From contig NW_026854123.1 of NCBI RefSeq assembly GCF_026571515.1, positions 186,001 to 250,000 on the forward strand: a stretch of 64,000 nucleotides of DNA, read 5' to 3'. This stretch comes from Ruditapes philippinarum. Lineage: Eukaryota. Below the pieces are notes generated by a model that ran no database searches, had not been told where the DNA came from, and saw only the letters and a program-made list of their open reading frames with translations. How positions within the stretch are numbered: position 1 is the first letter of the stretch; the number at the start of each line of letters is the position of its first letter. A program made the position numbers and the translations under genes. Positions 1 to 64,000 of this stretch are shown here, piece by piece.

Positions 1-8
1 CTATTATG

Positions 9-1108
9 TACGGTGGCACAAAAGTGACATTGTGTGTTTTTATTTATCTCGTGGCCACGAGATACTATGTCGTGGCCACGAGTTACTAAGTCGTGGCCAC
101 GAGATAGCTAAGTCGTGGCCACGAGATACTATGTCGTGGCCACGAGTTACGAAGTCGTGGCCACGAGATAGATAAGTCGTGGCCACGAGGTACTATGTCG
201 TTGCCACGAGTTACTTAGTCGTGGCCACGAGATAGCAAAGTCGTGGCCACGAGATACTATGTCGTGGCCACGAGATACTATGTCGTGGCAACGAGTTACT
301 AAGTCGTGGCCACGAGATAAATAACCAATCAGATTACACCATTTATATGAATTTCCATAATTAACTAGACATTTGCTATATACAAGGATGTCCCTACTTC
401 ACCAGCATGTAAAAGTGCCATTTATACAACTTATTGACTGGTTAATAATTTTACTTTGACCCAGATTTGTGACCCAATTACCTCGAAATTATTAGATGTC
501 ATCTACTGATCAGGTGCCATGATCTTCCTTGGTTTTATAAACCATGGCTTATCCCTTCTAAATTATTCATCAGACATGGATTTTCCTTATAGGCTATCTA
601 CTGGCCATGGGCAATGTCCTTTCCAAATAAAATAAACCAGGACTAATTCCTTCTAATGTTATCGTATAAACAAGGTTAACAGGCCGTAGTACGTACAAAC
701 TGACCAAATCGATCACAAAATTGTCCCAACAAAGAGCTATAGTCAAAATTAATATTTGATGGGCCTTGGAAGATGACTTTCTAATGTGATCCTAAAGACA
801 AGTTCAAAGTGATTATCTTCATTATTTTCGAAGATTAATGTTGCATGTAAAAGTAAGTTACAAAGTTTGAAAAATTCATAATATATTTTCTGATTGGTTA
901 ATTATTTTGTGGCCACAACTTAGCTATCTCGTGGATACGACTTAGTCACTCGTGGCCACGACATAGTATCTCGTGGCCACGACATAGTATCTCGTGTCCA
1001 CGACTTAGCTATCTCGTGGCCACGATTTAGTAACTCGTGGCCACGACATTGTATCTCGTGGCCACGAGATAAATAAAAACACACACATGTTACCTTTGTG
1101 CCACCGTA
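9..1108. mobile_element. Non-autonomous TIR element (MITE), IS3EU-type ends, with subterminal 21-22-bp tandem arrays
   Basis: TIRs tacggtggcacaaaagtgacat... and ...atgttacctttgtgccaccgta. 6-bp TSD ATTATG at 3-8 and 1109-1114. About 13 (46-320) and 8 (908-1070) repeats with palindromic core TCGTGGCCACGA. Empty paralogous site at 63916-63921. Confidence 0.9.
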
Positions 1109-1199
1109 ATTATGATACTTGTCTCATGTAAAGTATGTAAATTCTGAAATCATTCTTACAACATTAAATTAGCAATATTACATATTAAACAGTATCCTT

Positions 1200-3960
1200 A
1201 TTTTATTGCAATGAAATATAATATGACATTGTCCCTTTGCAAATTTTGGCAATTGAAAATTGTATTGTATGATTTAGTCCTTGTGTTACATCCATCTATC
1301 AATGCATCCATTTACAGAAATCGCGACCGAAATATAACTTTTAACAGCAAGGCATATTCTGAGTTAACATTGAATAATATTTTCCAATTTCGACATATGT
1401 GCGATTTCGGCCTGAGATCATTAGAACACTAGTCCAATGTGATCATCACTCGGTCAGAAATATAGTTTAATAAGTGTACCAAAAATTCACATTTTATAAC
1501 GTTTACATGGTTTACAGCTAGATTTGTTGAATATGTTTGTTATCTAAATATTTAAAGTGAGCATGTTGATCTTTTAAGAATGCATTCTAATCAATGTGTT
1601 AATATCGTTTTGTTTATGCATGTGAGATTTCCGTTGTTGTTTTAATTTCCTTTTCATTTTTTTTGGGAGGGGGGGGGGACAGTGTTATCATGAACGAGAA
1701 ATAAAGCGCATTAAAATCTAATCACTGAGTAAACGTTATGACTGTACAGGATATGCAAAGTTTTCCTTTTTCTGTTGTTTTTTTTAATTTATACCATCTA
1801 ACTATGCACAGTTGCAAAAGTGAATTTGTAAACTGAGACAAAATCAGTATTTGTGTAAATAAAATAACGCGTGGCTTATAAACCTTAGGCAATTTGCTTC
1901 AGACAGACAATGGAGAAGGAAATGTAAAAACAATCATTGCCATTGAGCTTGACATTTATGTCTCTGGTAATTTGTAACTGTAAGGTACCCTGTAAAAATG
2001 AACGAAAAACTTTTAAATTACATGTATTCAAAGGAAATTGTCCGAAAATCCGAGAACTAGACAACATCACACAGTTACACAAATAGTCACTCTGATAATG
2101 TTGTTGTTGTCCCTTTTTCGTTTTCTTTCAAGTTTTTTTTTCATTTTGTAACAATAAAAATGTATAACAAATACCATGCTAGTATCTGATAGATATTACA
2201 AAATGTCAGGCAAGGCTTGACAAAGGATAGGCTCTGCCGGGCTCTTCTTTTGTTTTGATCATGTTTGCGATTTTTGTATGTGTGTATAAAAACCTGGCAA
2301 GTACCTCTTGAATTCATGCGGCGTGTGGTAACATGCTATGTGTAATAGCTATAAGAAATAGTCCCAGATATTTTAGTCAAATGTAAGGGAGACTTTTAAT
2401 ATTCACAAAATCTAATCGATTTAAAGTTTACAAGTTAAATATTTTCAAACTACATGTAGTTAGTGGTAAAAAAATCCATTTTGAGAGTGACTGATCAAGC
2501 TAAGTGTATTCGGCATGCACTTTATCAACATAAATCAATGTAATGAAATGATTAAGTTTTATTTACATTTTCATTAGGTTTTTTATCGAGACGTGAGAAA
2601 AAGTAAGACTCAGAAGTTGCCAATATTAATTCAATAAATGGAGTGTCTTTTGTTGAATGAGGGAGTCGTCATTTCCTAGAAAATTGATTTTAATCGAAAC
2701 CTTTCTTAAATATTAAAGGAAACACTTTTATCAAATACGTAATAAGTGGCACTTATATTATTCGTGCTAATCAAGCTCACCATATATTGTTTTCAATACC
2801 ATTCCCGTTTCATTTAGATCGTTTTCAAATCGTTTTAATTCTACTTTTCTTTATGTTTACTTTTATAAAATTGTATTATTATCATAGTTATTACAGCAAC
2901 TTATTGTTTCATATCTTTTATACTGTTTACATTTAATTATTGATTGACATTTATTGAATAACAAATTAACAGACGTTTAGGACAATGCCAAAAAGTATCA
3001 TATTAACGAATGGTCTTTTTTGCAATAAAACGCTTAAGAGAGGCATGTTATATGATAGATATTCAATACTGCGAGGCGCCGCCAAAATAAAAGTGTCCCT
3101 GGTGGCTTGTCTAATTTATTAGATCGATTTTCACAGCAAAAATTCTTGCCTTAGTTCAATACATTGATTTTGATTATTTTATGAAAAAATTATTTTCTTA
3201 TAGTGTAATTTAAAGTTTATCAAAAAGACCGATGTAAAAATTTATTTATAGGAGGTCCCCTCGAAGGTTGAACTTTAAATATTTTTTACTGAAAGTGGGA
3301 AGGTACATAGTTGAATAAGCTGTTTTACAAATTTTTTTATCAAAACGCCCTAAGCTGCTCAAAAAATTTTTAGCATAAAAATTTTTACGTGTAATTTTGA
3401 AAGGGAAAATTCACTGGCTTTTTTATGTTTTTGTTTCTTCACCTCTTTGATCGCTTTTAATTTTAAAGATAATTTAAAATTATTTTTTTTATTTAGGTTA
3501 TATAAAAATATTGATTCGAATTCGTGACGACTTAGCGTAATGATTCATTTTAATGATGTAGAAATTGTTAATGTGTTATAGTGATTTATTTTAAACAATT
3601 CTTGATAAAATTGTAGAATATTTGTATTGTATATACAGGTGGCTTACTATTATATAGTCTACATTATAAAGTCTGTATTGTCATTATTAATCATTTTAGC
3701 AATGAAGTACACGAGTCCTAGTTATAAACACAATAAATGGAAAGTATGTAGAAATATGGACATAAGATACTTACAAAATACTCATGTCCCTTGTATAGCT
3801 TTAACTTATATGAACTTATGTTGTTCTGTTCTGTTCTGTTTAACTTATATGGATTAAAATTTACGCTAATAAGTATTTGCATTGTAAACAATGTTTAAAC
3901 AATAAAAACATTCCCTTGATGTTTTCATTACTTAACAGTTCAATTATAAAAATATACCGG
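1200..3960 (+). repeat. Diverged paralogous segment, copy of ~60300-63495
   Basis: Collinear matches: gcaatttgcttcagacagac (~1890 vs ~61371), cttcacctctttgatcgctttt (~3436 vs ~62938), aatggaaagtatgtagaaa (~3736 vs ~63241), gttttcattac.taacag (~3921 vs ~63457). Confidence 0.75.
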
Positions 3961-6900
3961 GATAAATGTTATGTAATTGCATCTGTGCATGGAAAGTTCA
4001 ATCAACCTGTCTGTAATCACAACGACCGAAATGTCAGCCGCTTTGATCGTTAAAGCTCTCTTACACATAAATAAATCACTACTGAAAAGTTAATTGAAAT
4101 AAAAGTTAATTTCCTAGAAACCATTGATAATGTTAAAAATTGACCAATTTACCATTCACGTATTACGACGCGTAATAGATTGAAATGTTCACAAAACAGT
4201 AGTTAATTAACGGGTACAAAGCGTTATCAAACAAAATATTGAAATTCATAAATGGTAAAATTATGTCGTTTTCATGATATTAAGATTCATTCTTAAAAGA
4301 ATTGTACCATAGAATATGTCTGATATCCAGCTACAACAGCAGGGCACCCACAAAACACTTCAAGCTCGGAAAATGTAAATCCTTAGATCGATGGCTAATT
4401 TTGTGTATTTGTTGTTTATTTTCCATTTGCCATACATTATAGTTAAAATAACACTAAATATGAGTATAGTGTAATAGTTTTCAGTTAGTTTTTTCGAACG
4501 GCCGATCGCTTCAATGAGTATTTGATTACCTGCACTGATCGCGTTTGAATAGATATTTTTTTACATTCCAAACAAACTTGTGGACAAAAATTAAATTGAA
4601 TCAACTTTATCATTTTCATCGATTAACATACACACAATAACCGGTTTATTTACCGAATCATTATTTAATTGGCATATTTGCGCTTTGGGAACGATACATT
4701 TTATATGTATCTCTTTATATTCTCAAAAAACATTTGAATGCTTGATTTAAGGAGGCAGGAATGGTGTGTTCTCAGATATCAATATCAATAATCAGATATG
4801 AGTAATGTATAACGTAATGTGTTTATTCCTTTATCTGTAACTGGTCAGTAAATAATTTATGAACGGTTTGAAAATTCAACAGCAAATCAATCAATTTGAG
4901 GAAATATGTATTTTTTTACATACATATTGGTACTAAAAGCACACTACTCTTCAGTAATTACTGTATGCACTTTGACTTGCACTAGATAGCGATATTTCCT
5001 TAAAATAAGTATTGTTCTCTGGAGTCTAAAAAGGTATCTAAACCTATTCGTTTATGGAAGCAGGCAACTGCCAATACCATAATGCACAAAAAAGGCTCAT
5101 CTTGACAGTTTATCGAATGGTCTTTCACTAGTTTTAAACAAATGTTTATCCTAAGCAAACATTAATTAATTCCTTTTTATACAAATACTAGAGGTTTTCC
5201 ATTCTATTTAATCGTTTTATAAACAAACAGCCAGATGTTAATTCTAATACAGTCCTGATGAATTGACATATGTGTCATATCATTTTATGCCAAACAATTG
5301 TTTTTGATAAAAAACCCATTACTTCATTAAATGATTAAGATAGTGTTTATAGTGTCACATTCATTGGCATTAATGAGTGTCAATCAATAAAAAATGTTTT
5401 AGTTTTTCCTTGACATCATAGATATGTGTAACTTCCATTTTGAATTTATGTTTAATATACTCTAAATTAAAGTCATATAATTGCAATAGACACATGGAAG
5501 AATTCATATCAATTTACACATTGATTCATCTGATAAAAGACATAAACAAGTTTTATTCTTTGTTCAAGTTCTTACTTGATTACTGTAAAGCAATATTGAA
5601 TCAATTCAAATATTGCAGCGCTGTTGCATGTCAAAATGTACTATGTTGTTTAGCTTATAATATAACAATGTTTGATATGGCACATGCAGCCACCTTTAAA
5701 CAAAACCATGTTATCTATTTACACATTAATTAGTAAGTTTCTATAACATAGCACCATTCATTAACCTTATCCTAGACCCAGCGTGTATAGTTGGATAATT
5801 AAAAGTTTTCAAATATTCCTTTACATACATTGACTGTATGATATGTCTTTCATGATGTTCATGATAATTCCTACCACACATCGTTTAAAGTAAAGTATTT
5901 TTATGGATTTTATTCGAGTCTCTGTCTAAAATAAACAACAAAACCATTCACTTCAGCTTCACAATGGAAATTAAAAGTTGCATTTCATTAAAAAAGGCAC
6001 AAAATAATTGAACATTTTTATCACCTTCATTTAAAATACTTATTATAAAAATATGTTATAAAACACACACGAAAACCCCACTTACTTGGAGAGAAGCAAA
6101 TACGTAAAATCAATCTATATCAAATTATTTAGCTATACGCACCAATCTGTATATTCATGTAATCTTTCTCCATGTAAAAATGGTGTCAATTTGTGCGAAG
6201 TTGTCACGTTCTCTTATCAGTTTTAATAAATGCGATTATTCAATAATATGATCAGAACAATTAAAACTTGATAAATAATGTACTATGACAATTTAATTTC
6301 CACTCATTCTCCTAAAGGGAACTAGGAATTCAGGACATTTCGATAATTTGTGTATAAATCATGTTTTATGACATTTATTTATGTAAATGTCAATAGTCAA
6401 TTTTGCAAATATATTCTAAATCAAATGCTTTATTTGTCTAACGTTCAACATCATTTACATTTAAGTGATGCCATATGTGAGTATGAATACGATACAAACG
6501 GGTAAGCAAAAGTGGTGTTCAAGGTTTACCATATTAATTCAAATGAGATTTTCTTTGAGTTGCTGATTTGGGAATAGTCAGTAATGTGATATTAAGTATT
6601 GTACCATTTCAAATGCTATTGTCTAAATGCTTAATTCTTAAATGAAAAAGCTTGCTTGTTTGTTTCATCCTGCTCGAAAAGATAATTTTAGTTGTCGATG
6701 TAACAAATACAAAATTGTATGGTTGGGTCTACATGTACAAAATGTACAAAATGATATTTTGGTGCAGGAATGCCATATAAATCAGATTCTTATTATTAAA
6801 GAAAAAAATCTAGATGGAAAAAGTGTTTGATATTTTTACTATAAAAGATCTGTGTTTGTTTTTTGTTTTTGTTTTTTTTTGTTTGTTTGTTTTGTTTTCG

Positions 6901-8159
6901 TTTTGTTTTCTTTTTGAAACTTTGTAATATATCCTAGAGATGAACAATGGTTTTAGATGTTTAAAAGAAAAGTTTCCCTCTCAAGTATGTGAACAGGGGT
7001 GTATAGTTTACGTGCATGTATTAATCTAAAATGAAAAAAAATGTTTAAAGCTATGGCCATTCACAGTCAATTTGTAAATTGTTCATAATAAAATGAAAAA
7101 AAAATCTTATTTTATATGCAAAAACAAATAAATCTCTTTTTAAATATGCCATGTTGATTGAAATTTGGACAAGAATGCAAAGATGTCGCATTAATAATAA
7201 TTATGATTAAATTTAAACCACCAAGACTAGAATAAAACTAATGTAAAGCGGAATCTTATTGGTGCCCATTCTGGTTTGTAATTCTCAAAATGTTCTTATT
7301 AACGACTTCAATAGATTTCGTAATACATGTAGTTTAATATTTTTCAAAACGCGATATAGCGACTTAGATTTTGACTTTAGTCACTACTTTAAATACTGAT
7401 TCTTAGAAAAAAAAATTTCCCCCCACCCCCTTTCCCCAACCCAAAAAAAGTAAAAACTTCATGATGGTAAACAATATTTTTTTTGTAAAATTAATGTATT
7501 CCAGAAATGTTCTTAAGACAGTAATGCCAAAATAATCCGAACGGTTTAAATCTCATGAATTGAAACATGAAAGTTTATTTGAAACCATAGAAACATTTTA
7601 CGGATTTGTTTCATCATTATTTTTTTTATTTTTGTACAAAATATTCGATTATCTCTTATTCTTTTAATAGTAATCACTTTCATTTCGCAATATTCTACAC
7701 TCGACATCTTAATATAATGTGTTAGGTTAATTATATTATTCAATAAACAGCATTGCATATTGGGAGTGATAAATATATAGAGCGCTCGTTACATTCACAT
7801 AAAACATTTTAATGCATGATTGAAGAAGGGAAGCTTTCATTATCTTATCTGTTATGAGTAATGCCTAACGTAATGTGTTTATGTAATTATATTATAAACA
7901 GTAAATGATTTATGTATGATTGTGGAGAAATCAATATCAAATCAATGACTTTGCCAATAAAATAAAGTTCTGTTATCATTGATATGAAAACAATGTATAT
8001 GATAATTTCAGAACTTTTACAGCGTGCTTAGATTTTTCCTTTACATTTAACCCACGTCGTTTTTTTGTATCTCTTTTGTATTTACTTTTACTTATTTCAA
8101 ATTAACCTAATATCTGACTTAACACTATACCAATTACTATTGGATTGAAGAAATGGACA

Positions 8160-9450
8160 TGTACAGTTACCACTGCTGAACTTTATATGATACTGAAACT
8201 GTTGAATTTACCTTGCTATTAAAAACTGCCAACACAAGACTGCATTGACGGACTTTCAGAAAAATATTTCTACAATGCCAAGTTGTAAGACCGTTCTTTA
8301 TTTTCACCCATTTCATGTTATACATGATGAGGCAAATACTGATAGACAAACACATTTTCTTCTCAATCAGTTTGACACAGAACATTCAAGTATGTAACAG
8401 TATTCAACACAATTTCTTTATTTACATATTGTACATATTATTTCGTTGTATGGGACTCTGCTCCAGCTTCTGGTTTCTACCGAAGGTCGTTGTTTTTTTT
8501 GGTTTAGAAATTACAATATATTTAAGGTATTTAGGATGGGTACATGTTAAATATTCTCCAAAAACCAAACCTATGTTTAAAGAATCTATACTCATACCAT
8601 TCATTGATAAAAGAAAATCGTTCAACTTTTGTTTCACAGAATCAACTAGCGATTTCACATTTGGAGAAATATGTGTTTCAAAAATATTATTCATTCCACA
8701 GGCAGATTAAATATGCTTAACATTTTTATCCTAAGCAATGCAGTGGAATTATTTACAAAATGTTTAAAATGACTTAACAATAACAAGGACAGCTTTGTTT
8801 TATATGGAATTATCAACTTTGCCCAGAAAGAAATATTTCTGATTTTAACATCAATTGCTATGGGAAAAACACCTGTTTCACCTTATATAAACGTATTTGA
8901 TATACTTCAGTTGGTTTTTACACATAAAATATGTTTCATAAACTTTAGCTTGATACGTTCAATGATATCACTATTCAAGTGTCCCCATATCTCGCAGCCG
9001 TATAATACTATTTGTTTTACAGTTCTATTAAATAAATCTTTTTGAATATAAAGGTACAAATAATTCATTTGCCTTCTTAAGTAGATTATGCATTGTTTTA
9101 GTTGCTTGGCAAAGCTTTCTTGGTGGTAAAGAAAGGCCCACATCTGTGGAAAAAATACCTGGGTACTTGAATTCTGAAACAATCTCAATATTTTCATGTT
9201 TTTATTTAAAGGTGAAGTTTCTAAGAAACCCTCTTGAAAACATAAGATTCTTAGTTTTAGAAGCTTTTAACATTAATCTATTTTGATTAATATAATTTCC
9301 ATATACATCTTAAGTTAATGTAAATCCGATGCTGATTCCGATCAAATACCCTTTTCATCCACATATAATAAGACAAACAATTTCACACAATTTATAATAT
9401 TGTTGCTTAAAGTGTATGTATTACGCTAAAGAATTCCGTTGAATATAATT
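8160..9450 (-). pseudogene. Degenerate non-LTR retrotransposon (CR1/L2-group-like LINE) ORF2, RT and C-terminal region
   Basis: Minus strand near 9350-9390 reads KLFVLLYVDEK, a decayed YADD motif. ORF 8907-9197 has DLFNRTVKQIVLYGCEIWG...IERIKLKFMKHILCVK, followed by a YGETGVFP-like segment near 8860-8890. These are typical post-RT LINE motifs, with many stops and frameshifts. Confidence 0.8.
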
Positions 9451-11774
9451 TGACATCAGTTTCTATATAACTTATCAATTATATAGTGCCCACAAATCAT
9501 GTCAAAGATTTATAATGAAGTTATTGTTTTGCTGAAAAACACTTCAAAATATAAGCTAACATATTAAATACCAATTGAGAAAAATACATATTATAAACAA
9601 AAAACCTGTAATCTATCTATGGTTATAAGTTTTTAGATTCCTTTCCATTGATAAATTTTAATGGCATAAAAATTCGAAGATAAATATATATGCTTTTCAA
9701 TTTACATATACAACACTTCAAAACATCAAGCACACTTTTCATAATCATGAGAACTTATTTCTGACAAGATACATTGAATACCATTCAGAAATAGATTAGA
9801 CTTCAAGCACCAACTTTAAAATTAATTTATTTGATCGAGAAAGATTGTTGTGTTTTATAAAGAGAAGAATTAACACTGTAAGACATTATAAATTATTGCT
9901 ATTTGATTATGTGATAGATAGACATCTAAAACAATTAAGCATTTAATTGATGCTAGTTTCATAAAGCCAAACATAATAATAATTAGATAAAAAGAAAGAA
10001 AGAAAGAAAGAAAACACCAAATAATCCATATTTCAAGCAAACAGCACTTTTATTTTTTATTATTCTATTATAGCATTTTGTATATAAGCTTTGTGATAAT
10101 GAGCGAACCTACAATAATAATGGTCTGGTCAGTGTCTGCGAAGTTTTGATCTAACAACTGATAAGCAGATGGTCTCGTCAATCTTTCTGATATGAACGAC
10201 ATTATACTCGCGTTCAGGAATGTTCCCCGTTTGCCATTTCGTTATCTTACTGCAATGATGTTGGCTTTCTTTTTAAAATTTATAAAATGCCGATGTTTGG
10301 TGTGTAATTTTCTAAATAAATTATGCAAATGCGTTTATTACATTACTACTGGATATGAATTATGAAAAATATAGAATATGGTATAGAATCATGACTAGTA
10401 TTAATATCAAATATGAAGATTTTTTCATATTTTTACTTCATTGATGTCCACAGATTTGAGTACAAACAAACAAAATATTATATTCTGTCCGAAATCGCAA
10501 AAATATACGACAATTTTAGACATTGCAAAATTAATTTGATTTTTTTAAAGTGATATTTCAGTCGAAATCTTGTTATGCAGGATTTCAAACATGTATGATA
10601 CTAATTTTTATCATTTGCAATTACAATGCATACCATGGGAATAAATCTAAACATCAATACACAGAGCCAAATAATGTAAAGAATGGTGGTTGCTATGATT
10701 GAATGAGAATGCATCATAAACGTGTCAAATATCTCTTGCAAGTTTTTAGCTAATGTTATTGTTTTATGCAATATCGTTTTTGACGTATCAAGTCATAACT
10801 GGTTATGTAGGTGCATCTTATGTTTTTCCTGGAAGCAAAGATGAATAAATAGATTGATGATAAGATGATAATCATATAGCAAAGCTTACAAATAAGACTT
10901 GCATAAAAACGTATATTTTTCCAGGTATCGACAATAAACATGGAAATGGGAAAATCTCTCGAGAACAATGAAAGCAATATCAAAATTTTATAAATAGGAA
11001 GACTTGAACATGATCAAAAGTTTGTTAGTAGAACATACATCATACTTTGATATCTTTCGTTTTACTTAAAAGACATGAAAGGAGATATACACGTCATTTT
11101 ATTTCCAACAAGTCCAGTATTACATGTCAACTGTTGAGGTCGATTGTTACTATTTTTTAAAGATTGGACGTCGAATATATGACACTTTTCTTTGATTATA
11201 ATTATGTACTAAAATATAGTGGTATAGTTTCGCGTATCATAGTCCTTGTATCATGTTTGAAAATGAGAGACAGATTTTTAAAATTATGCATGGATACCGT
11301 ATAATGAAAATAAATGTCTTGGATATTATTTTTCTGATACGTAAATAAGTTACATTTAAACAAACTGTGATTTACAAATAAATTTTTGATATAAACGCTC
11401 GGTCAATGGAACATAAGATGCCAATTATCTTAATAAAAAATTACATTACAAACTCAGATTTATTGATCTATAAATGGACAATTGCAATAAAATACAAGCT
11501 GCCGATCATGCCTCCTGGTAATTCATAAAAAGATAACGCCATTTAGATCTCGTAAGTACATGAATTAGTTATTTTAAGCAACAGATGTTGTATATAGAGG
11601 GCATCAGTTGAAAACATTGAACAATAAGTTGGAAAGTCAGTTTTACTATTGGTTTTCAACAATTTACTTTAAAATACGCATTTTTACTAAACTCAATTTA
11701 GGTGTGTTTCTCATTATTTGGCATCCAGGTAGTTTGCTTATAGAGAATTAATTTCAGTACGACTTTTAGTAAGC

Positions 11775-11960
11775 TATGAGCTTATAAAGCTCATAGAAAC
11801 ACTCTCGAATTTGTTCCTGGAACCAATCTGTACTGAGCAATGAGTGTAAAGTTTCTTGCTGAAAAAAAACCCCCACCCCGCCACTGACAGGCTTAAACCC
11901 CCGCGGTAGCGATTTTGTTGATTTCTAGTTTTCCCGGGCCCAAACCCAAACGGCCATGCC
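11775..11960 (-). mobile_element. SINE fragment (mollusc CORE/V-type-like)
   Basis: gttcctggaaccaatctgtactgagcaatgagtgtaaagtttcttgct is a SINE central-domain-like segment. A related, opposite-orientation copy lies at 50280-50475. Confidence 0.55.
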
Positions 11961-13589
11961 GGCCCCCCAATTTAAACCAAAAATTTTTTTGCATTTTTAA
12001 AAGGTAAACACTATTCGTTTTAATTACACAAAAAAAAGTTTTACTTAAGCAAGAAATTTCCCTTTTAGGGGACTATAAATGTGCATTTTGATTTAAAAAA
12101 AGAGCTGGTTTTTGCTTTCTCTAATAATTTTAAAATGCCCTAAAAAAACTGGGCCCTTTTCTTAAAAAGAAAAAAATTAAATGTTGCTGCAAAAAAGGTC
12201 GAACTTCATAAAAACTGGGCAATTTAAAAATGATAAAAATTTTAAAAATAAATTAACCCGCAATGTTGCCCGCAGTCGTGCTATTTTAGAAAACCATTAG
12301 CAGGGGTGGGAAATCTTTGATGTAGTATTATTACCAAAATTAAAAAAACAGTACTGAATCTGAGTTTTATAGCCAATAAATACAATTTTCTGATACAATT
12401 GCATATTAATGTCGGTGGTTACCAAACTTGAGTATAATTAATATAACAGTCTCATTCAAATACTTCTCCAAACCCTTGTATTCAGAATTCAGGAATGGCA
12501 TTCGAATAATGAAACGTGTGTACAGTACTGTAAACATAAAAAATCTCGCAAAATGAACATTTATTAAATATAATGGGTATATTGCTTTTATGCTAAAATA
12601 TTATACAATTTCTTTTTATCTTCAATTCATAGTGTTCTGTTTGCGTCATTTGTCACTAACACAAAATAAAAAATAAACAAGAAACAGTAGGTTAATTCAT
12701 ATTATCTTTTTAATGAAAGGACGGAACTATTTTTGCCACTGTCTAAGCTCTTTAAAGGAAATAGTCCATTTCAAAATCGTTTCTTCTGATACAACTGCTT
12801 TGTGTTACAAACAATTTGACATTTGCATGTGCCAATACAAATAATGAATATCAGCAATGTTTGTAATTATACATTTTCCTCTAATGATCGAATCAACGTA
12901 TTCCGAAATTTTCTCGGCCCTAACACTTTATAAACTGTATTTTTGTATTTACCTGCAGTTCGGCGACAGCCAAATTTTGTTTTGGAAATATCAATGTTAA
13001 TTTAAGAAGATATAATATAATTTATCGTGAAATGTCATTTTTTGAATAGAACATATAACAAAGGCAGCAGCACAAAAGAGCAAATAGACATAAAATAAGA
13101 TTCACCACTGACTTAAAAGAATCATTGAGACAGCATATTTGTATCCTTATCAGCAGAGACAATGATCCTTATTACGATGTATGCTACCATGCGTATAGTA
13201 AATGATTAATTTGTATAATGCTTGTTATCTTCATAGAGATATCATAACGCATAATTAAAGGAAGAAAGCTAGTCGGTGGTTCGCACTTTTTGTTTTATCA
13301 GTAATGAATTATGTATAACGTTGTTTCCTTCAATATTATTCGTAATTGATCTATCAATAGGATATGTTACTTACTTTTTGTTATGTTATTGGAAATTCAC
13401 TATTCCAGACAGCAGTGCCAATATATAATAGGTCAAAATCACATGGAATATGCCGTTAAAGTTTATTTGAAATCTACCTTTATTTCCAAGTTATTAAAAA
13501 ATTTCCCCTATACATACAACAAAGTAATAGCAAAAACACCCCCAGCAATATAAAATAATTCTCAAAATAAACTAGGTAAATTATCATAT

Positions 13590-13735
13590 TTGGTTGGATT
13601 TGACGTAGCACCAACATAGTACCGGTCTGGTAATTTCAGCTTTGCTAGCAGGTGAATAAAGTCCGCAAGTGGCCCTCCGTGCACCATTGCAGGCACAAAC
13701 GGTGAGGGACAAATGATTAAAATTCAAGGATCCTT
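13590..13735 (-). mobile_element. Degenerate SINE fragment
   Basis: Similar to the better-preserved copy at 50585-50765 (tt.cagcttt...gtgg/gccct...gtgca...cacaaacgg). Confidence 0.45.
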
Positions 13736-16700
13736 ACCAATTATATATAAAACAGGACTAGATTATTAAATGAAATGTCTCTATTTTACTAAATTACAAC
13801 CATACTAAATACGGATTGTTTCCAATTTCTATCATTTTGAAGTTATTACCAAAACTTACAGTGCAGTTTCCACATTGTATACATGACACGTATAAGGACT
13901 AACGTGTAATAATATAAATACCGAATTATTCAGACCCAATGTTCACAATATTAAACAAGCGGACTCATAATTAAGTTTTTTTGAATCGTTTGACTTCCTA
14001 CTATTTATCTTGCTATTTGTACGATACAGAAAAATGAGTTCTAAACATGTTAATGAAACCACACCAAATACTTTTTCGATACTCTTGTGTTGATGTATAC
14101 AAAACATCATAATTACTTACGAAACTCGAATATAAGCTAAGGGCATAGAGGTTTGAAATTAAAAGCCCTTTTTAAAACTTTATTACGATTATAGATAAAT
14201 GTACATTTGATTGAAGAAGAAACAGATCTGTTAAGATTTGTTTCCACATGATTAATTTCTTTTTCATATTATTTTGTATCAGTAGCATGTACAACTCTTA
14301 TTGTAGAAGATCTACATCGGAATAAGGATACACCATTATCTAAACAATGAGTGTTTAAGATATGATATATTTCACATAATGCACATACTCGTATCATAAC
14401 AATTATTTGTAAAATCAATGTGTTGTAAACCAACGCTTTAAGGGTCTGAATTTCTTACACTTTTAATTTTCACCAGTCTTTGTTTGTACATTATTATTAA
14501 TAATCAAAACGAGACCCAAATAATTACATTCATGATTGCACATTGTAGTTGAATATAACACATATCCTAAGGTAAAAGCTATACATAGAAATACTGATAC
14601 AAATTATTTCAACATAGTATTCTAATATTGTCTATCCCTGTCATTTAACCAATTCCGGTTTTTCTTAAAGAACGAAAAAATTGACATTGATTTATATATA
14701 AAGAAAATGCAATGTATAACCAAAACTCACTCAACTACTAATAATCTCGTACAATAAATGTCTCTATGTAAACTAGGATTATTCAATATTGTTAGAATTA
14801 GAGTTTAAAACAGTGCATCTGTTATCATATTTGATGATTAGAAATGATCTCTTTTTCTGTTTTTTAAATGTCCTACCTCAATTTACTGTTGTGCAATTTT
14901 CTTGTTATTCATAAATTGTACCAAAGTAGCAAACGTCCTGCAAGATTGATACAGTGTGGGTTTATTATAGTAGTTCTAGGTCTCGACCGTATTATTCGAC
15001 TGGATGTTACTATGTGATCTCACAAAGACGTGGAAAAAGCTGAGGTATTACGAAAGTAAGTATAACTGAAGATCAAGTTACACCTACAATTTACCTTTAA
15101 GCATATACATTGTTGATTTTAACTATTATATCAAACCATATCAATAATATGTACAGTTATATATAAAACTGATTGTTAATTGAATTAATGTTATTCAATG
15201 TAACAATTTTAATGTACAGTATAAAAATTGTTTAAATCGTCAGTATTCGACGATCATTAATTTTATCATTAAATCATTACTGTTAACATTCAAAAAAAGC
15301 AGTTGTAAAACTTTTACAAAAAAGACTTTACTGGACTATATATACATTTGTACTGGACATACTACATCATACTTTCTTGAGCTGATATTTGAATATATCA
15401 GTTCGTTTGTTAGAAGACATGCTATATGAACATGTATTATCTTTGGTACAATTAATGATGGAATCAGACAAAATACACACCAGTTTATTGTTTTGTTATC
15501 ACGACAAGTAATTGATTTAGAATAGTTCCATTAAGACTGGATAGATTGTTAATCAATAAATGCTTGCTTCATTTTTCAAGGTATTGTCTCATGTTTAATT
15601 GTTTACATTTACAAACGTATCCGATCAAAAAGATATTAAACATACATTTTGAATTGAAGTTATAGTACATTTTTTCTTATTTTGATTTCATGCTTCTTTT
15701 ATTTAATTTTATTTTTCCTAGGACATATTATTTTACAGTTTGTAAGCAGATGCTTGAAATTTCAGGGAGTGATAACGATATCCATGGCTTGTAACTTATC
15801 TGTTGTCACAAAGTAAGGCCCTGTAAAGTGTAAATGAATTCAATGACACTGATTCTCATTCCAACTTTATCTTTATACGTCATCTAGTGTACTTCTTTAA
15901 AATGTGTTTGAGGAAAGTCAACGGTTTTTGCTTATTTCTGTATTGCGTTATAACTTAAAGTATGACTTTTTAATATGAAATACTCTAGCATCATTGTATT
16001 TTTACTTGTTCCCACTCTGACATACACGATTTTGTCTCGGATTAAAAACTGGCATTATATCGCCTGATATGGCGTCAAAAATTGTATCGCTAACGAATTA
16101 TTGTGTTGTTATTTACTTCTCTCCTGGATCTATTTTCCCTAAGCTATGGGTTATCATTTAATATCATATAAAACACTGCCTTAATCCGAATCATGCAATA
16201 TGATATGATAACGTACTCAAAGTTAATATGTTTTTCATCAGCGCAATAATGGTTACTGTAATTATGTTATTGTTATAATAATAATTTGACGTAGAAATAA
16301 ATACAGTAATCCACACAAACAGTCTCAATGTAATCTCCCGCTAAAAAGACTCTTCGTTCATTCAACTGTTTGGCACGTCAATTATTCATCATAATCCATT
16401 GGCGTTCAGTTGCAAAGACAGTGTTCAGCAGCGATGCCTCTGTAATATCTCTAGAATAACATAAATATGATAACGTCAGCCAAACTAGGACGGGCATTTC
16501 ATTTAATTAGATATGCGTAATGTTGTAATATTAGTGATTTATGTCATAGTCATTTCTATGCACTAAACAATTATCCTCTGTAGTATTGAGATTAACAGTT
16601 CAAGCGTTTCTTTGCATAATCTTATCTAAGCAGTTGTGAATACGTAAGGAAAAAAAGTTCCACTTTAATTATATCCGAACCAGATTAGTATGATCCACTT

Positions 16701-19659
16701 AGAAAAATAGAATTTCAATACAATCAAATCATCTACACTAGGCCACATCAAAAAGATGTTTATCAATGTCTGAGGACATTCATATTTGATCATCGGTATA
16801 CTGCTTATACTGTATGAGACATTTCATTTAGTGTTTACTTCTACAAGAATGTACTTTATAAATCAAAACTTTAAAATGTAATGATAATGCTCTTCTATTA
16901 ATTATATATAACTTTATACGCCCTAGCATAGAATTGCTTGATCTTTAAATCATGTTTATTAAATAAAAATACCAGGAAAATCAAAGAATATGAAATTTAT
17001 TAGCTATTCGTAAAACTGCAAAAATATTGTTCTTCAAACTTGTTGTAGTGTACATTAGACGTCGAGTTCAGTTAAATATTGTAAGCGTGACTCTTTGTAG
17101 TCGTTCAATGTTTTCATAATTATGACACCAGTTCATTCATTATCCTATCATAAAGGCATATGTTCATATATCGAAGGATTTTTTAATCCTTGATGTATCA
17201 TTCAAATACTGAATGTATGAATCAATTGTGTAGTGCATGTTTTATAAAAATGCTGTGTTTTGCTTTTGAAATGAATATAAATTACATGCATGTCATTTTA
17301 GGGACGGTTGTTCTCTGTTTTACATCGATTTATATTCGAAGAATGAGGAGAAATATTGGATGAAACTTAACGCACTTATTCAATGCCTTATTGTTGAAAC
17401 CAAAATAAATATGTTTCATTATGACATGTACAATGTGGGGTTAATCATTACACATGTGAATTAAAAATGGTTTTGTTTGATTACAAGATTCACTTCCTAA
17501 GTTGCGTGAACATGTTCTAAATTTTTTTATGTTAGGTTGTGATACTGTTCGCTTTGAAAAGGTAGTTTAAATTTAAGTCCGTGTTTTGAGTATAAAGTTA
17601 AAATTGCAAATCCGAGGGTAAAAAAAAAAAAAAAACAAAAAAGTTTTTAGAATATAATTGCCGTTAATTCATTGTTTTCAATAGTATAAGTTAAATGTAA
17701 TTTCCATGTATTGACTGATTCAGAACGCAAACAAGAATATTTTTCGTCTGGTGTCTGACTTTGAAAGAAACCACAAATTACCTGTGAGGGCGGGTATACA
17801 ATCGATGTACTGAAACTAAGATGTCAACATTTGATTGATAGTTCAGTATTGTCTTCTTTGTACTAAACATACATGTACTTAGAAGTAGCTCTGAAATTCA
17901 AAAAATGAAGATATTGTGCGTCAATGACATTAAACTACAAACATAAGCCTAACTATTATTTAATAAAATTGTGTGAAACGTGAGAAAGGATATTAAAATA
18001 TTTAGCCAAACACATAAAATACATATGTATGTATCAAGTAAAGCTACTGGTAAATGAATATATAGAAGTACCTTTCACTATGCAATTTCATTGAAACAAG
18101 TATTGCGTTTTACATGTAACACAATCAAATTTGGTCAGGACAAATATTTAAACTTATCTTGCAAGCACATGTAGAAGTCTAGTCAATTTCCAACATCGTA
18201 AAAATCCTTTTTACATACTTAAGAAAATGAAAAAAAAAAAGAAAACAAACACACTCCTACCAAATTTGACACACATGTAGACAGCAGTAGCATTTTTGCA
18301 ATTATATTAATTCTATATATGCAAAGATTGTTGTCTGGGCAACCATTTCATTATTTTCATTGTCATAACGGTATTTCTGTTTTTCTGCACATGTTCAATT
18401 GGCGACCTAAAAACTTAATTAAATGCAAGACAAATGGCTTTTACGTTTTATCTAATTCAATGTTCTGCAGTTTAATTAACACACACTTAAAGACGACAAA
18501 AATTGCCAATCACTTGTTTGTTTTGTTATCACGACGGGTAATCAATGTTGTCTGGATATATGACGAATAAATGGATTATCAATCAATACCGGTTCTCATG
18601 CATCTTTCCCCTCCCTTACTTTTTCAAATTTTAACGCAATACATAAATGTGCGATTTTAAACATAGCGAGTTCCTTTAACACGCAACTGTTTGTATGCAG
18701 TTTTTATTTAGATAAGTTCACTAATGATATCATTTACAGTCTCTGCAATGTAAAATATGTTTTAATAATGCCATTGTTGTTCATAAACGTCCCATTTGTC
18801 ACGTACGAATGTATCGTGCTGCAAATTTGATAAGCTTAGAAACTGTTACACCTAACTGGTCAGAAGGTTTCATATACCAGAATGTTCGGCTGGGTCCGAC
18901 GATAAGCAAACTGGATTTCATTTTCCCGGAAAGAAATATGAAAATTGTCTTTTTCTTGATAGTTCTTAATTTTTGGCAGTTGAAACTTATCAATATAATT
19001 TTGTTGTCATTCTTGTATCAATTGTGTTCCTAAAATACGGTTTGTGGCATCTGTTTTAATGTCATTATATTTGATGATTGAAAAAAAAACCCAGAGAAAA
19101 AAGCAACAGATAATAATAACGAAAAATATCGAAAAAAAACAAAACTGTGCGAGACATATTCCTAATGTTTTCTTCCTATTTGATAATAATTGGATTTCCA
19201 ATGACTTTAAAAAAAACAAAAACTGTTTACATGCACAATCTGGCAATTAAAGTTTTCAATTTAAGGATAAGTTGGTCTGGGTAAAATGATTGATGTATTT
19301 AAATTTCAAAATACTGCAAGAAGCTTAATATTACTTACATAAATATGTTGAAATGATTAACTCTTTGTATGGTTTAATCAAATGCAAATATATATGTATA
19401 TTTTGCATATCTTTAAGTTTAACCAATGCTTGGATGGGGGTTGTGCAAGATGAGTCGCATACTTAAAATGACATCATTTCGGCATGTTTTAGAAACTGTG
19501 TGCCTTAGGATGATGTCTTTTTGCCTTTGAAAATGAATCTGTAATTTATACATGCATGGTTTTCTAAGAAAATAGTAACGGGTGAATTGACATAAATTTC
19601 CAGGAAAAGTTAATAAATTCAAATTATCTATTTAAAATATGATAGAATATGCAAACAAA

Positions 19660-20185
19660 TGCTGTGTTTGATGTTCAGATGGGAGTATCTGTCTCCTTGT
19701 AACCGCCCATTGGCTATACAGAAACTCGACAGGCTTTGCTACCTCTTAGTCGGCGGGTACCTTCAGGACAAATATTCCATTTTTGCATATTAGACTGGCG
19801 TTTCCGTTAGTTTTACACATGCCGGAAATTCCATCTGGTATGGTGGTGCCAGATGAGACGCGTGCTTTACATTGGCACGCTTTAGATGAATGGAGTTGTG
19901 ATTTCATACGCTGTTGTAAATAAGATAGTTACGGATGAAATTACATAAATTTCCATGGAATAAAGTTTTATTAAGGTAAAGAGCTTAAAATATATAGATA
20001 TATAAATATATAATGAATATGGTTGAATATGCAAGAACAAATAATTGGCAAATGTTTGCGGTTCGGATCAGAATATCCGTCCCTCGGAAACCCACTTATT
20101 GGCGGTAACTCGGCAAGCCTCGTTGACGCCCCATGGGCAGGTCCCCTCAGGACGGATATTCCGATCCGAACAGCAACATTCGACA
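19660..20185. mobile_element. Foldback palindromic element (possibly Crypton-like non-autonomous), with a degenerate second copy
   Basis: Hairpin 20052-20179: tgtttgcggttcggatcagaatatccgtcc...ggacggatattccgatccgaacagcaaca around a ctcggcaagcctcg centre. A decayed similar copy lies at ~19660-19780. Confidence 0.5.
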
Positions 20186-20784
20186 GATATTATAAGCTGG
20201 ACCTGCATCATGTTACTGAAATGTACTTTTAGTGAATACTTGATTGTCATTGTTAAAATAAACATAATAAATATGCTTCTAATAAAACACTCTGTACGCA
20301 CAATGATTATTAATACCAGACAAACATAAAATGAGACAAATTTTTTACGAGTGAATTTTAATTAATATCCTTAGAATTAAATCTTAGTTAGTGAATAATG
20401 AAGGGAAATATAGATTACTGTACTAACCATTTCCACTGCAATGTACAGTAACTAGTGGTTGTCTGTTTGTTTGTCAATCCATGTTCTTATAGTTTGCTTC
20501 ATGTCAAAGATTTTATATTTAATTTCGTCCCCAGATCAGTTTATTCAAAATTAAGAGCAGTTCGTGTTTATCGATTTACGATGGAATCTGTTTGAGACTG
20601 TTCAAATCTTCTTTGGTAGCAAATCCTTAAAGCTGTCAAATTGCAAAAAGTTCAAATGTGTCTTTGGTCATTAGGTTTACTTTTATATGTTTCTACATAA
20701 TCATTTTGGTGTTTACTTACTTAACCGTTTGTTTCCATAACAACTGTTAGAATTTCACTTTGCGGGGATTCATTTTATTTACAC

Positions 20785-21315
20785 TGTCTCGTTTATAGAA
20801 ACATGGTGGGGGTGCACCATAAACCGGTTTAAACTCCCCAGCTCTACTTGTGCTGCTGACCGTTCCAAGACGGCGCCAGATGTATGTCTATGCTGATTCA
20901 TTTTGTTTTGGTGACACTTTTGCTTGTGTTCCTTGTTGTTTCTCGTCTACGGTAAGTATCTTTCTTCCCCTTTGCCCCCCTAGTTTTTTAATTTTAATTT
21001 ACCCCCCCCCTCTTCCCCCCGTTATTTTTTTCTTATTTTTTCTTATTATTTTTTTGTTTTTTTTTCTCCTGTCCCCTTCCCCTGTGCCCTTTGACTTTAT
21101 TGGCCTATTATTTAATCATTTATTTTTTCTTTGAATTCCTTATCAGTTACAAACTATTTATCATTTTAATGATTGGCCTGTCCGTGCTCTGTCTTGTGCC
21201 CTGTCCTGTTTTTGTTTGGGGTCCGCCTGGGCTCCTTGCCACTGGTTCCTGTTGCTGTGTCGTGTGGGGGTTGCGTTCATTGAACGCCGCCTTTCATTGT
21301 TGATTTTGTTTATCT
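20785..21315 (+). mobile_element. SINE-like element (3' part)
   Basis: Contains taaactccccag...ctgaccgttccaag.cgg. 21140-21313 is the reverse complement of 30440-30610 at high identity. Confidence 0.6.
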
Positions 21316-24300
21316 TATTTTGATTGATAATACAAGTCATAATTTACATGAATCATATCATGCGTAATAACAAATAAATGTTGATTACAATATGAAATAT
21401 ATCATATTTCTACACAGTCAATTTTGTTTAAAAGGGTTTAAAAAATTTAGGCGAGACCTTTCTTATCTTTAAAAGAATTTAAAACCTATATGTGTTTTTG
21501 TTAAGTAAATCATGAAAAAGTTTGTAATGATAAACAAATTACTAAAATTTTTTCTGGGTACTCTTAAAAAAACCATGGGATGAAAAAAATGCCATTGATA
21601 CAATTTCGTTTTCACTGACTTTTGATATTTCAGTTTAGTTATTTTTGGGATTTCTCTTGCCCAATATGGGAAGATAAATTTTAAACTTTTGACGCGTTTA
21701 AAAGATTTATGTGCTTATTTAAAAGGGTCATTCCCCAATAATTTAAAGTAAATATATTTACATTACAACCTAAAATTTAAAGTATTATAAGGGTAAAACC
21801 AACTTTGTTATCCCGCAGGTGGCCTAATTTCGGAAACCTTTTTTAAAATTATGAGGTTAATTGATTTTCTATACTAAATGCAAGAATTTTTTTCTTGATT
21901 TCATTGATTTAACTGATCTTGTTATTTTGGTTGCTGATTAATAACAAACATACATATCTGCAAGGTAAGAAAATGGTTGTAAGATAGCAGTGTGACCTGT
22001 TATGACTTCTATCGATCGTTTTTGAATAAAAAATACTTAAAAAAAAATAATCAAGATACGAAGGCAAAGAGTGTTTTTTAAAAAAATTTAATGAAAGTCC
22101 AAATTTCAATAGAATATTCATATTAACATTGACAAAAAAAAATAATCCTCTAAGGACGGGCCCAAAATCGACAACATTAAAATGTTTGCAAAGGGCCTCG
22201 CGGGAATATTATTGAGAAAAAGCTAAAATGGTGCCCCCAAAATAACATGGTACTCTAATCACAATACAAATTACCACACCATAGTTACTACATGTTACAT
22301 GCAGCAGGAATATGCCACAGTGGGTTTTAAATAAAATAGAGAGATTAACAGGTAAGTAAATTAATTAACCTGAGTTATAAACTTGATGATAATCTAGAAA
22401 TATTGTTTCTCTATATTTACATTCGTGACTAATTTCTGATGATAAAACGTGGAACGTGATAATAAAAACACATGTTACATACGATTGATCAGCTAGCATT
22501 AAACGAGGCACTGCTGCTACCTGATTAGTCTTCAATTTTATTGCACATTTACCTCTTCTAGGATACTACCATTAACATATTTTATGGTAATGGCAGAACC
22601 GATATTTATGTTTGTCATGATTATATGTACACATTTGTGCGGCCTTTGTTAATAACATAGTTTGTGATAATTAAGAAGCTGATATATATTATGGAATGCA
22701 AATATGTTCTTTTAAATTCGTACAATTAATAATAATAGTCAAAACATAAAAGACTGTAGCTTTAAGTAAACTTAGCTATTGAGGAAGGGTTTAATTGCAA
22801 TTAACCGTTATTACACGAAAATTACAACCTGTATAACAAAATTTTGTAAAAAGTCATGCTAATCAATAAAAACAACGCAACATACAAATATTCAAGTATC
22901 ATAAAAAATATTTAAATTCAAATTGGAACAGCTTTTCAATTTCAGAAATATTACATAGTTAAGACGTAAAGTAAATGCATTTAATTTAATTCTGAAAACG
23001 CTCACTTATATCACTTTGTGTAATTTTCATTTCCAATACTTTTACACGATGACGTACGATTTTAAAAAATAAAAACAGGCGTACATAAGACTGCAGCCAG
23101 ATGTTGTGCACTGAAGTGTTGTATGAAATGCGTATAAATAATATTGCAAAATCAACTTTTTATTTCTAAAATATAAGTTCTCATTTTTAAGTTTATGGGT
23201 CGTTCAAGGAAAATTATATACTGAAGATAAAAGTAATTGTAAATATTAAACCATATTATCTAGTTTAACTCGAGAGACAGCAAATATTCAATGAAAAAGT
23301 TCAAAAGTACAAGTATAGGTTCACATAAACTGTTACGAATGGCCGCATTTCGTCCCAATTTTTGGAAGTCCTGAATATAATTAAGAATTTACACGATGGC
23401 AAATTACCTGTCAACCATTTTTTTGCTTAGGTTGGTTTTTGGTAATTTTTGTACATTTATATTGATTTAGTATTCATAATCGCTTGCATATCGCTTCTGA
23501 AGCAATGATGGACATCTTAAATAAATGCTTGAAAGCAGTATTACTGGTCTATAAACAAATTTGATAGTTTTTAAAGTCATTATCATTAAGGTTGATTTGA
23601 TAAAAAGACGAAATTAGAAACCTATGTTAAATCATTAACAAAATGACACGGCCATAAGGAGAAATAGAAGTCTTTGATAATTGAAAAGTTTTGTTACGTT
23701 GAGGTTTGCTAATCATTCTCGACATTTATCGAGTGCTGTTTTGTTTTCGGTTTTCAAATATTTTGAATATTGGATTACAATATATTGATACCATCGTTAT
23801 CAATTAAATCACTTTCGGTTACCATAGCATAAATATTTTTATGATTTCAAAATTATTCTTCTTCCACCACTCGGAATAGTTTGGCTCTTTAGGTCTTAAT
23901 TTATTATAATTATACGTTCTTAACTTTCATGTCCCTTATGCAAAAAATTACATACACCAAGTAAATGACATGGACATATTAGGTTATTTGGAATAATATG
24001 CAAATAAAAAAACAGTGAATGCTCTGTGACAGAACACACATTTGTTATATCTTGACATTTAACGGGTGATATTATTATTGAATTAAAAAATAAATACAAA
24101 AGTAAATCAAAACACTTTGCTTTCAAGGTTTTATATCTTTATAATATTCAATCTGCGTTTAGATGAAGCCCAAAATGAACTTAAAAACATTGCATTATAT
24201 AAAAAAATCTGTTTATTATTATGTAACACATTATTCATCAATCGCGCATCACTTAGTGGCATTTGGATAGTTCTACTACGACAGAATCGTTTCAATGTTC

Positions 24301-24436
24301 ACATGCAAGAATATGCTTCATAAAAAAAAGTGACATTTGATGTGTGAGCACATAATTTTATTGTATCATTTGAATCATTTATGTAAATTATATGTAATAA
24401 TCATTATCATTAAATATCATTATTTTTTATTTTTAT

Positions 24437-24439
24437 ATA

Positions 24440-24479
<40 letters not shown>

Positions 24480-24490
24480 CATTATTATCA
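24437..24490. repeat. (ATT)n microsatellite
   Basis: Run of attattatt... visible directly. Confidence 0.9.
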
Positions 24491-24599
24491 GAATCGGTTA
24501 CTGAAAGCAAATAATGGCACATCTCTATATAGCGGTGCCATGTTCTTTACTGACTTGCATTATTTATATCAAATTACAATTTGTGTTATTTCAATTCAT

Positions 24600-26070
24600 T
24601 AGACAAATGTACAACCTGTAATGTAATTTCTTCATCATGGGGACGGAAGAACATTAAATGATATTTTGGGTCGGTATTTTTAAATAAATGTTTTTATGAA
24701 ATTTTAAAACATACATTAAAGAACATTTAAACATGAAAAGCACTGCTTTTACAGTAACGGTATTAAATGAGTATATGGGACAAATCGAGAAACATACTTA
24801 TTCCAAACTCATGCGGGAAAATTACTACAAATGAATAGGAAGCTCGTTTACATTCTACTGGATGATAAATATTAACAATACTGTTATAAATTATATAAAT
24901 GATTTATGAGGAAGAACAGCTAGATATACATTGCATCTCTTTGTTAATCAGGTTATGAGTGCATGTGTTACTATCATGTAGTATGCAATTATTATTTTCG
25001 AACAATAACAGTTTTGTGCTGTTTGGTGTTCATATTAAATCATTCGTGGTTTATGGCAATTAATTGTCTATTGAATATTCATTGAAATATAAAAAAGTAA
25101 TTAAGCATATACAAGCCTTAATAGATGTGTGAAACGTGGTTATCTGCGTTTTTTGATAATCTACTAAATTATGGTTATATAACATTAAAGATTAAAACAG
25201 ACTGTAAACAATAAATTTTTGTCACTTTTACTATCATCATTTAAGTGAAAGCATTTGAGTCGTTTATTTAAATAAGGTAAAGTAAGAATTTGCATCAATG
25301 GTTCTAATTTAAATGAATGGCGAAATGTTTTGACATTTATTTTTGTTTAGAAATTGATTGCTGCAAATTTTCTAATTTAAAGTGACATATATTAGTTATG
25401 GTATTGCATGGAAATGTAGATTATAAATAATCAAATTGGACTTTGACAAATCATATACAAAGACAAACATTTCAGAAATGATACATAATGTAAATATAAT
25501 GTTAGAAATACAAATCTTGATTTGTAGCTAAGTGCTTCGATTTTATGATTATGTCTTGTGAGTTCGAGTTTGTAAAAAAATGACATGATGGAATCAGACA
25601 AAATTAGCCAGTCTGTTTATTGTTTGATATTTAACAAGTAATAGGATTGGACTACTATGAATTGAACATCGATAATATTTCCAAGTCTATTTTTACAATC
25701 AACGTTTTCTGCTTCATCATATAAATATGAGTGCAGAAAGGCTCACAAGAAACGCAGCCGCTCCACAAAACCCAGGAAAACAGACCATTAAATAGGAATC
25801 AAGCAGAGGGCATCGCATAATAACAGGACACGACACAAGGACGAGGCATTATTATTGTTAATTATTGAAGATTCTTTAGGAAAAGTTAAATTTATACTCC
25901 CAAAGATCTTTGAAATTAACATACAACAATCTTATATTTGCAAAACAAACAGAAATCTATATCCATTGATATTTGTTACTGAAAATACTCATGCAATGCA
26001 ACAACGGTGTTTAGTTTCACGTCTATTTGAATTATTTACGTACATTGAACAAAAATTGAAGTGAATTTTG
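24600..26070 (+). repeat. Left arm of a diverged inverted duplication (partner 30965-33200)
   Basis: tgacatgatggaatcagacaaa (~25581) is the reverse complement of tttgtctgattccatcatgtca (~32350). Further collinear blocks: 25100-25230 vs 32720-32850 and 25975-26060 vs 30975-31060. Confidence 0.75.
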
Positions 26071-29000
26071 TTATGCCAATAGGACGTGTAAATCTTTTCA
26101 TAAAATATATTTACGTAACGTTTAATAAAACCACATTTTCTAATACAATTACAATATTATTTTAATCAACATTCCGAGATTGCTCTTATTCCGGTAATTT
26201 TTATTGAACGTCCATGTACTTTAAATTTACTCTTTAGTTATGAAAATGTCAAGTGCGTGGCCTGATGTAATTCTAAACCGTCACGTTTAGATGTAAGTGT
26301 ACATTTATCTAAAATCACTGTCATTTCATTATTATAAATACTAAATGTATACATTAAATGATTGATGCATATTATGTAATCGAGACCATATTCAGATATT
26401 ATCATTTGATTTCATTAAACCATTACGAAATGTATATCCGTCGCACTAACAGTCTAATCTATATTCTGATCTATATGCCACCCGTGATTGGACTATGAAA
26501 CATATTATTAAGTTTGTTTCTCTATTGTTAGGAAAAAAATTTCAAAAAGGAAACTTTTTTCGAAATACCGACTGGACGTTCGATTACCTGCCATTTTTGA
26601 TATTGCTCAATACTTGTGGTTTGCTACATAACAAATAAATTATCCCATAGAAATACGAACCAATTGATGTGTTATGACATAACGATCTTCCAAAATATAC
26701 AACATCATGAATGTTTGCTTACGAACTATATTTTATAGCTGGAACGCTTTGATACTTACCACTATCCTTTATGAAATTATTGACTCTGATTTCGTTTGAT
26801 AGTATACATCAAGAACATTTGACATTCTAGGCAATAATACTCACTTGGAATAGAAAATATGATTTCAGCAAATGATGGGTTGTTTATATTGTGCAACAGA
26901 GCGTAACGTAAAAATATTATTACAGTTGTATATTGACATTCAGTTTACATTTCACAAGTAAACTTGTTAAACTAGTTCCCCAGATTCACGATACGATGAT
27001 TTCTGGTTGTAAGCCGATAAGCAAATTGACGCTTTCAAATTGATAATGGAGACTAAAGTGTGATGTATGATGAATCTGATAAAATCAATCTCCTAATTAG
27101 GGTACGAATAAGGATCCTGAACGATCACAATAGTTGTTCCTTCTGTGATCTTTTAAACGAGCCAATCATCAGCGAGCTTTCATAATCTTGAAAGCGTGCG
27201 GTTTCTATTTTAACCATGGAAAACCAATACTGTGTAAGATAATTTTCACGGATTTCGAAAATAATATGGCAGTGTCCATTTGTTAAGTCGTTGGTAAACT
27301 GGCATAAAATTTCGTGGCGATTTAATGTGAGTCTTTATTTTCAGTTTATTTGTTCAATCTTTTTTTACATTGTTTTTTTTTTACGAAAACTTCCACAGAC
27401 AACGAATTGATGACAATATTTAAAAGATTCATGGTCGAAATGGCTTTCTCGGGAATCCGAATAACACTAAAGGCAAACATATACGATGGTTATCAGATGT
27501 CATGTAAAAAGTAGGGGAGTAGATATCTGCACTTTTTAGTCAGATTGATGTATAATGATATTATTAAGAATCTATTTGTTCATCCTGACTAATTTGTAAG
27601 AAACATTGCAAACCATTGTCATAATAATTTTATGTAAATCACCTTGTATAGAATATGCTCACTATTCTTACGGTATAAAAGACTGGATTTACAAAAAATG
27701 TTTATCTGCTTTTTCCTAAATGATCTGCATTTTCCTTAATGAATTGTGTTAATTGAATAAAAACGGTCTGCAATACTACATACATTCATAGTTTGGTATA
27801 GATGTAATACTATTTTCATTAATAATTTTATCAGTTAGAAACCGAAACATTTTTTTTTTCTATTTCATTTTGTGTTTCATTCGTAATAAAATTTGTATAA
27901 TTAAAAATCGTATTCTAAAATTGCATGCTAAAACTGATTTAATTTGAAAAATGCACGGGGGAACTAAATCAAATTAATGTATTGGCAAAGAATGTGACAG
28001 TACACATTATATTCTTCGCCAATCAGAGTTAAAATAACAAAAATAATATATAATTAAGTTGGTTTGTTATTCTGAAACAGGTAATTGATGCCCGGTTAGT
28101 AACATGAATCTAAATGGATTGTTTATCATAATTGCTCGGACATCTTTTGTTTGCTAGCTAAATTTTATCTTAGCTTTTATGCCGTGGCATTTGTTGGTTC
28201 AAAGCATTTGATATCTCTACAATAGATACAATTGCAACTATTGCATGTGTTTTGTAATGTACGAAGTTGTACAACGTCTTATGATTTTTTAAGTTAGTCT
28301 AGTATGTTGGAAGTTATAAATATTATCATAATCATTTTGATAATGTGTGTATCTTATTTGAAATTGATTTTTTCCTTTTGCAGTGATACTCTTAAGGTAT
28401 TAACTAACACATCGCAATAAGTCGATAATCAGATAAAAGATAGCTAGCTAGCTGATATCTATTATCTTCTTTCAGTACATTAGGTAACATTTATATGTTT
28501 TTATTCGCCTGTTATTCAAGAACAGTCGACAGTTAGCGAAGGATGCGGGAAAATATTGTAAAACCGTTCTTCAATTAATATTCGTTCATGTGCTTCGTGT
28601 TTGGTTTTAATTAAATAAACAGACTTTGTAAAATTTTATGTTTGCTAGGAACAAGACTGGTACACAATCTGATTGCTATATTTGGCTGTGGAATAAGTGT
28701 AATTAAATAAGCCAGTGAAAACAATTATAATATCTAGTAAACACGTTATCAATTTAATTTGACAATTTATGGTGGAAATTTGTACTGGAAAGACTTAGAC
28801 TGTTACGTATAATGATAAAACGCAATAACAGCCTGCAGCGAAAATTACCCCTGATTGTAATTGTAAGTAAAAAAAAGCCCGAAATAATTGATAGTTGCCA
28901 TTTTTGTAGAATTAAGCCTATTGAAAGTATTCTTCAATGCATTAGATGGCTGCATGATTTAGGTTTCTGGGAGACTGTGCCTTTGTAGTGTAAAAGTGAG

Positions 29001-30095
29001 TGTATGTTACGAATATCGGAAAAACGGCCTGTCACAAGTCTAGCGACTAAATACCAGCCCCACCCACCACCCAAAAAAGAAGAAAAAATTAACACACTAG
29101 CATTTTATGGAATCACCTTTTATTCTTCGACAGAATATTATTAATAATATAGGATAATTAAAAATATCAAATTTATTCAAGCCTCGTGATAAAGAGTAGA
29201 CGCTCTTCGCTTGGTGTTTGAGTGTCATGAAGGGTTATAGTTCTTATTCATTTTGTGCAGCAACATAAAGATACAGTACACAATCTGATTGGAAAAATGT
29301 ACTTTTTATGTCTTAGTTCTTATACAGTTGGTTTAAAAGCGTTTCAATGGTACTAAAGCTGTATGAATGAATTATATCTTACCGCAACTTTTTTGTATCT
29401 TTAATTTTAAAATTTACCTTTACTGGACAGGAATACATAAAAAATATTGTGTTACAATTTTTCCAATCCAGTCTTATTTCTTTTGTTGTGAAATGTTTGT
29501 AATTGTTGTTAATGTACAATATATTAAATACATAAAGTTTAATTAAATGGTACTAAAGTTATATAGCGACAGGAAGTTAGCAAAGAACCTGTCTTTCACA
29601 AAACACTGTCTTATATAAATACGTATCGTGAATCTGAAACCTGTTTAACAAGTAAAAAATTCTTTTAAAATTGTGAAATGTAACTGAATGTAAAGGTATA
29701 ACTGTAATTTTATTTTACGTTACACCCTCTTGCGCAATATAAAACAACCCATCATATAATGAAATCATATTTTCTATTTTCCACGATTTATTATTGCCTA
29801 GAATGTTACTTGTAGTTGACGTATAATAAGAAACGAATCATTGTCAATAATTTCATAAAGGAAGTGGTGAGATCGAACATTTCCATTACTAAATTATAAT
29901 AACGTGTAAAAGATCATTCCTAAAAATAGAGAGAAAAAAAAACAAACATTTTTTCTTTCATCGTCCAATAACGGATATACCCGTGTTAAAGTTGTTGGCA
30001 TTTGCACCGGAATATAGATCAGACTGTAAGTGGGACAGATATATATATTTGTGCTCTGAATAGTTTAATGAAATCAAATGGTAATATCTGAATAT

Positions 30096-30426
30096 TACGG
30101 TGTTCCGTTTGGACAATCGTGATTTTTAATTTAGTCAGTACCCGCGATGCACGATGGTACGACGGAAAAAACGCGATGGTACGATGGTGAAAGCGCGATG
30201 GCACGATGGTGAAAACGCGAAAGTACGATGGTGAAAAAACGATGGCGCGATGGTGAAAACGCGATGGTACGATGGTGATAACGCGATATAACATCGCGAT
30301 TTCACCATCGTACCATCGTGTTTTCAAAATCGTGTCATCGTACCATTGCGTTTTCACCATCGTACCATAGTGCATCGCGGGTAAAGACGAAATAAAAAAT
30401 CACTATTGTCCAAACGGAACACCGAA
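30096..30426. mobile_element. Small MITE (331 bp), IS3EU-type ends, with internal ~22-bp tandem repeats
   Basis: TIRs tacggtgttccgtttggacaat and attgtccaaacggaacaccgaa (one terminal mismatch). 6-bp TSD GAATAT at 30090-30095 and 30427-30432. Internal cgcgatggtacgatggtgaaaa repeats occur in both orientations. Confidence 0.85.
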
Positions 30427-30439
30427 GAATATAATATGA

Positions 30440-30610
30440 TAAACAGGATCATCAAGGAAAGGCGGCGTTCAATGAACGCAACCCCCACATGTCTCAGCAA
30501 CAAAAACCAGTGGCAAGGAGCCCAGGCGGACCCCAAACAAAAACAGGACAGGGCACAAGGCAGAACACGGACGAGTTAATCACTAAAATGATAAGTATTT
30601 TGTAACTGAT
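30440..30610 (-). mobile_element. SINE-like 3' fragment, same family as 20785-21315
   Basis: Reverse-complement match to 21140-21313. Confidence 0.6.
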
Positions 30611-30964
30611 CAGACTGTAAGTGGGACGGATATATATTTGTCTTGCAATATGGTTTCGATTACATAATGAGCATCAATCGTTTAATGAATAATATTTTAA
30701 TAGAAAAAAATGAAAAGTGATTTTTATACATGTACACAATACGGTTTAGAGTTACACAAGACCACGCGACTTTACGTTTCATAGCAAACAGAGCATAATT
30801 AAAGTAATGGACAGGCAATCAAATTAACGCGGGCAATATGAGCATCTCGGATGTGATTAAATGTTTATATATTTTATATTTATGATTGTATTAGTAACTG
30901 CGGTGTGTTTTGTTTATACGATACGTAAAAATTGTATGAAATACTTTTACACGCCATATAAGCA

Positions 30965-33200
30965 TACCATATCAATAAATTTAGGTTTTTGTGTACGTAA
31001 ATAATCATAACAGACGTGAACCAAACACGTTGTTAAGCGACATGAGTATTGTCAGTATATAAATAACACATGGTTATGTGGGTAACAGTAAAAATATCAT
31101 CCCGAGGAAAATACTGTTACCCGAGGTGTATTTTTTACGAGGGGTGATATTTTTGCTGTTATTCACAAACCCATGTGTTATTTATTTTATAACCCCGAAC
31201 AAAAACTGTGATCTGAAATTGTCAACTAAAATCTAACTGTAACAAAAATAAACCAAGAGTTACAATAATTATACTGTCCTTACATTTTAAGTTTTAAGTG
31301 TACTGTAGACCTACTTGAGCAGTTTTTTATTTCTAAAGCTAGAGTCATAAACATACAATAAGCTGTGTTTTATTAAGAAAACAAAACACTAACCCATTTA
31401 TACGGTTATGATCTGTGAAATCTGATCCTTCTGCATACAGAATATTCTTCGCATGGTTTTTGACAAAATAACGGTAATATGCTATGTCTGTCCACCATAT
31501 TTGTAACGTTTTAAACTGATTAAATTGGTTACATTATCCTTTGTTGCATGCTTACATCGTCTGATTTTCGCAGTTTGAACATACTTATTCACATGCAATT
31601 GATTTCGTTGAAATCGGATGTTTACTTTTTTACCTTCAGCAAAAGATATTTTATACGCGCAAACGCACTCTACAGTAGGATACATAGCTTAATTTTATGT
31701 GTCATAGTAACTCTTAGGTGATTCCTATCGTGATGAACTTTGAAAATAAGAATGAATCGAGAAAAAAATGGCGGCCATTTTATTTCATTTTATTTAGAAA
31801 ATAGACCACTTGACCAGATTTTATACTGTTAAAAAGTACTGTTACCTATGTAACAGTACACAATTCTTAGCCACGTGGTACATTTGCATTAACAGTTAGA
31901 ATAACTCCTAGAGGCCTACGGGAAATTTAAATCACGAAAAAAGTGAGGGGTATTAATAGCAAATAACAATGTATATAGATAACTGTTCGTTTTGGTAAAA
32001 TCAGATTGTTGTATATTGCTTTCAAAGGTGTTTGGGTGTACAATTTCAATATAACCTTTTCCTAAAGAACCGTTAGTAATTAACATTTATAACGTCTCTT
32101 TCTTGTTACGTCTCCTGTTTTCATTCGGTGCCCTGCTTGATTCCGTATCAGCCGTTCTGTATTCCTGTTTTTTTGGGGCTGCGTTTATGAAATACCGCCC
32201 TTCCTCGATAGTGTCTGCACTCATATTTTATATGATGAAGCAGACAAAGTTGATGTAGAAATAGACTTGGAAATAATTGATCGATATTCAATTCATAGAG
32301 TCAAATCCTATTACTTGTTAAGATAACAAAACAATAAACAGATGGCTAATTTGTCTGATTCCATCATGTCAAACTCGACTTACAAGACATCAATTGATAA
32401 AATCGAGCACTTAGCTACAAATCTAATTTGTATTCTAACATATATATTAACGGATTACTCATTTCTTTAAATGGTTCTTCTTAGCAATACCTATGTAACA
32501 GTTCTAAATGTTTCATCTCGTGGCATTTTTACCAATCAATTCTAAACAAAAAAAATGCCAAACTGTTCACCATTTAAAAAACGTATTAATGCGATTCTTA
32601 CTTTGAGGTAAACGCACTCAAACGCTTTTCATTGTAAGGTCATTTTAAATTTTGCACAACAGGTATTATTATAGATATGGTTCAAATATTTCAAGAACAT
32701 ATTTTCTGTCCCGTCATGTCTAAAACTTTTTTGTTACAGTCTTGTTTTAATCTATATTGTTGTATAAACTATAATTTAATTTATAGATGTATCAGAAATG
32801 AGATAGAACGTTTCACTACATTATAAATTGCTTGAAATATGGACCTAAATACTTCTTCATATTACAATTATTATTTAAAAATGCTCATAATGATTATAGA
32901 TTCAAGTGATAATTTATATCCTATGTGCAATTAATGACTGTTTTGCAGTATTTATTACCATAATTATACTGCGTTACTAACACAGTATGGACTATTTTTG
33001 CATTAATTTGACCTCTGTGTGGTAATTTACGCGAAGCATAAGTGCCGATTGCAATGTGTTAATCATATTCTTTGTTCATTTCACAATATTTTACTTTTTA
33101 AATGTATTTTCAAAATTTTCACAAATCTGGAGACTTGCTGCTTTAATTAAATGCTGAATACAATTTGTCTAAGCTTTGCATACGAATTAATGTTGTGGGC
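30965..33200 (-). repeat. Right arm of the inverted duplication, interrupted by a foldback insertion
   Basis: Reverse-complement collinearity with 24600-26070. The extra ~0.9 kb at 31060-31955 has no counterpart in the left arm. Confidence 0.7.
31060..31955. mobile_element. Foldback element (possibly Crypton-like)
   Basis: Palindrome aaataacacatggtt...gtaacagtaaaaatatca / tgatatttttgctgtta...aacccatgtgttattt (31061-31183). Related tactgttacc motifs near 31840. Absent from the paralogous arm. Confidence 0.55.
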
Positions 33201-36200
33201 GACATGCAAACAATAGTTTTATTTTTTATTTAAACATTCCCTCTTACACAACTATAACTTTGCCACGATTAAATACTTCACTTGTTTTAAAAGTGCCCTA
33301 CTGGAATGTAATTATACACTTTATGTGTACTTTATTGAAACGCATATTTTAAGTATGTTTCATATCCAAATACTAACAATTACTGGTAGCCATCCTTGCC
33401 TGAAATAGATGAAGCGCATCTGCTATACGATCGTATGGTAATTATCTGTCACATTGATTGTAAAGTTTCCAATTTATGGCCTTTGTGTATCTCAAAAACA
33501 CTATTTATGGTAATTCCAAAATAAACAGACATATGTCGAAAAATCCAGACCGAAGCAATAAAACAAAGAAACATAAAATGGAGTGCATATTTTGAATAAG
33601 ATACATCTTGATAATTCTATAATAATTTTCAACATAATATTTATTTACCTTTGCCATATGTGTTGCTTTATTTAAAGAAAAAAGTGGTGTAGTGCATTTC
33701 AAATTATTGATATATAATAAAAGAAAACGATATAGTAATACATTTTATTTACTGTTATTTTAATTTCAAATATTCCACTGTCGTTTCAGGTTGCTTTGTT
33801 TTGCTTAATCTCGTGCCCGTTCCGAATTCAGACAATTTTAAGCCGCGACTCTATATACTGGTTAACATTTTTGTTCGAATTGTGTATTTTTCATTGATAT
33901 TAATCTTGATTAAAAAGCTAGCTTATAACAAACGAATCTACAAAAGTTTAAAGGTTTTTTTACATAACCGGTACGAATTTACTATATATACATTTTATAC
34001 ATTTAAATTGTTTAAAGTAACAAAATATAACAAAAATGCAGACTTCTGTAAAATTATTTGGTACAGTCCATTGTAAAAGTTCACGAAAAGAAACATTTAC
34101 ATTTCGACAATATGTAGCTATGTAGACAAATTGTTTGTGATTTTTGTGGTTAACCATGACGACGCTAAGAATATTTGTTTGCAATTGTATGCAGATACAT
34201 TGTATATATACACCTGGAAACACGTAAAGCACACCAGACATTTTGCTCAATTTTGACATGACCACAACTGAAATTTTAAATTTAGTTTGGGCAATGGTAT
34301 AAACCACATGTAATCAACCTGAAACAACTGGAACAAGCTCTGCACCAAGAATGGCAAAATTTACGCTAACATCGCACTAGACGCCTCACTGGTAGTATGG
34401 GGAGAAGGGTTGAGGTTTTCATCCGGGCACATTGCGGCGGTAACAGTGATTATTAAAAATTTGGCTACAAAGTGTCATTTTAGGTTACGTAATCGTCAAC
34501 ATTTACCAAAAATATCCACCAGTAAACGTTTTGTAAATGCTCTAAAACAATTACTTTTTTAGTAAAAAAAAAAAAACAACACACTTGCTTATGCTTAAAT
34601 AACGTTGTAAAGAATAAACTAAACGCATTGATTTACTGGTTTGTGATTACGAAATTGGTATCGCAACTTATCAAATTACTATTTTGTAGTTCAGTTAATT
34701 CGGCATGTCATGACATTGCTTTCAATCACAACCAATTTTAATTTTCCGGGGTGTGCTTAACTTATTTCAAGGTATATATATAATTTGTTCAATAAAGACA
34801 AACGCCTTTTTTAGCTTTCGACTTTTATTCTTCTTCACAAACAATTGACGTTTATAAAATATCAAGTGACGCAACGTCAATCACAAGCATACAATATTTT
34901 GTTTATATATAAATGTTATCATGACACAATTGTTTCATACCAAAGAGGGAGTTTCTAAAAAAACTTGTAGCTTTCTGGTCAATACTTTTTGTTTTTGAAT
35001 GTTATTATATTGCGTTTATGTGTATGATTGAAATAGTGTTTGTCCTAACGTAATTCTATACCAGTCCAAAACATTTTGCACAAAATTACTGATCATTTGC
35101 TGTCTTTAAAGAATACGCACTAGATGTGCAAAATAACATTATAATTGAAAAGCGTTTAAGTTTTATTAATAATCAAATTTAAAATTTATTTTGAGGCCAT
35201 TCCTTTTTCATTAATTTTACAAATTTGTCCACTTTAGGTGACAAAGTTGATATGTGATGAGTACTACAGTTGTATGGGCGTCTCGCGGTTATACACAGCA
35301 AATATTATGATATATGATGTCCGCACAAGCGCTCTCTGTCATGTTTTTGACGTACGCCCGTTGGGACTAATATAATTAAAGCAGGAACAAATTTATGAAA
35401 GATGAATTCTGTAATATTATCTAAAATGACTAATAACGAATAAGTTATGTACTGAAAAACATACTTTTTTGTTTCAAACAATGTTGTTTTATCAATCTAT
35501 GTACTGTAAAAGTACAAATTTGTTAAATTTGGTCTGTTTCATGACGGAGATAAGTAGAAAGCAGACAGCGAGACTAAGATAAGAAATAGCGTCTGAAGAA
35601 GATAATTGAGCGGGTTACTTTCTGTTGTAAATTGAATACTAGGAAACGATCTGCATGATTTAAATGCACTTAAGCATGCGCAGTAAGAACCTTAGACTTG
35701 GCAATGTCTGATAAATTGTCATCATCCGAACAAATTAAATAATATTTATCTAAAATATTTTTGTTTTCATCCAGTGCTGTTTAATTGTATAACCATAAAA
35801 AGTACAGGTATTGAATACATGTGCCAATACGTCCAAACGGTGCTATAAACTCTTAACTTCCTTTTTTATACTGCATACTGTAATTGCCATATTTCCTTAA
35901 TTTATATTTAACTATCAAGAAAATGTGTTGATACTAAACTTTTTGTCATAGTTTTATACTAAAATGTATTGATTGCGACATCATTATGACATCATATTAT
36001 GACATCATACAGTTACATCCAATATCTTCACAAAAAGTACATGGACTTATTAACTGTTGCCCTATTTCCAAAGTTATACCAACGTCTTACGATGTGCGCA
36101 TGTACTTTACATTTGAACAATTTGCACTTTACGACAGAACGGTCGATAGAAATCGCTTTGATTATCACAAGGTATGTATCTAACCAATGATTTCTTTCTA

Positions 36201-36736
36201 AAAAATCAGTGGCATGTATGTAGATGCCTAGATTATTGTACTGTTGTTCATAATAATACACTAATAATCAAATAATTGTAGTCTACCTTACCTGTCCTCG
36301 AACCTGTACTAATCCTTTTGTCAACCGTTAATTGAATACAAAATCGCTCACTGTAAGGTGTGTGTAAGTATATGACAGTCTTTTCCATCACCAGGTAAAC
36401 AGTTACGACATCAATGGGTGTACAAGAAAGATCCGACACGTATATGTGTTACTGTTTAATTATTTTGCTATCAAATACTCTTAAACATGGTTTTGTTTCT
36501 ACATCAGTTTTCAGATATATATTTTTTTTTGAAACAGAGAAAACGAAAATTTTTAACTTTCATGATCTAGTATTATGTCCTCCATAAAACCATATACAAG
36601 TTTTTATGTACCTTCCATTAACCCTGTATTAGAAGTACATCAATCGAATGTCTGGTAAAATTACAACACAAGCAAATATTTTTGTATCGAAATGTCACTT
36701 CAAAACTATTATACTTTTTCGCTTTGTATTACTGAA

Positions 36737-37142
36737 TACGGAAGCTTCAAAGGGTCACCTCTTACGCGATCTTTTATGAGAAGATTTACGCATGTCGAAA
36801 GAATTAAGGTGCAAAGGCATGATATCTTTAGTGTTTTCGCAAAAAATAATTCGAATAAACGAGAAGATTTGAGTTAATTGGCCAAATGTTTTCTTGCAAA
36901 AACAGAAACATTACACATAACGATTAATATTTTGACGAAAAATTAATAAAAGGTGTTTTTCGAAAAAAATGTAGAGGCAATACATGATGCATTTCACTTT
37001 CTCGAAAAAGATTATGACGGAATACCTCATTCATTTCACCTTCTCGCATTAACTTTTGTTGCATTACCATAATATATTTCATTTGATGAAAAAAGTTTGC
37101 GCAATGCCTAAAGAGTATTCCGCTTTTCGTTATAAATTTTTG
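36737..37142 (+). repeat. Left TIR of the large transposon
   Basis: Reverse complement of 56490-56893. I count 3 mismatches in the outer ~175 bp; the inner part is more diverged. Confidence 0.95.
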
Positions 37143-37228
37143 CATACGATGGCTTATTATTTCGTTAAATAAGTTTTAATAAAATTGTGATATTCAAGAC
37201 TACAGCAGGCAGCGTATTTGTGGAAGTC

Positions 37229-37252
37229 ATGGAGAAAGTTCTAACAGTATTG
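37229..37252 (+). CDS. Probable first coding exon of the transposase (MEKVLTVL)
   Basis: ATG at 37229 and donor TTG|gtatga at 37253. Phase 0 matches the acceptor ttactttcag|ATA at 40796, in frame with the transposase. Confidence 0.55.
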
Positions 37253-37511
37253 GTATGATATTATAATTTTTATCATCATCATTATTAGTAGTATTACAAT
37301 TAGTTGTAATAGGAGTTGTAGAAGTGGCGGTGCTGGCGGCGGTGGTTGTAGCAGCCCAGCAAGTATCAGTCTAAGTAGGTACATGTCGTAGTGCACGCTT
37401 TGTTAGATTCTCACACATTTGCCTTTTCATGATAGCTTATTTCATAGTAAGTGATTTACGGTTGCCATTCCCTACATCATTTTGCATTTTAATCCACGGA
37501 AACAATTTCTT

Positions 37512-38350
37512 AAACAGGAGCTGTCACTGAAGTGACTTATGCCCCCGATAGGAAGCTCTGGCATAAAATCCTCAATATATGACAAAATACTGGTTATATA
37601 CGCCCGACCTCCTTTGATAAATATCATTCCTATAATAGTCTAAACAATTTTCACTTAAATTCATCATTAAAGGCCCATAACTGTGCGAAAAAAAATCATG
37701 TACAAAATCATGGCACAATGCACAACTAGACTTGGCATGCAAACAACTTTATAAATGCTCACTGAAATTTTCCAAGCGGCAAAGTTAATTTACTGAAATC
37801 AGGAACTATTTACAACTACGCTTGGTGGCAAACAATTCTGTGAATAATCCCCCCCCCCCCTCTGTTTTGGTGATGAAGCGCGGACAAGGTTATTTTACTC
37901 AAAAAATTAACATTTAAGGGGCTATAACTGTCCCGAAATAGATTCAAGCGGAAAATCATGATACTATGCACAACTAGGCATAGTGACAAACAATCCTGTG
38001 ACGTTTCACTAAAATCACCCATCAGTTTATATGATGAAGCGCAGACAAGCTTATTTCACTCGACAAATTTCCGTTAAGGGGCTATCACTGTCCCAAAATA
38101 AGAATCAAGCTAAAAATCTAGATTATATGCACAATTAGGCATAGTGACAAACATTCCTGTGAAGTGTCACTGGAATCACCCATCAGTTTTCTTGATGAAG
38201 CACAGACAAGCTTATTTTACTCGAACAATGACCAGTAAGGGGCCATATCTATGTAAAAAAAGGATTCAAGAGGAAAATCAATAACGTATGCACAACTAGA
38301 CTTGGTGACAAACAATCCTGTGAAGTTTCACTGAAATCGCCCCATACAGC
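37512..38350. mobile_element. HINE/Helentron-type non-autonomous element with ~161-bp tandem repeats, nested in the transposase intron
   Basis: Starts aacaggagctgtcac...atgccccc. Repeats gcacaa.taggcatagtgacaaaca.tcctgtga recur at ~37968, ~38129 and ~38290. Confidence 0.6.
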
Positions 38351-38865
38351 GCGAACGACAAAATAACTATATAACTTCAATTTATTTGTTCATCCAGACT
38401 CGAAAGTATTCTTTAAATTACCTTAAAATTTATGTGGGCCCCCTCCCTAAAAAATGGTTTAAAATTATTGTAAGCATGCAATAACAGGATAAACACTTAC
38501 CAAACACAGCATTTTAGGAATCTTAATTAACCTTAGTATTTACTTCAGAAAAAGGGATGCATAATTATCAATATATATGATATTATTAAGAGTAAAATCA
38601 AAGTACTTAATATACTAGTTGTAGTGCGACTGGCAACAGTAACCAATGAAGTACTTAACAAAGCATATCTCTGTTTCATTATAAAGAATTTAATTGCCAG
38701 TGCAGTCATATTAAAGAAATTCCATATGGAGGTTTTGTCAAACGTGTTATTTGAGGTAAGTATTGAAAATAATACAAAATTCAATAAAAAAAAGTTATGT
38801 AATATCAACACTAATATGTTTACCTTTCAAGGTCCTACCGATATCAAGGTCAAATTTCATTATGT

Positions 38866-39260
38866 GTTAGCTCACCTACCACGTAACAAGATGAGATTTT
38901 GTGGTCAATTTTCCCGTCGTCCATCGTCCGTAAACAAAGTTGGCGTTAACGCTCTAGCGTTTTCATTTTTGCTTTGATCTTGACTAAACTTTGTCAGAAA
39001 GTGAATCTCAATGTAAGGTAGATCATTTTATACAATGGATTATGTCAGGTGAAGGTCAAGGTCACAGTGACTTTGAAAACAAAATCAACAAATTATGATA
39101 ATTTGTTATACATAATACTATGCTTGGAACAGTTTACCAAAATATGATAAAAAGAAATTTGCAAATGTAATAATATGAGTGAAATTTGGGTGCATTTATT
39201 TGAACCATACGAAAAATTGGAAATACCATATTGGCTGCAAATCTACCAACAGGCTTGTTA
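38866..39260. mobile_element. Degenerate HINE-type fragment
   Basis: Start ttagctcacct..., then a cgtcgtccatcgtccgt microsatellite and an aaggtcaaggtcacag motif. Confidence 0.45.
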
Positions 39261-39994
39261 TTGCTAAAACGCTTCTTGAGTGCAAATGTTTTGTTGTATG
39301 CAATTTTCTTCTCTTGTGAACATGTTGCAATTCACTAGAAAGTACAATAAAAATGCAGTATTGAAGAAATGAAAAGATACTTTTAAAACACGGCCGCCAT
39401 GAACCGGTTTCAAAAATATACTTCTACACAATGCCCAATGCCCACTCTGCCATTATACAGAAGAAAGGTAACATTTTTATTGCACACTACTTATTCACCA
39501 TACCTTACCCCTTGCGACTTTTTGTTCTTCCGAAATTAATAGAAATTAAATACTAATACAAATTGCTGGAAATAGTTCTATATGATACAAGACAGACACT
39601 AATCTTGGATCTGCCTACTAGTATACCTAAATTAGCGTACCGTGACGCATTCCGGACTTAAATCATACATTTCTAGTAAAGGGGAGTACTTCGAGGGAAT
39701 GACATAATGATATAACTGGTTACTAAAATATATTACATCCAGTTCCATAATAAGGAAATATTTTCGAATACTTCCTGTTACTCTGACTTTGATAACGAAC
39801 ATTGTTTTGAGTAAATATATTTATGGGTGGTACATGCATCGCATTCGATGTTCCAAACGGTTTAAAAAGTTGTGTTTAAGAAAGTTCATAGTGATGTGTG
39901 TTAACATTTACATAGTTGTTTGAAAGAGTCGATTGTTGTTGTTGTTTTAAACTCCCTAAAACACCCCGATAATTGGAAAAGTGCCATTCAACGT

Positions 39995-40335
39995 TGCAGT
40001 AGTATTGGTCCTAGTATTGCTAGCAGCAGAAGCAGCAGCATCAGCAGCAGCAGCAGCAGTAGTAGTAGTAAGAGCAGCAGTAGTAGAAGTAGTATAAGTA
40101 GCAGCAGCAGCAGTAGTAGTAGTAGGAGCAGCAGTAGTAGAAGTAGTATAAGTAGCAGCAGCAGTAGTAGTAATTGCCTAAGAAGTAAAAGTAGTATTAG
40201 TAGCAGTAGCAGTAGCAGCAGTAGTAGTAGTAGCTGAAGTAGTAAGAGTAGTTAAGTAGTAGAAGTAGTATTTATATAAATAGTCGTCTTAGTCTTATGC
40301 GTCGTCGTCGTAGTCATCGTTGTTGTCGTTAGTCG
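39995..40335. repeat. (AGC/AGT)n and (GTC)n compound microsatellite
   Basis: Visible directly; it explains the poly-Ser ORF 39920-40237. Confidence 0.9.
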
Positions 40336-40795
40336 TAATCTTTTATTTTACATATATTAATAGAAATAGATAATATTCTTTGCAAAAGTACTGAGAGACG
40401 CCTCCACATGAGCCAAAATATTTCAAGAAATTGAATCTTTGGAAAAATTTATTAAGATCTTTAAAAAGTAAGAAGATTTAATAGTTAAGTAATTATTTAC
40501 ATGTTATGAGCGTTTAATGACTGCTTTTGCAGTATTAATCACTAGTACTGCGTTAGTAACGCAGTAAGAGATTTTTATGTATATTTTGACCTCTTTTTTA
40601 TTATTAACGTGGATTGTACATGCCGTTTGCAATGTATAAATGACTTTCTTTGTTCATTTTACAATACTTTACTTTTAGATACATTTTTAAAAATTTCATA
40701 AAAATAAGCAAGAACCTGGAGGCATGTTGCTATTTAATGTTGTTGTATTCAGTGAAAAATTCTAATAATTTACTTTGCTATTTGATTACTTTCAG

Positions 40796-42034
40796 ATACT
40801 TCTTGTGGCAATTCATATCAAGTTGTCTTATGGTATGCTACGAGATGAGCTGAGCCTACACGATACTGTCCAAAAATACTTCAATCTTGGTTATACGCAT
40901 TCGGAAATGGCTGGAATGTTTTTGTTTGTTCACCATATTGTAGTTTCCAAAACTAAAATAAAAAGAATTCTTCGACGTTTAAACTTACGTAGACGTGAAG
41001 AAAGCAACCCAGAGGATATTGCTCGTGGAATAGTACAGCTACATCGAGAGGGGTATTCCGAACTAGGATACAGAGCAGCATGGAGAATGCTTTTTTTGAA
41101 ATATGGAATCAGAGCACATCAAAATACAGTGAGAATTTGTCTTAAGGCGTTAGACCCTTGTGGAGTAGTCAACAGGAAAGCAAGGCGATTAAGACGTAGA
41201 CAATATTTCAATCGAGGCCCAAACTTCGTAATTCATGTCGACGGATATGACAAACTAAAACCATTTGGAATATCAATTCATGGAGCTATAGATGGATTTT
41301 CCCGAAAAATTCTATGGTTGAAAGCTGCACCATCAAATAAAAACCCTGCTTTTATTGCATTTTATTTCATGCAACATGTCAAGAAACGTGGTCATGTCCC
41401 AAGAATGGTAAGGGTTGATGCAGGAACTGAAAACTGTACATTAGAGAACCTTCAGATCGCACTTAGAATGTCACATACTGATAGCATGTCAGGGTACAAT
41501 TCTGTTTCTGTTGGGAGATCAACTGCAAATCAAAGAATTGAAATGCTTTGGAGTTTCCTCTCGAGAAACTTTACTTGTTATTGGAAGAACTTCTTTAAAG
41601 ATTTGATTGATCAAAACCTATTTGATAATACCGATCAGTTGCATATCGAATGCCTCAGACTTTGTTTTATGCCTCTCATTCAAAATCATCTTGACTGTTT
41701 TAAGAAATCCTGGAATATACATACGATTCGGTCACAAACTTATTGCGAGACTGTAACAGGTAAACCCAACATGATGTATTATCAGCCAAGAATGTTTGGT
41801 TATACAGATTGTTCGTTTGCAATAAATTGTTCTGAAGAAGAATTGGATAATCTGGTGCGGGTGTATACCGAGGAACCACCTATCCATGGTTGTTGCAGCG
41901 AAATGTTGCAGTTGAGTGAAAATTGGATGGGGTTAAATTCACATTTCTTTCAACAACTGAACACTGCAGAACAAGCAAGCGATGTTTATCAAAACATACT
42001 ATCATCGCTTCATAGTCGATTACTACAGAATTAG
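40796..42034 (+). CDS. DDE transposase, integrase-core type (IS3/IS481-related, IS3EU-like); main exon
   Basis: Uninterrupted 419-codon ORF. HTH-like N-terminus (KYFNLGY...KRILRRLNLRRR; LGYRAAW). Motifs RRRQYFNRGPNFVIHVDGYDKLKPFGISIHGAIDGFSRKILWL, VRVDAGTEN, NQRIEMLW and WNIHTIR. Candidate triad D156/D215/E256 in ORF-track numbering. Splice acceptor at 40795; first internal ATG at 40835. Confidence 0.92.
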   Translation: MLLVAIHIKLSYGMLRDELSLHDTVQKYFNLGYTHSEMAGMFLFVHHIVVSKTKIKRILRRLNLRRREESNPEDIARGIVQLHREGYSELGYRAAWRMLFLKYGIRAHQNTVRICLKALDPCGVVNRKARRLRRRQYFNRGPNFVIHVDGYDKLKPFGISIHGAIDGFSRKILWLKAAPSNKNPAFIAFYFMQHVKKRGHVPRMVRVDAGTENCTLENLQIALRMSHTDSMSGYNSVSVGRSTANQRIEMLWSFLSRNFTCYWKNFFKDLIDQNLFDNTDQLHIECLRLCFMPLIQNHLDCFKKSWNIHTIRSQTYCETVTGKPNMMYYQPRMFGYTDCSFAINCSEEELDNLVRVYTEEPPIHGCCSEMLQLSENWMGLNSHFFQQLNTAEQASDVYQNILSSLHSRLLQN

Positions 42035-42249
42035 GTTTTTAGTGAGTGGGAAACATTTCATGGGGTATATGACAACGGCAGTAAATAGGCCACGTGGAGT
42101 TGTTCTTATTATGTCTGTATAATGCACATGCAAATACATGTATGTTTGATAATTGTTAAAATGTTATGGAATCGAAATGTATTAATTTCCTTAAAATGAT
42201 TTCATTTATGTACATATATCTGATAGTTTGTAAGGTAACGATAGATTAA

Positions 42250-42736
42250 GAATATCGACCTCAAAGTCAATAGGGGTCATATACTAATCATGACTTGCCT
42301 CCATGCCAAAAATGAAGACTGTGGGTCAAAGGAATCATAAGTTATTGGGCGAACAAGCTTTTTGAAGTCAAGGCCCCTGTGACCTTGACCTTTGACCTCA
42401 AAATCAATAGGGGTCCTCTACTTATCATGACTAACCTTCATGCCAAATATGACGACTGTAGGTCAAAAGAATCTTACGTTATTGGGCGGACAAGCTTTTT
42501 GAAGTCAAGGCCCCTGTGACCTTGATCTTTGACCTAGTGACCTCAAATCAATAGGGGTCATCTACTAATCATGACTAACCTCCATGCCAAATATGAAGAC
42601 TAAGGGTCAAAGGAATCTTAAGTTATTGGGCGGACAAGAAAAAACCGACGGACGGCCGTACGGAAGGACAGCCGAACTGACGGACAAGCTGATTCCAGTA
42701 TACCCCCCTTACAACTTTGTTGTGCGGGGCTATAAT
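42250..42736. mobile_element. HINE-type element with ~135-bp tandem repeats
   Basis: Repeats gaccttgacctttgacct...aatcaataggggtc, then a (gacg)n-like tract and terminal hairpin tatacccccctt...gcggggctataa. Confidence 0.65.
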
Positions 42737-42763
42737 GACAGAGTGATGGAATGATGGACCTGG

Positions 42764-43969
42764 TAAAATAGATAAATACAGAATCCCTAAAGAAAGCCCA
42801 ACACGGCAAAATTGAAAATGTTGCAGGCTCGGTTTGATTGAGCCTGTTCATGGACGGTACTGGAAAGTGCAAGTTACCGTCCACGCCCCCTAGCACCGGC
42901 TTAAGCAGAATTCAACATTTAAACGTGAAATAGTAAAATTTTGAATTTAGAAACATCCGCAGATGTGTTCATACGGCGGTTATCATGGAACCTTCAATGT
43001 GACACTTCCGTGCCATTCCATGAAAAGCGGCGTATGGTCCCCAAGTAATAAAAAGCGTGTGCCCTAAACGAGAAAACAATGGGCGGAACTAAATAAAATG
43101 GCAATTTTGAAAGGGGATCAGAGGTTATGAAGCCTGCGTATCACAGATAAGACGTCAAAAGACAAATTTAAAAAGCAGGCAACATATCCTAAGGGTGATT
43201 CAACATTATTCAAGTAGGAATATTGGAACCACCCAACTAGAAAATGCCGAAAAGTTGAAACTAAAAATACCACAAGCACAACAATAATGTCGTGCTGAAC
43301 GATCTTCAAGGATCGAAAATATAACATCATTGATTAAATGTACGGGGAGACTTTTTACAGCCGCCACACGGCACAAATAACACGGATGTGATCATAAAAT
43401 AGATAAATACAGAATCCCTAAAGAAAGCCCAACACGGCAAAATTGAAAATGTTGCAGGCTCGGTTTGATTGAGCCTGTTCATGGACGGTACTGGAAAGTG
43501 CAAGTTACCGTCCACGCCCCCTAGCACCGGCTTAAGCAGAATTCAACATTTAAACGTGAAATAGTAAAATTTTGAATTTAGAAACATCCGCAGATGTGTT
43601 CATACGGCGGTTATCATGGAACCTTCAATGTGACACTTCCGTGCCATTCCATGAAAAGCGGCGTATGGTCCCCAAGTAATAAAAAGCGTGTGCCCTAAAC
43701 GAGAAAACAATGGGCGGAACTAAATAAAATGGAATTTTGAAAGGGGATCAGAGGTTATGAAGCCTGCGTATCACAGATAAGACGTCAAAAAGACAAATTT
43801 AAAAAGCAGGCAACATATCCTAAGGGTGATTCAACATTATTCAAGTAGGAATATTGGAACCACCCAACTAGAAAATGCCGAAAAGTTGAAACTAAAAATA
43901 CCACAAGCACAACAATAATGTCGTGCTGAACGATCTTCAAGGATCGAAAATATAACATCATTGATTAAA
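42764..43969. repeat. Two near-identical tandem copies of an unclassified ~575-bp structured repeat (period ~631 bp)
   Basis: 42764-43338 matches 43395-43969. Further partial copies: 45381-45649 (+), 53335-53381 with 54723-54863 (-), and 57946-58015 with 58747-58815 (-). Confidence 0.9.
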
Positions 43970-44234
43970 CACTATTTGGCCCCGCAATTTATGGAGGGGG
44001 CATATAAATATTCTTTTGGGGTCTCAGTAGGTCCTACGCATAACCACTTCACCACAGAGCTATATCTCAATGCAGATGTTTTATTTGATTATTGTATCAT
44101 TATTTGTATGATATTTTGAAATAGTATGAGGATAATGATATACCAGATTTAGTAATGATGATAAATTGTGAACAAGAGCTGACAAATTTTGACAAATGCC
44201 CATGAAAAGGTTTCTTAAGCATGCAGGTATTATG

Positions 44235-45281
44235 AAACAAGAGGGCCATAATGGCCCTGAAATCACTCATCTGTAAATCGCGGGGCCAATTTTTACCCAG
44301 GAGCTTTTCTTTGGACAAACTTGGTAGACACCCATTTGAAGATGTTTCATGATAAATATCTAAGTTCTAGCTCTGAGAAGATTTTTTAAGTTTTAACTAT
44401 ACACATATAGGGAAAAACAATGAACCCCCCCCCCCTTTCTGGGCGGGCCAATTTTATCCCAAGGGCTTTTATTTGAAACAAACTTGGTAGACACTCACTA
44501 GAAGGTAATTCATGTTTAATATCTAAATTTTAGCTTTTCGGTTTTTTTACAGAAGATTTTTTAAGTTTTTAATATATACATAAAAGGAAAATCAATGATC
44601 CCTCTGGGCGGGTCCAATTTTAACCCCAGGGCCCTGATTTGAACAAAAATGGTAGACACCCATTAGAAGATGTTCCAAGCTAAATATCTAAGCTCTAGCT
44701 CTAAAGGTTTTTTTTTTTTTAAAAAAATTTTAAGTTTTACTATATACTTAAAGGGAAAAACAATGACCCCTGGGGCGGGGCCAATTTTGACCCCAGGGCT
44801 TTTATTTGAACAAACTTGGTAGCTAAGCTCTAGCTATTTGGTTTTTTTTTAAAGAAGATATTTTAATTTTTTACTATATAGTACATAAAGGCAAAAACAA
44901 TGATCCCCTGGGGCCAGACCAATAAGGAAAAGCAATGATCCCCTTGGCTTTTATCTGAACAAATTTGATAGAAATTCACTAGAAGATGTATCATGCCAAA
45001 TATCTAAGCCCCACATCTTTGGGTTTTTTTTAAAAGAAGATATTTTAAGATTTTTCTTTCAGTTGCCATGGCAACCAGAGTTCTGCATGGAATTTAATTC
45101 TTTGAACAATCTTTAAAGGTGACCACCAAAGGACTATTCCTGTGAAGTTTGGATGCAATTGGCTTAGTGGTTTATGAGGAGATGTTGTTTAAAGTAAAAG
45201 TTTACTGACGCCAGATCGACGGCCAGACGAAAAGTGATGACAAGAGCTAACCATGTCACTTTGTGACAGGTGAGCTAAAAA
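44235..45281. mobile_element. HINE/Helentron-type element with ~165-bp satellite-like tandem repeats
   Basis: Ends aaacaagagggccataatggccctgaaatcactcatctg and gtcactttgtgacaggtgagctaaaa. Internal units ggggccaattttgaccccagggc...gaacaaacttggtag. Confidence 0.75.
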
Positions 45282-45699
45282 TAAAGTATGAAAGTAAACA
45301 AAGGGTTAGTAAGAAATTAAGAAGTGCAGTGTATCGGTTCTTGTGCACTGCACTTCTTTAATGAGATCTATCATCCTATGAAATAGATGAAGACAGAATC
45401 CCTAAAGAAAGCCCAACACGGCAAAATTGAAAATGTTGCAGGCTCGGTTTGATTGAGCCTGTTCATGGACGGTACTGGAAAGTGCAAGTTACCGTCCACG
45501 CCCCCTAGCACCGGCCCAAGCAGAACCCAACATTTAAACGTGAAATAGTAAAATTTTGAATTTAGAACATCCGCAGATGTGTTCATACGGCGGTTATCAT
45601 GGAACCTTCAATGTGACACTTCCGTGCCATTCCATGAAAAGCGGCGTATGAAGTTGCAATTCAATAGATTTTTTAGTTGAAGAGAAATGGCCTGGACAA

Positions 45700-45930
45700 A
45701 ATTATTTGTTTGTTTGTTTCATTTTACGACTTTTCCCAACAGTCATTTCAGTCATATAGGCGGGAAGTTTCCTAACCATCGTACCTGGAGAGTTACACCA
45801 GTACTAGACTACCTTCCTCTGTGCAAAGCATCTCCCAGGGATCGCCAGAGAGGTAACTGGATAAGAAGTCATCGACTCTAACCCACAGTGACTGAGTTAT
45901 GATCCGGACAAGCATTAGGGAACGCCGCTG
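45700..45930 (-). mobile_element. SINE (mollusc Meta/MD-type-like)
   Basis: (ttgt)n tail followed by caacagtcatttcagtcatat...cctaacc...cctgg...accagtact. Confidence 0.5.
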
Positions 45931-46174
45931 ACACCGACAGCGACGCCACCGACAAAAGTTACCCCATTTTTTATGTTGCCTCTTCCAGATGACACACAAA
46001 GGTGTTGTGCAAGTTCCCAAAAATCTGTTACAGTCAATTATCATGTATCATGTAAATTGATATTGGCAAATATTTTGGGTATACTTGATGTCATGTAAAC
46101 AAATAACATTGTGTTGAACATTTTTCTCGGATGACTTAAATTGACAAAAGAATATAAATGAAAATAAAGCATAC

Positions 46175-49100
46175 CTTTACTTTAGAATACAAGTAGATTC
46201 TCAACTTCAACGTCATTTTATTCTCAGCGTATTTTGCTAAAGAAAATCCTTCTTTAGGTATTATCACATTATTCACTTTACCTAGCATGAAAAGCATGCA
46301 CGATTTTTTCCCCTTTCTGCTTCTTCCATCAGGAAAAAAGAAATCTGCAGCCATTTTTACAATTTCATCATATGATATATCTTTATGTAAAGCAGTGTCA
46401 AGAATGTTTTTAGGGTCCAATTTCGATGACCTCACTTGCTTGTATCGTTTTTCTTTTGCACTGAAATGCATCCATCCGATGCTAGTTCTAAATCGAATGC
46501 GCTGGGAATCAGTCTGAAAGAAATAAACTTATATACATACAAGAGACCTGCCATCAATGGCATTTTTGCAATTACAATGATGGTGTATTGTTTTTTGTTA
46601 TTTTGCGAATACACAATGTACATGTAAACAATTTTCCTTTAAATGTTAAACTTTTTTTATTAATTTTGCCAAATTTAATTTACAAATTTTTCGGGGTTGC
46701 GTCTAATCTCATTTAAATCAAACCTTAACACTTTCTCCAGTCCCTTTAACCCTTTTATCGCTCACTTGAATTTGCAGGCTCAATACCATTTAATTATGCT
46801 ATGTGATCTTGTTTTTGACCAGAAATGACCCATAATATTATTTTAACTTGACCCAAGAATCACTAAAACAACCTTTCTGACAATTAGCTTTCATGATATT
46901 TGATCAAAACAGTAACCTCAGAGTGTTAACAAAGTGCTTCCATGTTTGGACTGTGTGACCTAGTTGTTGACCTTAGGTGACCAATTATTCGAACTTGGCA
47001 AAGAAATCATGAAAAAAATCTTTCTGATCAATTTCCAGGATATTTGGATCAAAACAGTAACCTCTAGAGTGTTAGCAAGGTTTTTCATATTTGGGCTGTG
47101 TGACCTAGATCTTAACCCCAGATGATCCATATTCACACCTTACCTTGAAATCATTTTAACAACCTATTTTATAAAATTAAGAAAATAACAATTTTTAAAT
47201 ATAGCATTAACATGTTAAGTAACAAAGATGAAAATTTATAAAAAAATATAATGTAGGTGTTGATAATGAATGTTTATTTTGAATTTGAAGTAAATCCATA
47301 AAGAAATAAGAAAGTTAAAGAATGAATAAGAAAAAATCAAAGTTTAAGGAGGAGATAATTCTGGAAATATGGATTCTAGTTTCATAAACATTGTCATATT
47401 ATTATGATGTTGGAGTTTGAAGTAATTCCTATAAGAAAGTGAAAAATACAAATTTCTCAAAAGAATCTAAGTTCAAGGAGGATATAATTCTGGAAATAAT
47501 CTTGCCGAGTATTGAATCTTCTCACAAATGTTGAGAGATAATAACAATTTATTGAAATTGACACAAATATGAAGTTTGAAGTAGATACATTAAAAAGTAA
47601 ACAAGTTATTTAAAAAACAAAAACATTTTTGTCAAAAAAAATTTAAGTTCAAGGGAGGTAATTCTGATAATTTTTGTGCTAGAGTTGTAAACCTTATTAC
47701 ATATGATGTGGTTGATGACCGAAAACTTAAAGCTGGAAGTAAATACCTTAAAAATAAATAACTTATTGTGAAAAGGCATAAAAACTAGAATGAGAAATCT
47801 TGAAATTCAGTCTATTTGTTGCCATAGCAACAAAAATTTTCAACTAAAATACTAAAACTGATTTAAAAGTTCAACTTTATTTTAACTGCAAATTTCTTAA
47901 GTTCTTAAAAAGTAGGAATTGAAGATAAAAAGTAGGAATAAAGTAGGAAAAAGAAGGAACACTTGAAAAAGTAGGAGAAAGTAGGAAAAAGTAGGAACAA
48001 TTTGACAGCCTGAATTTTCATGAACTGCAGATCTGTAAAACCTTTTGAAAAGGCAATTTCTTCATTACCTCTCTATATACAATGTATAGTATACCAACAT
48101 TGGCGAAAACATTCAATTTTTATACAAACGCTTTTTGCAATTAATAATGCTTAAACAATTTCATTTGGGCAATAGTTTTGCATTCTAAGACCATGGAAAT
48201 TATGAGGCACACAGATATTTAAGTTTTGTTGCAGACAGACTGACATACACACAGGGCCCATCACTTTATTTAAACAAAACGAGTAATGACAATTATCATT
48301 GCAGATAAAAGTAACATTTGTTACATACTTACACATATTTAATTGTTTATAGTTAGAAATTTGCTGGTGTATTCAGTCAGTTTTGTCAAATAGTAAAACC
48401 CATATACATATATCACATTAATTGTCTAAAACTTATAATGTTGGAAAGAGATTATTAAGAATGAACTGAATTCATAGGTAACTTACCTTTTTCTTCTTCC
48501 ATTTGTTCGATTGGATTGATTCAACAAGTTTCATCATGTCGTTGTAATCTGCAAATACATGTAAATCAATTAATTGTAAAATGAAATACTATATTATGTT
48601 ATAACATAATATATATTATCACACACCCGTGCCGATTTTGCGACTCCGTAAATATGGTATTGCACGGCCGTGCATATATTTTGACGTGACGTCATTAGTG
48701 TTATGCAAACGTAGTGTAAAGACGCGCCTACTGTAGGCGCGTAAACGGAAAATGACTCTTATTTCACTTTAAACGGTCTTTATTTTGGGTATGTGATAAA
48801 TAGAATATTAAATTCGTGTAAGTTCATTACTGAATTTATTGCACTCGTTGAATAAAATGATATTATGCTCGCCAGAGGCTCGCATAATATAATTTTATTC
48901 AACTCGTGCAATAAATTCAGTATTGAACTTACACTCATTCAATATCCTCTATATATTAGATAACTATTGATTTAAGTCTTGTTACTTGTAAAGGTGGATC
49001 ATTGCATCTTATAAACTAAAACAGTATAAGGGGCCTTGATGACAAGAGTCTCTGCTTCCATGTGCATTAGAACTGAAGGCAGCAACAGCCAAAATAGTTT

Positions 49101-52100
49101 CTGTAGTACTCAAACAAATGAAACAGACAGAAACATTTTTACTGTTTGTTTTTTTTTTGTTTGTTTGTTTGTTGTTTTTCTTTGTTTTTTTTCATATGGA
49201 TTAGGGACTTTTGAACACTTTTTCTTCCATCTTAAAGGGGAGTATTTTCCAAACCATTGTTCCTTTGAAGAACCAGTACAAGATTCAAGCTATCAACAAC
49301 TAACAAACAAGGCATCTCCTGGAGATCAAACATATTGAAGTGTATGCTCAAAAACCAATTAACTGATCATGAAAAGCCTAAAAGGTATCAAATCTTTATA
49401 GCAAGTTGGTTACTCATAGAAAGTGTGAAGTTTATATAAATAAGTTGATTTTATAAATATATCAATGCAAAATAAAACACAAAAAGTTCAACAATAAAAA
49501 AATAATTTAAGTAAAAAAGTTTAAGAATTTTTTTTATAAATTTTATTAACAAAATTGTAGTGATGATTTAAATCAAAAAGTTATTTTTATAACTTCCCTT
49601 TATTATATAACAGATTGTCCCTTAAAGAAAGTTTAAGATTTCATTTTTCATTTATACCATGGTGGATGTTGTGTTTTAGTCAACTGGATACAGAACTATG
49701 TTATTTCAGACTGTCAAAATTAGGTATTTTGAGGATCCAGTCTTAATATTTTTTCAAAATAAGAAAACAATACTTTGCTCACAATTAACTCCAACATCAG
49801 TTATCTCCCTTAACATTTATTTATTGCAGAAAAGTCTTTGGTACAACAGTTTAATTTTGACAGGAATTTTGTGGCAAAATACTATGTCTTTCTAGCGATG
49901 AGATATGTACTACGTCTATTATGGATAGAGAACCTGAATTTACTAATCTAAAAAAAATGTTGATTTTTTTCTTTTTTCATAAAGAAAAATTGCCTATCAT
50001 AACAAAATATAAATTCCTTCAAAAAGTCCTCTTCTTATACAGTGTAAATTGACTCAAAAGACATAAAGATTACCTTCTTCTTTTGGTTTTTCATTTCCTC
50101 TATCTGCACTATTATCATCCGAACTTCCACCTAAAATAAATGATAAATTAATTTTATGATAATTATTATGGTCATTTAGCAATATTATTTGAATATGCAG
50201 ACAGACATCTTCTGCTTTCAGGTCAGAAAGTCTGATTATTCATAGAAACAAACGCTTTAGTAGACCTTTGCAGCATGATCAAGTGGTGAATGCTTTTAAC
50301 TTGTAAGCATTTGATTGTGGTTCAAACTTCTGCCATTGGAATCCATTGTTTCTTTCACCAAGAAACTTTTTCGCTGCTAAGTACTGCTTGGTACCAGGAG
50401 CAGACCTAAGTATCTTTTAATAAGTAGTACAGCTTTCTACACAATCAAGCTAAAGCAAATTAGTATAAACTAAAATCATTTAAATAGAACCTAGGTGTAA
50501 GCTATACATTAGTACATGTATTGAGGTATCATTTCAGTTATGATACACAAAAATGCTGACCATGCTTAAAAATAAGTTTTTTTTGTTTGTTTGTTTTAGG
50601 TTTTATTTCACATTGACACAGTATTGGTCATATCGCCACGTTCCAGCTTTACTGGTGGAGGAAGACCTCAGGTGCCCTTCTGTGCATTATTTCAGACACA
50701 AACGGGCACCTGAGTAGAACCACCGACGTAAGCTAGCTGGATACTTCCTCACATGAAAGAATCCAAAAAAATAAGTGGAAGAGCTTCAAAGACTCTGATA
50801 ATTGTGTTTGACTCACTCTGCTCATTAACTTATGATAGTGAACATGAAGAATTCCCTTTTAGAGGTATATTAAACATATGACCTGAACAACCAAAATGAG
50901 CCCTATTTTAAATAGACGTGGTCTTTCCCTTGAAGCTAAGGTCAGGAAGATGCTGCTCTTTTAAGAGTTTCATAAAAGATAAACTGATCATCATATGGCA
51001 TAAAGGGGTGTATTTAATGTACAGTCAGTCATGTAAAAACAGAAATATTTTAACAAGAGCAGTTTGTTAAACCATGTGCTTGACTGTTCTCAGTTATTAA
51101 TACTTAATTATTTAAGTGAGCAGGCTACATACTAAGTGCTTGTCATAGAAAAAAAATCAAGTCACACTTTTAAATGTTTCAAATTTCCAAAAGACTTAAA
51201 ACAATGAACATGAACATGAAATATAATGGAAATCCATATAACTATTGGATATGTTCAAGAGGAGATAACCTGGCATTAACATTATTCAAGGGCTATGGCA
51301 TCAAGGGACAATAGATTAAACTAAAACCTGAATTTGAATAATTCACAGTTTGTATTTTGCATCAATTTTTCAAAAATCAAAGCAACAAGTGAAAGAGCTG
51401 TTGAAAGAAATCTTAAGTTAAAAATCAAGGGCCAAATTTAATCAAATTTACATTTGCAGAATTATCCTGCATTTCATCTTCAACTGTATTTTTAGTATTA
51501 AATGCATAACTGTTACTATTTGCCATATGCACATTATCTCATTTTAGTACTAAATAATTTGAACAATCAAAAATTTTGAAACTAAAAACAATACAACTAT
51601 GCACCAAACAGATTCTCTAAGTACCTACCTGTGAATTGTGCAGTCCACCTTTCTTCTCCACATAGTACCATAAGTGTGGTATTTGGCTCTAAGGAATCAA
51701 AATAGTCTGCCTCTACTTCTACTCCATCGGAGTTTAGCATAAGTTTAATTTCCGTTTCAGGACGAATATTTAACTTTTGTCGACCTGCAAAAATATATAT
51801 CAAGTATAGTTTCATTATTTGCTCCTGATATATATATCAGGAACATCATGAATATATATCATGTATATCATAATAAATATAAAACAAGAGGGCCATGATG
51901 TTACTTAATTGCTCCCAAGAAACAATTGTTTTTCAGTGATATAATTTTTCCAATAAATTTGTAGAAAGACAAGTCCAGCTCAACTTCAACTTGTGTCTCT
52001 AGTTAAAAAGTTTCCCGACACTGATTGTTTTTTCTTTATAGTAAAAATGATATGAACCAAGTTTGGTGATCATCCATTCATAAATTTGTGATAAAATTGG

Positions 52101-55100
52101 CCTATGACTGTGCTTCGAAAATGCAATCTTTCTATTTTTTTAGTTATCTAAAAAATTAGATAATAACACAATCTCAGTATTTAGATAACCATGTATACTG
52201 TTTGTCAGGATGACACCACCAGTCAATATTTATTTAAGATAACATAGGTATACTAGTCAACTCAACAAGAAAGATAGTTTCAGGTTGAATTATCTTACTC
52301 TCTTATAGAAACATGAAAAAAAATTGTAACTTAACTATGTGCATAGAGGGAAAAAAAAGCAAAAGATTGTTTTGATGAAATGTATTCAGTAAACAAGATA
52401 ACTCTTTTAATAAAACTATACATACAGGGTTGAAAAGTGATATTGTATGAAACAGTTCAAAATTACTTTGAACAAGTGATAACCAAGTTTACAAAATGTG
52501 ATTCTGAATAAAAATAATTGAAACTGATACTAGAATAGCACAAAGAATTAAAAATTAAAAATACATAAAGACAAGCAAGAAAAGCTTCTGAAGTTGACCA
52601 CAATTTTCAATGTAAAGATCATTGTGACCCTGACCTTTGACTTTATGACCCTAAAATAAATAGGGGTCCTGTATTGGTCTCGCCTGTTCATCCTATAAAA
52701 TTTTACAGCTATAGGTTGATATATACTTAAGTTAATGAGCAGAAACCATTTTACATTTTAAATGTAATAGTGACCTTTACCTTTGACCTTGTGACCCCAA
52801 AATCAATAGGGGTCTCCTTCCCAATATGGACAATCATCCTATGAAGTTTGAATATTGTGGGCCAAATGGAACTTAAGTTATGCTCTGATACTGTTTTTAG
52901 TTTTAAGGTATCAGTGACCTTGACCTTTGACCATATGACCTAAAAATTAACATGGGTCTTCTACCCAATATGGACAATCATCCTAGGAAGTTTAAATATT
53001 CTGGGCCAAATGGAAGTAAACATATGCTCCTGAAACTGATTTCAGTTTTATGGTAATAGTGACCTTGACCTTTAACCTTGTGACCCCAAAATCAATAGGG
53101 GTCTTCTACCCAATATGGAAAATCATGCGGCTATATCCTGGATTAGACCCCGGGGTCTAAACCAGGAGTATATATAAGGTTCATTCCGTTTTCTTTAGTG
53201 TATTATATACACGTTTTAGACCTGAAAAATACATAGGAGATTGCCAATCATGCTATGAAGTTTAGATATCATGGGCCAGATGGAACTTAAGTTATGCTCC
53301 GGAAACTGTTTTCAGTTTTAAGGTGATAGTGACCTTTCTTGTTGGGTAGTTCCAATATAATACTATTCCTCACTTGAATACCATAGGAACTCGAGAACGG
53401 GACCGTAGATTGCGGCGCATATTTTAGATCGTGTAACGGTTTTTAAAAACGTTTCTGCTACATCTAAATATCTTTAAGTATTATCCGAGCATATGGCCTC
53501 AAACAATATATTATCACTTGAACCCAATCTGTTACTTTTAAAACTGGTCAAATTTTACGGTATTATAAAATAAAGTTTCCTTTTAAAAGGAAAGGCTTGC
53601 ACAGTTGTGCCTTCATAAAGTGTTTATTTAGTTTTTTTTTTTTTGTAAAAACGAATATTTTTTGTCAAAACAATTTGAAATCTATTCTCTATTGTATAAA
53701 ACTTGTAAAGAAAATAATCAATCATAAAAATACTAACTATTCTATCATTCTGAAAAGGAAACAAGTGTGAACATTTCATTTCCAGAGAAATCATTCGTTT
53801 TGGCAGTTTCTAATTTCATTTATATAGCATCTTTATGGACAAGTAAATGCACTAAAATACTTCGTTACGTGGTACCAATTAATAAGCATGTATCAACTAT
53901 GTTACACAACCACAGATACGGTAAGGTTAATGATATGCATGGGCTATTTTTAGATTACCTCACTGCGTTCATTAGATCTAAATATAAGTTGATCATGCAC
54001 TAATATTCTCTGTGATTTGGTAAGCAAGACCACCCTTTGGAGACGTAACCATCCTCTATTGTATAAGGTATATATGTTAATTAATATACAAAACTAATAC
54101 AGACAAAAACAATTATAAAAGAAACTAACTTTTGCGTCTTGAAAAAGAATTGAAACGTAACAATTTCGTTTATAATTTATTACGGTTTAAACCGATAAAT
54201 CAAGTAAAAATAGAAATCCTATTTATATAAACAAACTGGGATTACCGAAGTAACTAAAATAGCTTAGATTTCCGTAATATTACTTCGTCTGATTCCGCAG
54301 TATGACAGATTCGCCCGAATTGTCACGATTGCAATCGGAACTTCATCGGCTATAATCATTAAACCGAAGAGTGACGGAAAGGGCCAAAAAGTTGTGATTG
54401 GCACGATTGCAGTTGGTTTCTCGTTCAATCATGCACTAACAAATGTAAGCAGGAAACCACCTAACCGGAACAAGTTTTCCAAAACAAATGGGCTTTGTCA
54501 AATGGCGGATGTCACTCCTTTTCTTTTTTCAATATACCGTAAATTTGACTGATTTTTAAATTAGCAGACTATATTAAATTGAGATAAGATAATTAAAGAC
54601 CATCCGCTCGTATAATATAAAAAGATATTCAAAGGTCGGACAAACAATATGTAAAGCTGGTACGGATTCGGATTTATGCGCCGCAATATGCAGTCCTGTT
54701 CCAGAGTTCCTATGTTGAATACTGTTAAATCACCCTTAGGATATGAAGCCTGCTTTTTAAATTTGTCTTTTGAAGTTATATGTGATATGCAGGCTTCATA
54801 ACCTCAGATCCCCTTTCAAAATTCCATTTTATTTAGTTCCGCCTATTGTTTTCTCGTTAAGGGATTCTTATTTCACTCCAAACTCCTCACAGCGGTTACG
54901 TCACGCTTTGCTACTTTAACCACTGCCACCACTGAAATCACGTGATGATAGTTGTATCATGTGACAAAAACATGGCGGCCAGTTTCAGAACGCCAAGGAT
55001 CCCATATCAAACTGGCAGATTTATAATTACATCCTTACCAGACAAAATAAGTTCAAGACACACAATTTGTTATCACTTTAAAACAAGTGCCGGATCAAAT

Positions 55101-55929
55101 CTTTTTGTGCAATCGTTCAATAACTGTTTATATTCTGCCATTGTTTACTGGTTGTTACTATGCATACGGTGTCACAGTGAAAATATCTTTCGTTATGTTT
55201 TCAAAATAATTTTTATACGTATAATTTTTTACTTTCTTGTACATTAAGCATAACTATTTAACGAAAGAAAACTAAAATGATATAAAGTATTCTATTTTAA
55301 AATTAAAAGTGAAAAAAATATATCCGACTATATTCGACCGAATTTACTTGTGGTGGCAGTGGTTACTGTACAGATCAGGGGAAGTAACCGCTGCGAGGAG
55401 TTTGATTTCACTCTATTTGATCTTTGACCTTGTGACCCCAAAATCAATAGGGGTCATATACCCAATATGGACAATCATCCTATGAAGTTTGAATTGGAAC
55501 TTAAGTTATGTTCCGGAAACCAAATTGCTAACAGACAGACGGACGGACGCTAGGGGGTAAAACATAATATGCCCGAAATTGTTTGGGGCATATAAAAACA
55601 TTTTTAACTTATAGTTAACTTATAGTATATTTTAAAAAGGGTGTCATAATTTATAAAACATTTTTGGTTTAGAAGGTTTTTGCTATCAATCTTATCTGGT
55701 CATACTTTTTCATCTCGGGTCCAATACTCGTGTCTGTGGTCCTCACCGGCCTGTGCCATATACAAAAATATCAGATAAACAGATACAGTAAAGGGAAAGA
55801 TAATGCATGTTATAATGTGAACTTACATTTTGCAATGAGATCTTCAAAACTAGTCACAATCACCCCTTTTCTTACATTTCTTGTTACATTGAAAAGTTTC
55901 AACGGAAGTTTCTGTTTTTCGTTTTCCAT
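46175..55929 (-). CDS. Multi-exon gene: CIDE-N domain fused to a transposon-associated accessory domain (>=239 aa)
   Basis: Exons 55929-55827, 51784-51629, 50130-50074, 48548-48487 and 46513-46175 all have GT-AG boundaries and compatible phases (1,1,1,0). Product: MENEKQKLPLKLFNVTRNVRKGVIVTSFEDLIAKCRQKLNIRPETEIKLMLNSDGVEVEADYFDSLEPNTTLMVLCGEERW (CIDE-N), then a linker, then RFRTSIGWMHFSAKEKRYKQVR...AADFFFPDGRSRKG...LRIYLYSK. Possible ATG-only upstream exon at 56445-56443. The 3' end is uncertain (candidate last exon 46024-45971, or read-through to the stop at 46136). Confidence 0.85.
46800..47830. repeat. Degenerate HINE/satellite-like tandem repeats (intronic)
   Basis: Recurrent gatcaaaacagtaacctc.agagtgtta and aagttcaaggaggatataattctg units. 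Confidence 0.5.
47908..48012. repeat. (AAAGTAGGA)-type short tandem repeat, possibly a MITE subterminal array
   Basis: About seven aaagtagga-like units ending at gacagcctg. Confidence 0.6.
48612..48955. mobile_element. Foldback element (possibly Crypton-like), intronic
   Basis: Long hairpin gtgtaagttcattactgaatttattgcac...ctcgccagaggctcg...gtgcaataaattcagtattgaacttacac (48800-48955). Inverted pair ttatcacacaccc / gggtatgtgataa. Confidence 0.6.
50280..50475 (+). mobile_element. Degenerate tRNA-derived SINE
   Basis: A-box-like aagtgg and B-box-like ggttcaaac, then caagaaacttt...agtactgcttggtaccagga and tail aattagtataaactaaa. Confidence 0.5.
50585..50765 (-). mobile_element. Truncated SINE
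   Basis: (ttgt)n tail, then ttccagctttactggtggaggaagacctcaggtgccc...gggcacctgag (hairpin). Related to 13590-13735. Confidence 0.55.
53382..54714. mobile_element. Non-autonomous TIR element, P-element-like
   Basis: TIRs cataggaactc...attgcggcgcata / tatgcgccgcaat...gagttcctatg. Perfect 8-bp TSD TTGAATAC at 53374-53381 and 54715-54722. Confidence 0.8.
54879..55404. mobile_element. MITE with 9-bp TSD (Mutator-like)
   Basis: TIRs caaactcctcacagcggttac / gtaaccgctgcgaggagtttg. TSD ATTTCACTC at 54870-54878 and 55405-55413. Inner inverted pair taaccactgccaccac / gtggtggcagtggtta. Confidence 0.8.
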
Positions 55930-56489
55930 GCCGGCACACTGAAACTGAAATAAAAAATGGAGTAACGGAATATAAGGGAAGTAACTGTACATATTACAAA
56001 CTTCATTCTCATCTTTCCATATACTGTACTGTATAGCCGATTTGGTTCATTCAAAAAATTATTTATTTATTTAGATCTATTTATTACTTTTTTATTTATG
56101 AATTTATACGTAAAAGGGTCGAAAGAGAAAAGATTGATAAATTTGGATCTTTCAAACAGAACATTACTTCCAGGTATTCCAAATGAAAAGCAATTTATTC
56201 GCATCAACAGAAATTCAGAGTTCCTTGGATCGTGGACCCTTCGGGATTTCTAAAGCCTTGCAACAGAATGTCTACAGTTTTATCAGCAAATGATAGTACC
56301 AAATGCATGGATATGTGAAAAAAATTGACCGACTGACATGATGCATATTTCTATCAAAATGATTCCCTATTCAGAAAATAAGCCTAATTATGAAAGCATA
56401 TCATGCATTTGTAAACAGTTTAGCAAAAACAGGAGAACTTACCATTTTTTCTTCTCGAATGGCCTCGTGTCCAAAAATGACGATCTCGA

Positions 56490-56893
56490 CAAAAATATAA
56501 CGAAAAGCGGAATATACTTTAGGCATTGCGCAAACATTTTTTCATCAAACGATATGTATGAGGGTAATGCATCAAAAGTTTTTGCGAGAAGGTGTAATGT
56601 ATAAGTTATTGCGTCAATTTTTTTTGAGAAAGTGAAATGTAGCATGTATTGCGTCTACATTTTTTTCGAAAAAACACATTTTTTTAATTTCTCGCAAAAA
56701 ATTTACTCGTAATGTGCAATGTTTCTGTTTTTGCAAGAAAACATTTGGCCAATTAACTCAAATCTTCTGGTTTATTCGAATTATTTTTTGCGAAAACACT
56801 AAAAATATCATGCCTTTGCACCTTAATTCTTTCGACTTGCGTAAATCTTCTCATAAAAGATCGCGTAAGAGGTGACCCTTTGAAGCTTCCGTA
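56490..56893 (-). repeat. Right TIR of the large transposon
   Basis: Reverse complement of 36737-37142; ends gaagcttccgta. Confidence 0.95.
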
Positions 56894-58900
56894 ACTGATT
56901 ACTTGTGTCATCATAAAAACGAATAAGATATACATGAAATAAGCAGACATTTCTAAGGCGCAATTTAAGCAGAATAACAGAAAGCGAAAAACGTCTTAAA
57001 TTTTAACTTATTTGTCATTGCTAACACATTCTTTTCTAAAGAACTTATGCATGGAATTCCAGCTTTTGTTTATTTCATATGGCTGCACTGACACAGTTTA
57101 ATAAAGGATACTTTAGATATTAATTACGTATGACATGTTTAAGCAATCTTTATTAAAGTTTGTGTGCTATGCGAGATAAACGAGAATAAAAATTAAAACA
57201 TGAACTATTAATGGAAACCATTATCAGCATGAAATTGCTTTACATATTCGTTCATTTGTTGATAACAATGTATTGTCAGTGCATTAACATTCTTGTTATA
57301 CGTAATACACATCTAAGGAATCATCTATAAAACTGTCGTGCCATTTTATTTCTATTTTATGAACGCTACGGTTAAGCTTGTTCGCATATCTTTCTTAACA
57401 ATCGTTTTATTTATCCTTTGATCTTTTTCATGGATCGCACGTCTTTCTCGCTATATGCTTTAGCATTTGATACACGTATTAAGCCAGCATCAGTGTGCTT
57501 TTTTTAATCGAAATAGGATGTTGCGCTGCTAATTTTGAAGGAGTCATTTGAAATTAAAATACTACTAAATTTTAAGATTACAAAATGTCAGGAATAACAC
57601 AAGAATACTCGTAGTGATAACGAACACAATTATTTTATTGAATTCACTCTTTATCTAGTATTTCTACAATTATGTTGCATATTTTGTGCTTAATAAAAAA
57701 ATAAGAAAACAATGTGTTAATCGTTTCATTTAATTCCTAGATGTAGATAAACTATACGCGTATATATCAAAATCTGGAAAAAAAGTGATCCAACTTGTTT
57801 TTTATTGTGGCAAATAATTCGTATTAATTTCCTGAAAATTGTTTTATTATCCTATTTGTGTCATGTAGGAAAGTTTGGTTGAGTCTTTATAATTGTGTTG
57901 CTGATAATTCTTTGGTTATTAAACCTTAAATTTTAATTCACATGTACGAACACATCTGTGGATGTTTCTAAATTCAAACTATTACCTTTTTTATGTTTTA
58001 ATGTTGAATTTTCCTTATGAGGTAAATAAAGGCAGGATGCGACACTTTGGAAACGTTCGAGTAGTGTCGTGAATTTCCTTTTAATTTTATTTTATAATCC
58101 AAGACATTGGAAAAAAGAACACATTTCTTTTTTGAATATTAATTTATTTTATAGCACAACAAGTTTTAATCCATTTAAACTATTTTATATAATAATCACA
58201 AATATAATCCAATTATTTTATTCAACAACCTTTATTAACAAAACAGCCTTACTAATGTTATTTCACCCACATTTTCCTTATAAAAAGTCCCTATATATAT
58301 ATAGCAAAACATTCCCGCCTTTACGATTCAGCATGGTAAGAAAAACATGAAAACATTAATATCTCGTGCACAATAATACACCGTCGGGGAACTAAAACAA
58401 TAGAACTTTAAAGGCATGGTGATATATGATGTAACTTTACTAAGAAAATGGTTCTTGATAAAAAATAGTAGTATATTAAGATACATGTATATCGCAATAT
58501 CTGCGACAAGAAGCTTCTTGAAAATTGGCATGTGAAAAGTTGACCATATATCAAATTGTATTTCGTTGATTTTATTCCCATAGTGTTAGCTATTTTGATT
58601 ACACATGACGTCAAAATGGTCCACCGAAGCCCGTTTTAGATTTTGACATCGTTGCGTATCATTGGCAACTTTTACGGGTATCACAACGCCATACGTGGAC
58701 AAATATCATACATTCTACAGTATTTGTCGGAAATTATTTCTTGAAGAGGCTCAATCAAACCAAACCTGCAAATATTTTCTATTTGGACGTTTTGGGCTTT
58801 CTTTATGGATTTTGTTTTTTTACCCTTTTTAGGGTACTACCACTTTAATGGGCACTATACATGTAAGGAACTGAAAAATTGTCAACTTACGTCAGATATT

Positions 58901-59715
58901 CGAGGGGTTATCCAAAAATTTGTGGACTTTTTAAATATCTCTTGCAAGTCAACGTGTATTGTAATGAAATTTTATCAGCATACCTTGTAGAATATTAACA
59001 ACATTTTTTGAAAGGAACAGTTAACTTCGTCGATAGATAATGATTTTATATTCTTTTATATAAGCACGCGCACAGTAGAAAAGCGCTTTTAGTCATCGTA
59101 TATTGTTTGCTAAAAACTACTTATTCACGTAGAAAATCCGATAAACATCGCATGTTTCTTCTATGATGTCATTTAAGTAATTCTTTAAAACAATGGACGT
59201 CATTTCCGTTATTTTTGTTGAAATCACTAGAAACGCAAGGCGACGATATTGTTTACAACTGGAAAATGTCGGTCACGCAGAAAATTAGAAAATAGCGCGA
59301 TCATAACATTTTGTTGTAATTTGGAATGACACCTAAAAAACATTTTAATGAAAAATTAAACAGCAGGCGAACAGAGAAAAATAAGTTTCACTATCAATTT
59401 TGTGTAAGTGGCATAAAAAATTAATGGTGGACATTACTTTGAGAAGCAGTAACGGTTATTAACTGCGTAACGTTGAATCACAAGTTGCACGTTATATATT
59501 ATGACGTTGACGTCAATAACGTTTTGGAGTGCGCCGCTGTCACCGACATGTGTTTATGAATATTTAAATATTGTTGTAATATCAGGAGCTACTAACATGA
59601 ATTTTTCTGTGTATATTTGTTATTTATTCTTCTAAGTAGTGTAAGATTTTCAAACCAATATCTCAAATTTATTTTAATCAGCAAAAAAGTCCACGAATTT
59701 TTTGATAACCCCTCG
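58901..59715 (+). mobile_element. Internally deleted Tc1/mariner (mariner-like) element
   Basis: TIRs cgaggggttatccaaaaatttgtggactttt / aaaagtccacgaattttttgataacccctcg, followed by TA on the right. Decayed mariner N-terminal coding remnants near 59265-59425 (KLENSAIITFCCNL..., KWHKK). Confidence 0.75.
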
Positions 59716-60245
59716 TATATATGTATGTAAAATTATAACAATATTTACCGTACGGTTTACGCGTTATGAACACTTTGCTTAAATTAAGATTGGGTATTAA
59801 AGATAGAGATTAGATCTTTTACAGAAAATCTAAATAATTTATAATATCACCCTTATAAAAATAATTTCCTACTGCCTGTTTAGAAGAAACAAATAGAACA
59901 TTCAGCTATCCAATCACAAAAGCAAAATTATTTTTTTCTACTCAAAATGTTTGAAGTATGTATAAAAATGTGACAATACCCCATCCATTTTTAACACTTG
60001 TTAGACCATTTTCCTGCTCAGCCTCATTAAAATATCTCTAAAGTTTACCAAAATGTTGGGTTGTTTTCAAAGTTTGCCCATTTTTTTCAAAATGATATTG
60101 GTTGAGCTTGTAAATATTAAATACTTTTACCATGTAGCCATTACATGTAAAAACTTATTATATATAATAGTGATATTTTTTTTTTCATTTTAAATCGAGA
60201 TCTAAGAGATACCTAAGTACAGTTAAAAAAGAGAGCAAAAGTTGA

Positions 60246-61332
60246 CCCTTTTGTCGTTAGAACACACAATACTTTTAAAAGTGAGGTAATGCATCAGGGT
60301 GGTAATATCTAATTTCCATGTCTACATGAACTTCAAATGTTGGTATGCTCGAATGTCGACAAGACACATACAATGTCTTGACGGTGGGAATTAAGATGAC
60401 GTTAACGTATATATAAACGTCACTACCGTTTACCATAATCATTGAGATAATACAAATATGAAAACGAGACATAATGCGAATCTTACATAGCTGTATAATC
60501 TACTTTTTATTAGTTCCCAATGTAACTATGTGCAGTTAAAACTTGGCAACTTTTGATGAATTGGTGATTTGACTGCTTCTCTGTTATTTCGACAATTGTG
60601 TACATAATGAGCGAATGAATATGCGCACGTGCAAAAAGACACTTTTAAGATTCCCACCATAGAAACAACTCATAAAAATCCACTAACATTAACATTTAAA
60701 ACAACTTGTTATTTTTTGTTTTTATCTGTACACTTGGCCCTTTTGTCGTTAGAACACACGCCCTTCAGTCCCAGTGTAGTTGACTTTACAGTAATTATGG
60801 CCAATTTAAATACTTTTAAAAGTGAGGTAATGCATCAGGGTGGTAATATCTAATTTCCATGTCTACATGAACTTCAATATAGAAACGAGACATAATGCGA
60901 ATCTTACATAGCTGTATAATCTATTTTTTATTAGTTCCCAATGTAACTATATGCAGTTAAAACTTGGCAACTTTTGATGAATTGGTGATTTGACTGCTTC
61001 TCTGTTATTTCGACAATTGTGTACATAATGAGCGAATGAATATGCGCACGTGCAAAAAAGACACTTTTAAGATTCCCACCATAGAAACAACTCATAAAAA
61101 TCCACTAACATTAACATTTAAAACAACTTGTTATTTTTTGTTTTTATCTGTACACTTTGGTGATTTGACTGCTTCTCTGTTATTTCGACAATTGTGTACA
61201 TAATGAGCGAATGAATATGCGCACGTGCAAAAATACACTTTTAAGATTCCCACCATAGAAACAACTCATAAAAATCAACTAACATTAACATTTAAAACAA
61301 CTTTTTATTTTTTGTTTTTATCTGTACACTTG
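60246..61332 (+). repeat. Recent local tandem duplication (2 units plus a partial third)
   Basis: 60246-60737, 60738-61157 and 61157-61332 are nearly identical where they overlap; units 1 and 2 each carry a private block. Confidence 0.9.
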
Positions 61333-63913
61333 GCTGTGACAAAAGATTAAACGTCATTTATCAACCTAAAGCAGTTTGCTTCAGACAGACGTTGAAGAGG
61401 GAAATTTAAAAACAATCAATGCGATTGTGCTTGACATTTACGTCTCGCGATAGATTGTAACTGTAAAAATACCCTGAAGAAACGAACGAAGAACTTGTTA
61501 ATTATTCAGGGGATATTTCCTCCAATCCGGAGGTATCGTGTTAATATGAAACTTTAAAGGACTAGACAATATCACACATGAACACATGTACAATAATTAT
61601 CTCAGAATATTGTTTTCTCCCAACAAGTTAAAACAATAGTATAATCTATTCAGAGTTTCGTAAAAGTGTTTATCCGAGACGGCCGCCATTTTTAAACGTT
61701 GTGTATTTCACAGGAGGAAAATAATTGTGTTTGATTCAGAGGAAATTATTTGGATTTGTTAGTCATACACCTTTTTAAAAGAAAGAAAACTTATTTGAGG
61801 ATTGTAACAGACAATAAATAAGTGTTGACAGATGTGTAAACATTCAAAAGACGCCTAGGAAATTGGTGGATTTGTTGAAAGGATGCTTACGAACGAACGC
61901 TGGGTTGTTTACTTATTCTTTGGGCTGATGGCTGTCATTGCTGTTCAGGTTTTCATAAAGCATACGGCAGTTATTGCTCGCAGGATACTTTAATATGCCC
62001 AAATGTCATCAAGAACAGTTTTGCATGTGGGAGAAATGTATTTTTCAGACTGTAAAAATGAAACTAAATAATTAAGAGACGATATTTGTTGATTGGTAAT
62101 TTGGATGAATAGAAGTAGGTTTTCTTCTTTTTATTACTTTTTACATTTAAGTTATTTATCAATGTCAGTTTTGCTTTTCTCTAAACAGCCAGACATTGTC
62201 AAAATTGTCAGCAAAAATGAAATTGAGGTACCACATGGGGAGATTCTTCAAAAAGTAGTTTCGTCATTGAAAAGTGTGAAATTATATTTTGATAATTTTC
62301 ACTGTGAAATTATCAAATATAATTTTCACGGATAAATCAGTAATTCACTGAAAAGCATAAAATAATAATGATTATTTTAATTTTATTTTTATTTTTTGCA
62401 ATAAAATGCTTTAGAAAGGTTTGTAATATGATAACTCTACAATATTGCGAAACGCCGTAGACAAAGGTGTGCCTGACGACTTGTTATTAGTCAAGGCAAT
62501 ATTTCATGCTTTAGTTCAATAAATTGATTCAATCTCGTATTCAAACAAACAAAGCAAAACAAAACCACCACCACCAACAACAACTACAAAAAAGAAAGAA
62601 AAGCAACAAACACTTCAATTTGTTCTTATGTATTCATTGATGACGTTTATAAAATATGAACTATAAAATTGATAGAACATGAGAAACATAATGATTGTCA
62701 ATCGCTAAACTTGTGAACCAATATATATATATACGTTATATTAAAAAGAATGTTGCCATGGTAGTATATTAAGGGTCGTTTTTATATAACAATTCTATTT
62801 CAAATGACTTAAGCATGCGTGACCTCTCTAATTAAGATCTAAGACTTAAGTCTATAAAAGTATATTTACCATTGATATTTATAACTGATAGAAGGAAAGG
62901 AATAGGTAATTAACATTTCTTATCGCCATATGTCTCCCTTCACCTCTTTGATCGCTTTTGATTTAAAAGATACTTATGTATTTTTATTCCTTTATTTAGG
63001 TTATATAAACATATTGATGCAATTTTTTGTCGCCTGAACGAAATGATTCATTTTATTGATGTAGAAATTGTTCCTGTATTATGGTGATTTACTTTATGCA
63101 ATTCTTGATAAGAATTGTTGAATTATTTGTATTATATAAACTTATTATTTTCTATTATAAAGTCTTCGTTTTGCGGTGAAAAATAGAAACATTGTCAAAA
63201 AAAGGAATTACGAAATGAAGTATTGCTACAGTTAAAGCTAAATGGAAAGTATGTAGAAACATGTTTGAAATTTGAAGCTAAAACGTTAAAAAAAAATAAA
63301 AAAAATAAATAAATGAATAAACAAATAAAGAAAAACAATAACAAAACATACTAATGTAATAATACAATTAACGTTGCCCTTGTGAAGTTTCATCTTATAT
63401 AAAAAAAATATATTTTACGCTGTATATTTGCATGTTTTTGGACTTTGCCTGTAATGTTTTCATTACCTAACAGGTCATTTATAAAAATAGTACCGAGTTG
63501 ATTCAAAGCAAAGTCTGGATGAACAAATATTTCAGTTAATGCGTTTGTTATAAAGGACATTAATTATTTACTTTGAATTTGTGTATCGAACTATATTCAT
63601 TAATGTTATTCATTGCCATGCTTAATGTAATATCTATATACTCACAACGAATAATTACAAACTTATATATTTTATCTAGATAAATATATAGCTGAATACT
63701 TCATCGCAGAAACCCGGATATTAATCAAATGATAAACACATGTTTTAATTAGTGTCATAATTATCATGGGAACATATATATATAACGCTTTCACTGCTAT
63801 TCGAACATTGTTTAATTCACGTGAACGCTCAATATAATAATATTTGAAACAAACAACACAGATATGTTTCACTAAGATGAAAATAAATAAAAAATGTCTA
63901 TGTACATTTTTTA

Positions 63914-64000
63914 CTATTATGATACTTGTCTCATGTAAAGTATGTAAATTCTGAAATCGTTCTTACAACATTTAGTTAGCAATATTACATATTAAACAGT
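63914..64000 (+). repeat. High-identity paralog of the window start, lacking the MITE
   Basis: ctattatgatacttgtctcatgtaaagtatgtaaattctgaaatc matches positions 1-8 joined to 1115-1193. Confidence 0.9.

What the first reader, a model, noticed from the sequence alone, without database searches (positions are those of the whole stretch)
36737..56893. 20-kb IS3EU-like transposon carrying a transposase and a convergent CIDE-N fusion gene
Seen: ~405-bp TIRs with TAC...GTA ends, a 5/6-matching 6-bp TSD, an intact DDE ORF and a phase-consistent five-exon second gene, all inside the TIRs. Known: TAY..RTA termini with 6-bp TSDs are the described signature of the poorly studied IS3EU superfamily. Inference: this is one autonomous or recently autonomous unit, inflated by nested insertions, whose cargo includes an apoptosis-family interaction domain. 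I know of no description of such a cargo, but could not search.
Basis: partly seen in the sequence, partly recalled or inferred. Interest (0 to 1): 0.92.

Follow-up and report, generated by a model that had tools for sequence, protein, structure and literature searches.

The report
Clam IS3EU transposon with CIDE-N gene
A 20-kb jumping gene in the Manila clam carries, beside its cutting enzyme, an expressed second gene that joins a cell-death interaction domain to a ubiquitin-like domain. Versions of that ubiquitin-like gene accompany this kind of transposon at 33 other places found in the genome.

Summary
Window 36737-56893 is one 20,157-bp DNA transposon of Ruditapes philippinarum. It has about 403-bp TIRs ending TACGG..CCGTA and a 6-bp TSD (ACTGAA/ACTGAT). 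A diverged paralogous empty site on the same contig holds the target only once.

The TIR family has at least 43 hits. Five other complete copies have perfect 6-bp TSDs. The transposase (40835-42034) is an intact Pfam rva_4 integrase-type enzyme with weak IS481/IS3 similarity. Ends and TSD match published IS3EU.

The second gene (55929-46139, minus strand) is RefSeq LOC132739013. Its five phase-consistent exons are joined in RNA-derived contigs from two studies. It encodes a full CIDE-N domain plus an un-named, confidently ubiquitin-like domain, here called X.

It is not stray cargo. X-domain genes lie within 35 kb of an rva_4 transposase at 33 other loci, 32 of them tail-to-tail (0.8 expected by chance). 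Within this family, however, only this copy keeps the whole gene; five copies share a breakpoint in exon 1.

Elsewhere X is joined to SAM or CIDE-N heads and HECT or RING tails. The scan had already found the kinase/HECT form on other DNA of this genome (s1-813815). What the companion protein does is inferred only.

The parts
36731..36736 (.). Left target-site duplication, ACTGAA
   Evidence: Read directly. The paralogous empty site holds the target once.
36737..37139 (+). Left TIR, about 403 bp, terminus TACGG
   Evidence: It matches 97-99% at 25 or more other loci.
37796..38342 (.). Internal tandem repeats in the left, family-shared part of the element
   Evidence: Self-overlapping matches in every copy.
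40835..42034 (+). Transposase gene. It encodes 399 aa from the ATG; the ORF is open from TTG at 40775. The type is rva_4 integrase core, with D136, D195 and E236 present.
   Evidence: Pfam PF24764 at 8.6e-34. Invariant D/D/E columns. NCBIfam IS481 at 8e-7 and IS3 at 1.6e-5. A 99% identical intact copy lies at C3853.
36737..42258 (+). Left part shared by all full copies of the family
   Evidence: It is 97.5% identical to C3853 and 90-95% to C9365, C4070 and C13959. All matches end at 42258.
42259..45650 (.). Repeat-rich filler. A 484-bp repeat occurs three times (42764-43247, 43395-43878, 45383-45650), with satellites at 42259-42626 and 44235-45282.
   Evidence: The same satellite sits beside X-domain exons at other loci.
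46139..46513 (-). Companion gene exon 5, encoding the ubiquitin-like X domain. An internal donor after 46175 is used in RNA contigs; the RefSeq models read on to the stop at 46136-46138.
   Evidence: AlphaFold2 mean pLDDT is 93. Beta-grasp matches.
48487..48548 (-). Companion gene exon 4 (62 nt)
   Evidence: Joints 46513>48487 and 48548>50074 in runs X6 and X9. Sequence.
50074..50130 (-). Companion gene exon 3 (57 nt). It is skipped in RefSeq isoform X2 and present in X3.
51629..51784 (-). Companion gene exon 2, the C-terminal two thirds of the CIDE-N domain
   Evidence: Pfam CIDE-N positions 29-76 at 3.8e-12. Joint to exon 3. Acceptor and donor sequences.
55827..55929 (-). Companion gene exon 1 from the ATG (MENEK...), the N-terminal third of CIDE-N. 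RefSeq starts at an upstream in-frame ATG at 55992.
   Evidence: Pfam CIDE-N positions 3-30. The exon is whole in copy C6137 and cut after codon 12 in five other copies.
52600..53336 (.). Satellite array inside intron 1
53568..54495 (.). Nested repeat of about 930 bp in intron 1
   Evidence: Thirty or more copies at 91-99% elsewhere in the genome.
54878..55405 (.). Nested repeat of 527 bp in intron 1
   Evidence: Copies at 99% elsewhere in the genome.
55774..56893 (-). Right part shared with other copies: the region upstream of exon 1, exon 1 itself, and the right TIR
   Evidence: 55895-56893 is shared at 90-93% with C13959, C9365, C5004, C4070 and C2101. 55774-56282 is shared at 94% with C6137.
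56491..56893 (-). Right TIR, about 403 bp, terminus CCGTA
   Evidence: It is 97% identical to both TIRs of C6137.
56894..56899 (.). Right target-site duplication, ACTGAT
   Evidence: Empty-site overlap.

Best explanation
Window 36737-56893 is one copy of an IS3EU/GingerRoot-type cut-and-paste DNA transposon of the Manila clam. It inserted as a single unit and duplicated 6 bp of target.

It carries two convergent genes. The first is an intact integrase-type DDE transposase (rva_4). It presumably binds the long TACGG-ended TIRs and moves the element.

The second is a spliced, expressed companion gene. Its product has an N-terminal CIDE-N domain followed by an un-named ubiquitin-like (beta-grasp) domain, here called X.

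The X-domain gene is the conserved second gene of this transposon lineage, not a chance capture. Its heads (CIDE-N, SAM) and tails (RING, HECT; kinase per an earlier scan report) vary between families.

The window's copy is the only one of its family that still holds the whole companion gene, although without a RING tail. The common copies descend from a deletion derivative broken inside exon 1.

Inferred, not shown: the companion protein acts for the element on host proteins. The CIDE-N head would dock by homotypic CIDE-CIDE contact on the host's DFF40/DFF45-type apoptotic nuclease system. The X domain would link this to ubiquitin-type machinery, for example to blunt the cell-death response to transposition breaks.
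For: One insertion:
- The flanks are ACTGAA and ACTGAT.
- In a paralogous segment at C2610:141690-144393, the left-flank match ends at 142867 and the right-flank match begins at 142862. That is a 6-bp overlap.

Mobile family:
- There are at least 43 TIR hits.
- Five other full copies have perfect 6-bp TSDs: CTCAAC, GTGGGG, GAAAAA, ATCATG, ACCGAC.
- An intact transposase 99% identical to this one lies at C3853.

IS3EU signature:
- Published IS3EU have TA..TA ends and 6-bp TSDs (PMC10045372).
- Fungal IS3EU end TAYGG..CCRTA and carry a second gene in opposite orientation (PMC12730594).
- NCBIfam gives weak IS481 and IS3 hits, and the D136/D195/E236 columns are invariant.

The gene is real and expressed:
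- It equals RefSeq XP_060582635.1.
- The spliced product scores 74.9 bits on Pfam CIDE-N, against a cut-off of 23.5.
- Its closest solved relative is the DREP2 CIDE domain, at 4e-14.
- Exons 2 to 5 are joined in contigs of two studies.

The gene belongs to the element:
- Exon 1 and its upstream region are part of the family's right end in seven or more copies.
- Of about 79 other X-domain loci, 33 have an rva_4 transposase within 35 kb. Of these, 32 are tail-to-tail, with a median gap of 4.75 kb. Chance would give 0.8 (P about 2e-41).
- Several X families are multi-copy with a constant gap. One example is C4914, C10152 and C15112.
- CIDE-N, X and a transposase also occur together at C8738, C1065 and C2386.
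- The C8738 locus also has a RING exon.

X domain:
- The AlphaFold2 model has mean pLDDT 93.
- It is a ubiquitin-like fold: Z 9.4 to the PCGF/RING1B RAWUL domain and Z 9.0 to ATG5.
Against: - No other copy of this family holds exons 2-5. Movement of the whole gene with these TIRs is therefore shown for this one insertion only.
- The middle of the common copies is about 7 kb of non-coding DNA absent from the window. Which middle is ancestral is an inference from the breakpoint inside exon 1.
- The window's left part is closest to C3853 (97.5%), while its right TIR is closest to C6137 (97%). The copy may be a recombinant of two subfamilies.
- TIRs around the companion gene were not found for C8738 within the 30 kb that I hold. 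They could not be examined at the other loci.
- The transposase was not placed in a tree with Repbase IS3EU proteins.
- Nothing tests the function proposed for the companion protein. This copy lacks a RING or HECT tail. RNA contigs run on past the donor at 46175 into exons I could not locate.
Confidence: 0.8

Rival explanations
1. One-off capture: this single copy picked up a host CIDE-N gene (transduplication). The gene has nothing to do with the biology of the transposon family.
For: Exons 2-5 are single-copy within the family. The CIDE-N intron falls at the same Pfam position (29/30) as in a CIDE-N locus without a listed transposase, C2779. That fits DNA-level origin from a host gene at some point.
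Against: Exon 1, with its ATG and upstream region, is in the right end of seven or more copies. Two independent derivative lineages keep it: C6137 has it whole, and five copies are cut at codon 12. X-domain genes pair tail-to-tail with rva_4 transposases at 32 other loci. The same CIDE-N + X + transposase layout recurs with only 42-45% protein identity at C8738.
Confidence: 0.08
2. Two independent elements: a left end of one element and a right end of another happen to bracket host DNA that holds the CIDE-N gene.
For: The window's left TIR groups with one subfamily (97-99%). Its right TIR groups with another (97% to C6137, about 90% to the rest). The TSD match is 5/6, not perfect.
Against: In the paralogous empty site the two flanks overlap by exactly 6 bp, with nothing between them. 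A 5/6 match has chance probability 0.0046, and the family shows no target consensus. Exon 1 is itself family sequence.
Confidence: 0.03
3. Host gene family with transposon neighbours: the X-domain genes are ordinary, expanded host genes (bivalve apoptosis/ubiquitin families), and rva_4 elements merely tend to land next to them.
For: About 46 of some 79 X loci have no transposase in my lists. RefSeq annotates such genes as ordinary loci in several species. The window's gene is expressed in several studies.
Against: Orientation is tail-to-tail in 32 of 33 pairs (P about 1e-18), with a tight 2.4-7 kb gap in 20 of them. Near-identical pairs recur on different contigs. In the window the gene lies inside the TIRs and is absent from the empty site. 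The transposase lists cover only 104 and 150 of 1218 and 742 candidates, so unpaired loci are expected.
Confidence: 0.07

Closest known systems
[quoted passage not shown] 2019, PMC6839031)
   Same: The ends are TA..TA, here TACGG..CCGTA, as in the published TAYGG..CCRTA. TSDs are 6 bp and the TIRs are long. The transposase is an integrase-type DDE enzyme without an HHCC finger and has IS3/IS481 affinity. The superfamily is reported in oysters, fish, cnidarians and acorn worms.
   Different: The papers I could search describe no companion gene for animal members. This lineage carries a convergent gene with a ubiquitin-like domain plus variable heads and tails. Tree placement with Repbase proteins was not done.
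Fungal two- and three-gene IS3EU elements (transposase, alpha-kinase, TET/JBP; Kojima 2025, PMC12730594)
   Same: Same superfamily signature. A second gene lies in the opposite orientation to the transposase. Extra genes are thought to act on the host, there by removing DNA methylation.
   Different: The second gene there is an alpha-kinase with a TET/JBP dioxygenase between, not CIDE-N + X. Whether the fungal kinase gene shares the X domain was not tested; the only hint is a weak Atlas hit to a Basidiomycota cluster.
CIDE-N domain proteins: DFF40/CAD, DFF45/ICAD, CIDE-A/B/C, Drosophila DREP1-4
   Same: Full-length Pfam CIDE-N match (74.9 bits). The closest solved relatives are DREP2 (4e-14), DREP3 and CIDE-3. 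An intron splits the domain, as at other CIDE-N loci of this genome.
   Different: There is no nuclease domain, no DFF-C domain and no CIDE-C domain. The partner is a ubiquitin-like domain, the gene sits in a transposon, and relatives in Mytilus end in a RING finger.
RAWUL/ULD ubiquitin-like domains of PCGF and RING1B; ATG5 UblA
   Same: Best structural matches of the X-domain model: Z 9.4, rmsd 2.0 over 79 residues, and Z 9.0. RAWUL also occurs in RING proteins and mediates protein-protein assembly.
   Different: Sequence identity is 6-11%, with no Pfam match. The Z-scores stand only slightly above the general ubiquitin-fold background (Z 7-8). This shows a shared fold only, not family membership.
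Two-gene DNA transposons with an accessory protein (PIF/Harbinger Myb-like ORF2; CACTA TnpA)
   Same: A conserved second gene travels with the transposase across diverged families.
   Different: Those accessory proteins bind DNA and are needed for transposition. Nothing in CIDE-N or X suggests DNA binding. Many copies here keep the transposase without the companion.

Membership tests
IS3EU/GingerRoot | Termini TA..TA (TAYGG..CCRTA in fungal families) | tested here: met
   TACGGAAGC..GCTTCCGTA in the window and in 40 or more termini of the family. The C8738 family starts TATGG. The definition comes from PMC10045372 and PMC12730594.
IS3EU/GingerRoot | 6-bp target-site duplication | tested here: met
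   Five full copies have perfect 6-bp TSDs and the window has 5/6. The flank matches overlap by 6 bp at the empty site.
IS3EU/GingerRoot | DDE transposase related to IS3/IS481 and to integrases, without an N-terminal HHCC zinc finger | tested here: met
   Pfam rva_4 integrase core at 8.6e-34. NCBIfam IS481 at 8e-7 and IS3 at 1.6e-5, both far below their cut-offs. D136, D195 and E236 are invariant. There is no zinc-finger Pfam hit. The N-terminus was read directly.
IS3EU/GingerRoot | Transposase clusters with Repbase IS3EU and GingerRoot proteins in a phylogeny | not testable with these tools
   No Repbase or GingerRoot protein sequences are on hand. Named homologues are 'integrase core domain-containing' proteins of bivalves, Holothuria and Nasonia.
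CIDE-N domain family (PF02017) | Match to the Pfam model above the gathering score over the whole domain | tested here: met
   The RefSeq spliced product P0235 scores 74.9 bits against 23.5, model positions 3-76 of 76. By exon: positions 3-30 and 29-76.
CIDE-N domain family (PF02017) | Homotypic CIDE-CIDE binding to DFF40/DFF45-type partners | not tested
   No binding prediction or assay was run. This is inference from sequence similarity to DREP2, ICAD and DFF40.
Ubiquitin-like (beta-grasp) fold, RAWUL-like | beta-beta-alpha-beta-beta grasp topology in a confident model | tested here: met
   Mean pLDDT 93, pTM 0.85. All top Foldseek and VIA-align hits are ubiquitin-like domains.
Ubiquitin-like (beta-grasp) fold, RAWUL-like | Sequence-level membership in RAWUL or any named UBL family | tested here: not met
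   No Pfam family matches the exon or 64 relatives. Identity to the structural hits is 6-11%.
Conserved IS3EU companion gene (X domain), as in scan report s1-813815 | X-domain gene tail-to-tail with an rva_4 transposase | tested here: met
   In the window the gap is 4.1 kb. There are 32 further tail-to-tail pairs.
Conserved IS3EU companion gene (X domain), as in scan report s1-813815 | Effector tail (HECT, RING or kinase) after the X domain | tested here: not met
   No RING exon is found anywhere in the window. The RefSeq isoforms stop 14 codons after X. RNA contigs splice on from 46175 to unknown sequence.

The most novel reading that the evidence does not exclude
Animal IS3EU/GingerRoot transposons as a group (molluscs, cnidarians, hemichordates, fish) encode a modular host-directed effector beside the transposase. 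It is built on one ubiquitin-like adaptor domain, with swappable polymerising heads (CIDE-N, SAM) and enzymatic tails (RING, HECT, kinase). The CIDE-N form would be the first mobile-element protein aimed at the CAD/ICAD apoptotic nuclease system, letting the element mute the cell-death response to its own DNA breaks.
Probability: 0.3. Interest if true: 0.85.

Novelty: new variant of a known kind. Interest (0 to 1): 0.66.

Why it matters
IS3EU is a named but barely studied superfamily. [quoted passage not shown]

This report shows that a large clam lineage of these elements has a fixed two-gene design. The second gene encodes a ubiquitin-like domain wired to cell-death (CIDE-N) or ubiquitin-ligase (RING, HECT) modules.

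That gives a concrete, testable handle on how a DNA transposon may manipulate its host cell. It also explains why 'uncharacterized' SAM-X-HECT and CIDE-N-X-RING genes occur as many near-identical copies in mussel and cavefish annotations.

It flags a source of mis-annotation too. The clam gene is in RefSeq as an ordinary locus, and the Mytilus relative is labelled 'DNA fragmentation factor 45 kD alpha'.

Tried and rejected
The neighbourhoods of the Mytilus, Pinctada, Astyanax and Clytia homologues could not be examined, and cross-species linkage remains untested.
TIRs and TSDs at the other transposase-X loci, and the letters of the empty site, could not be read (one search gave no loci either).
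The scan with transposase P0010 found nothing.
- No inverted repeats were found in the 30 kb of C8738 that I hold. The right end of that element is probably beyond it.
- A tblastn for a RING exon in the window found none. A three-frame read of 42030-46180 showed no convincing exon downstream of the 46175 donor.
- The middle of the common copies has no coding potential and no similarity to the window's 45650-52600.
- The word-based protein search with P0235 found only another isoform of the same gene.
- Literature searches for CIDE-N with transposase or bivalve, and for IS3EU with ubiquitin, found no prior description.
- Transposase expression was not tested, because the single read-laying run went to the companion gene.
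Spliced-product searches used the RefSeq protein returned by the cluster look-up (P0235). The exons themselves were searched by reference.
Full report
**What is there**

Arms 36737-36969 and 56661-56893 are 93% complementary, and weaker, indel-broken similarity continues to 37139 and 56491. The ends read TACGGAAGC... and ...GCTTCCGTA. The six bases outside them are ACTGAA on the left and ACTGAT on the right.

The only long ORF inside, 40775-42034 (+), is a Pfam rva_4 integrase-core protein at 8.6e-34. On the minus strand, two short ORFs carry the two halves of a CIDE-N domain: Pfam positions 3-30 and 29-76.

**It is a mobile family with IS3EU hallmarks**

The left TIR has at least 43 matches in the 1.4-Gb genome, most at 95-99%. 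Paired ends define full copies on contigs C3853, C13959, C9365, C4070 and C6137.

All five have perfect 6-bp TSDs: GTGGGG, CTCAAC, ACCGAC, GAAAAA and ATCATG. There is no target consensus, so the window's 5/6 match has a chance probability of 0.0046.

Published IS3EU elements have TA..TA termini and 6-bp TSDs (PMC10045372). Fungal IS3EU end TAYGG..CCRTA (PMC12730594), which is exactly the motif seen here.

The transposase gives weak but specific NCBIfam hits to IS481 (8e-7) and IS3 (1.6e-5). It retains every column that is invariant among 12 homologues, including D136, D195 and E236. A copy 99% identical at the protein level is intact at C3853. I could not build the tree with Repbase proteins.

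**It is one insertion**

A diverged paralogue of both flanks lies 80 kb upstream on the same contig, outside the window. The left flank (query ending at 36736) aligns up to C2610:142867. The right flank (query starting at 56894) aligns from C2610:142862.

The two matches overlap by exactly six bases. That is the signature of an empty site holding the target once. This disposes of the 'two independent elements' reading.

**The second gene**

A cluster look-up shows that the last exon belongs to RefSeq XP_060582635.1, LOC132739013 of Ruditapes philippinarum. This also identifies the organism.

RefSeq isoforms X2 and X3 together use five exons. Their boundaries read directly from the sequence are:
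- exon 1: 55929-55827
- exon 2: 51784-51629
- exon 3: 50130-50074
- exon 4: 48548-48487
- exon 5: 46513-46139

All introns are GT..AG and all exons are in phase.

Single contigs in runs X6 and X9, from two different studies, join exons 5-4-3-2 at these positions. The runs' RNA label is only a guess, but the spliced form shows the contigs come from RNA. Those contigs leave exon 5 at the internal donor after 46175 and run on for 560-645 nt that I could not place. No RING exon exists anywhere in the window.

The spliced RefSeq product scores 74.9 bits on Pfam CIDE-N. It is closest to the solved DREP2, DREP3 and CIDE-3 domains.

**The X domain**

Exon 5 matches no Pfam family. A full HMMER scan of 1.8 billion representative proteins found 114 relatives. 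With 63 of them as alignment, AlphaFold2 gives a confident model with mean pLDDT 93.

The model is a ubiquitin-like beta-grasp. The best matches are the RAWUL/ULD domains of PCGF/RING1B (Z 9.4) and ATG5 (Z 9.0), against a broad ubiquitin-fold background of Z 7-8.

In full-length relatives, X sits between different heads and tails:
- SAM head and HECT tail, about 720 aa, in Clytia, Hydractinia, Ptychodera and Astyanax
- CIDE-N head and RING tail, 427 aa, in Mytilus
- RING tail in Ostrea

In Mytilus and Astyanax these proteins occur as many copies more than 90% identical on different chromosomes.

**Cargo or companion?**

Within this family the answer is mixed. All other copies share only 36737-42258 and 55895-56893 with the window. 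Their middle is about 7 kb of non-coding DNA. Exons 2-5 have no second copy, apart from an 83%-identical decayed fragment at C12746.

The right end shared by the family nevertheless contains the region upstream of exon 1, the ATG and the first 12 codons. Five copies break at the same base, 55895. The deletion derivative C6137 keeps the whole exon plus the start of intron 1. So the gene was in the family's progenitor, and the common copies descend from a derivative that lost it.

Across the genome the picture is clear. A profile of the X domain finds about 80 loci. Two partial lists give about 200 transposase loci. Thirty-three X loci besides the window have a transposase within 35 kb, against 0.8 expected (P about 2e-41).

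Thirty-two of the 33 pairs are tail-to-tail, with a median gap of 4.75 kb. Several pairs recur with identical scores and gaps on different contigs, so they move together.

CIDE-N exons accompany X and a transposase at C8738, C1065 and C2386 as well. At C8738 the three proteins are only 45%, 42% and 32% identical to the window's, and a RING exon follows. That element family starts with TATGG and is itself multi-copy.

An earlier follow-up of this scan (s1-813815) reached the same general conclusion on other DNA of this genome. It described a ubiquitin-like front part joined to a kinase or HECT. I saw that note only after my own cross-tabulation. The CIDE-N head, the RING tail, the RNA evidence and the empty site are what this report adds.

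**How it probably works**

Shown:
- a TIR-bounded unit with an intact DDE enzyme
- a single insertion with a 6-bp duplication
- recent family activity
- an expressed, spliced companion gene
- a lineage-wide tail-to-tail pairing of the X-domain gene with the transposase

Inferred:
- The transposase cuts and pastes the element through its TIRs.
- The companion protein works on host proteins rather than on DNA.
- Its CIDE-N head engages DFF40/DFF45-type partners by homotypic contact. Its ubiquitin-like domain couples this to ubiquitin-type machinery, directly in relatives that carry RING or HECT.

A role in damping the apoptotic response to transposition breaks is a hypothesis only.

**Limits**

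The window's copy may be a recombinant of two subfamilies, because its two ends have different nearest relatives.

Noticed in passing
G000:C2610:131295-144393 (same contig, outside the window) versus window 35237-36736 and 56894-57735: The element's flanks belong to a diverged segmental duplication, 73-91% identical, about 80 kb upstream. It supplied the empty-site comparison.
   Followed up: partly
window 50630-50830 (intron 2 of the companion gene): A short repeat with very deep coverage in RNA runs. Its loose-end consensus looks tRNA-derived (GGGATTCGAACCC-like), so it is probably a SINE.
   Followed up: no
window 48796-48954: A near-perfect palindrome: 78-nt arms, 85% complementary, 3-nt loop. 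It is heavily covered in RNA runs and looks like a MITE-type foldback in intron 3.
   Followed up: no
window 36737-37139 versus 56491-56893, and copies in L002-L030: Left and right TIRs differ systematically across the family: about 90% between sides against 97-99% within a side. TIR divergence therefore cannot date a copy. C6137 instead has the window's right-type TIR at both ends.
   Followed up: partly
L042:6965-7271 (C8738:218964-219270) and hits: A second IS3EU-like family with a TATGG terminus and a TIR of about 307 bp. The transposase starts only 920 bp inside. There are many TIR-only, MITE-like copies at 98-99%.
   Followed up: partly
L043:1825-2037 (-) = C8738:223825-224037: A C3HC4 RING-finger ORF downstream of the X exon and on the same strand. 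It completes a CIDE-N-X-RING gene next to a transposase 45% identical to the window's.
   Followed up: partly
L050 (C12746:249886-253167): Two X-domain exons lie in tandem. One is open (121 aa, 36% identical to the window's). The other is a decayed 83%-identical DNA paralogue of window 45887-47178, flanked by the same satellites as in the window.
   Followed up: partly
window 44235-45282; L049, L051, L053; C8738:231794-235261: One satellite family recurs next to or inside companion genes of several unrelated IS3EU-like families. This recalls the tandem repeats inside the Hydractinia IS3EU-like repeat (PMC11934779).
   Followed up: no
window 46175 (minus-strand donor AAG|GT): RNA contigs of three runs leave exon 5 here and continue 170-645 nt into sequence not in 46100-52000. 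The RefSeq isoforms instead read through to a stop. The true 3' end of the gene is unresolved.
   Followed up: partly
window 39920-40237: A serine-rich ORF of 105 aa over a simple repeat, between the left TIR and the transposase. It is probably not coding.
   Followed up: no

What the first reader, a model, noticed from the sequence alone, without database searches (positions are those of the whole stretch)
37229..40837. Transposase may begin with a signal-peptide-like leader supplied by a remote micro-exon
Seen: ATG-exon 37229-37252 spliced to the acceptor at 40796 gives MEKVLTVLILLVAIHIKLSYG-MLRDE, which has a charged start, a hydrophobic core and a small-residue S-Y-G end. A second in-frame ATG (40835) follows immediately. 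Inference: there could be two isoforms, one ER-targeted or membrane-tethered and one nuclear. That would be odd for a transposase and could be a self-regulation or export mechanism.
Basis: partly seen in the sequence, partly recalled or inferred. Interest (0 to 1): 0.7.

Follow-up and report, generated by a model that had tools for sequence, protein, structure and literature searches.

The report
Transposase with an export signal peptide
The DNA-cutting enzyme of this jumping gene has to work in the nucleus, yet it is predicted to start with a protein-export tag whose first part likely comes from a tiny exon 3.5 kb upstream; many relatives in marine invertebrates carry such a tag too, so these enzymes likely detour via the cell's secretion machinery.

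Summary
The 24-nt ATG exon (37229-37252, GT donor), the acceptor at 40796 and the 420-aa product are as described. They lie in a 20-kb IS3EU/GingerRoot DNA transposon (36737-56893). Of 13 candidate upstream exons tested, this one is best kept in both subfamilies (13 of 14 and 6 of 10 copies). A paralogue's public gene model has the same micro-exon layout. The leader is a family trait: 93 of 246 anchored sequences have a hydrophobic leader, and 84 of these have a signal-peptidase (-3,-1) site (53.9 expected from shuffles). A nested clade that includes the wasp proteins lacks it (0 of 48). The exact splice was not seen in five runs, and SignalP could not be run. The two-isoform idea is weak: the inner ATG is intact in 0 of 10 divergent copies and sits at the predicted +1 residue, usually Val/Ile. 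Best model (inferred): a cleaved ER signal peptide, with translocation halted at a hydrophobic helix plus basic cluster, leaving the enzyme on the cytosolic/nuclear side. The scan noted the same leader before in another genome (e1-9383785). I found it in no paper searched.

The parts
36737..56893 (.). IS3EU/GingerRoot-type DNA transposon copy (20,157 bp including nested repeats), ends TACGG..CCGTA
   Evidence: flanking 6-mers match 5 of 6 here, and 6 of 6 at the C3853 copy
36737..37142 (+). left terminal inverted repeat
   Evidence: 371 of 401 aligned positions match the right end
37229..37252 (+). predicted coding micro-exon 1 (8 codons: n-region and first half of the h-region), phase-0 GT donor at 37253
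   Evidence: splice not observed
37253..40795 (+). predicted 3,543-nt intron holding satellites and other repeats
   Evidence: acceptor CAG kept in 24 of 24 copies
40796..40834 (+). rest of the h-region and the c-region of the predicted signal peptide; predicted cleavage after Gly21 (Ser at -3)
40796..42034 (+). exon 2: open 412-codon frame with two HTH regions and a DDE integrase-type core (D157, D216, E257 in 420-aa numbering)
   Evidence: Pfam PF24764 E 8.7e-34; invariant columns; model and fold matches
40835..40837 (+). inner ATG, equal to the predicted +1 residue of the mature protein; not conserved
40925..40966 (+). hydrophobic helix 2 of the first HTH, followed by a basic cluster; candidate stop-transfer segment
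46139..46513 (-). exon of the element's second, convergent gene; function unknown
51630..51788 (-). second gene: exon with the C-terminal part of a CIDE-N domain
   Evidence: PF02017 E 4.8e-12; exon limits read by eye
55826..55945 (-). second gene: probable first coding exon with the start of the CIDE-N domain
   Evidence: PF02017 E 5.5e-4, below the curated cut-off; limits approximate
56465..56893 (-). right terminal inverted repeat

Best explanation
This is an IS3EU/GingerRoot DNA transposon whose intact transposase frame is likely completed by an 8-codon micro-exon, giving a predicted cleavable ER signal peptide of a kind that many marine-invertebrate relatives share. Inferred mechanism: the signal peptide sends the ribosome to the ER and is cut after Gly21. 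About 25 residues later, a marginally hydrophobic helix followed by a strongly basic stretch would halt translocation. The DNA-binding and DDE domains would therefore stay on the cytosolic side. The processed enzyme would then slip back out, or stay loosely tethered to the ER/nuclear envelope, and only part of it would reach DNA; this would ration or position the transposase. Shown: element anatomy, open DDE frame, conservation of the exon and acceptor, and the leader signature across homologues. Inferred: the exact splice, ER targeting, cleavage, aborted translocation and the purpose.
For: (1) Leader signature: 93 of 246 anchored sequences (92 homologues plus the window model) have an h-region. 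Of these, 84 have a (-3,-1) site against 53.9 in shuffles, and 47 have Ala at -1 against 25.1; 0 of 20,000 simulations reached either count. (2) The h-region keeps hydrophobicity (mean KD 2.73) at only 18% pairwise identity, against 53% in the core (59 leader-bearing sequences). (3) In this genome, 9 of 11 other families (20 loci) show such a leader, 6 of them right behind a phase-0 acceptor (grouped by eye). (4) Public gene model P0058 equals a 3-codon ATG exon 3,074 nt upstream plus exon 2 of paralogue L110, letter for letter, and is also listed from Logan. (5) The micro-exon is 92% identical across 15 diverged copies against 73-83% in its flanks. (6) The acceptor region is used in RNA: contigs of runs X11 and X12 join host exons to a related copy 6 nt upstream of it. 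(7) Helix 2 has 1.4 charged residues in 89 leader-bearing sequences, against 3.8 in 48 leaderless nested-clade sequences and 2.6 in 28 outer-grade sequences; net charge behind it is +5.9. (8) AlphaFold confidence is low across the cleavage site and linker (52-57 against 83 or more in the following blocks). (9) Precedent: HBV precore p22 returns to the cytosol and nucleus after signal cleavage (PMC9300162, passages read).
Against: No read or contig showed the 37252-40796 joint. It is not among the 15 joints listed (225 not shown), and in X23 and X24 reads ran unspliced through the acceptor with no loose end there. No SignalP or DeepTMHMM was run; my test is a home-made rule. Helix 2 is part of a confidently folded HTH and is a poor transmembrane segment (median +1.9 kcal/mol over 13 residues and +5.6 over 17, on a recalled scale). 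The leader/helix-2 link is not significant once kinship is allowed for: of 9 independent pairs, 2.5 went the same way, 0 the opposite way and 6.5 were unchanged, p 0.25. The basic cluster is also present in leaderless proteins (+4.1 and +4.8). The 15 diverged copies are related, so item 5 amounts to roughly one comparison. The closest homologue, P0001, is called from a Met at the same place as the inner ATG, though this may be a gene-caller artefact.
Confidence: 0.5

Rival explanations
1. The signal peptide drives full translocation and secretion. The transposase leaves the cell and enters others (for example germ cells) through its arginine-rich stretches.
For: Textbook n/h/c leader with a cleavage site. 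Helix 2 is too weak to be a sure stop-transfer segment. The named leader-bearing hits are marine invertebrates.
Against: No sign of selection by a lumenal passage: N-glycosylation sequons are 149 observed against 161 expected in leader-bearing proteins, much as in leaderless ones (80 against 93). No uptake mechanism was tested.
Confidence: 0.13
2. The leader is a real signal peptide that simply routes most of the protein to ER degradation, and activity comes only from molecules that are never targeted.
For: Same leader evidence. Incomplete targeting is described for HBV p25 (PMC9300162, passages).
Against: A pure sink would not need a conserved cleavage site or the conserved Val/Ile-Leu-Pro start behind it.
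Confidence: 0.13
3. The leader is not a targeting signal but a structural helix that packs on the hydrophobic face of helix 2 or mediates oligomerisation.
For: The surface positions of helix 2 are hydrophobic where a leader exists and charged where it is absent. The first 10 residues of P0188 are modelled as a helix with pLDDT 77.
Against: Identity is only 18% in the h-region, the linker length varies widely, the (-3,-1) motif is enriched, and confidence is low around the junction.
Confidence: 0.14
4. One reading: two isoforms, an ER form from the micro-exon ATG and a nuclear form from the inner ATG at 40835.
For: The inner ATG is present in 14 of 14 near copies. P0001 is called from the same position.
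Against: Intact in 0 of 10 divergent copies; 16 of 89 leader-bearing sequences have any Met in this interval. The upstream ATG has G at -3 and +4, whereas the inner one has C at +4.
Confidence: 0.07
5. The 37229 exon is a chance motif, and the hydrophobic stretch is an intron or polypyrimidine artefact.
For: 14 such candidates exist in the left arm, and the splice was not seen.
Against: The exon-2 part of the h-region lies behind the acceptor. Paralogues L116/L123 and L117 have the whole leader with its ATG in one uninterrupted frame. Conservation singles out this exon.
Confidence: 0.03

Closest known systems
IS3EU/GingerRoot DNA transposons (PMC10045372, PMC12730594, PMC6839031; passages read)
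   Same: TA..TA (TAYGG..CCRTA) ends, 6-bp target duplication, terminal inverted repeats, an integrase-like DDE transposase with N-terminal HTH and no HHCC motif, and a second gene in opposite orientation
   Different: The transposase starts with a predicted signal peptide split by a 3.5-kb intron. 'signal' has 0 occurrences in the GingerRoot paper's main text, and 'signal peptide' has 0 in PMC10045372. The second gene here has a CIDE-N domain; the fungal elements have an alpha-kinase or TET/JBP gene.
Hepatitis B virus precore protein p25/p22 (PMC9300162; abstract and passages read)
   Same: works like (proposed): a basic nucleic-acid-binding protein given a cleavable signal peptide, part of which returns to the cytosol and nucleus
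   Different: unrelated sequence and fold, viral origin; it has a separate leaderless product from another mRNA, which is not supported here
Bacterial IstA/TnsB transposases and retroviral integrases (Foldseek)
   Same: RNase H-like DDE core (best E 3.5e-6, PDB 8b4h)
   Different: only 10-15% identity and low TM scores; no known export signal (recalled)

Membership tests
IS3EU/GingerRoot | termini TA..TA (TAYGG..CCRTA) | tested here: met
   TACGG..CCGTA; definition
IS3EU/GingerRoot | 6-bp target-site duplication | tested here: met
   5 of 6 in the window copy and 6 of 6 in the C3853 copy; two copies examined
IS3EU/GingerRoot | terminal inverted repeats | tested here: met
   about 400 bp, 371 of 401 matching
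IS3EU/GingerRoot | integrase-like DDE transposase without HHCC motif, first Asp 100-300 residues from the N-terminus | tested here: met
   PF24764; D157/D216/E257 invariant in 94 sequences; HTH regions upstream
IS3EU/GingerRoot | phylogenetic placement with Repbase IS3EU reference sequences | not testable with these tools
   no Repbase sequences available
Cleavable ER signal peptide | short n-region, h-region of 7-15 hydrophobic residues | tested here: met
   residues 4-14 have mean KD 3.45; depends on the predicted splice
Cleavable ER signal peptide | small residues at -3 and -1 | tested here: met
   Ser/Gly in the window; 84 of 93 against 53.9 expected
Cleavable ER signal peptide | position at the true N-terminus of the translated mRNA | tested here: inconclusive
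   splice not seen; indirect support
Cleavable ER signal peptide | SignalP-type prediction; SRP-dependent targeting and cleavage | not testable with these tools
   no predictor available; bench test needed
Type I membrane protein | transmembrane helix of about 17-20 hydrophobic residues after the signal peptide | tested here: not met
   best 17-residue window is +5.6 kcal/mol median (+7.9 in the window; recalled scale); only a marginal 13-residue segment

The most novel reading that the evidence does not exclude
A large branch of animal IS3EU transposons makes its transposase as a secretory-pathway precursor: the enzyme is processed at the ER and either held at the nuclear envelope or exported to other cells, such as the germline. 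This would be the first DNA transposase controlled or spread through the secretory pathway.
Probability: 0.6. Interest if true: 0.88.

Novelty: new variant of a known kind. Interest (0 to 1): 0.72.

Why it matters
DNA transposases are taken to be nuclear proteins made in the cytosol (established knowledge). A signal peptide kept by selection across molluscs, echinoderms and other marine invertebrates, and absent from a wasp-containing clade, would reveal a new layer of transposon control: dosage or positioning through the ER. In the bolder case it would be a route for the enzyme to move between cells. It is directly testable: this copy and the C3853 copy have open frames, and natural leaderless relatives serve as controls. 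It also predicts that such transposases are being mis-sorted into predicted secretomes.

Tried and rejected
RNA proof of the splice: five runs were laid (X1, X11, X12, X23, X24, of 24 listed) in two calls, and the joint was not seen. The raw runs looked unstranded, were read to only 4-5%, and covered intron and exon alike. The 30-letter loose end was not found whole in the window, the loci or the genome because it spans a host exon junction. An 18-letter hit alone is at chance level (the control pattern also hit once per strand), but here it is flanked by AG/GT and the preceding letters match the upstream exon end. No element copy lies downstream of those host exons in C4172, and the transcript matches none of the 20 copies compared. 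A homodimer prediction of the N-terminal domain returned no verdict and is not used. The ESM Atlas search on a homologue's leader gave no usable hit. The independent-pairs test of leader versus helix 2 was not significant. A longer-homologue search for the second gene found none. Searches for the ends of paralogues L110 and L111 were uninformative. Dropped rows: 96 of 376 sequences under 330 aa and 34 of 280 not anchored; four doubtful leader calls (P0266, P0319, P0372, P0375) were removed from then on. 64 'mid' and 45 'long' sequences are not counted as leader-bearing, although many look like gene-caller truncations. Literature: (listings) and term searches in five papers found no report of a transposase signal peptide. 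Repbase Reports, subscription journals and supplements were not seen and may bear on novelty.
Full report
Observation. The coordinates are right. An ATG at 37229 opens 8 codons that end at a GTATGA donor; an acceptor ends at 40795; the open frame runs to 42034; and the inner ATG is at 40835. Joined by coordinates, the product has 420 aa. Exon 2 carries Pfam PF24764 (E 8.7e-34) and a weak HTH_21 match. Its model (mean pLDDT 91.7) matches DDE transposases and integrases.

The element. Comparison with 20 fetched genome stretches and the window's inverted repeats puts the ends at 36737 and 56893. The ends read TACGG..CCGTA, the terminal repeats are about 400 bp (371 of 401 matching), and the flanking 6-mers match 5 of 6 here and 6 of 6 at the C3853 copy. 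These are the published marks of IS3EU/GingerRoot (PMC10045372 and PMC12730594, passages). The micro-exon lies about 90 bp inside the left terminal repeat, so it travels with the element. A second gene runs on the minus strand and begins with a CIDE-N domain. The host looks like a bivalve mollusc (inferred from homologues and runs).

Is this the first exon? Fourteen ATG..GT phase-0 candidates exist in the left arm, so the motif alone proves nothing. Of 13 tested, the 37229 exon is intact in 13 of 14 near copies and 6 of 10 copies of a subfamily about 80% identical. The next best reaches 9 of 14 and 4 of 10, and the rest 0 of 10. It is 92% identical across 15 diverged copies against 73-83% in its flanks, though those copies are kin. 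A paralogue 42% identical (L110) has a public gene model, P0058, that equals a 3-codon ATG exon 3,074 nt upstream plus its exon 2, letter for letter. The same protein is also listed from Logan contigs, which suggests a spliced transcript (inference). Direct RNA evidence is missing. The joint is not among the 15 listed (225 hidden), and reads of X23 and X24 cross the acceptor unspliced. Contigs of X11 and X12 do show host exons from C4172 spliced into a related copy 6 nt upstream of this acceptor. Copy L002 has an extra AG exactly there, so the 3' splice region works.

The leader is a family trait. Of 376 sequences gathered (plus the window model), 280 were at least 330 aa and 246 could be anchored. 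Of those, 93 have a hydrophobic stretch 15-50 residues before the first HTH. Eighty-four of the 93 have a (-3,-1) small-residue site behind it (53.9 expected from shuffles), and 47 have Ala at -1 (25.1 expected). The residues that follow are mostly Val/Ile, Leu, Pro. Across 59 leader-bearing proteins the h-region keeps mean KD 2.73 at 18% identity, against 53% in the core, which is how signal peptides evolve (established knowledge). Named examples come from Mytilus, Pecten, Mizuhopecten, Lytechinus and Ptychodera. In this genome 9 of 11 other families show such a leader: six directly behind a phase-0 acceptor, two with no intron, and one with ATG after the acceptor; two families have none in exon 2 (grouped by eye). 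On a FastTree core tree (239 sequences, midpoint root, groups read by eye), a clade containing the parasitoid-wasp proteins nests among leader-bearing ones and has 0 of 48 leaders. An outer grade has 2 doubtful calls in 28.

The inner ATG. It is the predicted +1 residue after cleavage. It is ATG in 14 of 14 near copies but 0 of 10 divergent copies, and only 16 of 89 leader-bearing proteins have any Met in that interval. The two-isoform idea is therefore not a family mechanism.

Mechanism. Leader-bearing proteins have an almost uncharged helix 2 in the first HTH (1.4 charged residues, against 3.8 and 2.6 in the leaderless groups), followed by net +5.9. This resembles a weak stop-transfer signal about 25 residues after the cleavage site. 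It is too polar for a stable transmembrane helix (recalled Hessa scale) and folds as part of the HTH, so release after aborted translocation, or loose tethering, fits best. HBV precore is a precedent: 15-20% of p22 returns to the cytosol and nucleus after signal cleavage (PMC9300162, passages). Caveats: the covariation rests on very few independent events (p 0.25), and the basic cluster is also present without a leader. Sequons are neither enriched nor depleted (149 against 161), which gives no support to full secretion. AlphaFold is unsure of the cleavage region and linker in both models but gives the first ten residues of P0188 pLDDT 77, so a structural role for the leader is not excluded. 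My odds: leader real and conserved about 0.9, this micro-exon about 0.75, ER signal function about 0.7, the whole mechanism 0.5.

Novelty. The element is an ordinary member of a known superfamily; the signal peptide is what is new. Searches and term searches in PMC10045372, PMC6839031, PMC12730594, PMC11934779 and bioRxiv 10.1101/2021.09.26.461848 (passages only) found no description. PMC11934779 states that the structure and function of IS3EU remain largely unexplored. Supplements and Repbase Reports were not seen. The scan's own notes hold one earlier report of the same leader in another genome (e1-9383785), found after my analysis and not counted as evidence.

Verdict: a real and surprising feature, a new variant of a known kind, interest 0.72. 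It needs an RNA junction and a microsome assay.

Noticed in passing
window 55826-55945, 51630-51788, 50073-50130, 48486-48550, 46139-46513 (minus strand): The element's second, multi-exon gene begins with a CIDE-N domain (PF02017). Its 46.1-46.5 kb exon has relatives near other family members in this genome and unnamed mollusc, chordate and cnidarian look-alikes. One listing search for CIDE-N in transposons gave nothing specific.
   Followed up: partly
G000:C4172 (L061) and runs X11, X12: A copy of the element acts as a gene trap: host exons, including a 22-nt micro-exon, are spliced in frame to the transposase exon 6 nt upstream of the predicted acceptor. The copy is not among those fetched and may be polymorphic.
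   Followed up: partly
L055-L059, L096, L100-L103: A subfamily about 80% identical has a broken transposase frame near its start in the copies examined, yet keeps exon 1 and both splice sites.
   Followed up: partly
L111 (candidate exon 4,489 nt upstream of its acceptor): A family with no leader in exon 2 has a candidate upstream exon encoding a 10-residue hydrophobic stretch with a GTAAGT donor, which could supply the leader from exon 1 alone.
   Followed up: partly
P0157, P0165, P0214, P0251, P0258, P0281: Leaderless relatives carry other N-terminal additions instead: zinc ribbons (P0258, P0281) or an ~85-residue domain with a weak TDP-43_N match in P0214.
   Followed up: partly
window 42257-42674, 42764-43969, 44232-45285, 52604-53299: Nested insertions inside the element: 137-146-bp and 163-bp satellites, and a 631-bp tandem duplication of a small mobile repeat that is also inserted in the intron of copies L049-L052.
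   Followed up: no
window 1-330 and 865-1092; 30098-30424; 48796-48954: Palindromic 21-22-bp repeat arrays and hairpin-ended repeats, probably non-autonomous elements.
   Followed up: no

Follow-up and report, generated by a model that had tools for sequence, protein, structure and literature searches.

A spliced CIDE-N and ubiquitin-like gene inside an IS3EU/GingerRoot transposon of the Manila clam, probably its accessory gene

Introduction

IS3EU transposons are recognized by TAYGG..CCRTA ends and a 6-bp TSD (PMC12730594; PMC10045372). Related GingerRoot elements are reported to capture gene fragments, with Pack-type capture described in Selaginella (PMC6839031). In animals, IS3EU/GingerRoot elements have been described as transposase-only, and a second gene, encoding an alpha-kinase or a TET/JBP protein, has been recorded only in fungi. 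In the fungal families with an alpha-kinase, the second gene is oriented opposite to the transposase. Separately transcribed second genes that are conserved alongside the transposase in diverged families also occur in other DNA transposons, such as the Myb-like ORF2 of PIF/Harbinger, TnpA of CACTA and MURB of MuDR elements, whose products are DNA-binding or of unknown fold.

The CIDE-N domain is a module through which proteins interact homotypically, head to tail, and polymerise; it is common to DFF45/ICAD, DFF40/CAD, CIDE-A/B/C and DREP1-4. The RAWUL domains of PRC1 (PCGF, RING1B) and the ubiquitin-like (UBL) domains of ATG5 and ATG12 are non-conjugated modules used for protein docking. Here we describe a gene that joins a CIDE-N to a UBL domain in a 64-kb stretch of the Manila clam (Ruditapes philippinarum) genome, hereafter the window. 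We confirm that it lies within a 20.2-kb IS3EU/GingerRoot transposon (window 36737-56893), and consider it probable that it is the accessory (second) gene of this cut-and-paste element and encodes a tandem beta-grasp protein.

Results and discussion

An earlier note, made from the sequence alone, had proposed a hidden spliced gene of five in-frame exons (Table 1). The exon model held up: AG/GT splice sites and compatible phases can be read directly from the sequence for all five exons, a frame check of the joined exons gave 717 nt free of stops, and the junctions are the same as those of RefSeq isoforms X2 (P0137 = XP_060582635.1) and X3 (P0284). The gene is real but not hidden, because RefSeq already annotates it as LOC132739013, 'uncharacterized', with its start at an in-frame ATG (55992) upstream of the one in our model. 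Exons 2 and 5 occur as a single genomic copy in the assembly, in which no intronless copy of them was found. A stop-free stretch at 48622-48768 was also tried as exon 4 and was rejected, since it is embedded in an abundant repeat and shows neither splice sites nor a Pfam match. The intronic repeats were scanned for tRNAs, and none was found.

Table 1. Features of the clam element and of its CIDE-N/UBL gene, with positions in the window.
Feature	Position	Strand	Description
Left TSD candidate	36731..36736	.	ACTGAA; 5/6 match to right ACTGAT
Left TIR	36737..37139	+	Starts TACGG; 233 nt at 93%, ~400 nt overall
DDE integrase-like transposase ORF	40775..42034	+	419 aa, stop-free; Pfam rva_4 PF24764, E 8.6e-34
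Inter-gene stretch	42258..46135	.	Absent from sister copies; nested repeats 42763-43247, 43395-43878, 45381-45650
Read-through tail	46136..46174	minus	12 codons + stop 46136-46138; in RefSeq isoforms; intronic in spliced contig
Exon 5	46513-46175	minus	Predicted ubiquitin-like beta-grasp domain, 113 aa
Exon 4	48548-48487	minus	Short helix + basic KWKKKK cluster; joints 46513/48487, 48548/50074
Exon 3	50130-50074	minus	Acidic/Ser-rich linker; alternatively skipped: in isoform X3, not in X2
Exon 2	51784-51629	minus	CIDE-N second part (profile 31-76); transcript joint 50130/51629
Exon 1	55929-55827	minus	ATG at 55929, donor gtaagt; CIDE-N first part (profile 3-28)
Upstream subterminal region	55930..56490	minus	Presumed promoter + 5' UTR; common to sister copies
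Right TIR	56491..56893	minus	Ends CCGTA; ~400 nt
Right TSD candidate	56894..56899	.	ACTGAT; 5/6 match to left ACTGAA

The proposed splicing is borne out to different degrees by the sources searched for junctions: introns 2, 3 and 4 are present as exact CT..AC joints (GT..AG on the minus strand) in Logan transcript contigs of two runs (X1 and X2, whose status as RNA is a guess), intron 1 is covered by the RefSeq isoforms, and the raw RNA-seq runs X23 and X24 had an exon depth of 0-2x without junctions. Depth in runs X1 and X2 was 18-51 in exons versus 5-10 in introns. The assembly and the transcript allele differ at nine nucleotides in exons 2 and 5, which produce two amino-acid changes; this mostly synonymous pattern may reflect constraint and was counted in favour of the accessory-gene interpretation. 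We regard it as confirmed that this is a real, spliced and expressed Manila clam gene.

Profile searches were made exon by exon, and full-length analyses used the database proteins XP_060582635.1 and P0284. Against the Pfam CIDE-N profile (PF02017; gathering cut-off 23.5 bits), exon 1 scored 21.1 bits (E 3.2e-4) and exon 2 scored 46.3 bits (E 4.5e-12), while XP_060582635.1 matched the profile over positions 3-76 of 76 with 74.9 bits (E 5.2e-21), which substantiates the earlier assignment of residues ~8-81 to CIDE-N. The AF2 model of this protein superimposed on the DREP2 CIDE domain (4d2k) with a TM of 0.85 and an rmsd of 1.5 A over 76 columns at 41% identity, and had TM values of 0.84 to DREP3 and 0.79 to FSP27. 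Its CIDE-N sequence contains a basic motif (RK) and an acidic one (DG.E.E..F), which we take to be the two interaction faces of the domain. The Pfam scan of XP_060582635.1 recovered CIDE-N as its sole domain and, as had been stated from the sequence, no nuclease, DFF-C or CIDE-C domain. The clam protein thus shares CIDE-N, by profile and by the DREP2 fold, with the DFF, CIDE and DREP proteins, but differs from the DFF/CIDE proteins in being without their nuclease, DFF-C and CIDE-C parts, in its fusion to a UBL and in being encoded by a transposon. A helix at residues 109-120 follows in the same AF2 model, and the basic cluster of exon 4 appears NLS-like from its composition; a peptide resembling exon 4 also occurs in the paralog on contig C8738.

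The domain encoded by exon 5 matched no Pfam family. Its AF2 model (pLDDT 93.5) aligned best in VIA-align with the ULD of PCGF (Z 9.6), ATG5 (9.1) and the RAWUL of Ring1B (8.6), and the fold matches (Z 9.6, 9.1, 8.6 and 8.2) covered 79-90 residues at an rmsd of 2.0-2.8 A, values of Z 8-10 being only moderately above the VIA-align background of 7-8. Among the matches listed by both fold searches, almost all were of the UBL beta-grasp type, as were all the top ones. In sequence databases, the relatives of the domain form 98 clusters; the ESM Atlas returned only unnamed mollusc clusters, and a profile search of PDB sequences gave only a weak match to FAF1, outside the UBL part. The structural model confirms exon 5 as a predicted ubiquitin-like beta-grasp domain, previously unnamed, of the RAWUL/ATG5 type. 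It had been likened earlier to uncharacterised proteins encoded beside this type of transposase; its membership of such a family stands, and the beta-grasp fold had gone unrecognised. Identity to RAWUL, ATG5 and ATG12 is 6-11%, with no detectable sequence similarity and no terminal Gly-Gly, and in relatives of the clam protein the order of UBL and RING is the reverse of that in RAWUL proteins; the likeness in fold does not imply a common function. The domain ends in ..LYSKVK (..LTK.K in homologs) at a conserved phase-0 intron and lacks a C-terminal Gly-Gly, which makes it an integral domain and not a conjugatable modifier.

The surrounding element agrees with IS3EU/GingerRoot in its ends, its 6-bp TSD and an IS3/IS481-related DDE transposase without an HHCC finger. 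Like described IS3EU elements it has TAYGG..CCRTA termini (here TACGG..CCGTA), a 6-bp TSD and TIRs of more than 30 bp, but its TIRs (~400 bp) are very long, it extends over 20 kb, and its second gene encodes CIDE-N and UBL. A sharp common TACGG terminus beside unrelated flanks was seen in >30 to at least 44 copies of the TIR in the genome. Among the three copies with both ends that were compared for TSDs, one on contig C13959 is flanked by a perfect 6-bp TSD (CTCAAC), and the copy on C2101, like the present one, has flanks that agree at five of six positions. The transposase has weak NCBIfam matches to IS481 (9e-7) and IS3 (1.6e-5), its D156, D215 and E256 are conserved without exception across 42 homologs, and no zinc-finger domain was detected in it by Pfam. 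At least 15 copies of it are 94-100% identical. The accessory gene runs inward from the right end and is convergent with the transposase; the alpha-kinase gene of the fungal families is likewise opposite to the transposase in orientation.

Sister copies match positions 55895-56893 at 86-93%. Those of the M type retain exactly the first 35 nt of the CDS, and an independent deletion copy (C6137) retains the whole of exon 1 and 53 nt of the following intron. Since the start of the CDS is found in both deletion derivatives, the gene predates them. Within this young family, only the present copy has the gene; at least six others, in which another middle part of 5.3 kb takes its place, have spread without it. 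The gene is therefore dispensable in cis, and may be so altogether.

In clams as in other animals, the UBL gene regularly accompanies IS3EU/GingerRoot-type transposases. The clam genome has 67 UBL loci, of which 27 are no more than 35 kb away from an rva_4 transposase match, compared with 0.5 expected, and all but one of these (26) are convergent with the transposase; the other 40 have no transposase match nearby among the 150 of 742 transposase candidates that were scored. Two diverged elements (on C8738 and C1065), with transposases 45% and 42% identical to the present one, also have CIDE-N and UBL exons, arranged convergently as here. A convergent UBL ORF was also found on 5 of 18 metagenome contigs that were recovered with an alignment of the transposase and have at least 3 kb downstream of the related transposase. 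Our literature search found no paper describing a CIDE-N/UBL-type companion of IS3EU/GingerRoot. The companion resembles the second genes of PIF/Harbinger, CACTA and MuDR in its conservation alongside the transposase; unlike their products, it consists of ubiquitin-superfold interaction domains and has relatives with E3 or kinase effectors, and its role in transposition is a proposal. A complex prediction for the transposase ORF and the UBL domain scored 0.25 (mark 0.34) and gave no answer.

These observations bear on whether the locus could be an ordinary host gene, placed by chance between two insertions of the same repeat that are independent and opposite in orientation, and beside an unrelated transposase copy. 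Such an arrangement would suit the RefSeq listing of LOC132739013 as a normal gene, the annotated homologs in Mytilus and Ostrea, and the imperfect agreement of the flanking 6-mers. We nevertheless consider it very improbable, given that the pattern of left and right arms (the right arm ~94% identical to the left-arm query) is repeated in other full copies, that the repeated element includes the sequence from the right TIR through the first 35 nt of the CDS, and that convergent co-location so far exceeds chance.

A passenger origin, in which one copy of the element picked up all or part of a host CIDE-N/UBL gene in a Pack-type event and the gene has no role for the transposon, is also unlikely, if somewhat less so. 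The genome holds other CIDE-N genes that are likely host genes, and the CIDE-N intron of the clam gene (profile position ~29/30) is placed as in one of them, on C2779, which suggests that CIDE-N entered at some time as genomic DNA. Reported gene-fragment capture by GingerRoot elements (PMC6839031), the confinement of the gene to one copy of the young family while copies without it multiplied, and the missing RING exon would also fit capture. Against it stand the CDS start kept by two independent deletion derivatives, the presence of the gene, in unchanged orientation, in elements with transposases of only 42-45% identity, the UBL-transposase pairing across the genome and in metagenome contigs, and the mostly synonymous allele differences. 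We therefore favour an accessory gene of the transposon.

Variation among relatives of this accessory gene centres on a constant UBL. Partner domains in the UBL family (n=50) were HECT (7), RING (3), CIDE-N (2) and SAM (1), in keeping with the HECT-like and SAM-like parts named for such proteins in the earlier note, and the modules found around the UBL are CIDE-N and RING in bivalves, SAM and HECT in cnidarians and fish, and a protein kinase in the clam, where ORFs with UBL and Pkinase domains are neighbours of transposases on contigs C7309 and C12824. The second gene of these sister lineages differs from the fungal one in combining UBL with RING, HECT or a Ser/Thr kinase. In a Clytia protein (P0059), a SAM domain occupies the N-terminal place equivalent to that of CIDE-N, which is consistent with the suggestion that CIDE-N is a swapped-in polymerisation module, and falls short of proof.

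'Uncharacterized' or 'DFFA-like' proteins of Mytilus and Ostrea (for example XP_076106716.1, VDI59898.1 and XP_056009384.1) have CIDE-N, a linker with a basic cluster and the same UBL, at 39-51% identity per exon to the clam protein. This shared architecture is found there in genes that are annotated at multiple loci and add a C-terminal RING. Whereas those proteins end in a C3HC4 RING, the clam window has no RING exon: an HMM of 11 homolog RINGs gave a best E of 0.34 in the 64-kb window, and detected the exon in the C8738 paralog at E 4e-13. A 1558-nt transcript contig uses the donor at 46175 and runs 864 nt further, which indicates one or more further 3' exons. Searches past 46175 with family proteins (tblastn), the RING HMM and a kinase ORF query located none, and tblastx of the 3' region against the paralogs returned only non-coding repeats. 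The 3' exon(s) may lie in the inter-gene stretch and, being unmapped, leave a small doubt about the absence of the RING. This copy may be a decaying remnant without the RING exon.

Within the accessory-gene interpretation, the product would be a tandem beta-grasp protein with an N-terminal CIDE-N, a short helix with a basic NLS-like cluster, and the UBL. We infer that the UBL could be the constant docking part, with either the complex of the transposase or one invariant host protein of the ubiquitin system as its partner, and that the flanking modules could be interchangeable: a self-associating hook at the N-terminus (CIDE-N in bivalves, SAM in cnidarians) and a protein-modifying effector at the C-terminus (RING, HECT or protein kinase). 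Since this copy shows no detectable effector exon, its protein might serve as an adaptor or a polymer in the nucleus, either by itself or in assemblies that CIDE-N would form with RING-bearing paralogs or host DFF40/DFF45.

A more specific form of this accessory-gene interpretation is that CIDE-N pairs with host DFF40/CAD or DFF45/ICAD as a decoy or targeting device and blunts the apoptotic DNA fragmentation caused by transposition breaks, with the RING relatives directing ubiquitination. The full-length CIDE-N profile match, the very close fold of DREP2 CIDE, the presence of both interaction motifs, the addition of a RING E3 in bivalve relatives and the other CIDE-N genes of the genome, which are likely host genes, would suit this role. 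It is doubtful all the same, as this copy lacks an effector domain and other companions have SAM or kinase in the place of CIDE-N; a CAD-specific role cannot, for the latter reason, be the general function of the family.

Conclusion

In conclusion, the Manila clam locus points to a conserved accessory gene in animal IS3EU/GingerRoot elements, with a constant unnamed UBL and variable E3 ligases, kinases and polymerising adaptors; the function suggested for its product is inferred. A broader conjecture, which we rate as rather unlikely, is that metazoan IS3EU/GingerRoot elements carry a dedicated counter-defence or host-manipulation protein, in which the UBL docks, a self-polymerising N-terminal CIDE-N or SAM hook assembles with host proteins that have the same domain, such as the apoptotic nuclease pair CAD/ICAD or SAM-polymer silencers, and a C-terminal E3 or kinase modifies them. 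If that were true, the clam gene would provide the first example of a cell-death domain with which a transposon disarms the host DNA-fragmentation machinery.

Confirmation of the accessory gene would define a new domain family and would identify as products of transposon genes the many hundreds-strong set of multi-copy proteins with HECT, RING or CIDE-N that are annotated as 'uncharacterized' in bivalves, cnidarians and fish. The use of the host ubiquitin or cell-death machinery by transposons would then become a testable question. Our findings also carry a warning for annotation, as mollusc 'DFFA-like' genes may be transposon cargo.

Results

The companion gene LOC132739013 of the Manila clam, Ruditapes philippinarum, lies within a 20.2-kb IS3EU element (36737-56893) that carries two convergent genes. 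The outer 233 nt of its terminal inverted repeats (TIRs) occur in at least 44 genome copies at 90-100% identity, all beginning at the same base (TACGG) and embedded in unrelated flanks. Of three copies examined at both ends, one has a perfect 6-bp target-site duplication (CTCAAC), and the window copy (ACTGAA/ACTGAT) and another agree at five of six positions. The element thus displays all the hallmarks described for IS3EU/GingerRoot, namely TA..TA termini (TAYGG..CCRTA), a 6-bp target-site duplication and TIRs of more than 30 bp (PMC10045372, PMC12730594). Its DDE transposase, which also has weak matches to IS481 and IS3, is present in at least 15 genome copies (94-100% identity), and D156, D215 and E256 are invariant in 42 homologs. 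A repeat of ~250-480 bp occurs three times between the convergent genes and is also inserted near 39106-39115 in several sister copies.

Coordinates of the element, the companion gene and related loci
Feature	Location	Strand	Remarks
Long inverted repeats	36737-37139 and 56491-56893
Transposase ORF	40775-42034	+	DDE integrase-like; Pfam rva_4, E 8.6e-34
Companion exon 1	55929-55827	-	ATG at 55929, donor gtaagt
Companion exon 2	51784-51629	-
Companion exon 3	50130-50074	-
Companion exon 4	48548-48487	-
Companion exon 5	46513-46175	-
Repeat between the genes	42763-43247, 43395-43878, 45381-45650
High-depth intronic stretches	48616-48952, 50500-50900, 47500-47900
Palindrome arms	48796-48873 / 48877-48954
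Sister element	C8738:219000-238999 (L042, L043)		one TAA inside transposase; converges on CIDE-N-UBL-RING gene
RING exon of C8738	L042 4828-5109	-
UBL-kinase ORF	C7309:139700-143300 (L047 571-2892)	-	single 773-aa ORF
UBL-kinase ORF	C12824:300000-304000 (L048 628-3801)	+	single 1057-aa ORF
Other CIDE-N loci	C2779:158892-158978 + 169588-169734; C2468:3610-4530

In this AT-rich window (GC ~30%), the earlier note had read a hidden gene of five in-frame exons. The exon structure holds: the splice sites of all five exons could be read directly, the intron phases are compatible (1, 1, 1, 0), a scripted frame check found the 717 nt of summed exons stop-free, and the junctions are identical in RefSeq isoforms X2 (P0137, XP_060582635.1) and X3 (P0284). 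The gene is not hidden, however, being already annotated, yet uncharacterized. Isoform X2 starts at an in-frame upstream ATG (55992) and skips exon 3, which X3 retains; both continue past the 46175 donor to a stop at 46136-46138.

Introns 2-4, whose RNA junctions the note had proposed to check, appear as exact joints (46513/48487, 48548/50074 and 50130/51629, each ending CT..AC, or GT..AG on the minus strand) in Logan contigs of two sequencing runs that are presumed to be RNA, their library kind being guessed. Reads were mapped on 46100-52099, with depths of 18-51 in exons versus 5-10 in introns; intron 1 is represented in the RefSeq isoforms. No intronless copy of the gene was found in the genome assembly. 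A 1558-nt transcript contig of the gene reaches 355 nt 5' of exon 5, equal to exons 4, 3 and 2 plus 80 nt that fit exon 1, and continues for 864 nt beyond 46175 on its 3' side, so that this donor is in use and the gene has additional 3' exon(s). In two raw RNA-seq runs the exons are nearly devoid of reads, so expression is low or restricted. Three intronic stretches reach 40-250x depth in raw RNA-seq and thousands in the contigs, with sharp loose ends; they represent abundant transcribed repeats, among them a near-perfect palindrome, and no tRNA was detected in them.

Profile and similarity searches of the gene model were run exon by exon. Pfam CIDE-N matched over profile 3-28 in exon 1 (E 3.2e-4) and over 31-76 in exon 2 (E 4.5e-12), and the full XP_060582635.1 scored 74.9 bits (profile 3-76), which confirms the domain recognized in the earlier note. 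It is the only Pfam match on that protein, in line with the reported lack of CAD nuclease, DFF-C and CIDE-C domains. The modelled N-terminal domain superposes on the CIDE domain of DREP2 (TM 0.85, 1.5 A, 41% identity). A Mytilus homolog automatically named 'DNA fragmentation factor 45 kD alpha subunit' is misleadingly labelled because CIDE-N alone is in common. The best-scoring other CIDE-N loci in the R. philippinarum genome, on contigs C2779 and C2468, are likely DFF/CIDE-type genes of the host. CIDE-N is divided at profile ~29/30 in the C2779 gene, as it is in the transposon gene, which would fit a transposon CIDE-N derived from genomic DNA with an intron.

Exon 5 (113 aa) matched no Pfam family and no named Atlas cluster, and has relatives in 98 clusters among 1.84 billion representatives. 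An AlphaFold model built with 50 of these 98 relatives reached pLDDT 93.5, and nearly all matches listed by two fold searches, the analysis that the note had called for, were ubiquitin-like beta-grasp domains. The Z values for PCGF ULD/RAWUL (9.6; rmsd 2.0 A over 79 residues), ATG5 (9.1), Ring1B RAWUL (8.6) and ATG12 (8.2) are only moderately above the tool's stated background, and we therefore claim a fold class rather than kinship with RAWUL: as modelled, exon 5 is a ubiquitin-like (UBL) beta-grasp domain. It lacks Gly-Gly, and in many homologs its end coincides with a phase-0 intron whose position is conserved (..TK.K|gt); it is a built-in domain, not a modifier. The full-length XP_060582635.1 model (pTM 0.48) has two separate beta-grasp domains, connected by a helix and by a basic linker that is disordered.

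Among 50 family members, the UBL is combined with HECT in seven, RING in three, CIDE-N in two and SAM in one, so the SAM-like and HECT-like parts mentioned in the earlier note do occur in relatives. Arrangements include SAM-UBL-HECT (Clytia P0059), UBL-HECT (Hydractinia, Astyanax) and (CIDE-N)-UBL-RING (Ostrea, Mytilus). In the C8738 paralog a RING exon (E 4e-13) separates the UBL exon from the transposase, and this architecture shows what the window copy has probably lost. In the C7309 and C12824 ORFs the UBL is N-terminal and a Ser/Thr protein kinase C-terminal; both ORFs converge on rva_4 transposases, at distances of 5-11 kb. These clam companions have an apparent parallel in fungal IS3EU, which is reported to carry an alpha-kinase gene in opposite orientation to the transposase (PMC12730594). 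Within the window, no RING, kinase or other conserved coding exon was found 3' of exon 5, and 42258-46135 is packed with nested repeats; the window copy is either effector-less or has its effector in further 3' exon(s). Metagenome companion ORFs (L052, L064, L117) show a weak UBX-like match about 130-150 residues past the UBL (E 1.5e-4 to 4e-3), and the family profile matches FAF1 weakly in the PDB; HECT-type companions may thus have a second ubiquitin-like domain of p97-binding type.

A UBL-only profile found 67 loci in the R. philippinarum genome. Twenty-seven lie at most 35 kb from an rva_4 place (0.5 expected), a lower bound since the comparison covered 144 rva_4 places among the matches listed and only 150 of 742 transposase candidates were scored, and 26 of the 27 are convergent with the transposase, typically with a gap of 4-5 kb. 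The layout recurs in diverged elements on C8738 (identities of 45% for the transposase, 44% for the CIDE-N exon and 33% for the UBL exon, plus an exon-4-like peptide) and C1065 (42%, 36% and 26% for transposase, CIDE-N and UBL). Eighty metagenome contigs have a related transposase; in 18 the sequence continues for 3 kb or more downstream of it, and five of the 18 bear an opposite-strand UBL-containing ORF. Convergent pairing of UBL genes with IS3EU-type transposases is general and conserved; the earlier note had likened the second domain to uncharacterised proteins encoded beside this transposase type.

Sister copies match the window copy at 36737-42258 and 55895-56893 only, six of them sharing a different 5.3-kb middle part, and the C3853 copy, 97.5% identical over its left 5.5 kb, lacks the companion gene, which is therefore single-copy within this young family. 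The right-hand breakpoint of the sister copies falls 35 nt into the coding sequence, keeping the ATG and first 11 codons. A copy with an independent internal deletion (C6137) retains exon 1 in full, with two substitutions, both synonymous, as well as its donor and 53 nt of the intron. At least two derivative lineages thus descend from the gene-bearing form. In the commonest form (L039 = C13959, L041 = C2101, L036, L037, L040 and C3853), the 13.6-kb accessory-gene region is swapped for ~5.3 kb of unrelated, apparently non-coding sequence with a tandem array of ~200-bp units. This gene-less form has multiplied, several copies having open transposase frames, and the protein therefore acts in trans or is dispensable for transposition chemistry itself. 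The assembly and transcript alleles differ at nine nucleotides in exons 2 and 5, with only two amino-acid changes, small numbers that hint at purifying selection.

Discussion

Our analysis supports the structural interpretation of this gene and extends it: the second domain has a UBL fold, the element is an IS3EU transposon and the pairing holds genome-wide. In the accessory protein, the UBL would serve as the constant docking module. Like SAM in other companions, the N-terminal CIDE-N could mediate self-association or attach to host proteins that carry this domain as well, and the C-terminal enzymes would modify a target. A conserved basic cluster (KWKKKK in the window copy, KNKRRK in C8738) suggests nuclear import. 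In the searchable literature we found neither a link between IS3EU/GingerRoot and ubiquitin-like, HECT, RING or CIDE-N genes nor a description of CIDE-N-RING proteins in bivalves. The companion represents a class of accessory gene that had not been described on an IS3EU transposon before.
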